Shown here one piece after another: positions 1 to 64,000 of a DNA stretch of 64,000 bases. Origin of the DNA: Monocercomonoides exilis PA203 (taxonomy: Eukaryota > Protista > Preaxostyla); the NCBI GenBank assembly GCA_001643675.2, contig LSRY02000042.1, positions 310,001 through 374,000 of the forward strand, given 5' to 3'. The position numbers and the translations under genes were made by a program. How positions within the stretch are numbered: the stretch's first letter is position 1; each line of letters opens with the position of its first letter. The notes beneath the pieces are model-generated. The model saw only the letters and a program-made list of their open reading frames with translations, made no database searches and was not told the DNA's origin.

Positions 1-305
1 AAAAAAAATAATAATTTTTAAATATAAATATAAATATAAATATAAATATAAATATAAATATAAATATAAATATAAATATAAATATAAATATAAATATACA
101 AATATATAAAATAATTTTAATAAAAAAGAAAAAGAAATAGAAATAGAAATAGAAAAAGAAAAAGAAAAAGAAAAAAGGAAAAAGAAAAAGAAAAAGAAAA
201 AGAAAAAGAAAAAGAAAGAACTATTATTATTATAATTGTATTTTTCAGAAATAATAAATAAATAAATTTATTATTTATTTATTTATTTATTTATCTTCAT
301 CTTTA

Positions 306-5345
<5,040 letters not shown>

Positions 5346-5636
5346 TAATCAGTGAAAATGCTTTTAAAAAACAAAATTGATAAAAAATTCGCATATAACA
5401 GAAAAATGATATAAAATATTTTCAGTGAAGACATTAAATAACCTGTACAGCTAAAAATAACCCGCTGTCAAAAACAATAATAATTAGAATTAATTATGAA
5501 GGGTTCTCAAATGGCAGAAATCAATATAAAATGTGTTTAACATAACAATAAATAGGAATTATTGATGAAATCACTTTCAACAAACAAACTCAATTACTGG
5601 ATAGTGGGCTATCTTGATCAAGAAATTTTTATTTTG

Positions 5637-7819
5637 ATGACAGAAATTGAACTTACGCTGACTGTGGTGCCTGAATGCTTCGTTTATCGTCTTGGCCCTA
5701 GACCATCAGCTGCAGGATACATGTATGAAATTTAAAGCATTCTACATACATTTCGAATTTCTGCTTTTCAGGTGCCGTGATTGGAAGCCAGAGGATCACA
5801 TTTGGACTGGAAAAGTGACTGTGACCGCAAAAGGTGATTTATGCAACATACGTCTTGAAGATCCAAAAACTGGTATATACTTCTTTCTCATGGTTCAATT
5901 AAATGTTTTTCTTCAGGCGAAGTTTTTGCAAATTGCCCTGTGGCCGAAACAGGACCAAGTGCTGTCGAAAGAGCACTTGATTCTTCACGGTACTTCATTG
6001 TGCGAGTCGATGATGGTCAAGGTAATTTAAAATGATTTATTATTTATTTGTGGTTTAAAAGCTGTTCATGTGGCTCTATTCCAAAATTAACATCTCTTTT
6101 TAAGGACATCACGCGTTTGTTGGTCTTGGTTTTGAAACTCGGGAATATGCATTCGATTTTATGCACACCATATCCGAACATTTTCGGTTTGAATTTGAAT
6201 AATGTTTATCAATGAAAAAATAAAACCCTCTTTTAATACTTGATTTAAATTGATAGTCGATTGAGAGAAGACAAAGAAGCAGCAGCGCATCCTATTTCTC
6301 AGGTTCCTGTGAAGGATTGGTCATTAAAAGAAGGAGAAAAAATATCTGTCAAATTGAATTTGAAGGTTTTATAAATTATCATTGGTTATATTTGATTCAA
6401 TTAAATTTCAAAATACTCATTTTTTTTTTATTTTTTGATATTAAAAACAAATAACTTTTTAATTGACATTGATTAATTTTTTATCTTTTTTTTTATTCAT
6501 TTTATCAATCTCAAATTTTTTTCGGTTTTTTTCTCTTTTTCTTTTTCTCTCTCTCGAAAATCCTTCTTCTTCTTCTTCTTCTTCTTCTTCTTCTTCTTCT
6601 TCTTCTTCTTCTTCTTCTTCTTCTTCTTCTTCTTCTTCTTCTTCTTCTTCTTCTTCTTCTTCTTCTTCTTCTTCTTCTTCTTCTTCTTCTTCTTCTTCTT
6701 CTTCTTCTTCTTCTTCTTCTTCTTCTTCTTCTTCTTCTTCTTCTTCTTTTCTTTTTCTTCTTCTTCTTCTTCTTTTATTATTATTATTATTATTATTAAT
6801 TTGTTAATTAATTTTTATTTTTTAAAATCTTTTCAGCCCTCCTCCCGCCAAAAGTCCACTGAAGGCGCAACCTCCAGCGGAGGCAGTGATTTCCTCCTTC
6901 CTCCTGAAGAAGACACAGCACATGTGAAGAAATTGCATTCAACTGCTGCAAAACCAGCTCAAGTTTCACAGCCAGTTCAATCAACACAATCAGCACAAGC
7001 AACAGCAGCTAGCTTCTTTAATTTCACTTGTATGGATTTTGTGGTTATATTTTTTTCAAAAAAAATTTTTTTTTGTTTGTTACATTTATTTTATTTTATT
7101 TTATATTTCATTAAATTTATAATAATAATAATAATAATTTTTATTTATTTATTTATTAATTTTCTATTTGATTATTTCCGTATATTTCAATTCCAGCAAC
7201 ACCAGCTGTATCTCAAGCCCCTGCACCTGCACCTTCTTCAGCTCCAGTCTCAACCTCTTCTTCTAATTCAACTGATTTCCTCTCCTTCTTCACCACACCT
7301 TCTCCTTCATCATCTTCATCATCTCCTTCTCCTTCTCCTTCAATGCAACAAAACATTGGAGCAATAAACTCGACCTCTTCTTCTTCTTCTTCCACATCTG
7401 CTACTCCTGGTTTCTTTTTCTCTTCTTCTTCCCCTTCTCCTTCACCTTCCTCAAATAGCACAGCCTGGACTGGTTTTAGCTCTGCTCCTTCTCAACCAAT
7501 GCAATCAATGCAACAAACTCAATTTAATCAACCATTCCAAACTTCCCCTCCTTCAACAGTGCAAAGTCAACCTTCTCCTTCTCCTTTTGCTTGGCCTGGG
7601 ATGAGTGGAATGAGTGGAAGCAATGCATTCGGAGGAAGTCAAGTTAATACGCAAACGCAACAGCAGGCTTCTTCTGAGTGTGTTTATGATTTGAAAAGGG
7701 AAAAAAAAAAAATTTTTTTTTTTTTTTTCATATTCCTTTCATTTTCATTCTTTTGTTTTGTTTTCTATATTTATTATATTAATGAATATTTCAGTCCACT
7801 TGCTGGAATCAAATGGTAA
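5637..7819 (+). CDS. NECAP: NECAP-like adaptin ear-binding coat-associated protein (PHear domain), multi-exon
   Basis: Spliced translation MTEIELTLTVVPECFVYRLGPRPSAAGYMCRDW...WTGKVTV...IRLEDPKTGEVFANCPV...[38 protein letters not shown]...DWSLKEGEKISVKL matches the NECAP PHear consensus; GT-AG introns; ends SPLAGIKW-TAA. Confidence 0.9.
6563..6746. repeat. (TCT)n trinucleotide microsatellite in a NECAP intron
   Basis: About 60 uninterrupted TCT units between the donor near 6366 and the acceptor near 6837. Confidence 0.9.
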
Positions 7820-8535
7820 ACCTCTTTCCTTCTGCAAAATGAATAGAGAGAGAGAGAGAAAAGGAGAAAGAAAGAAAGAGAAAGGAAAGGAAAGGGGAAA
7901 AAAAAAATAAAGAAAGAGAAAGAAATAATTCCCTTCTTCATTTTTCTTTTTGTTTTTCTTTTCTCTCTTGCAATAGCAATTATTCCGAATATATCATTAA
8001 ATCTAACTGTTATTAGCTCCATTTTCAATGAGAAAGAGTAAATGCTTCTGAAGATTGCATTGATAATTTGAACATTTGGAAAAAATAAGTCAAATATTAT
8101 TTTTTTTAATGATTTTCTTTTATTATTATTTAAATCCTCATTATTAAAATGATGATGATTATTAACAAGACTTTGAGCATTACATTATCACATCAATTAA
8201 CTTTGTTGCAACATGAGGGGAAAAAGAAAAAATATTATTATTATTATTATAATGATCAATATTTCTTGTTTTGCTTTTTGTTTTTTTTGAATCTTTAAAT
8301 AAAAAAATAAATAAAAATAAAAACTTATTGAAATGAATTGAAATGAAACAAAAACAAAAACAAATAAATATTTTAATCATCACCTCCTCTTCCTCCTCCC
8401 TCTTTCTTTTTTTTTCCTCTTCCTCTTTCCTCTTCTCCCTCTTTCCTCTTCTCCCTCTTTCCTCTTCTCCCTCTTTCCTCCTCCCCTTCTTCCTCTTCTC
8501 TCTCTTCTTTCCTCTTCTTCTCCCTCTTCCCCTCC

Positions 8536-10155
8536 TCACAAATCAAACTTCCCACTCAAAAACGCCACAAAGCCATACAAATAAGCTGTCACTTTCCTCT
8601 TGTCAAACAACATCCCATCCAGCGCTTTTCTCGCTGCTTCTGCTTCTTCATGACTAGAAAACTCCACAAACACCCGAACTTCTTCTTTGACTTCGTTTTC
8701 TTCTTGTTTTTTTTCTTTTTCTTTCTCTTTCTCTCCCTTCTCTCCCTTCTCTCCCCTCTTCTTTTCCTCCTTCCTCTTCTTCTTCACCATCACCTGTTTC
8801 ACCGTCACTTGCTTCACATCTCCGTATTTCTGACACTCGCCAAAGACATCTTCCTCCAAATTCTCATCCACTTTGTTCGCATCTACAAGATTCAACAGAC
8901 ATAATATTGGACTTTCATTGGAAGTTTTTGCTTTTTCATCATCGTCTTCTTCTTCTTCTTCTTCTTCGAATTTTTCTCTTTCTCTTTCTCTTTCTCTTTC
9001 TTCATCATTATCATCTTCATCATCTTCATCGTCATCTTCTTCTTCTTCTTCTTTCATTGAATTCCCATTCATTTCCTTCTCCTTCTCTCTCTCAATTTCC
9101 ATCTTCATCTGTTCAGCCATCTTTGCCTGTGCTTTCGCCTGAAATGAAGCTATTACTGGGTTTGTAGATGAAAAAGGCAGTGAAGAAGAAGAAGAAGAAG
9201 AAGAATAAGGAATAGGAAGAGGAGGAGGAAGAGGAGGAAACGGATGAATGAGTGAGGAAGAGGGATCAGTTGAAGGAAAAGAAGAAGAAATAGAAGAAGA
9301 AATAGAAGCAATAGAACCAGCATTAGAAGCAATAGAAGCATTAGAAGCACTTGAATTCGAATACGACACAGGCAGATTCGGGTCGTTCACCCGGAGGTTG
9401 CGCCCGTTCAGAGGGAACTGGTTCATCGTCGCCTTGGCCAGTTGCGCAGACTGCGGGTTGTCGTAGTCAATGAAGCAGAATCCCTTGTGCTTCCCTGTCA
9501 AAGGGTCTGGCACAAGATTCATTGAAACAATGTTCCCGAACGGCGCAAACAGCGCTCGCAGCTCGGGCTCTGTGATGTCGTACGACACGGAGCCGACGTA
9601 AATCCGCGTCAATGGACCATTCTTGGGGGGTGCTGGTGCTGAAAGGCCAGGCTTCATTTGAGGAAATGAGGAAGTCGGCTGGGGTAGTTGCTGAGGCTTC
9701 ATGTGTTGCGAAAAACTATGATCAGGTAGTAACTGTATTCCAGAATTTTGTTTAAAATTGATTGGTTCTTTGGCTAGCTTTGCATCATCTATTCGAATTG
9801 GGCAGGAAAATGAATGGATGATATTTATTTCCTTTCCAAGTATCCGAAAATGATTCATTTCTTGTGCTGCTAAATTCGCAGAATCAATGTTTTCAAATTG
9901 GATCGATGCAATTAAAGACGGATTCAATGAAAACTTATCGCGTCCAATTTTGATTTCAACAATTTTTCCAAATGGATCAAAAAAAGTGTGAAGAAGTGAA
10001 TCAGAAACTGAAGAATGAAGGTTTTGGATAATAATAAATCTTGAAGAAAAAAGCTTTTCTTCATTTTTAGCTTTTTCAATTGCAGTCTTTTTTGCCTCGT
10101 CCTTCAAAATGAAAGAAAGTGTTTCATCGCAGCACAATTGTTGCTTTTGCGACAT
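8536..10155 (-). CDS. PUF60: PUF60/half-pint-like splicing factor (2 RRMs + C-terminal UHM)
   Basis: RRM with RIYVGSVSYDITEPELRALFAPFGNIVSMNLVPDPLTGKHKGFCFIDY; a second degenerate RRM; C-terminal UHM ILCLLNLVD...LEEDVFGECQKYGDV...VRVFVEF...ARKALDGMLFDKRKV. The frame is open to 10452; the start at 10155 is inferred. Confidence 0.8.
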   Translation of the reverse strand: MSQKQQLCCDETLSFILKDEAKKTAIEKAKNEEKLFSSRFIIIQNLHSSVSDSLLHTFFDPFGKIVEIKIGRDKFSLNPSLIASIQFENIDSANLAAQEMNHFRILGKEINIIHSFSCPIRIDDAKLAKEPINFKQNSGIQLLPDHSFSQHMKPQQLPQPTSSFPQMKPGLSAPAPPKNGPLTRIYVGSVSYDITEPELRALFAPFGNIVSMNLVPDPLTGKHKGFCFIDYDNPQSAQLAKATMNQFPLNGRNLRVNDPNLPVSYSNSSASNASIASNAGSIASISSSISSSFPSTDPSSSLIHPFPPLPPPLPIPYSSSSSSSSLPFSSTNPVIASFQAKAQAKMAEQMKMEIEREKEKEMNGNSMKEEEEEDDDEDDEDDNDEEREREREREKFEEEEEEEDDDEKAKTSNESPILCLLNLVDANKVDENLEEDVFGECQKYGDVKQVTVKQVMVKKKRKEEKKRGEKGEKGEKEKEKEKKQEENEVKEEVRVFVEFSSHEEAEAARKALDGMLFDKRKVTAYLYGFVAFLSGKFDL

Positions 10156-10361
10156 TTGACTTCTGTACAAATTTGTTTTATCGTAAAAATCAAATTCATC
10201 GTGCGGCACAGACTGAAATGCATGAGCTATTTTTCTACGAAATGATAAACATTTGTCAAATTGAACTTTTTCTTCAATCATTTTTATTATTGTTTCTTCG
10301 ATCAATCTTATTTTGCACTTTGAGAACTCATTCAAATTTGTGTTTGAAGAGAATTTTTCCG

Positions 10362-11123
10362 ATGCAGCCAACATTTTTGGATATTCCTTTTGACTCATCT
10401 GTAACATTTCAAGACGATCAAAGGCAAACAAATGATGATGAGATAGATCCACCGCTTCTGGAAGGTATTTGATTTCTCCATGACTTTCGCTATTATTTAT
10501 TCTTATTTAAAGAGTTGGGCATTGAACCAAAGGAATTCTTAATGCGCTTAATTAGTGTTCTTAATCCATCTGCTAAGGCAAATGCTGACTTGTGGATGGA
10601 TGGAGATATGTCAGGATTTATTCTTTTCGGATTTGCCCTTAGCTTTCTGTTACTTCTGGTTTGTGTAAGTCAGTACTTGCTTCTCTTTATTTATTTTTAA
10701 TTATTTCAGAAAGGCAAAATACATTTTGGATATATTTTTGGTCTTTCTGTAATTGGAGGATTTATGGTGTATTTTCTTATCGATATGATGAGTCAGGGCG
10801 GAAGTATAACTGCATATAATGCGTATTCTGTTCTAGGATTTTGCCTATTTCCTCTCATGTTATTGGCATTGCTGTCTCTCTTTATGAAGTTGTCGTTTGC
10901 TCAATTTTTAACCAATTTTATTTCTTAACATTTTCTAAACTTGTATTTTGTAATGAACAGTGGAGTATTTGGAATAATATGTACAATATTGATATGTGGA
11001 TGGTGTACTATTTCTGCTTCGTTAACATTTGTGGAAATGATGGGGCAAAAAGAATTACTTGCATTAATTTCATATCCACTATTTCTATTCTTCCTCACTT
11101 TCGCTCTAAATACTCTGTTTTGA
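10362..11123 (+). CDS. YIP1: Yip1 family (YIPF5/7-like) ER-Golgi membrane protein, 4 exons
   Basis: DDEIDPPLLE|ELGI signature, DGDMSGFILFG, GKIHFGYIFG, YSVLGFCLFPL, GWCTISAS, LISYPLFLFF; GT-AG introns; TGA at 11121-11123. Confidence 0.9.
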
Positions 11124-11542
11124 ACTCTTCACCATCATGTCACAACATCTCCTTCGCGTATTCGTCACAGCTTCATCTCACACAACTCGTCTTCCTCTAT
11201 TTCAGTATTTTTTTATTGATTTTTAAAAAATTATTTTTTATTTTCATTTATGTTTTTGAAAAGAGAAAAAATCGAATGAATGAAAAAATTGTGTGCGAAC
11301 AGTTTTATAAAAAAACAGAAAAGGTGTTATTTTACAAACTTGGAAATTTTCATAACTGACTGTAGAAAATTCAAAATAAATCGCAAATAATCTTTATGCA
11401 TGAACCAGAAATATTTCAATTTCGAAAAGATAAATTTTTTGTTTAAAAAAAGGAGATTATTTATTTCTTGGTCCGCAAAATAGGCCTTTGCGACAAGGAA
11501 GAATAAAGCGATGCATATCGGTCGAATGACAAAAACAATGTG

Positions 11543-11544
<2 letters not shown>

Positions 11545-11606
<62 letters not shown>
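11545..11606. repeat. Poly(T) tract of about 60 nt
   Basis: Read directly, in the convergent YIP1-Rab intergenic region. Confidence 0.9.
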
Positions 11607-11610
<4 letters not shown>

Positions 11611-11931
11611 GAAACAAAGCAATTTGAAAATTAGAGTTTGGCTACATAAACATTCAATTATTATTGAAATTAATTCCCGCAATGTTGCTTGCCAGATCAA
11701 CCAGTATTTTGCTCAATTCTCTCATTTGTTCAAAATTATCAACTTAACGTTAAAAATAAAAAAACAATAGGGCAAAAATAAAACAAATTCGAATAAAAAC
11801 AAAACACACAAAACAGAAAAAAAGTACACTCGAAAATAAAACCATGAACAGAAAACTGAAGGCAAAAAAGATGAATTATTGGATTGCGCAAAAGCAAATT
11901 CTTTGTTGCAGAGAAACATAAACGATAAGCT

Positions 11932-12732
11932 TCAACTCCAACACATAATTCTGTTGGGTTTGGCATCAGCTTGAATTTTCACAACCTGTTGTCCGTCATC
12001 ACTTTTAATGGCTTTTCTTCTTAAAACCGTTCGAATAATATCAAGAAACACTTGTTTGACGATCACGTTGTCTTTCGCTGAAATTTCGAAATGCGTCGTG
12101 TTGCCCTTTGACTCGCACCACTCCTCAGCTTTCCTTGAGGACACAGCTCTCGATTCTTCCAGATCAGTCTTGTTCCCGATTACAAAAAATGGAAAATGCT
12201 TCGGAACTGGAGGCTTATTTTGGCGCAGAAATTCGTCTCTCCAATATTCTAATTTGTCAAACGATTTTGGTGAAGTCACGTCGTAAACAAGGATGCACAC
12301 ATCCATCTTCCAGTAAAAACTTAATCCAATAGAACCAAATCGTTCCACTTGGACTACAGATTTCAAAATAATAAAATTTCGCACAGACATTTTGAAAAAA
12401 AGAATAAATCATTTGACTTGTATTCATGATAAAAGAAAGAGCAAACATATATCATATATTTTGAGGATCACATTCCTTCCATCAACAACGACTTCCTGCA
12501 CATTGCAAACATCAATCAAAATTTCGACAAATTGATGAATGAAAATCCATTCATCCTATGCATTTGAAGCAAATTTCAAACAAATAAGGCAAACCTTTTT
12601 CACTGCATCATCATGGATTGTCAAGGATCCATTATCAAATTTATCATGAATAAATTGATAAAACAAAGATGTTTTCCCGACTCCATATTCGCCAAGTGCA
12701 ATAACCTTTAATGAAACAGGCCTAGTTGACAT
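11932..12732 (-). CDS. Divergent Rab7-like small GTPase, 3 exons
   Basis: Spliced: MSTRPVSLKVIALGEYGVGKTSLF...KK|EVVVDGRNVILKIYDIF|QVERFGSIGLSFY...CILVYDVT...WRDEFL...FPFFVIGNKTDLE...FEISAK...IMCWS. WRDEFL and FPFFVIGNK are Rab7-type. Confidence 0.85.
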
Positions 12733-13697
12733 CAACCCCGCGCTGCTCTCGAAAACTCAATCTTTTTTCTTCACTTCTCAGAAATAAATTAGTTATGGTA
12801 TCAATATTTTGGATCGTATTTCTGTATTCTTTTTTTTTTTTTAAACTGCAAGCTTCTTGAAAAGTAATCTATGAATTTTCCTCTTCGCAAAACAACAATG
12901 TTTATTAAATATTTTTGATTTCTTTCTTTAATTCAAAACTATGCTGATGAAGTTGGGTGATTTGAATAATGGAGATTTTTTTAATAACCATACATTAATT
13001 TGAATCAATGACTCTCAATTCAAATAAAAGGGCAATTATTAAAAATCAACACGGGAAAAAAAATTAGAAAATGGGTGATTTTTTTTGATATCATGAAAAA
13101 TTCCGACGTTTGATCAAAAAAATTTTTCATTAAGGGTTGGGTTGATTAGAAAATATTTTTGTTTAATTATGCAAAAATATTCATTAATATATGATTATTA
13201 TTTATTATTTGTTGATTTTAATTTGTTTCCAATTGTTTTTATTTCATATTTTATAAAAATTATAAAATATTAATCAAAAATATAAAGAATTCAATAAAAA
13301 GAACAAGATGCTTGCTTAATCGTTAATACAACATGATAATAATAACTTCGATACGTTATTAATCAATTTTTTATATAAAAACTTGTTTTATGATGTCATT
13401 TCAAAGTATTTTAGAAATTGAAATTGAAGATCAAAAAACTTTAGATAAAAACAATCAATTTTCAATAATAAACATTGAAAAATATGATGGAAACACATAA
13501 TATTTGTAGAAAAAACTATTGTTTATTGTTAATAATTGTTTTTAAATTAATAATTCTGGAAATTAGTTATTCAAATTAATTGATCAAAGCTATTGAAAAA
13601 AAATACAAAGAAATTATGAATAAATAAATAGAAATACAAATATTTCTGTTTCAGATACAACAAAATATTTTGATGAACAGCTGGCTTTATTTTTTAA

Positions 13698-16600
13698 CTA
13701 TTCTCCACCTCTTAGGAATCGCCTTCCTTGTTCACTGAGTCCCACTTTCATTGTTTCTCTTTCAGCTGATCCGCTTTTCGCTCGATGCTCCTTTTTAACA
13801 CAAACTTCCCAATAACCCCTTTCATATGTGACTGCGGAGGCAGCAAAAAGGGAGTGGGTATCTGGATCATTGCACTTTCGCTTCAGCATCCTAGTCACAG
13901 TCATTTATCCTCATCGATTCTCCATCCACTTTTGCGAAACTCGCATTCCTCTTGCTTTCATCCCTTTGAGGTGTTTAAGCTTCTCTCATTTGCTGTTTTC
14001 TACAAACCCAGAGCAGAATTCGTATTGAAATCTTCAAACTTCACAATCATTATGCTCTCATAAGTCTGGCGATATCCAGCTTGCGCTTGTCAGCGGTGTG
14101 AGCGAAGAGTTGCAATGTTGTGCATCAACTTCAACCTCACGCCTCCACTTTATCATCTTCTGCTGTTCCAAGCTGATATTCTGCTGACAAAATATATGCT
14201 TCTCTATCTGCCAGTTCGGCTCCGCGCTTGTCCACCTGGGACCCACATCCACAGCCGTCCTACACATCAACCACCAGAGTTGCCTTTCCAACATTCGAAT
14301 TAAATCTGTTTAGAAAAATATTGTTCTTGTTGGCTTTAACTCTGCCAGCTCGCTGATGTTCATTTCTCAATTTCTGTCACATCTTTTCACATTATTCAAA
14401 CTCTTTTGCACGGTCTTCCCTCTTCTCCATCCTTTTCGGATCTCTTGCTTTTATCTCCTGACTCTTTTCTCCAACAGAGATGCATCTGAACCTCAACTCC
14501 AAGCTCCATTGTTTTCGAAGAGAAAATCTGCCAGACAGCTTCTTTAGCATGTTCTACTCTCTTCGACGACCATTTTGCTGAACCAGCTCGTCATCAACAC
14601 GCTTTATCATTTCAAAAAAAAAACCCAACGGATCTCGCAAATTTTGCTGATGCTCTGAAAAAGCTTTCCACATTTTGTGCATAACAGTGGTGCTTATATA
14701 ATTGCACCTCGTCTTCACTTGAAGCCTGCTCGGTAAACAGAGAATATCCACAGTATTCACAAGGCTCTATCAGCAACTGGTCAGAAATGAACATACGAGT
14801 AACCACATTTGAAACACAAAATTTAAAGGAATACATTCGCAAATTGGATTTTCTTCTTATCATTTTCCAGAGTAACACAGCAGTCACAGTCTTCTTAGTT
14901 AAAGGAAGCATGTGCCCCCAACAGCTGTTTGTTCGCCAATAACAAGGCAGCTACAATCAGTTATTGTTATCAAAATGGAAACAACATACAGTCATATGCC
15001 TGAATGTTCAACCTTTTTTCACTCTGATGGTTAACAGGAATTCCAGCTTTTTTCTTCATATGGCTCCTCATTTACAGATATGCCCTTCACTGCGTGGATG
15101 ATCAGTTCCTTTCCCTTCTCTTCGTTGTTGATCTCTTTATAAATCAGGAAAAATCCACAGACAGAATGATTCAAATAAATAACAATTGCACCTTTCTCAG
15201 TAGTAGTATTACGTTCTGGCTCTTCTTCGTCTTCTGTTCCAGCTTCTCCTATTTTCCAGTTAACTTCTTTCTTTTTTATCTCTTCAATTTTTTTCAATCC
15301 GATTTCCATTCATCATTCATTGTGAAAACAACTCTTTTCGTCTCTTTCTCTTAATACTCATCATTAACTTATCAATCTTTTTCGCATTATTATCTGTTTC
15401 ATTTCTTCAGAAATGACCATCATCTTTATTTCAATTATTATTTCTTGAACACATGCGAAAAATAAAGAAACTCAATCATTTTTAGTGAGTGATGATGACA
15501 ATGAAGGTGTGTGATATGTTTTTTCAGCACAAGAAGAAAAAGACGAAGAAGAAGAAGAAGCTAGCAAATTGAATAATGAAAAACAAATTCGCACTTTAAC
15601 TTGGCATTTTCTCAGAATGTTTCAGTTCTTTTGAAATACAACTCTTTTCTTCATCTTCTTCTTTTGTTGTTCTTTCAAAAAAGATAAGTTTTCCGAATTG
15701 TCATCTTCTCCTTTTTCTGCAGTTGAAAATGTGCTTTTATTGTGAAACACATCTGCGAAGCTTTCAAATTGAACAGCCTGCCTGTCAAAATACAGATCAT
15801 CTTGAATATGAAAAACCTTCATCCACCAAACAACAAGAAAGCGATTCAACATTCTGCTTGATCCACACTTTCCTCTGCTTCGCACAACCTTTGAAAAATG
15901 AATCACTTCTTTCAATCTTCTTCTTCTTCTGATACGAGGCAAATGCCTCCCACTTTTTCTCAGCCTGCTCCAGCGCCTTCTTTTGCTCGTCTTCGAGCTT
16001 TTCCCGATCTTTCTCCGAGTTTTCCTTCTCTTCCTCCAGCAGCTCCTCTCTCTCCTTCTCTGTCTCTTTCTTCTGCATCTTCTCCATCTTCGGCTATATA
16101 GCTTTCTCCAACTCAATTCGTTCGATGCGGCTTGGAATAGCCGACAATTTTGGCTCAGGAAAGCACATTGACGAAGAAGAAACTGGATACAATATTTGAT
16201 TTGTGAAAGTTGGAGTATTGGTGGAAGAAGGAGATATAGATAACTTTGAAAAAGGAGGTGAAAGTGATGGTGTTGAAGGAGGTAAAGCATTATCAATATG
16301 ACAGAAATCAGATGGAATATGTGAGGAGAAAAAAGAAGGTTATGATGATGATAAGATTGAAGAAGAAGAAAAGTTTGTCGATGTCGTTTGCTGAGGAATT
16401 GACTGAAGAGTCTGATTCGGTCCAATTGACATTGTGTTAATAGCATTTTGCTGGTAAAAAGGCAAGCTTATAATTCTTTCTGCTTCTCTTTCTCTTTCTT
16501 CTCTCAGCTTCCTTTCTTTGATTCGCATCAATCTTTCGTCTATTTCCTTCTTAACCTTCATCAAATATTCCTTTCACCACATCCTGTCTTTTTCTTCCTC

Positions 16601-18123
16601 CTTAAACCACTTGTCATCTCAAAGCGCATTGTGACATATAGATATCGGAATTAGTGTTCTTTCTGGTGTCAGCAACGAATATAGCGTAAGAAAATCTGTG
16701 TTCTTCTTCACCTTTTTCCTCCTCTTCATCCCTTCCAATGAAGCATGAATGTTGCTTCGTGGAGCCTTTGAATGGATATTATTCCTTTGTGGAGAAATCA
16801 TTGAAGAAACATGAGAGATAGACAAAGCAGAGGATGATGATTGAGAAACAGATGGGGTCAAAGCTTTGTTAGCAGTTGTATTCTTTGACATAAAGAAATC
16901 ATCATCTTCTTCTTGAAGCATAACCATGTTATTTTTGCTGCATTTCTTCCTTCAAGCTGCCATTTTTTTTGTCTTTTCCTTTGGATCACTGAAAAACGTT
17001 TTGACGCTCTGTGAATAAGAAGAAGATGATGATGAAATCACTGAATACGTGTAACGAGCATGCCTGCCTTTCAACGAAGCTGATTTCGACACTTCAGACT
17101 CACTTCAGTTCAAAACACTCTGCTCGCTTTTCCTTCTCTCTTCGTTCCATTCTCACTCCACAGAAAATAGTCCATCTCCTCTTTATAACATTTTCATTGA
17201 ATTCGCATTTCCCACCTCTGCTTATCTTCATTGTGGAATGAAACCCAAATAGTCTTTGTGTTCCACTAATTTTCCATATAACAGCCATTTCAGCAGGAAT
17301 GAATAACAAGAGATGTTCTGACTTAATCAAATGACTCCAAATGCATCACTCTATCGACTTTGCTTTTTGAAATACCATCTTTCTCTGTTTATAAAGAACC
17401 CTCGTGTTCAATTTTTTTTCACTTCCAATTCCTCTTTCATTGCTTTCTGAGCTGATAAGAATACCTCTCCTCTCCTCCAGCTTCTTTTCCCCATGCACAC
17501 TGATCTTTTCTCTCCTTTTCCATTTCCTGCTCTGCGCTGCTTCAATCGATTTCAGCTTCATCTTCATTTGTTTCTCAGTGGAAATCGGGATGATGTTTGT
17601 CTTCCGGTTGAACCAAGCTGCCTCCACACGCTGATGCTCATTCCTTTTCACGCTCTTCCACAAGGTCGTCCAATGGATTGTCATTATACACTTTTTTTAA
17701 TTGTTGCTGCTTTCTTTCATTGTCTTTCAACTCGAAATCGTTGAATTGAAACTTCGGCTTTTTTTTCATTCTTTATATATTCCAACCTATGAATAATATT
17801 CCCTTCTCATTATCCCCTCCTCATTTCATCCTTCTCCTTTGCTCTCTTGCGCTTTCTGCCTCTGCTCCTTATAGAACTCTTTCCTTATTTTCTCTCACCA
17901 TTTTCTCGAAATAATCATCTTGCTCATCATCATTTAGTTTCTCTAAGCTTCCTTCTATCACAGCTTTCAGTTCAGCATTATCCTTATTTCCCATGTATTT
18001 TTCCACTCCCTCCTCCTCTTTTTCTTTCTTGTTTTGTCTGTAGAGCTTATCCAATACTTTATAAAGTTCTTTTCTTCACTTTCCAATCTTTCACACAATG
18101 ATTTTGTTCTGTGACATTTCATA
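13698..18123 (-). pseudogene. Decayed large gene(s) of unknown function (cargo)
   Basis: Coding-like composition over ~4.4 kb broken into many short minus-strand ORFs by stops and frameshifts; its 5' end lies in repeat R1. Confidence 0.6.
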
Positions 18124-18831
18124 TTTCAGATACACTTCCTAATAAAAAATGAATATTGATAATTTGATAATAATTTCATATCACACATTAATAGAAATAC
18201 AATGACTGGATTTTATAAATTTTTCAAATTAATAATAAAAACAAACTTTGTCAAAAATGAACAAGAATTAATATAGTCACATTGAATAGTCTTTCTCTTT
18301 GTTTCATCAAAAATTGTCTATGTGCCAAACAAAATTACCAGTTTCTAAATAAATAGGTCAAAATTCTTATATTAATGAAAAATAACAACGATTTGTAACA
18401 AACCTTTTATACAGCTTTGTCATTACAAGTCAGACGTCCTCACATATTAAATATATAGAATGACTGAAAAAAAATAAGAAAAATCTTCGAAGACAGTGCA
18501 TGGGAAACAATTCATTTCACACAACACTTCATCCCAAATAAAAAATATGTTAAAAAACAAATTATTACCAACTTTTTCCACTAACAGATTTTCAAAAAAA
18601 GCATCAGACATGTTTATTATTGTTATTTATTCGCATTGAGCAAAATAGATCATGGTATTCTTAATGGCGCCATTAATAATAATTTGTATTTTTTATGATC
18701 AAAAATTTCAAAAATTTTTCAAAATTTTTTATTTTTGTTTCATTTAATTTGTGAATATTATTGTTTTATTAATGCAAACATTTCATCAGAAATTGGTTTT
18801 GATTTTTTTATTGTTTGAATAAAGGTGAAAA
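18027..18831 (+). repeat. Internal repeat R1 (~800 bp); inverted copy of R3, direct copy of R2
   Basis: Near-identical to the reverse complement of 37107-37912; 18221-18774 recurs at 33587-34140. Confidence 0.95.
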
Positions 18832-19684
18832 TATGTTTTTTAATTTTTCATTGAATTTTCATTTCAAATGAGAAAAAATATCTTTGAAAAATTTAACACT
18901 TAAAAATTTTTTGTTTTTGTATGAACATGTTTATAATAATTGTTCTATTCAATATATAACTGTTTTGTTATCAATATCTTTATTGTTGAGTAACTACAAC
19001 GGTTGATGAATATTCAGTGATGAGAAAAACATAAAAATAAATTCATTGCAAATTCGATAACAATCATAAAACAAAATAACACATAAATAACAATAGTACT
19101 TCATTATATGGGTTATTCTTTTTGAAAAGTCGCAAACGTTTAACTGATCTGAAAATTCGATCAAAAAAGATCAAAAAATGTTGATCATACCGTTCCCGTT
19201 ATTGTTTTGAAAATTTTATATTTTGTAATTTATTTCGCTTTTAAAAGAAAAACAGGATAGAAATATGTTAAAATTATATAGATTTTTAACTTTATTTTGT
19301 GATACACTTATGTCAACATATGCATTCCAGCTATTTGAATAAAATGAATTAAATGTTTTTATTTCTTCATTTTCATTTCATCAGTTCGAATATTCATTAT
19401 GAATTCATGGATAATTACTTTGTTTTTAATGTTATTTTTGTTGAAATATAAATAAAATTTTGTTCGCTTGAATAAAAGAATATTTTTATTAAGAATTATC
19501 AAACAGGAAAATTTTCTTAAAACAACGCTTATAACAATCGAAAGATATTCGAAGAGTTGTAAACATTGAGCAATTATTTATATTATTTTTAAAAATTGAA
19601 GTTAGATATTTTAATATTCAAAAAAATCTCCATTTATTTCAAACTCAAAAATGTAATCTCTTCAAATATAAATAAACAAACAGT

Positions 19685-22600
19685 TTGTATCAAACAATTT
19701 TCTTTCATCATCAGCACCTGCGATTGATCCTTCGGATGCTTCTGCGTCATCAGCTTCAAACACGTCGGAAGTGGTGTTGGACGACATCGAGAGGCGGCTG
19801 CGGATTATTGTGCCAGAGGCGGCTGGAGTGTATGGGCAGCACATTCCGCTGTCGCTGCAGCTGCTGCTATCGCCGCGGGAGCAGCAGGCACAACGGGAAT
19901 ATGTTGTTGCACTTTCCGCGATGCTTTCGGTTCCGCTGGTGGCGCCTCTTCCATCGCTTGCAACGTCTGTATGGACGAAGTCGGGGAGTAGGAGGATATT
20001 TGCAGCGGTTGATGTGAATGCGCTCCCGTCGATATAAGATCAGTTTGATGCGTCGCTGCAGATATGGTGATCGCAACAGTCGAGTCGTGTGGTGGTGAAG
20101 CTGGATGACGAAATGATGGAATAAGGGGTTTCAGTGTATGAGGTGGGGGAGATTGCGGAGAAGGGGCAGTCGGAGGCAGGGCTGAGGAGAAGGATATGGT
20201 TCTGTCTCCAGCAGCGATTGCGTTGGCAGTTCCAAAGTGCGAGTTGATAGAGAGGAATGTGATGGGAATGAGGCCAAAGGCGTGTATCCAACGTCATACA
20301 GAGAGTTTGTGGAAAGAATAAAACAAAACCAGATGAAGCTGGAAGAAGCAATTGCGCTGCTGATTGTGGAGGCGCTTGGGCTGAGTCGGCTGAGGTTTGT
20401 GAAGGCGGAGACATGGATAGCGATTTTTTCAGAGAGTAGCCTGCAACAAATGCTGAACAATGCACTCACTTTGCGTGCCTGCTATGTAACATCGGAATTC
20501 GCGAGAAATAAGAATGTTACAGCAGGAAAAGAATATGAGTGTTTGATTATTTCTTCAATGAAAAGTCGAATTGAAATAACTGGAGATGTGGAGCAGTTGT
20601 AAATATCAGTTGACCGTTTGACAATAATTGAGGAAAAAGACAAATTCGATGAAAAAGTTGAGGAAGAAACTTGTTTTCTTTGTGCTGGGTGATAAGAAGA
20701 ATAGGAAGAGGAAGAAGAAGAGGAATGGGGAGGAGAGGTTGAGCGAAGGCAGAATAGTGGAGTGCTCGTTGCTGTTGAATCTGGTGGTGAGCTGAAGAGA
20801 AGTGTTCTGGTTTAACAAGGCAGTCAACGAATGATGTGTGTGATTTGCAGATAAGCGGTTTGTGACTGTGCTGGACGAACTGAACATGCTGCTACCAAGA
20901 AGTCGTACAGCTTCGTGAATCAACGAACGTAGATACAGCAGAAGCACAACACCGAAGAAGCAGTTGTTTCTGGAGCCGTGCGAGATTTTGGTTCCATATT
21001 CAACAGGGGGGTGGCATGGATGAAGCAGACTATTGTGGAAGGCTTGGAAGACGAGTTTTGTGCTCTTTTAAGAACGTTTCAGGTACAAAGCAGAGGAGCG
21101 CGAGTTTGCTTGTCGTATCTGCATCGTCAGGAAGGAGTTGATTCAAATGCTTTGTATGCTTCTTGCAGCATATGCATATACGATGCAATGACGTGGTAGC
21201 GCATGTTGGAATGATACATGGATGATTGGGAAAATGCTATGTCAAAAACGGCGGAGTGTGTTGAAACGACATGGATACCAGAGAAGGAGCAGAAGCAGGT
21301 TATGAAAAGGAGATGCTGATCAATTGCAAGTTGATAATGTGAGCGCATGCTTTAGTAAGTGTGTTTGATGACCCGTCTGATGCGTAGACGCAGATAACAC
21401 GGTAGCATGAGGGGAGGCAGGCAGAGGTTCAAACAGCAAAAGTGGAAGGGTGTTCTTCACGTTGGACAAGAGGCTGGATACAGAAAAAGATAACTTCCAT
21501 CTTTGGTTGAAGTCAGCAGCGTGGCTAAGGAATATAATGGATTAAAAGTCTGTACTGATGCATCAGGTTGTGACGAAGAAGACTTGGAGGATTGAGGCAA
21601 GCTCAGATGCAGGGGATACGATCTGTGTTGGAGAAAGTGGAGGGATGATGGCAGACATGATGGAGAGAATAAGGAAGAAGATGATGATGAACATTGTGAT
21701 AGGAGAGGGAACGGGAGCAGCGCAGAACTGGAGGAGAAGCGTTTCAGACTGGAAGAACATCAACTTTTAGGGGGTTTCAACAACAGTTGTGCTGAACGAA
21801 GCACCAGGGGAATGGAAGAGGAGGCGTGTGGTTATTTCGACGGAAGTGATTGCAGTGAAGGGGCAGAGCATTACCGTAGTGACAACAGCCGATGAGAGCG
21901 AGGAAGCGAAAATGATGGATGCGGATCAAGTTTGTATCACGGAAGAAGGAAAATTGAGGGAAAAGAAGAAGGAGTAGGAGAAGGACGATTGAGTGAAATA
22001 CGGCTGATGAATGTGTTTGACCCGAAGAAGCATGTCTTGCAGAAGATGCACTCGGCGCTGATTCTGCCAGAAAAAGTGCTGAGAAGCAGATGTTGGGAAG
22101 CAGAAGATGAGAAGGATGAAGAAAAGAAGGAAGAAAAGAAGGAACAGAAGGAGAAGGAGAAGGAGAAAATAAAATCATCGACATCAACATCATCAAGATG
22201 TGAAAGTGAATGTTCCAGTTCAAATGGGAAGAAGACAGGAGGAGTGTCATTGAAGAAAGCATATCTTTCGAAATGTGTTGCGACGCGGAAGAAAAAAGAT
22301 CTGTCGACATCTTCATATGAATGCTACAGTTGCTTTGGAGGAATTCTTCATCTGCTGAAGTGCGTGATGAAGGCGAAGACGAAGAAGAATGAGGGAGACG
22401 AGGCAAAAGTGAGGGCATTTGATGCGTGGTGTAATGCGTTTGATGAGCTGTACAAGTTGGTTGATGAGGATGAGGATGAAGATGAAGATGAAGATGAAGA
22501 TGAAGATGAAGAGAAAGAAGAAGAGAAAGAAGAAGGAGAAGAGAAGAAGGAGAAGAGAAGAAGGAGAAGAGAAGAAGGAGAAGAGAAGAAGGAGAAGAGA

Positions 22601-24900
22601 AGAAGGAGAAGAGAAGAAGAAATTCCAATAGTTTTGCGATCTAGACAGCGAATTTGCATGTGAGGAAACGAATATTCTGCTGTTCAAAAAGGCGCCAAAA
22701 TTCTTTGCGAAAGCGGTTCGGCCGAGTTTGGCGAGCAAAAAGGAGAAGACGGTGGTTGACCACTATCTGCTGGGCACGGAAGATGTGGGGATGTTTGAGG
22801 AATACGCAGAGACAGCTTTGTGCGCTGGGCTGAATGCAGTGGAGCAAGTGCCTGTGCCGGCAAGACTGGTGGAGTTGGGGCAGAAGGCTAAGAAAAGAGG
22901 AGAAGGAAGAGGAGAAGGAAGAGGAGAAGGAAGAGGAGAAGAATTACAAAAGAGGAGTGTGAGGAGATGTGTGGCGCTTGTGGAGAATGTGAAAGTGAAG
23001 ATGAAGAAGCAAGCGAGATATAAGAAAGAAGAGGAGAAGATGTTTGAGACTGTGCTTCGATCGGGATTGGATGTTGAGGGGTTGATTGAGGCAGAAGAAG
23101 AAGAAGCAAGAAGAAAGAGCAGTGTGAAAGGAGAATCGGCGCGAGCATTCAACGAAAGAGGGGTTTTGTCTCAAGATGAAAGTACATATCAGAACGATGG
23201 AAGTGAATGTGATTTGAGTTTGCGTTTCGAATGAGACGGCAACGATAAAGCTGATGGAGCTTGTGCAGAATAAAGAAGGGATTCTTCCTGACATGCAGAA
23301 GATTATTTTCAACGATGTGCAGCTGAGTGACATGCGCGCAATGGGAGGGTGAAACATTCGGAACAATGACGAGCTGAAGCTGATGCTGTGTCTGCTTGGA
23401 GGTGCAACTGAAGCGAAATAGCAGATGAGGCAGACGAAGCAGATTGAAAGAGAGGTGAGGTTGAGTGGTAGAATGGCAATGTCGATGGTTGAGACGGCAG
23501 GAGCAGGTGCATTGGCAGTGCTGATGCTGATAACGGTGATGCAATCGAATGCAATACAGAGAATGAGCAAGCAGGAGCGATGCCTCGAAAAGCATTTCAG
23601 ATTGTCCACTCATTTTCAGCGGATGTACAGTAAAGTACTAAGAAGTTGAAGAATATGGAAGCAGAGAATGAGCGTTATGACTTTGCTTCTTCTTCTTGTG
23701 GCTCTTTTGCAGATTGTGGTGGAGGTGGTGTTGAGGAAGAAGAAGAGATAGCCAATTGTGAAGTTCCTGCAGATGGAACATTCAAAGGAAGAGATGGAGA
23801 AATAATATTATCGCGCGAAGACTATTCTGACTGCTCCAATTGAGTGGAGCCATTTCTATCTGGATAATGAGCGATATCTGCTTTGGGGAGCTGTAGAAGG
23901 GAAAGAATGCGATGTTTGAAGGTGCATGAAGGTTCTTCCTTTTGTGTCAGTGAATGTGATTGAAGGCACTGATACGTTTACGTCAGCAGCGTTTGTAGCC
24001 GCACTGACAGATATTTGTGTGCGGCCGGTTTGTGTAGAAAAGGTATTAAGAACGATGAGATGAAGTGGAAGTTCTTCTATTTGAAGAATGAAAACAGCAG
24101 CTGTGCTGTTTGTGAAGGAGGTGGAGTGGTTTGATGAAAAAAAGAAGTGAAAGAAAAGGAAAGAGAAAGAAAAGGATAAAGGCAAACGATAAAACACAGA
24201 TCGGTGTTGAACGGGCCAAGCAAATGCATGTACATGAAATCGGTAGTTGTGCAGGAGTTTGTATATGATGTGGGCTAAATGTGGGAAGTGAAAGAGGAAG
24301 GGTGGAAGGTGAGGAAGGATGTTGGATGGGAGAAGATGCGAGCAGGGTGTGTGTGTGTACGATGCGGTTCTGACGAACACGAAGGAGGTGCAGAGGTCTG
24401 TGGAGGTGCTGATGCAAGTGCCAGGAGGGTCGATTGTGCTGCAAAGGGGCAGTGCGACGAGGACACAGAGCGTTGTTCTGGGGGCGTATGGGACGTAGAC
24501 GGTGTCGTATGCGTTCTATTTCCCGGAGGGTGGGGAGTTTGTGCACTATCCTGCGCAAATGGCAATGCGAGGGCATTGGATGTACTGCAGCCGAGAAGGA
24601 CAAAGATACTTGTGGCAGAGCGCGCTACTGCACAGCCAGAGCGAAGAGATTGGGCGTATGTGTCGCAGGAGGCAGAGATAATAGTGTTGCTGGAGTTTCA
24701 GGAGAAGGAGAATCTCCTCAAAGCGGATGAAGAATTTTCAATGATAATGTTCCGGAGGGAGGAGAAGAGTATGTTTGATAGTGTGATTGCGTGATGTTTC
24801 CTTCGTGTGAAGATGACTGTGACGAAAGCAGATGTGTGTGCGCTTCAGTGTTGCCCGTTTATCAATGTGCGGACTTTTGTGTTAGGGAAAGAGTGCCAAA
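19685..24900 (+). pseudogene. Decayed intronless large gene with an internal ubiquitin-like domain
   Basis: GC-richer coding-like tract with many stops and frameshifts. Readable blocks include FFAKAVRPSLASKKEKTVVDHYLL, VEVLMQVPGGSIVL...YAFYFPEGGEFVHYPA and DWAYVSQEA...FQEKENL; Ubl at 23176-23403. Confidence 0.7.
23176..23403 (+). pseudogene. Ubiquitin-like domain, 76 codons, two internal TGA
   Basis: MKVHIRTMEVNVI*VCVSNETATIKLMELVQNKEGILPDMQKIIFNDVQLSDMRAMGG*NIRNNDELKLMLCLLGG aligns without gaps to ubiquitin (QDKEGIPPDQQRLIF...LRLRGG). Confidence 0.85.
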
Positions 24901-25927
24901 AATGTGAATATGAAAAATCTTATATATAATTAAATATAAAAGAAAAACAGTTTCAAACCATCTGTTATAATAATTATTATATTTATTTTTACTAGTAAAA
25001 GTCATATTTGATTCCACAAAAATAGATATTCATTCTGAGTTTAAAGAAAATCCGAATGAATTCAAACATCTGCAATAATCAGAATTCTTGCAAATTCACA
25101 AAAAAGAATCGATGCACACTATGAAAATTTCATGAATCAGCAATTACAAAATGAACTGAAAAACGCTATCACATATTTATCATTAATTCTCAATTTTTAA
25201 TTTTGATCAATAAAGTTGATACATAATTTTTTGAAAAAAAATATATCTTCTCATAAAGAAGTTTGTTATGAGCCTACTAACATCACTGTGTGAGTTTTAT
25301 ATTTTCATTTGTATTATGGTAACGGAGTGTTTTTTTATTAATTTTCATGGGATTAATTTTTGATCCATAGCGACTTTTCAAAAAGAATTACCCATATAAA
25401 TCATCTTAAATATAGAAATCAACATATAAGTTTCTTTTTTTTGTTGCATCACACTCAAAGGAATATGTTTTTACCACATTAACAGCAAAACATTCCCCAA
25501 TTGTCAGTTCAATATCAATTTTGTATGAACAATAAAAGATTCAATAAAAAGCATTACTATATCAACAAAAACATGGTATCATAGTCAATTCAAAACACAA
25601 AAGAATACAAATACTTTAGGTGTAAAAACAAACTTGACTGTTTATCCTTTGTTTTCTACCCACTCCACCCTTTCTGATATTTCTCTTTTCCTAACTCAAA
25701 AAGATCAAATCCAACATAGAAAAAAGGCAGACACAGTGATGAAACATCACTTCACACTCTCAGCTATTCTCCTTTCCTAAAATCTGATCCAAAAATCATT
25801 GAAACTCTTCACAACACCCATCAAAAAATGAATCTCTATTTAGACATATATAAATAAATTTCGGGACTATTACCAAGTGCAAATAGGGACATTATAGGGA
25901 CAGAAACAGTAAGAAAACAATCGGATT

Positions 25928-26065
25928 CTAACTATTGTGTACCTGGGAGGCTGTTCGTCGTATCCAGGTCCGGATATTGCAGCCTTCGGGCTGCAATATC
26001 AAATACGAACAGTCATGTCCAGCACCCTTCCGATAGAGTGCTAGCTAAGCATACACAACAACTAG
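25928..26065 (-). ncRNA. Putative structured RNA element (closing stem, two hairpins, pseudoknot) directly 3' of the transposase stop
   Basis: 14-bp closing stem with 3 G-U pairs, 10-bp hairpin with 2 G-U, perfect 12-bp hairpin, crossing helices CUGUUCGU/ACGAACAG and ACCUGG/CCAGGU. The wobbles pair only on the minus strand. No family recognised. Confidence 0.65.
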
Positions 26066-26069
26066 TTTC

Positions 26070-28814
26070 TTAAAAAGGGACACTATTAATACAATTTTGA
26101 GATTCATTTAAAGATGAAGAGTTAAGAAGAAGATCAAATCTTCTTGAAAGAAGATCTTGAGAAGATTGAGAAAGAAGAGAAGAGTTAGATGATGTGATAT
26201 CAGAGTGAAATGACTTTCTTGAACGTTGAACCTTTTCTTTCATTGTCGAAGATTCGAGGGCAACCAGAGAGCGTTGAGGAAGATATCCAACAGCAGATGC
26301 GCAGACAAATGAGCCCTTGCGCTCAAAGTACAAATAGTCCTTCATGTGAGGGACTGACAGTGATGGCCATGAAATTTGCTGAGATGGTACATACTCTTCA
26401 AAGTACCTCTCATGCACACACTCCTTGATAGATGATGACGATGGGGAGTTGTTTGATGAGGATGATTCAAGAATATTCAATTGCGAAGATGATGAAACAG
26501 ATGAAGAAACATTCATATTGTTTTCGAAGAAGTTGATTAAGTCATGAAGTGTAGTGATGTGTTCAGTAGATAGATTGTTGTCGATAGTATTAACTAATGC
26601 ACCAAATTCACTATCACAAATATTCTTTCCGTGGTGCTCAGCGAAGAAATTGAGTTGTGTATTTTTCTTTTTGAGAAGTTTTGATTGTTTGGAGAGGATG
26701 AAGTGAAGAAGGAAGCGATTTCGGTTGTGTGGACCTGAATCGCAGAAGAACTTAAAAGTGTGAGTGTCTGAGAAGAAGTGTCTTTTGATCACAGATTCCA
26801 GACACTCAATAACAAATCTGTGATCATTTGAGAGGCAGTCGGAGAAGAAGTTGAAAGTTCGTTTTATTTGTTGATTATTAATTTTTTGAAGAGAGATGAT
26901 TGTGAATTGAGAGACTTGTTGATAATTAAAGAATTCTTGTTGAAGTTGATTTTTTCTGATGGGGAGTTTCCATTTCTCTTTGAAGTCGAAGACGAAGACT
27001 GCTTCTCCCTCTTTCAAATTATCAACAGTTGATTGATAGTGTTTGCGTTGCATTTCTGCAACAAGACGATGTTGTCGAAGAAGTTTGAGTGTATGAAACT
27101 CGGTAGAAGAAAGTCCATTTTTGTTTTGAGATGACTTCAATTTGTTTTCCAGATAGTTCAACTTCTCACACATGCCGCAGAGATCCGTTCGTCTTTTCGC
27201 TTTGGAGAAATTGGTGGTGAGTTTGTAGAAGTGGGAAAGAGAAACTTTGATGTTTGTTTCTTCAGAAAACTCTTTCCACAATTTTGTCTTGGGCTTGAAG
27301 ATTAATCTTTTCTCGTTGGGAGAAAAGATGCCCATTTTCTTTCTTTTTTCTTTCAAAGCTTCCAATCCATAAGAAGATGTAATTGATGATGATAGTTGTG
27401 GAATGGAAGAAGAATGATGTGGTGGTGTGATAAACGATGATGATGGAGTTGTGTCTGTGTTTGTGTTGTTGATATTTAAAGATTGAGAAGAGGAGGAAGA
27501 AATAGAGGAACCACCAAATTGAATAGTTGGATGTGTAGATAGTGAGTTTTCTTTAATGTAGAATGATAGCGAAGGAGTGTAACCCTGTGCGTAAAGTTCT
27601 TTCCAAGTCTTAGTCCAATTGTCACTATCAAATTGTTTAATATCATCATCGTTACAAGTGATCCACATCTTGCTCAATTCTTTCTTTCTTTCCACAACAG
27701 CAATGTAATGACCATTACTGTTATCAAACTGTTTGTGAAGAACTTGACCAATGAAATGATAGAATGTTGTTTCTTTATTGTTGTTGTGAAATGTTGAATC
27801 TTTTTCATTTGCATATCCTTTGCAAAATGAACGTTTGTTCGACATATCAGTCTTGATTAGAAGTGTTCGAGAAGGTGGAGAACTAGCAGGATCAGTACAT
27901 TCATGGGAGAGGGCTAGTACCTCTGGAAATGAAATCATTTCCTCCCACCGAGCAGTGCAGCATTTTTCTTTGCACTCTTCACAATATACTCTGTTTTTTC
28001 CATCTAGTATTTCAGTTGAAAACAAAGAAGATAAACCATTGTGAGTGGATGAAGAATTGATGATAATGCTATTGTTGATGTTGTCGATATGTGATGTGAG
28101 TTTTTGACATTTAAAACATTTGAAATGAGAAATCAAAATAGGACAGAAGCAATCTTTCTTTATCAATCCATCTTTTTCGAAAAGTCTATGAAGATTATCG
28201 AATGCCTCTGACACATTCTGCTGCTGCTTGCTTCCGTATCTGCAAAAATTTTCCCATTTGCTAACAATTGATGGGATCCATGAATGTACTTTTTTTCCAT
28301 CTTTGAGGATTTGATTGCAAATACTCATCATTTGAAATGATAATGTTTGTTTTGAGCGTGTTTTTGAAATGATTGATGGTTTTTGTGAAGTGATTGAAGA
28401 AAAACACTGAAGAAGAGAGGCAAGATAACATGTGTTGCCTAAATTGATTAATCCTTTAAAACTAGTGTTTGTTATGTTTGTTAAGTTTTGTGAATGTGAT
28501 GATGGAAATGGAGATGTTAACGGATTGGAAGGATGAAGATTCATTGTGTTGTTATTTGAAATGTTTTGTAATGATCTATTATTGTTTGTTAATTCGTTTT
28601 GATATGATTGAGGTGATTGTGATGGAGTTATTGAAATGTCATTATTTTTTGAAAATTTTGAGAGAAGATTTTGAAATGCCAGTGGAGGAATAAGAGTGGG
28701 AGAAGTGGCATATTCAATCAATTGACCACTAATCCACATATTTTCGTTGCTAAAGGATGATGAACCTTTGTCTGTTGGAGGAGTATTATCTATTTTTTTC
28801 TTTTTCTTTCTAAT

Positions 28815-28864
<50 letters not shown>

Positions 28865-28871
28865 GTGAGGG

Positions 28872-28915
<44 letters not shown>

Positions 28916-28922
28916 GTGAGGG

Positions 28923-29018
<96 letters not shown>

Positions 29019-30040
29019 GGATGAGGATGATGATGATGATGATATGGTAGTTTTTTCTTTGAAAAGTTTGTGAATAGGAATCAGTAATGGAGAAGAATGA
29101 CGATGATGAAATGAATTTTTTTGTTTAATTTTTATTGTTTTTCTTTCAGCACGAAGTGGAGTGCTGATTGGATTGTTTACTGTTTGAGAAGGTGTATTAT
29201 TTGTAGAAGAAGGTTTCACAGATGGAATGACATTGGCATTGTTGTAACTTTGATTTGTCTTTTTTGATGGCGAAGATAGTTTTTTGTTTGTATTATTTTT
29301 TTCTGTAATTATGATATCATCCCATGCAGATTCCTCTATGTACTGCTCGTAATCAGGAACTTTTTTTGGTTTTTTCTTGGCTGATTGCAATGACGTTGAT
29401 GCTTCTGTGGAATGGGCCAACATCCAATTGTTGCCCTTTTCCCAATCTTGTTCATTAAGACCTTAAAAAAAAAAATAAAAAAAATAATTGAAAAAATAAA
29501 AAAACAGTAAAAAAAGAAATCATTATAAAATTTAATACAAACCACTTTTACATGATGGTGGGTGAGGCAATTGTGCTGGTATTAAAAATCCTTGGTTTTT
29601 TGTTAGAGTTTGTTTTGCATAATTATACTTTCCTTCAGTAATGTCAAATCCATAGTCCAGAAGCTCAGATAATGATGCGTTGCGCGTCAGTGCTTGTAGG
29701 ATCATCGTTTGCGTGTGTAATTGTGCGTACTTGTACACAACTGAGAGATCTTTCAGAAGTATTTCGTAATATTCTAAGTTTTTTAAATAACAAAAAAATA
29801 AATATTAATAATAAATGAATATAATAATAGATAAATTAAAGTTATTAACAATCAAAAAATTTTGAAGTCCAAACCATTCAAGGACTTCAGTAAATCATTA
29901 ATTACTGAAGATGATTTTCTGTAGTTGTAAAACAAATAGACGAGCAATGAATCAACGTCATCTCCACCGATGCGTTGTATTTCTTTCCATAGAACGTTGC
30001 ATCGTGAATTTAGAGTTGACTCCTGTTTTGAAAATGACAT
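26070..30040 (-). CDS. Sola-like DDD transposase with an inserted USP (peptidase C19) domain; 3 exons, ~1262 aa
   Basis: Exons 30040-29875, 29773-29543 and 29461-26070 join in frame through GT-AG introns. USP Cys box GLINLGNTCYLASLLQCF, His box NGHYIAVV...WITCNDD (~28460-27550). Transposase motifs RRTDLCGMC, VFDFKEKW, FFCDSGPHNRN, FFAEHHGKNICDSEFG (~27320-26230). Confidence 0.85.
28815..29043. repeat. (GAT/TCA)n array encoding poly-Ser in the transposase-USP gene
   Basis: Read directly; lies in the linker N-terminal to the USP domain. Confidence 0.9.
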
Positions 30041-30167
30041 TTTTGTGATTATTACAATTTATTATGGAATTATTATCAATTAATAAAAAAATGACAACTC
30101 GGGATTTTTCTTTATTTTTTGTTTTTTTAGAAATAAATATTTTTTCGAAAATGACTAATAACTTTAT

Positions 30168-30606
30168 ATAGTTCAAAAACATCTGCATCATTTTATTTTT
30201 CCAAATAAAAATAATCACAAAAATGATGACAAGCTCAAATGAGAAGTGTGATCAGTCACTAACAGATATATGAAAAAATGAGTATGATTAATCATTTCGA
30301 TGCAGATGATCAGTATTTGACAAAAACAAGAAGGAAAAATTTTGCAAGAGGGAAAGTTATTAGAAAAAGAATGATCGAAATTTTGATCTATCATTATATT
30401 TCTTTTTTTTCTAAAAACTTTCCCTCTTGCAAAATTTTTCCTTCTTGTTTTTGTCAAATACTGATCATCTGCATCGAAATGATTAATCATACTCATTTTT
30501 TCATATATCTGTTAGTGACTGATCACACTTCTCATTTGAGCTTGTAATCATTTTTGTTATTATTTTTATTTGGAAAAATAAAATGATGCAGATGTTTTTG
30601 AACTAT
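30168..30606. repeat. ~440-bp foldback palindrome (arms ~200 bp, spacer ~37 nt); possible MITE
   Basis: 30168-30368 is the reverse complement of 30406-30606 with about 3 mismatches; TA lies immediately outside GTTCAAAAAC...GTTTTTGAAC. Confidence 0.95.
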
Positions 30607-31129
30607 GTGAATTGGAATTTTTTTTTAAATTTTTTTAAAAAATGAAATAAAAAATAAACCTTCGAATATATTTTTTTTTTTTTTCAATTTGAATTGATTA
30701 ACTCATTTTTTTGTAAAAGTTCGTTTTCATTATTAAATATTTTTTTTCATGCAAAATAAATCAAAAAAATGAAACGAACCATCAAAATAAATTAGTTTTG
30801 ATAACAAATAGAAATAAAAAAATTATTTCTAAATAAAAAATTCTGAAATGAGAAAATAATAATAAAAAAAAAGAGAGATATATAAATTTTTAAATACTGC
30901 ACAGATGTGTTGAATAGAGATTATTTGTTTAACTGATGAACAAATAAAAATAATAAGTTTGATTATTGTTTGAACATCAACAATTATTTATTTATTTTCT
31001 TTTTGAAATATCCGAGATGAAACAATAACTATAAATAAACAATTTTAATTTTTTTTATGTTTCATTTCACAAATCTTCTTTTATTTTCTTTTTCACATTA
31101 TTATTCATCGATCACAATCAAAACACATA

Positions 31130-33330
31130 TATCCTCTTTTTGATCACTTTTTTCTCCTAATGCCAATAATCATCCATTTCTGCTTCGCTTTTTTTGTAAT
31201 TTCACCACCGACTTCATTCACATTTGAAAAAGATAATAACAATTTGAGATCGAAAATGTGAAGATAACGATAGTGATAATTCATTGAAATGAAATTCCTT
31301 CAACTTGAACAGCCTTTAAGAACATGCGACTGCACAACACACATACGCATTTCTCTCCTTTTGTCCTCTTTCCTCCAATCGGCCAAATTATCGAAGCATC
31401 CGACTTGATCAGTGGACGACTCTCTTCTGTATCTAATATAATTTCTCTCTTCTCTCCTTTCTCACACGCCCTCTTCTGCAATGCAGGGTGCTCCTCGCAC
31501 GCAGACACACCAGACACACCAGCCTCAGCTCGATGCTCCCACCTGCCACACCCCCAAAGCCAATTCGCTCATGTGACAATAAGCATAACTGGCCAGGAAG
31601 TTGAGAAAGAGGAACATGGAGTTGCTGTCTTTTTCTCATCCACAAGTGGCTCTGCTCCTTCCTTCGCGATGAAACCGTTGCCTTCCAGCAGCGCTTGCAG
31701 AACTGTTTCCATGTGAGTTATTCCTTCTGTTCCATCACTTCCTCCTCCGGCTGCTCCTTGTGCTCCTCCTTGTGCTCCACCAATTCCCATCACTATTCCA
31801 TTGTTCGATGATGGTGAATGATTCGTTCCATTCACATTCCCATCTCCTCAAACTGCTCCTCCTATTCCAACATTCGCGTTCATCACACTCATCGAGCTGT
31901 ACCTGCTTCCCAGATTGATCGGAATCCTTTCCAAATAACCTCTTTGCATCAGCGGACGGAAGAAACAATTTGTTTTCCACATTTCATGCGCTTGCACAAT
32001 CCCTGTCGTGAAAAGTTATTCAAACAGTGAATATTCAGATGTGGAAAAACTCAGCCGCTCTTCATCAGTCAGATCGAGTCTGTTGTCGATGCTCGTCCCA
32101 CCTTTGTTCCGCATCACGATCGACTGCATTGGTGCATCCACCTCGCCGATGGGTTATTTATTCCAGTAAATGCATTTCCGTTTCTTCTTCTTCTCGCTCG
32201 CTCTCAAACCCAACACGTGCTTTGATTTGAATTAGCATCTGGCATGCAATCTTCTTCACCGCGTGCTTCCCTCCTCCCAGATGCTTTCAGATGAACGAAG
32301 CTTGATGAATACACTTGCTGTGGCTGTCACATGAAAATCTATTCACACGTTCTTCTCCGGTTTCAAGATGTCCCTCGCGTGGATCTATTGAAATGGGACA
32401 TATTCATTCTCATTTGTTTTCTCCTTGATTTCCACAACTTCCATCTCCTCCATTGTTATCATTTTATCCTCCTCCTTCTCCTCCACTTGCTCCTCCACCT
32501 CCATTTCCACCCAGGCCCATCCCTCCCATCTGATGCATCATCCCCTTCCTCATATTTCCTTCCTCCACTCAATACTCCACTCTTCCATTAAAATTTGTAA
32601 ATTTGTGTGTTTGCTAATCAATAGGATATTTTCATGTTGCTTTGCACACACACACACAAACACCTCTGTGTCTTTATACAGCAGCGGATTGGCACCTAAA
32701 TTGAAAGGAAAATGCAACAGATCCGGCAGCAAGCGCATGCCAGCCTCTGTGTAGAGCAGCCCATCGTAGCGGTTGAATGTCTCGTCGGCTGGAGCGAGCT
32801 CGTGGGCAAACGCGTGGTTCAACTGGATCAAAGCTAGTTCTTTCCACAGAATCGCCTTCTCTGTGTTGTGGCTGTGCACATCCACAACAGTTGCAGAAGG
32901 AAGGATCCACAGGCCAATCACCACATGCAATGCAGTTGCGTTGCTTTTCGACTGCATTCGTTGCATCTCGTTTGTTTCTTGCTCTTCTTCTCGACTCTGC
33001 GGCATCATTGAGGATGTTGGAGAAGAACGAACTGACTGCGATGGTCTGTTGATGTCTCCAGCATCAGAAAATTTCTCCAAGCATCCACTTGTTTTTTGAT
33101 TGTCTGTTTCAACCACAAATACAGAACTACATGTGTTCAACATGCGAAGAACTGGGCGAAAAAAGTATTTGATTTTTTCGTGTGTTCTTGCAAAAATGGC
33201 TCCGTTAAGCGGTCAAATTGACAGATCAGTCAATAAAGAAGAAGGGGAAGAAGAAGAGGAGGAGGATGCTGAAGAGACAAGAGAGAAATACACATTGTTG
33301 TCGAGAACTCTCATCAGTTGGTTCTGAATG
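31130..33330 (-). pseudogene. Decayed gene fragment of unknown function (cargo)
   Basis: Coding-like composition; chain of short minus-strand ORFs (32550-33143, 31735-31980, 31569-31835, 31281-31517) broken by stops and frameshifts. Confidence 0.55.
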
Positions 33331-33586
33331 AATGATGGAATTGAGGTTGAACATTATTTAATTGAAAAAAAACAGGAATGAGCATCTTTATTTGAATAAA
33401 CTCAAAAGTTGGAAAAAAAATATATATAATCGTTAATGAAAAGGCAAACAACACGAAACATTTCAATAAGCCTTTCTAATTTTTCTCGAAATGATATATT
33501 TATTTATATTATGTTTAATAGCTTCATTCATCTTCTTGTCATCACTTCAGTCACTTAAAAAAAGACAATAATTGATTTTTGAGTAT

Positions 33587-34140
33587 TTTGCAAATTGATA
33601 ATAAAAACATACTTTGTTAAAAATGAACAAGAATTAATATAGTCACATTGAATAGTCTTTCTCTTTGTTTCATCAAAAATTGTCTATGTGCCAAACAAAA
33701 TTACCAGTTTCTAAATAAATAGGTCAAAATTCTTATATTAATGAAAAATAACAACGATTTGTAACAAACCTTTTATACAGCTTTGTCATTACAAGTCAGA
33801 CGTCCTCACATATTAAATATATAGAATGACTGAAAAAAAATAAGAAAAATCTTCGAAGACAGTGCATGGGAAACAATTCATTTCACACAACACTTCATCC
33901 CAAATAAAAAATATGTTAAAAAACAAATTATTACCAACTTTTTCCACTAACAGATTTTCAAAAAAAGCATCAGACATGTTTATTATTGTTATTTATTCGC
34001 ATTGAGCAAAATAGATCATGGTATTCTTAATGGCGCCATTAATAATAATTTGTATTTTTTATGATCAAAAATTTCAAAAATTTTTCAAAATTTTTTATTT
34101 TTGTTTCATTTAATTTGTGAATATTATTGCTTTGTTAATG
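33587..34140 (+). repeat. Internal repeat R2 (~550 bp)
   Basis: Direct near-identical copy of 18221-18774; inverted relative to ~37165-37718. Confidence 0.95.
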
Positions 34141-34497
34141 TAAAAAAAGTCATATGAATGTTGTTAATTAATTATTAAAACTTTTTTTTTAATGTGATAT
34201 CAAAATTAATAAAAATAATATTTATCAGAAATTTAAATATTTTTTTTTGAAGTATTTGACATTTATTTTTTAATTATCAAATAATGAGAAAGCAATATGA
34301 GTTGTTAATTATTTTTTCCGCAATGAAAAAAAATTTAGAAATTTTCATTAAACTTTGAATATTTTTTTTATCGTATCTTATTTTATATTTGTTCAAAAAT
34401 AGATAAACATTTTTTATATTTTTATGTTCAATTTTTTATTGGTCAGAAATTTAACATATTTAGTTGAATTTGATTTTTATTATTTTTTTTTTGTTTT

Positions 34498-37012
34498 ATG
34501 AGTTCCATTTCTCATAAAAAAATTCCCATATATTGCAATTTCATTGACTGGATCGGTTTATCGACAATGTTGTCAGCTAAAAGGGTTCATAATGGATTGG
34601 AATTTAGAAGCCTGCAGAAGGATATGGTCCAACTCACAAATTTTTTTCAAAAAATGTCACTCTCTCACGCAGAAATGGTTTCATTTATGTTTTTCCAACA
34701 AACACAAGTAGGAAGGCAACTTTTCGAAAGTTTATTAAAATCATTTAATGGCGTGTCTTTCTTAAACAATGTTTTATTTATGTAATTTTACTTTATTCAA
34801 TGTTTTTTTAAATATTCTTTTTTTATTTATAAATATTTATTATTATTATTTTTTTATTTTGCAATATGAAGATCCACTGAAACGAACCATAAAAGAGCTG
34901 AGTCATGTTTTCAATAGCCTCTCCTATGAATTACAAAGTGAAATGCTATTGATTCTGACAAAAGAATTCTCTCAGCAGACACTAAGCCAAGAGTTTGGGT
35001 TTGTAATTAAACCAGCGCCTTTTCAAGCATCCTTTTTCGATCAAAAGAAAGAAATTTCAACAGACAGAACACCGCCAATGAAAAGGAAACAACGTTCTTC
35101 TCAACGTGATTCTTCAAAATCATATTTTGGATATCTTGGAGCCGAAAATGAAAAAATTAAAACAATAGAAATAGATATGGAAGATTCAGAAGATTGCATT
35201 TCACTCAATTACACTCCGAAATCATCTTCATTATCACCATCAACTTCAACATTATCATCATCCTCATCTTCCTCAATCAACCCTCTCTCCTTTCCATCTC
35301 CTTTTATGTTTTCTGCTTTTCCTCCATCAGAAAAATCAATTCCATCATCTTCTTCACCTTTCCCATCATTCTCATCTCCTTCCTCCTCCTCATTCCCATC
35401 GACTTCATTTTCTTCCTCATCCTTCCCTTCTGCTTCAAATTTATCCTCTTTCCATCCTTTGAATATGGCTTCTCCATCTTCATTTCAATCTTCCTTCTCC
35501 CCATCATTTCCATCTTCTTTCCCATCAACTCCTTCGAATATTCATCCTTCAACAGTTTCATCCGCATCCTCATCTGCTTCCTTTCCTGATTCCCCCTCTT
35601 CCTCTTCCTCTTTGTCTTCTTCTCTTTCTCCTTTTCCTTCCCCTTCCACTTCTCCTTCTCCTCCATCTTACTCCTCTCCTTCCTCTCTCTCATCCTCCTC
35701 TTCCTCTTCCTCTCCTTTATTTTCATCTTCTCCTTCTCCTTCTCCTCCATCTCACTCCTCTCCTTCCTCTTCATCCTCCTCCTCTTCTTCTTGTTCTTCT
35801 TGTTCTTGTTCTTCTTCCTCCTCCTCCACTTCCTCTCCCTCTTTAACTTTGTCAACTTTATCACCCTTAGAGCCAGAGTTCGCAACACTCTTTCACAGCA
35901 CAAAGAAAATATCTTCAAATGAAGATGACGATATGGAATCCAATTCAAAAAACCCTTCAAGAACTGACACAGTTTATCTGATGTTTGCACCAATTGAGAG
36001 ATTTATCGACTGTTTATCAATGCATGTGATGGATGGTGATGTGGGTTCAAGATCTTGTGTTTACAAATACAAAATTTCGAAAAGAGGATTGAGGAATCTG
36101 GGAAAGACTTGTTCATTCAGTTCATTATGTCAATGTTTTGCATCTCTGGATTTGGGAAGGAGCTTTTCGAGCAAAAGAAACTTAACAGATCGACAATCGC
36201 TTCAATTGGTTCTGCAATGTTTGAGTGGGTGTGATTTTCAGAAATTCTTTTGGGGAACGAAGAGAATGATTCAGATGTTTGAGAATAATTTTGGACCATT
36301 GATGGAACCTAAAGGTTCTCTTTCAACATATGAAAAATTTCTGGAGTTATTGTCGGAGGAGGATGATGGTGTTATTAAAAAGTTTCAACTTCATAGTCAC
36401 AAGTTTATGAAATGTCAGTCTTGTAATCAATTGACTTCAAAGCCAAGGGGAATCACGTTGGAGGTGCCAATATCAAACGCTGATATTGTTGAAGGTTTAA
36501 ATTCTTATTTTTCTGTCGTGAAAGAGGAGGAGGATCAAATGAAACAGGTGTGTGGAAAATGTTCAACTGGAAGAATTGAATTGAAATGGATCAGGCTTGA
36601 TGCTTTTCCATGTGTTTTGTGTGTGTTTCATAACAATCTGACACCTTCATCAGTCAATCCCCCTCCAACTCAACTGTTTGTTGCTGAAAAAGGAAATGGC
36701 CCTTTTGATATCTGCTTTTTTGATCCTTTGAAAGCAAAAACTTCCCTGAAATTCTTCTCTGACAATAATATGATTGCAGCAAAATATCAGCTTTGTGGAA
36801 CTGTGATTCATTCAACATCAAAATTCAAAGATGGACATTTCATTGCAGTTGTGAAGGATAAAAAGCATTTGATTGAAGAGAAAAGCATTTTCTTTGAATG
36901 CGACGATGAGGTTGTTTCACTGCTAGCATTTGATAAATGGAATCAGTATTGGAAAAATTTATCACTGGAAGGATGGAAGTCAGGATTAACATTTTATCAA
37001 CTTATTGAATAA
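34498..37012 (+). CDS. USP-domain protein paralogous to the N-terminal half of the transposase-USP, lacking the transposase core; 2 exons
   Basis: Exon 1 ends LLKSFN-G (paralogue LLKSLN-G). Exon 2 KELSHVF...LLILTKEFSQQTLSQEFGFVI parallels KDLSVVY...ILQALTRNASLSELLDYGFDI. Ser/Pro linker; Cys box RGLRNLGKTCSFSSLCQCF; His box DGHFIAVV...FECDDE. Intron borders uncertain. Confidence 0.8.
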
Positions 37013-37106
37013 ATATTTATTTTTTTTGTAATTTTTTTTTTCATTTTTAATTAACATTTTTAATAAAAAAATACCAATAAAATATTTCTTTGAATAAATT
37101 TAATTT

Positions 37107-37912
37107 TTTTCACCTTTATTCAAACAATAAAAAAATCAAAACCAATTTCTGATGAAATGTTTGCATTAATAAAACAATAATATTCACAAATTAAATGAAA
37201 CAAAAATAAAAAATTTTGAAAAATTTTTGAAATTTTTGATCATAAAAAATACAAATTATTATTAATGGCGCCATTAAGAATACCATGATCTATTTTGCTC
37301 AATGCGAATAAATAACAATAATAAACATGTCTGATGCTTTTTTTGAAAATCTGTTAGTGGAAAAAGTTGGTAATAATTTGTTTTTTAACATATTTTTTAT
37401 TTGGGATGAAGTGTTGTGTGAAATGAATTGTTTCCCATGCACTGTCTTCGAAGATTTTTCTTATTTTTTTTCAGTCATTCTATATATTTAATATGTGAGG
37501 ACGTCTGACTTGTAATGACAAAGCTGTATAAAAGGTTTGTTACAAATCGTTGTTATTTTTCATTAATATAAGAATTTTGACCTATTTATTTAGAAACTGG
37601 TAATTTTGTTTGGCACATAGACAATTTTTGATGAAACAAAGAGAAAGACTATTCAATGTGACTATATTAATTCTTGTTCATTTTTGACAAAGTTTGTTTT
37701 TATTATTAATTTGAAAAATTTATAAAATCCAGTCATTGTATTTCTATTAATGTGTGATATGAAATTATTATCAAATTATCAATATTCATTTTTTATTAGG
37801 AAGTGTATCTGAAATATGAAATGTCACAGAACAAAATCATTGTGTGAAAGATTGGAAAGTGAAGAAAAGAACTTTATAAAGTATTGGATAAGCTCTACAG
37901 GCAAAACAAGAG
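37107..37912 (-). repeat. Internal repeat R3 (~800 bp), inverted relative to R1 and R2
   Basis: Reverse complement of 18027-18831. Confidence 0.95.
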
Positions 37913-40421
37913 AGATGAAGATGAGCAGGGAGTGAAAGAAGCTTAGAAAGATTCTGACAGTGTTCCGAAGAAGTTGAGAAGAATTCGATGATGAAGACTG
38001 ACGGAACATAAGCTCAGGGGATGGATGGCTGTATGAAGAGGACAATGCAGACGATGAGAATATTCTGAAGCTGATGAGCTATGAGAATGTGGTGAATGTG
38101 GGAGGAATTCTATCAGATGACGAATCAACTGACAGCTCAGAAAGCGATGTGAATGAAAAGGAAGGAGCATATGATGATGATGCGAATGACACTGAAACAA
38201 AACAAAGTGCTTCGATGAAAAAGAAAGAAAACGAAAACAACGAAGTTCAAGAAAGTGTTGAAATGCTTCAAAAGAAAGTTAATCAAACAGAAGCAGAAAA
38301 GAATACAAACGCAAAAGAATCAATAAGAAACGGCAAAAAAGACGAAACGCATTCAGATGAGCCAAAACCAGAGCCTCTTTCATAACAATCCAAGCAAAAA
38401 CAGAAGCAGCAGCAGTAACAGAACATCAATTCCATCTCCAATGCAATCATCTTCTCCACAGCCTAAATAATACTCTTCAGCAAGAGATACCTTTGGAACG
38501 ATGTACTTTACACGAGGGAAGCGAATGAACGGCGGATGGAGATGGGGAGAGGAGCTGTTGGTGCACCAATAACGCTTCCATCAACAGTTGTTGTTGTTGG
38601 AGGAGGAGTGGTGATATTAGGTGTGATGGGGATGAAGAAGTTCAACAGAAAAGTGACAAGGGCGATGCAAGATGAGTTTCAGAATGAGAAAGGGAAAGTG
38701 GACGATGAAGAGGCGAAGATCGCGTTTAATTCATTGGAATCTAATGATCAGAGAGAGAAACAGCTTTAGTTGATGAAACAACAGGAAATACAGAAGAAGA
38801 AGAAGGAGAAAGAAGAAGAGCGGGAATGCAGAAAAATGGAGAAAATGACGAAGAAGATAGAGGAAAGAGACAAAAATCTGTTTAGCAGCATCCAAGGAAT
38901 TCTGCAACCACACCTTGAGACAGGCACACCGATTAACCAGAAGGAGAACAAAATGGCAAGCGAGGCGCAGCAAGAGGCGAAAGAAAACCAAACGCCAATT
39001 TTAACAAGAGAGCAGAAATTGGACTGCATGTTGAATGACCTCGCTAATTCTGACCTGGAAGATTTGAGCGATGAACTAGATGTACCTTGCCGTTATGTGT
39101 GTATCAAAAGCGAGGAGAACGGGCAATTTGTGTGGAAGATGCGAAAAGTGCCTGTGTATGCGGCAGTCGACGCGAGGCATACAAGAACGCGGTTGGATCT
39201 GATGAGTGCGCTGAAGAGCGGGCTGAGACAGAGCAGGGCGGAGTTGAGAAGAGGAAGGGGGATGAAGTGGAGGGGCTGGTGGCCATGCAAAGAGGAAGCA
39301 GAGGCGACACTCAGGAAGGGAAGGAAATGAGCAGGGAAAGGATCACCTTTGATGTTTCAGAAGGAGAAAGGGATAAGAACATTCAATCAGAGCAGTGTTC
39401 CTGGAAGAAGAGATGCTCTGTCGAAGCTGTTTTCTTCGCTATCTTTCTCGTAGTTGGCATCTTTCTTCATTTCTCACAACAGAAGAAAGAACCCAGGAAC
39501 TTCTGTTGGCCCTAAAAACTTTGGATGCTCATCTCACAAAAGACTGCAAAATCGACTCAAAATCACCAGCTCTTTCAACCTCTTCACCAAGTTCGGGTGC
39601 TTCTTCTCCCGCGATTCAACCTCAGTTCATTCCTATTCGAACGAAGGAAAATGAAAAATCCGCAACTCAGCAAACTTCGTCTTCTTCTTCATCTTCTTCG
39701 TCATCTTCTTCATCTCCTGTTTTTACCTCTGCTTCTTCTGCTTCAACTCCTCCTGCTATTCGACCGCTTGCACTGGAAGGAGGGAAAAGTCCTTCTACTC
39801 CAAACAAATTGCACCTTTCTTCGTCTGAGCAAATCGCTTTTGATCCTTTGGATGCAATCAACCAGGTGAAAGAACAAGCACAAAAGACAGAAACAAACAG
39901 AAAAGAGGTTTCACCAAAAGAGCAAACAGGAAATCTTCCTATTGAAAATGTGAATGAAACTGCTATTGTTCAAAAGAGTCCATTGATTTCAGAAGCGTTG
40001 CTTCCGCGTTCCAGTTCAAGGCATTTGTTTCCTGTGTATCCTGTTCCCTCTCAACAGCAAGCAGTCGCAAAGAAAAAGAAAGCTGCTTCAATGCTGTCAC
40101 CGAAGCCGCAGCGCCTGCGAAGAGAAATGTGGCTGGGTGAACTGATAAAAGAGTGGCTTGTGTATGAAGATGCTGACCAGGATGCGTGGAATGAGATGAG
40201 AGAGATGGATGCAAAGGAGAACGAGGAAGGGTTTGAGACTGAAAGTTACAGTGAAGAAGAAGAGGAGGAAGAAGAGAAGGAGAAAGAAAGTGATGAATTA
40301 ACAGAGAGAACAAAAGAAGATAGACAAGATGATGAAACGAAAAAAGAAGAAGATGGTCAATTGGTAGAAATGCAATCTTCGTCTTCACACATTCCTGATG
40401 ATAATATTCAAAAACGTCATC

Positions 40422-40452
<31 letters not shown>

Positions 40453-42890
40453 TCACAAAGATTCAACAGGCAGACATCATCAAAAGAATATTTGCCCAAT
40501 TCACTCTTCCTCTTCATCGTCTCGTGTGATGTTCAGAAGGTGTCTTCCACTCACTCGGACACAAACAGTCATTATTTCTCAACAATCGCAGGCTGTTTCA
40601 TCAACGCGACATTTCGTTCCCTCAAAAAAGATATTCGTTGTGAATGCTCTTTTGTTTGACCTGCCAAACCAATCTGTTTCTCAAACACAGCAACAGCCAT
40701 ATTCGTCAACATCCTCTTCGTTTTCTCCTTCTTCAATCTCTCCTTCAGCAGCCAGCTCCATTCGCCTCATGCAGCTTATGCAGCTCACACGGGGTATCAA
40801 CAGAGAAGTGACAATAAACGAGACAGAGATGCAATTTCCACAAAAGATACAAGGCGCTCGTGTACTCAACTCTGCCTCCACACAGCCGATTGCCCAGCGC
40901 ATCCATCCAATCATTCTATACGGAGATCTGTCTGCTCATTCGCTCGAAGACCCCGCTCTGCGCTTCCTTCTTCAGGGAGTGGAGACACAAACACACCCAT
41001 CTTTATGTAAAGGAGGAGTTGTTACAAGAGCACTGACTGCTCCGTCGATGGCAAATGAGAATGTGGAGATGGCAGAAACGACAGAAAAGATGAAGAGAAA
41101 AAAAGTGCTCCCGAAGAGGATTGGATGTGTTCGTGCATTGTGGAGAAGAGAATGAAGACTGAGACAAGAAAATGACTCTGCAATAACTTCAGCTCTGCAG
41201 CATTTGGATTCATTCGCTCCATCTTCTTCTTCTTCGTATTCAAACAATAATCCAAAATTACTTCGACGCCGCCATTTTGCAGAAGCAGACGGGATGTCTT
41301 ATCTTCGCGAAGAAGAAAATGAGCTGATGTTTGTTGTGCCAACAGCTATGAAGCAGCGGAGGGCAGAATTAACGCAGAAGAATCCAACGTATTTCAGATA
41401 GATGAAGCAAAAGGAAGCAGTTACCAGAACTGTTTTGATGAAAAAGCTGAAAAGGAAAGAAATAGAACTTCCTCAATTTTCTTTTAGCAAAAATTTGGAG
41501 GAAAAGATTGAAAAAAGAAAACGCAATGAAAAAGAGAGTTGTAAAAGGCATGATTCAGAGAATGAGTCTGATTCTGATTCAAAAATGAAAGATAGAATTC
41601 AAACGAAAAAGAATGAAGAACAGATAGACAAAACTTCTTCGTGTTCATTTGAAATTCAACAAGTTCACCCAATTTTCCGTCAAACTTCATTTTCTTCACC
41701 AAAGTTTCGTGTTTTTCGACTGCTTGGCGCTTCAAGTTATTCATTTTTGCATCCATCTTCTCAGACTTATTCATCTTCACCTTTATCACATTCGTTGGCT
41801 GAGACATCAAAATCACCTTGTTCTTATTCATTGCTTGATTTATCACAGTCTTCCACCTCTTCTTCTCCTTGGGACTTCAATCGAATTGCAAAGGCGACAC
41901 AGTTACCACTTGTTCCGCACATGTTTCAACCTCTTCACAGACGCTTTCCTTCGTCTCTTTCTGATCCGCATTCACTTGTGTGGTGGATGCGCCTGATGAG
42001 CGAAATGAATTTGTAATTCAAAAACGAGAGTGATAATGATGATGACGGTGCTGATATCGAATTTGATGAAGATTCATGTTATATGGAAATAAATGATGAA
42101 AGTGATGATTGAACTGGAAAGACAATGGAACAAGAACAGCAGAGATTGAATCAAAGTAATACATTTGCCATATGCAGTCAGGGCGATAGTGCTTCATTGT
42201 GCTTGATGAACAGTCGAACAGACAGAAGAGCCAGATTAATACAAAGACGAAGGAGCAACCAGATAAATGATAATATTTATATACCACATGATTTTGATCA
42301 ATCGCAACTTCATCCTTTATATCCTTTTGTATTGTCTTCATTTTCTCCTTCAACTCCTTATTTTTCATCAACCTTCTTCAACGAACAACAAAAAAATTGT
42401 CATTTCCATTTCATTCAACTCCTGTTAAATCCAGGGCCAAGCGTCATCTTTTATTTTCTTTTCGGAAGCACAAAAGGATTATTTATTCTATCGCAGAATA
42501 TCAGCTGAAATTATATGTCAACGGAAGTGATTCAATATCAAACCAAGAAAAGCCGATCGTCGGGTGCACAATCCATGAAGGTTGCTTCTGCATAATTCAT
42601 TTTGAGATTGAAAGAATTCACCGAAAACAGAAGGAGCAGGGCAGAAAACGTTATTTGGAACAAATTATAATGTGGATGATCTTCGAGAGATTGCATAATG
42701 TCATGCGCCTTCAATATATCGCAGAAGATGAAACAAAGAGAGAAAGCGGTTGTTTTAGGAAAACAAATAATCGAAGGACAAATCTATGAAATAAGTGCGT
42801 CTGCAGCGGATGAAAAAGGAGAAATGTGAATGGCAAAAGAAATTGAAGGTTTTGAAGAGCTTGTTGATATGATTGAAGAAACAAAATTAG
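37816..42890 (+). pseudogene. Decayed large low-complexity gene(s) of unknown function (cargo)
   Basis: ORFs starting 38074, 38536 and 38770 share one frame; those starting 39395, 41204, 41402 and 42125 share another. They are separated by isolated in-frame stops; the 5' end lies in R3. Confidence 0.65.
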
Positions 42891-43998
42891 AGGAACTTAT
42901 GAAGATATATTTTTTCTGTGTTGATGTTATTCTTTTTCAAAGCAAATAGTAGCATATATGCCAGTTGAAAATGGGATGAAAGCTCATGAATTTGGAAATG
43001 ACACGGAAAATATTCAAAAATTAAAAGAAACAATGATAGAAAATCAACTGTTTTATATGATGAAAATAGAAGGAACAATAAAGAAAATAGAAAAAGGTTA
43101 TCTTTTCCAGTGATTTTTGTATTTGGAGCACGGAATGTGAGAGTGTTTGTGGGAGTGAAAGAGGAGATGAGAAGAGAGAGGGAGGCATCGCTGAAGGGAG
43201 CAACGCATCCGAGAACATGCTCCATCGTGGCAAATGGGTTTTTCTGTGTTTTGCTACAAGCATCTGCATCAATTCCACCATTTGCAACGATTTTATTCCC
43301 GTTGTTTGTTGCATCCTTTTCAACATTATCTCCATTTGACGAATCCGTTGAACTGCTCAGCAACAACAGGAACTTAATGATGAAGTTTCAGCAAAATTAA
43401 TATTAAACGCATCGCAACTTCTTTTGAAAATTCACAAATTTTATGTATATAAAGCCATCCATAATGTTCAACAAATAATATTTTCTTCAAATATTTTTGT
43501 ATTGCAAGTTTTGAAACTTGTGAATATATTTTTAAATTTTAGGTTCATTTTTATTTCATTTGATCAAAAAAAAATTCTTTTTAATCAAAACATTAAAAAG
43601 GTATGCTTTTTTTCATATGAACAAATAAAACAAATATATATGACAGAAATAAAAGCTAAATATACATGAAAAATCAATTTAACTCTTTGATCAATAAATA
43701 CCACAATATATATTATTTTTACGATTTTTGATCTTTTTTTATGATATCAAAAAAAATCACCCAAATATCAATATAGATATCGCATAAATACAGGACATCG
43801 CACAAAAAACCGGACAAGATCGAATTCACAACAACTGAAAGAGGAATAATTCTGACAATTATCCTCAAAATACATCTCATCAGTACAAACTCATTTGATA
43901 AACGAGGCTTAATGAATAGCTTCATTTGTGCTCAGAATAAAATATTTATAAAATCTCGGAGAAACTCAAAATTCTATTTCTCTAAGATTTCGAAATAT

Positions 43999-44238
43999 GG
44001 GTGATTCTTTTTGAAAAGTCACAAATGTTTAATTATCGTATTATGCAAATATTTCATATTTTGTTCAAATATCTGATTCCACTCACGAATCTTCTTCAGA
44101 ATGTATGAAATAGCATTATCAAGAAATAGATTCCATTTAAGTGAAGTTTGATATTTGTTAACATAAATTTGAGCAAAATATGAAAATTTTGATTTATTTG
44201 AAAATTGAACATTTGCGATTTTTCAAAAAGAATTACCT
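43999..44238. mobile_element. 240-bp MITE of the same GGG...CCC TIR family
   Basis: Left GGGTGATTCTTTTTGAAAAGTCACAAATGTTTAATT vs right rc AGGTAATTCTTTTTGAAAAATCGCAAATGTTCAATT; flanks ATAT and ATAC. Confidence 0.8.
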
Positions 44239-45234
44239 ATACACAAAGACAACTCAAACGCAGAAGAACAAATAAGTGACATTTCCAACGAATATTAATA
44301 AACAGAGCGATTTCTCATTAAAGCACACGAGAAATATCTTTTGCAAACACCTTTCTAGGAAGATGCAGAACTTTCTGTTTATTTTTCACATCTTAAAGGG
44401 TTCGATCAGAAAATGAAAATGGAAAAAATAATTTTGAATATTTCGAATCATTTAAAATTATATGAATCTTTGAAGTTTGGTTAAAAAGCCTGCACCTAGA
44501 TATTTTTTTGATTTGTTATTTCATCCTTTTTTCCTTTTAAATCGAAAATGCTCATTTCCGAACTAGTTATTAAAAAATCAAATTTTCAGAAGTTATGAAA
44601 AATGGAGTAAATTATAATACTCAAACAAACTTGTTTTTTAGCATTTTCGAGGTTGGTAAACTTCTCTGAAAAGCAAAAATATATTTTTTCTGAAAATAAA
44701 ACTGCTAACTTGGATCGGGTTTTGCACTCAAATCGGGTAAAGCATTCACTGTATTTCTTTTTTCCAACAAAGATAAAATGAGTAGACTTTTTTTCTCAAA
44801 TTTAAAAATCCATTTGAATAGGAAACAAAAATTGTCAATGGGGAAAAAAAGATCGTAAAACGAATTAATTTTTTTTATTAAACTGAAGAATTGAAATGAC
44901 AGATTGGTTTCTTCATTTCTTTTTCGAAAACAATTAAATGCATTTTTCTGAACGATCCTCATTAGCAAGGATTTGCTTTATGATTTCAAACAGAATATTT
45001 ATGTCATTTTTTTTCTTCTCATACTGGGCAATCTTCCTTCTTCCTTCTTTTTGACAAACTGAGTATTTATGATACAAAAAATATTTCGAAATGACATAAA
45101 TACAGAATGAAAAAAAGGCAATCATGAATTCTGAACTATCAAGCAAAATATATAATTCTTTTTACCTTCAAAATTTCTTTATTATAAATCACCTCAACTT
45201 TCCTCTTCCTCTCCTTTTCTCGAATTCTCAGTTA

Positions 45235-46723
45235 TCATCTTCCTCCTTTTGAAACAGAAAGAAGTATCAAAATTGCCTGTGCAGCGCTTATCATCCACTG
45301 CACTTGGATGGCTGCTCCCATGTTGCCTCCATACTCAACTGCATGAGTGACTGGGAAAAAGGCAAAGAAGCGAGTGAGGAAGATCCAAGGGTTGATTGCC
45401 ACATATGCAAGGGAATACAGAAATGCATTGACCAGCCACTGATTCTGAGAGAAGAACGATATTGGCGAGGAAACAAATTGCTTCACCAACTCAGGAATTT
45501 CTGCGGTTGTTCCTTTCTTTTGGGAAAGCACTTGCTTTGATTTTGTTGCTGCAGATGCAGAATTTTCTTTCTTCTGTTTGCTGCTTCCTTTCTTTCCTTT
45601 TCCGTTGCTGTTGTTGTCTTCTTCTTCATCTTTTTCTTTTCTCTTCTTTTCTTTCTTCACACTCTGTGCGTGAGTGAGTGCAGGTAACGCGATACCCCTG
45701 TAGTAGAACTCTTCAACCAGAGGCACAATCACAAAGGACAGCATGATCACAATTAACCCCACGATGCCTCCAACTGAATTGTAGGTGATTTTCCCTACAG
45801 CTGCAAGGTAGCACTGAAGTGGCTTTTGCGACAAGTAGTCATAAATTAATCCATATCCATTGTCTCCATAATCTCCTTCACCAAAAATATGAAGTTTTAG
45901 CAAACGCGAGATTAATGGAATGATTGAGGTGATCCATATGCTTTGTTCGTAAGGTCCAACCTATCCATTTTATTTAAGATTTTAAATTATAATTAATAGA
46001 ATAGCATCACAAAATACCATCTAAAATCAAAACAAAAATTCATAATATAAAATTTCATACAAATGTGAACGTAGCATATGCCCAGAAGAAATTGATCAGC
46101 AGTTGTTTTGTATTGTACAACTTTATTAATGCAAAAACTTCCTTTGCTAAAGACCATATGCGTTGAAATACTGTTGGTTGCTTTTCATTATCTCCTTGTT
46201 GCTTCTTCCTCTTTTTTGCATCATCTCTTAATTCAGCAAGATGAGGAGGCCAATACAAAAACACTTGTGAAAGATGATTTGGAATCCAGCGCCCAGTAAG
46301 TTCTTTTGACATCCACATGCAATAATATAACTCGAATGGAACAACAAATAAAAGGCTTGCAAGATAATAATTTGTAAGAGTTGGTAAATTTGGTATTAAC
46401 TGAACAAAATACATGAAAAAACGGAGAATAATAATTTTTAATTTAAAAATTCAACATACTTTAATAAGAATATTATATCCAACGAATGCAAGGAACCCAG
46501 GAATAAAATGCAAGGCAACAGCCTTCCAATAAGGCATAATAAGCGGAGAATCTTTAACATAACATTTGAAAACAAAACGAACAATCATAATATGCAAACC
46601 ATTGATATCAAGCAAATTTTTTGCCATAAAATCAGATTGAGGCTTTTGCTCACTGTCCGATATTTGAATTGCTCTCTGTATAACGTTCAGAGCATCACGA
46701 TCCAGCCTCTGCTTTGAAGTCAT
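45235..46723 (-). CDS. CPBP/Abi (type II CAAX protease-like) multi-pass membrane protein, 3 exons
   Basis: Hydrophobic exons; motif VIVPLVEEFYYRG (EExxxR); later motifs degenerate (LYSLAY, AIQVQWMIS). Confidence 0.75.
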
Positions 46724-46885
46724 TTTTTTCACAAAAAACAAAAATGGGCAAAAGAGATAATCTCTTAAATTCACTGTGTTTACATATATACAAAGAAAAT
46801 TTGATGAGAAAGAATTATTATATATATTTTCTTGAAACCATAGATATTTTTATTGAAGCAAAAATAAAAATATTGATTGCTTCCA

Positions 46886-48891
46886 ATGAATTCTGCAATA
46901 CTTGCACTTTTTCAACCAGGTTTTCTATTTTATTCAATTTTTAAAACAATGTAGTTTTATTTCTGTCTTTTTATTTTTGCTAATTGAATTTTTTAACAGG
47001 ACGTGACATACCATATCTTCCGCCTCCGCCAAGAGCTAAACCAGTTCACATGACCGGAATTTCTGATTTTATGGACAAATTTTCTGATGAACAGCCTGAC
47101 CCAGAACAGTACCCACCGATTGAATCCGTGCTGGAAAGGCGGATCAGAATTATGAAAGAAAGAAAGGAAATTCAGGAAGCTAAAATTGAAGAAGAAAAGC
47201 AAGATTGGGACCCCTCTCTTGATTCAAATGCTACACCTGATCCATCAAAAACGATTTTCGTTGCTCGATTGGTTTACAATTTCTTTCCAATTTTTATAAA
47301 CATTTTGAAAATTTGCGATTGATAAAACAATGATTGATTATTTTATAAATACAAATGATTGCTACAAATTTTTTATATTGTATATAGGATTATCAAGTTA
47401 CGGAAGGACTTTTACGTCGTGCATTTTCGATATTTGGAGAAGTTACTCACGTTCGAATTGTGAAAGATAAGAAAGGCAAGCCGCGGGGCTATGCATTTGT
47501 CCAGTTTAGGGATAGAGGGTCTTATGATAGAGCGTTTAGAGACGGCGACGGAATGCAAGTTGGGAACAGAAGAGTGCTTGTTGATGCTGAAAAGGGCCGT
47601 TTGAATCCTCGCTGGAAGCCACGTCGCTTTGGAGGTGGGAAAGGTTCAACTCGTATTGCACGAGATCCAGTCACAGAGATTGTATTTGGGTATGATTTAT
47701 TAATTATTTATTAAATGCTTATTTTCAAAAAAATACATATTTATTTAAAAAATTGCAAAATCATTTTATAACTTAATGTTTGTAATGACAACAAACGATG
47801 CATGACATCATAGTAAATTGGCTGTTGGACCTCCCCTTCCGAAGGGCAAGCCAGTACCGTTTATTCCTCCACCACCGCCTCGTCCACCAACTTCACGTTA
47901 TCCTCCACCTCCGCCTTCATCACATCATTCATCCTCTTCATCATCATCATCATCATCTTCTTCTTCCTCTTCCTCCTCTTCTTCTCATTCATCCTCATCT
48001 TCATATCCCCCACGTGGAGTGAGGCTGACTGGTGCCAATCTGATTGCACTTGGTGAGCCTTCCCACGGAGTTGATCGGCAGAGAGGAGCAGAAAGTGAAC
48101 GGGATAGAGACAGAGACAGAGACAGAGATAGAGACAGGGATAGAGAAAGAGATAGAGACAGGGATAGAGATAGAGATAGAGATAGAGACAGAGACAGAGA
48201 GAGGGAGAGAGAAAGAGAAAGAGAGAGGGAGAGGGAACGAGAACGAGAACGAGAAAGAGAAAGAGATCGAGATAGGGATAGAGACAGAGACAGAGACAGA
48301 GACAGAGACAGAGACAGAGACAGAGACAGGGATAGGGATAGGGACAGAGAGAGAGAGAGAGACAGAGAGAGAGGAAGAGATACACATAGAACACACAGCG
48401 ATAATGACAAATATTCAGACAGAAAGAGGCGCTCGTATTTGGATGAAGACAGAAGTGGAGAAGAAGGAAAAGACAGCAAAGACAGTAAGGACAATAAAGA
48501 AAGCAAAGAAAGCAAAGAGAGCAAAGAAATAAAAGATAACAAAGACATAAAAGACACCAAAGACAAAGAGAAGAAAGATCGGCGAGAGAAAAGCAGCCGA
48601 CGCGAGCGACGCCACCACAGCCGGAGCAGAAGCAGAAGCCGGAGTGAGTCTTCGAGTTCAGACAGCGAAGGCAGTTTGTCTGAGGGGAGCTCATATTCGA
48701 GTGGAGAAGGAGACACAAATGATAGCAGAAGTAGAAGTAGCAGCAGAAGCAGTAGAAGCAGTAGAAGTAGCAGTCCAGATGCACATAGAAGAAAGAAGGG
48801 GTACAGACACGGGGGAAGCAGGAGCAGAAGTGTAGACAGAGGGAATGGGAAGAAGAGGCTGATGGATGATGGAACGGGCTCGAAGGTTTAA
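46886..48891 (+). CDS. SNRNP70: U1 snRNP 70 kDa protein, 4 exons
   Basis: ILALFQP|GRDIPYLPP, WDPSLDSNATPDPSKTIFVARL, KGKPRGYAFVQF, DGMQVGNRRVLVDAEKGR...WKPRRFGGGKG, then a long RD/RE and RS-rich tail. Confidence 0.95.
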
Positions 48892-49773
48892 TGGAGAAGA
48901 AGAGGGAGGAGGATAAAAGAAGAGAAGGAAGGGGAAGAAAAGAAAAGAGAGGAAAAGAGGAGAAGAGGAAGAAAGAGAGGAAGAGAAGAGAAGAAGGGTT
49001 AGGGATTTTGTGGCTCACTTCTTTGGATTGTTGCGCATTGAGAGATAAAAATGCCAATTGTTTGCTTGGGAGCAATGAAGAAGGAAAAGAAGATAAATTG
49101 TATTTTATTTATTGTAAAAAAAAAGGAAAGAATATTTTGTTTTTATCTAATCATCACTTTATTTTTTAAAATGGCTTAATGTCGCATTTCTTTTGCTTCA
49201 ACTTTGCTTCCAAAAGTTGTAATTATTGGTGATTTTGTGAGCATTACACATCTTTCACTAAAATACAAAATTCATTTCACACATCATTCTTTTTTTGCAT
49301 GATGAACATCACAAGGAAATATTGGTAAATAATATTTCATCAACTGAATGCTTTCTATTTTTCATCATTTTATCAAATGTTATTTTAAAGATTTCGAAAT
49401 ATGACAATTTCTATTGTTTCATCAAAAAAAAAAAAAAGGTGAATAAAAATGTGCATCTTATCTTCATCAAAATGAAACAGTCACAATATAGCTTTATCTG
49501 ACAAGTACATATTTCAAAGATTGAAAAGACATTGCTCGGAAAAACGGAGGCTAATTATTGCCTAAAACCATATTAATTAATGCATGTTAAAAATTTCAGG
49601 ATTTATCACTGAAGCGGTTTACTATCGAATATTTTATAACTATATTTTCATTACGTATTTTTTTAAAATTATTGTAGGCGGTAAGAGAAGGAGAAAAAGT
49701 CCTTGCTCTTGTTCGCACCGATGAAGAAAAACCAATCCAAAAGTTTTATTTTTTGTTGTCAAATTTGATTTGA

Positions 49774-51430
49774 TTGCTTGTCGTATACAACAATTCTAAT
49801 GAAATATTTAGGCTATTGATTGTTCAAATAGAAGCAGACAAACCTCCACAAATTTTGCAAACATGCGCTTTTGAGCGAACAAGCAATTGGTCAATTATTG
49901 AAACTGAAGGAGTTGTCAAGGGACTTGGATTTTCTCTAAGTTATTCAGACGGACGCATATTCAAAAGAATGTTTTCATGCACGGATATTTCTCAGCTTCA
50001 TTCTTTCATTTCTTTCGTAACAAGGAAAGAAAGGGAACGCACAATTTCAAGTCAAAAACGAGAGGAATCACAACATCAACATGACGAGCGCGAAACATCC
50101 AACAAGCAACTTGAAAAACACCCGCCTTCATTTGACCTTAATCCATTGAAACAAAAGCTCAAAGAAGCTCCAACGGCAATTGCACATGCAATTAATGCAA
50201 TTGTTCCTCAGTCAATGAGGCGCATACCGCAGCAGCCTCAATCAGCAACGCAAAAAGAGGGTGATGCTTCGATTGTCCGCACCCAATCAAGTAAAAAAGA
50301 CCTCGTCCAGATGTCAACATCGCTTCTGCAGTCAATCAAGAAGCCGCTGGGTGAGATGGCACACAAAGTCCAAATGAACATGCCACCGCTCAATGCAAGT
50401 CTACGCTATTTCAAAGCAGAAGCTCCAGACCACACATTTCACAGGGATATTCCCCGAATCTCAGCCAGAAGCATTCCTCCGCTGGAGACACACACTCTTC
50501 ATCAGCTGACTGTTGGGTGTGTGACGTGGAATGTGATGCGGATGAAGAAGAGGCTGCCGCTGAAGAAGATGGTTGCGCTGGTGTCAGACGCACACAGGGC
50601 GATGTGGGGGTGGAGAGAAGAGGAGGAGAGGGAGATTGAGAGGGAAAGGGAAAGGAAAGAACGAGAAGCCAGAGAAAGGAGAAATAGAAGGAGAAGAAGA
50701 AACACAAAACAGAATAGATTAAACGAAGTTTATAAAGATAAACACACAAATTCAAAACAAGAACCATCCACTCAAACCAAATCCTCATCCTCCTTTCCCC
50801 GCACTTCTCATTATTCCCATCTTTCATACAACCATTCCACAAGACCAACTCCTCCTTCACTGTTTGTAGTGTCTCTACAGGAAGTGCAGCTGGACGTGGC
50901 TGGAATTCTTGCGGAGGAAACAGAGCTGAAGCAGCAGTGGTCGAGGCTGTGGCTGAGGGCATTGAACAGATTCTACTTTGGAATAAGGCCGAGGACGAAG
51001 GAGGATGGGAGAGAAGGGAGAGAAGAATTGGAAAGAGAAGGAAGAGGAAGAGGAAGAGAAAGGGAAGAAGGAAGAGAAAAAGGAAGAGAAAGAAGAGAAG
51101 AAGAGAGGAGGAGGAAAAGAAATGGAAGAAATGGAAAGAAAGAGGAAGAGAACAGAAGAAAAACACCACGTCCACAACCACCATATGAGGCAGATGCAAA
51201 GAAAGAGGAACAACAGAACAGAGAAAACGAAGAAGAAGAAGAAGAATACGAAAGTGAAGAAGAAAGTGAGAAGGAAGAGGAAGAGGAAGAAGATGATGAA
51301 AAAGAATTTGAAAAAGAACTTTATGAAGAAGAGAATGAAATTTCAAGTGAAATAACAGATTCATATTCCGATTATGATGAATACGACGACTTCCACATTT
51401 CATCTGAAGATCCAACATTATCATCAAATA

Positions 51431-51464
<34 letters not shown>

Positions 51465-64000: not shown

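Follow-up and report, generated by a model that had tools for sequence, protein, structure and literature searches.

The window, a stretch of 64,000 nucleotides of DNA from the gut protist Monocercomonoides exilis (C39:310001-374000), very probably harbors a Sola2 cut-and-paste transposon of the DDD type with a mobile unit of about 24.4 kb, which carries captured host cargo and a nested relative. A 24-kb unit is present whole at three sites, each of which has a left end, a right end and a separate AWWT duplication; a single assembly, of one strain, is the source of all copies. The features of the window copy are collected in Table 1.

Table 1. Features of the window copy, in order along the window (positions are those of the window)
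Feature	Position	Strand	Remarks
Left TSD AAAT	13069..13072	.	Read from the letters
Left TIR	13073..13100	+	L-type subterminal sequence follows, up to about 13600
Cargo A, putative decayed host-gene piece	14500..17997 (start approximate)	-	Homology of piece 16622-16951
Internal repeat module, copy 1	17998..18831	+	834 bp; 99% inverted match to 37107-37940
First ATAT TSD of nested element	19106..19109	.	Sister alignment
Nested non-autonomous Sola-like element, 6,284 bp	19110..25393	.	TIR 23/24; decayed host cargo
Second ATAT TSD of nested element	25394..25397	.	Sister alignment
Strongly folded stretch	25925..26066	-	Directly 3' of the transposase stop; MFE -56.4 kcal/mol, z -5.7
Spliced Sola2 transposase, intact, 1,262 aa	26070..30040	-	Exons 30040-29875, 29773-29543, 29461-26070
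Palindrome, 439 bp	30168..30606	.	Just upstream of the transposase start; 94% self-complementary; also in sisters
Cargo C, decayed, CFAP65-like Ig domain	31000..33540 (start approximate)	-	Pfam PF24816
Internal repeat module, copy 2 (partial)	33542..34144	+	96-97% to copies 1 and 3
USP-only accessory gene	34498..37012	+	Main ORF 34769-37012; upstream exon inferred; N-terminal part and intact USP
Internal repeat module, copy 3 (inverted)	37107..37940	-	Match to copy 1
Cargo B, putative decayed piece of giant host gene	37941..42900 (end approximate)	+	Match on C25
Right TIR	43735..43762	-	R-type subterminal sequence from about 43300
Right TSD AAAT	43763..43766	.	Read from the letters

Extent and architecture of the mobile unit

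The two TIRs match at 27/28 bp, the outer 22 bp being identical, and AAAT adjoins each of them. TIRs and flanking AAAT had been described in a sequence-only reading of the window, whose span of 13069-43766 counts both TSDs in, and were recovered by letters. Neither end has a nearer partner, a point which that reading had raised against a single element: a search allowing up to 5 mismatches found no further copies of the 22-mer TIR between the two ends. A Ras/Rab-family exon (11932-12390) and a Rce1-like/CPBP match (45235-45903) lie outside the element on its left and right side, respectively. On the left, the flank adjoining the TIR is single-copy, and a dispersed repeat forms the flank on the right; a genome search with the flanks found no empty site for the outer insertion at a paralogous locus.

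The genome was searched with the element interior and the fetched regions were aligned. Two full-length collinear copies were found, namely C2:1234350-1258683 (24,334 bp) and C65:57486-81057 (23,572 bp), with identities to the window copy of 94.4% and 92.1%, respectively, across aligned columns. Each has ATAT at both ends, and they occupy different target sites. A sister on C20 extends from the left end to window position 42881, with no right end within the fetched stretch, and a sister on C27 comprises the left part of the element as far as fetched; C2 and C21 also hold right halves, located 8-13 kb from telomere repeats. Because the C20 copy is without a right end and the subtelomeric copies on C2 and C21 are right halves, some of the spread may have occurred via ectopic recombination.

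The sequence-only reading had proposed one transposon of about 30.7 kb hosting nested relatives. One Sola-type element bounded by TIRs was upheld; the demonstrated mobile unit, however, is 24,402 bp, which is the window span of 30.7 kb minus 6,288 bp for a nested element and one TSD. This nested relative was indeed found, with its own, related TIRs and an ATAT TSD. The four sisters that cover the spot all represent the empty site, in which window position 19109 joins 25398 directly, and other copies of the nested element on C51, C69, C1 and C15 stop at its borders. The transposase gave no tblastn match within the nested element, which works like a Pack element. Furthermore, another Sola-like insertion, different from this one and about 4.9 kb long, is nested in C27, hence nesting is common in the family.

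It is unlikely that the whole 30.7 kb including the nested element reached C39 in one jump. Nothing forbids such an event, as the transposase frame is open and the TIRs and TSDs of both elements are undamaged; but no second copy containing the nested element was found, the empty sites and the borders of the other nested copies speak against it, and insertion in place is the simpler order of events. We therefore prefer a unit of about 24.4 kb into which the nested element was later inserted.

The internal repeat module is AT-rich, and copies 1 and 3 show 0 mismatches across a 570-bp core. A cargo block borders each of the three module copies, always on the same side. The inverted module arms have 0 mismatches within the window copy and within the copies on C2, C20 and C21, and mostly 3-12 mismatches between copies. 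In the C20 sister the segment 33552-37743, which lies between two arms, is inverted; furthermore, identity to the sisters swings between 76% and 100% in 600-bp steps. The arm identity within copies, the C20 inversion and the patchwork identity are signs of frequent recombination and conversion, both within elements and between them.

It was also considered whether the 834-bp inverted repeat forms the TIRs of a 20-kb element further inside. This assignment was rejected: the repeat has neither a GGG terminus nor a TSD, a third module copy exists, and the repeat behaves as an internal module.

The cargo blocks are decaying passengers, with very long intact host ORFs as candidate parents. For piece 16622-16951 of cargo A, an open frame of 3,531 aa at C2:804361 was found as a match (62% aa, E 4e-34), along with many TE-borne fragments. 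Cargo B shows 83-91% DNA identity to C25:1661627-1666627 and 93% aa identity to a 5,757-aa open frame located there. For cargo C, Pfam PF24816 was detected (E 1e-6, score 29 vs a cut-off of 24), and an open frame of 2,378 aa at C30:482800 shows 78% aa identity; the cargo of the nested element reaches 68-81% aa identity to open frames of 1,942-2,829 aa. The capture of host-like genes proposed in the sequence-only reading is supported by these matches to giant intact ORFs elsewhere in the genome. A Pfam scan of ten cargo pieces yielded nothing above cut-off. Comparison with the sisters gave dN/dS values of 0.45-0.74 for the cargo, and its stops and frameshifts vary between copies.

Transposase and USP deubiquitinase domains

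The introns of the transposase gene are of the GT-AG type and in frame, and the exon layout agrees with that of MONOS_11334. Homology searches were carried out with the main exon of the three, and 690 relatives of the transposase core were found at E ≤ 0.001. Nine columns were invariant over 30 homologues, namely D76, C78, C81, D142, D224, H260, G261, K262 and D266. The Sola2 motif series RTD.CxxC, DFKE, DxG/AxH and HGK..D is present, and its order is identical in the published elements Sola2_DFa-2 and Sola2_PPa-1 as compared by eye (PMC3627910). The nearest structures to a predicted model of the transposase (pLDDT 79.5) were DDE transposases and integrases with an RNase H-like fold, at weak scores (best E 8e-5). 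The frame is open in the window copy and in those on C2, C65 and C27, and contains one stop in C20. No Rfam match was obtained for the folded stretch that follows the gene.

Judged by transposase motifs, TIRs and the 4-bp TSD, the element belongs to Sola2, with the proviso that an AWWT TSD is also a hallmark of Sola1 (PMC3845634) and does not separate the two. The Sola-type assignment made earlier was thus retained, and its ambiguity between Sola1 and Sola2 was resolved by the transposase motifs. The termini read GGG...CCC; the rule of GRG...CYC termini for Sola2, which they would fit, comes from the sequence-only reading.

Compared by eye, exon 2 is similar to the N-terminal part of the DFa-2 and PPa-1 Sola2 proteins; hence, the USP domain of the transposase would be an insertion inside the protein. 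This USP/C19 domain follows the N-terminal domain and precedes the CxxC/DDD core. It matches Pfam UCH (E 9e-15) as well as USP12/USP46, and is USP12-like. Comparison with the sisters gave dN/dS values of 0.05-0.09 for the DDD core and 0.11-0.22 for the internal USP, values which partly reflect older relatives copied in, given the patchy identity (76-100% in 600-bp windows). Apparently, the internal USP domain is under purifying selection. Only three of the best 150 relatives of the transposase core contain a USP, and these are near-identical family members; none was found in the other 147, most of which are short, so this is suggestive only.

The USP-only gene had been read earlier as a paralogue of the transposase. 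Its ORF shares only the USP domain with the transposase main exon, at 30% identity, and comparison with the transposase core gave no match to a DDD core; a second transposase was therefore rejected, and the gene is a USP gene. Alignment to USP12 revealed intact Cys, His and Asp boxes in both USP genes. At six other loci the USP of the USP-only gene is 94-100% identical, and a genome search with this gene returned 127 scored USP matches, many of them in open frames of 1,000-1,250 aa. Divergent USP pairs about 3.8 kb apart occur at several loci (C9, C21, C28, C36, C58, C59 and C80), so the layout with two USPs recurs in the family. The USP-only gene is an old accessory gene rather than a fresh truncation; its dN/dS is 0.05-0.42, calculated on few changes.

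It is unlikely that the USP domains travel along passively and owe their likeness to recent copying and gene conversion instead of function. Gene conversion is evident; changes in the USP-only gene are few, and a frameshift is present in one of its sister copies. Against this stand the catalytic boxes, intact in two USP lineages that are so distantly related, the dN/dS of the transposase USP, and the genome-wide number of matches with long open frames. We consider it more plausible that the USP domains are retained for function. No description of USP-transposase fusions, or of Sola elements in Monocercomonoides, was found within an incomplete coverage of the literature.

Family ends and origin of the copies

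Searching the assembly of 82,301,135 bp in 101 contigs with the TIR 22-mer revealed 577 forward and 582 reverse matches at ≤2 mismatches, about 1,160 end matches in total; a reversed control gave 0. The TIR is very abundant, therefore TIR and TSD alone are weak evidence for a single element. Among 30 fetched family ends, 29 could be typed as left or right by the sequence inside the TIR, and 4-bp AWWT flanks were present at 30/30. The window pair consists of an L-type left and an R-type right end. Likewise, all nine facing end pairs with fetched flanks comprised one L and one R end with matching TSDs; their distances were 4.5, 5.3, 5.7, 6.1, 12.0, 12.8, 19.5, 19.8 and 21.1 kb, and the chance of the TSD match alone across the nine pairs is 7e-4. 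On C24, facing ends are 35.0 kb apart (717089-752118). The AAAT match in the window adds little by itself, because the family uses only four TSD words.

It is very improbable that the copies arose by segmental duplication, or as duplicates in the assembly, and not by transposition. Two half copies lie near telomeres, and a dispersed repeat (76-84%) is common to the right flank of the window copy and both flanks of the C65 copy. However, the ends of the C65 copy adjoin other positions of this repeat, whose copies are less similar to each other than those of the element, and the C2 flanks match none of the other 300-bp flanks. Moreover, homology between copies ends at the TIRs, the TSDs differ (AAAT vs ATAT), and a divergence of 6-8% is too high for assembly duplicates.

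The sequence-only reading had named an overly abundant TIR as a ground for refutation; the abundance was confirmed, and with about 1,160 ends in 82.3 Mb and TSDs drawn from four 4-mers (a partner reads ATTT with chance 0.13) some 1-2% of orphan left ends would meet such a partner within 31 kb by hand arithmetic, but since the unit between the TIRs was copied whole at least twice, at two other loci with 24 kb in identical order, identical end types and their own TSDs, a chance pairing of two orphan ends in a TE-rich graveyard is practically ruled out, provided that the assembly is correct at these three places.

Possible mode of action and comparison with known systems

Transposition of the preferred 24.4-kb Sola2 unit may proceed as follows. 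The transposase would bind the two short TIRs, excise the whole unit and insert it at AWWT, and copy number would rise through gap repair or replication, as in other class II elements. The layout of modules and cargo suggests that host genes were copied into the element as cargo during repair synthesis at the border of the internal repeat module. Recombination and conversion, both among the module copies and among family members, could then have joined cargo arms, flipped the interior as in C20 and left the patchwork identity; the captured arms would later have been combined in one long unit which still has two working ends. Both USP domains may be active deubiquitinases and benefit the element; the simplest way would be to shield the transposase from degradation. 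A more far-reaching and rather doubtful proposal is that of a self-rebuilding cargo platform, in which two selected USPs act against host ubiquitin control, the module serves as a site of capture and swapping, and 24-35 kb are moved.

Large Sola2 elements are known: Sola2-Fanzor elements were described from Dictyostelium fasciculatum (DFa-1/2/3) and Polysphondylium pallidum (PPa-1/4/5), and the published sizes of Sola2 elements that have AWWT TSDs and carry passenger genes are 10.3-15.3 kb (PMC3627910). The earlier statement that Sola elements are normally a few kb long thus overstated the novelty of the window element. Both systems have in common the transposase motif series, 4-bp AWWT TSDs, short TIRs (12-22 bp), a large size with passengers, and chimeric families sharing one arm. 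In contrast, the window element comprises 24 kb, its cargo consists of decaying host fragments instead of an intact Fanzor, a USP is located inside the transposase, a second gene encodes only a USP, and internal inverted modules recombine.

Pack-MULEs are non-autonomous elements of the Mutator family, mostly of 1-2 kb and at most 7 kb (PMC6431247). Like these and other Pack-type TIR elements, the window element holds captured host gene fragments between TIRs which are left to decay; unlike Pack-MULEs, which are mobilised in trans, it is a Sola2 element of 24 kb with its own intact transposase and a 4-bp TSD. Helitrons with DUB domains (VTD, OTU), proposed to shield transposition proteins from the proteasome (PMC9741609), also combine a transposon protein with a conserved DUB domain, but the domain found here is of the USP/C19 class and part of a DDD cut-and-paste element.

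Polinton/Maverick, Teratorn and Starship elements resemble the window element in comprising tens of kb with passenger DNA, and differ from its 4-bp TSD, short TIRs and Sola2 enzyme. Transposase and USP gene are the only long intact frames in the element. Among the ORFs scanned, no Pfam match to a polymerase, a capsid protein or a tyrosine recombinase was obtained. Hence, the protein-primed PolB, retroviral-type integrase and capsid genes of Polinton/Maverick were not found among these ORFs, nor was the tyrosine recombinase captain of Starship, in place of which the element has TIR ends and a DDD enzyme. In plants, large CACTA elements reach about 20 kb; therefore, the size found here, though rare, is not unique among DDE elements.

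Large Sola2 elements with passengers, capture of gene fragments by Pack-MULEs and DUB domains in Helitrons are each known separately. We did not find described a multi-copy, apparently autonomous Sola2 element of 24 kb that combines a USP in the transposase, a second USP gene and recombining modules. The element offers a clear-cut natural example of an ordinary cut-and-paste transposase that moves about 24 kb. Transposition efficiency is said to fall above 6 kb of cargo (PMC6431247); the unit is about four times as long and exceeds the published Sola2 elements that we found (up to 15.3 kb). The question why mobile elements carry deubiquitinases becomes testable here with two proteins, the transposase USP and the product of the USP-only gene. 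Furthermore, 35% of the M. exilis genome consists of unclassified repeats (PMC8767320), and a family with so many end matches that copies giant host genes may explain part of them. Additionally, some MONOS gene models annotated as 'uncharacterized' may be TE cargo or pieces of transposase.

Right flank of the element

The right end of the Sola2 element adjoins a dispersed palindromic repeat. The related full-length copy on contig C65 also lies within this repeat; its insertion point corresponds to the one at which a miniature element (MITE) begins in the window (43999), which suggests a shared hotspot of insertion. The ends of the MITE resemble the TIR of the nested element, and dozens of copies of the MITE occur at 85-89% identity. 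Positions 44245-44700 of the window match two inverted copies on contig C46 (123526-123976 and 131349-131793) with 91% identity and are possibly the long TIR of a different element.

Features in and around the element
Feature	Window position	Strand	Remarks
Rab-family gene	11556-12836		left of element
Highly stable fold	25925-26066	-	z -5.7; directly 3' of transposase stop
439-bp palindrome	30168-30606		directly upstream of transposase start
Dispersed palindromic repeat, arm	43767-43998
High-copy MITE, 243 bp	43999-44241		ATAT flank
Open frame, 2,329 aa	49774-56763	+	outside element

Related elements on other contigs

On contig C24 of the assembly (G000:C24:717089-752118), exact TIRs face each other at a spacing of 35.0 kb and enclose a transposase match (724746-727794) as well as a second USP at 739028; this region is a candidate for an element exceeding that of the window in size. 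Beside the half copy on contig C2, at its right end, lies a more distant USP-plus-Sola2 transposase (L045, G000:C2:23197-25998; core 53%, USP 34%). The nested Sola-like element on contig C27 (L049-L050, G000:C27:650485-655372) is a different one: it measures ~4.9 kb, is flanked by ATTT and contains a piece related to cargo B, a decayed host gene fragment.

Structures beside the transposase gene and neighboring genes

The stable fold contains a perfect inner hairpin that sister copies also have; comparison with Rfam matched no family. The start of the C21 half copy falls within the palindrome. Outside the element, the closest paralogue of the Rab-family gene is 96% identical and lies elsewhere on its contig (C39:504906-506186); four further paralogues are at 78-83%. 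The long open frame includes a domain of the endonuclease/exonuclease/phosphatase family 2 (E 2e-36).
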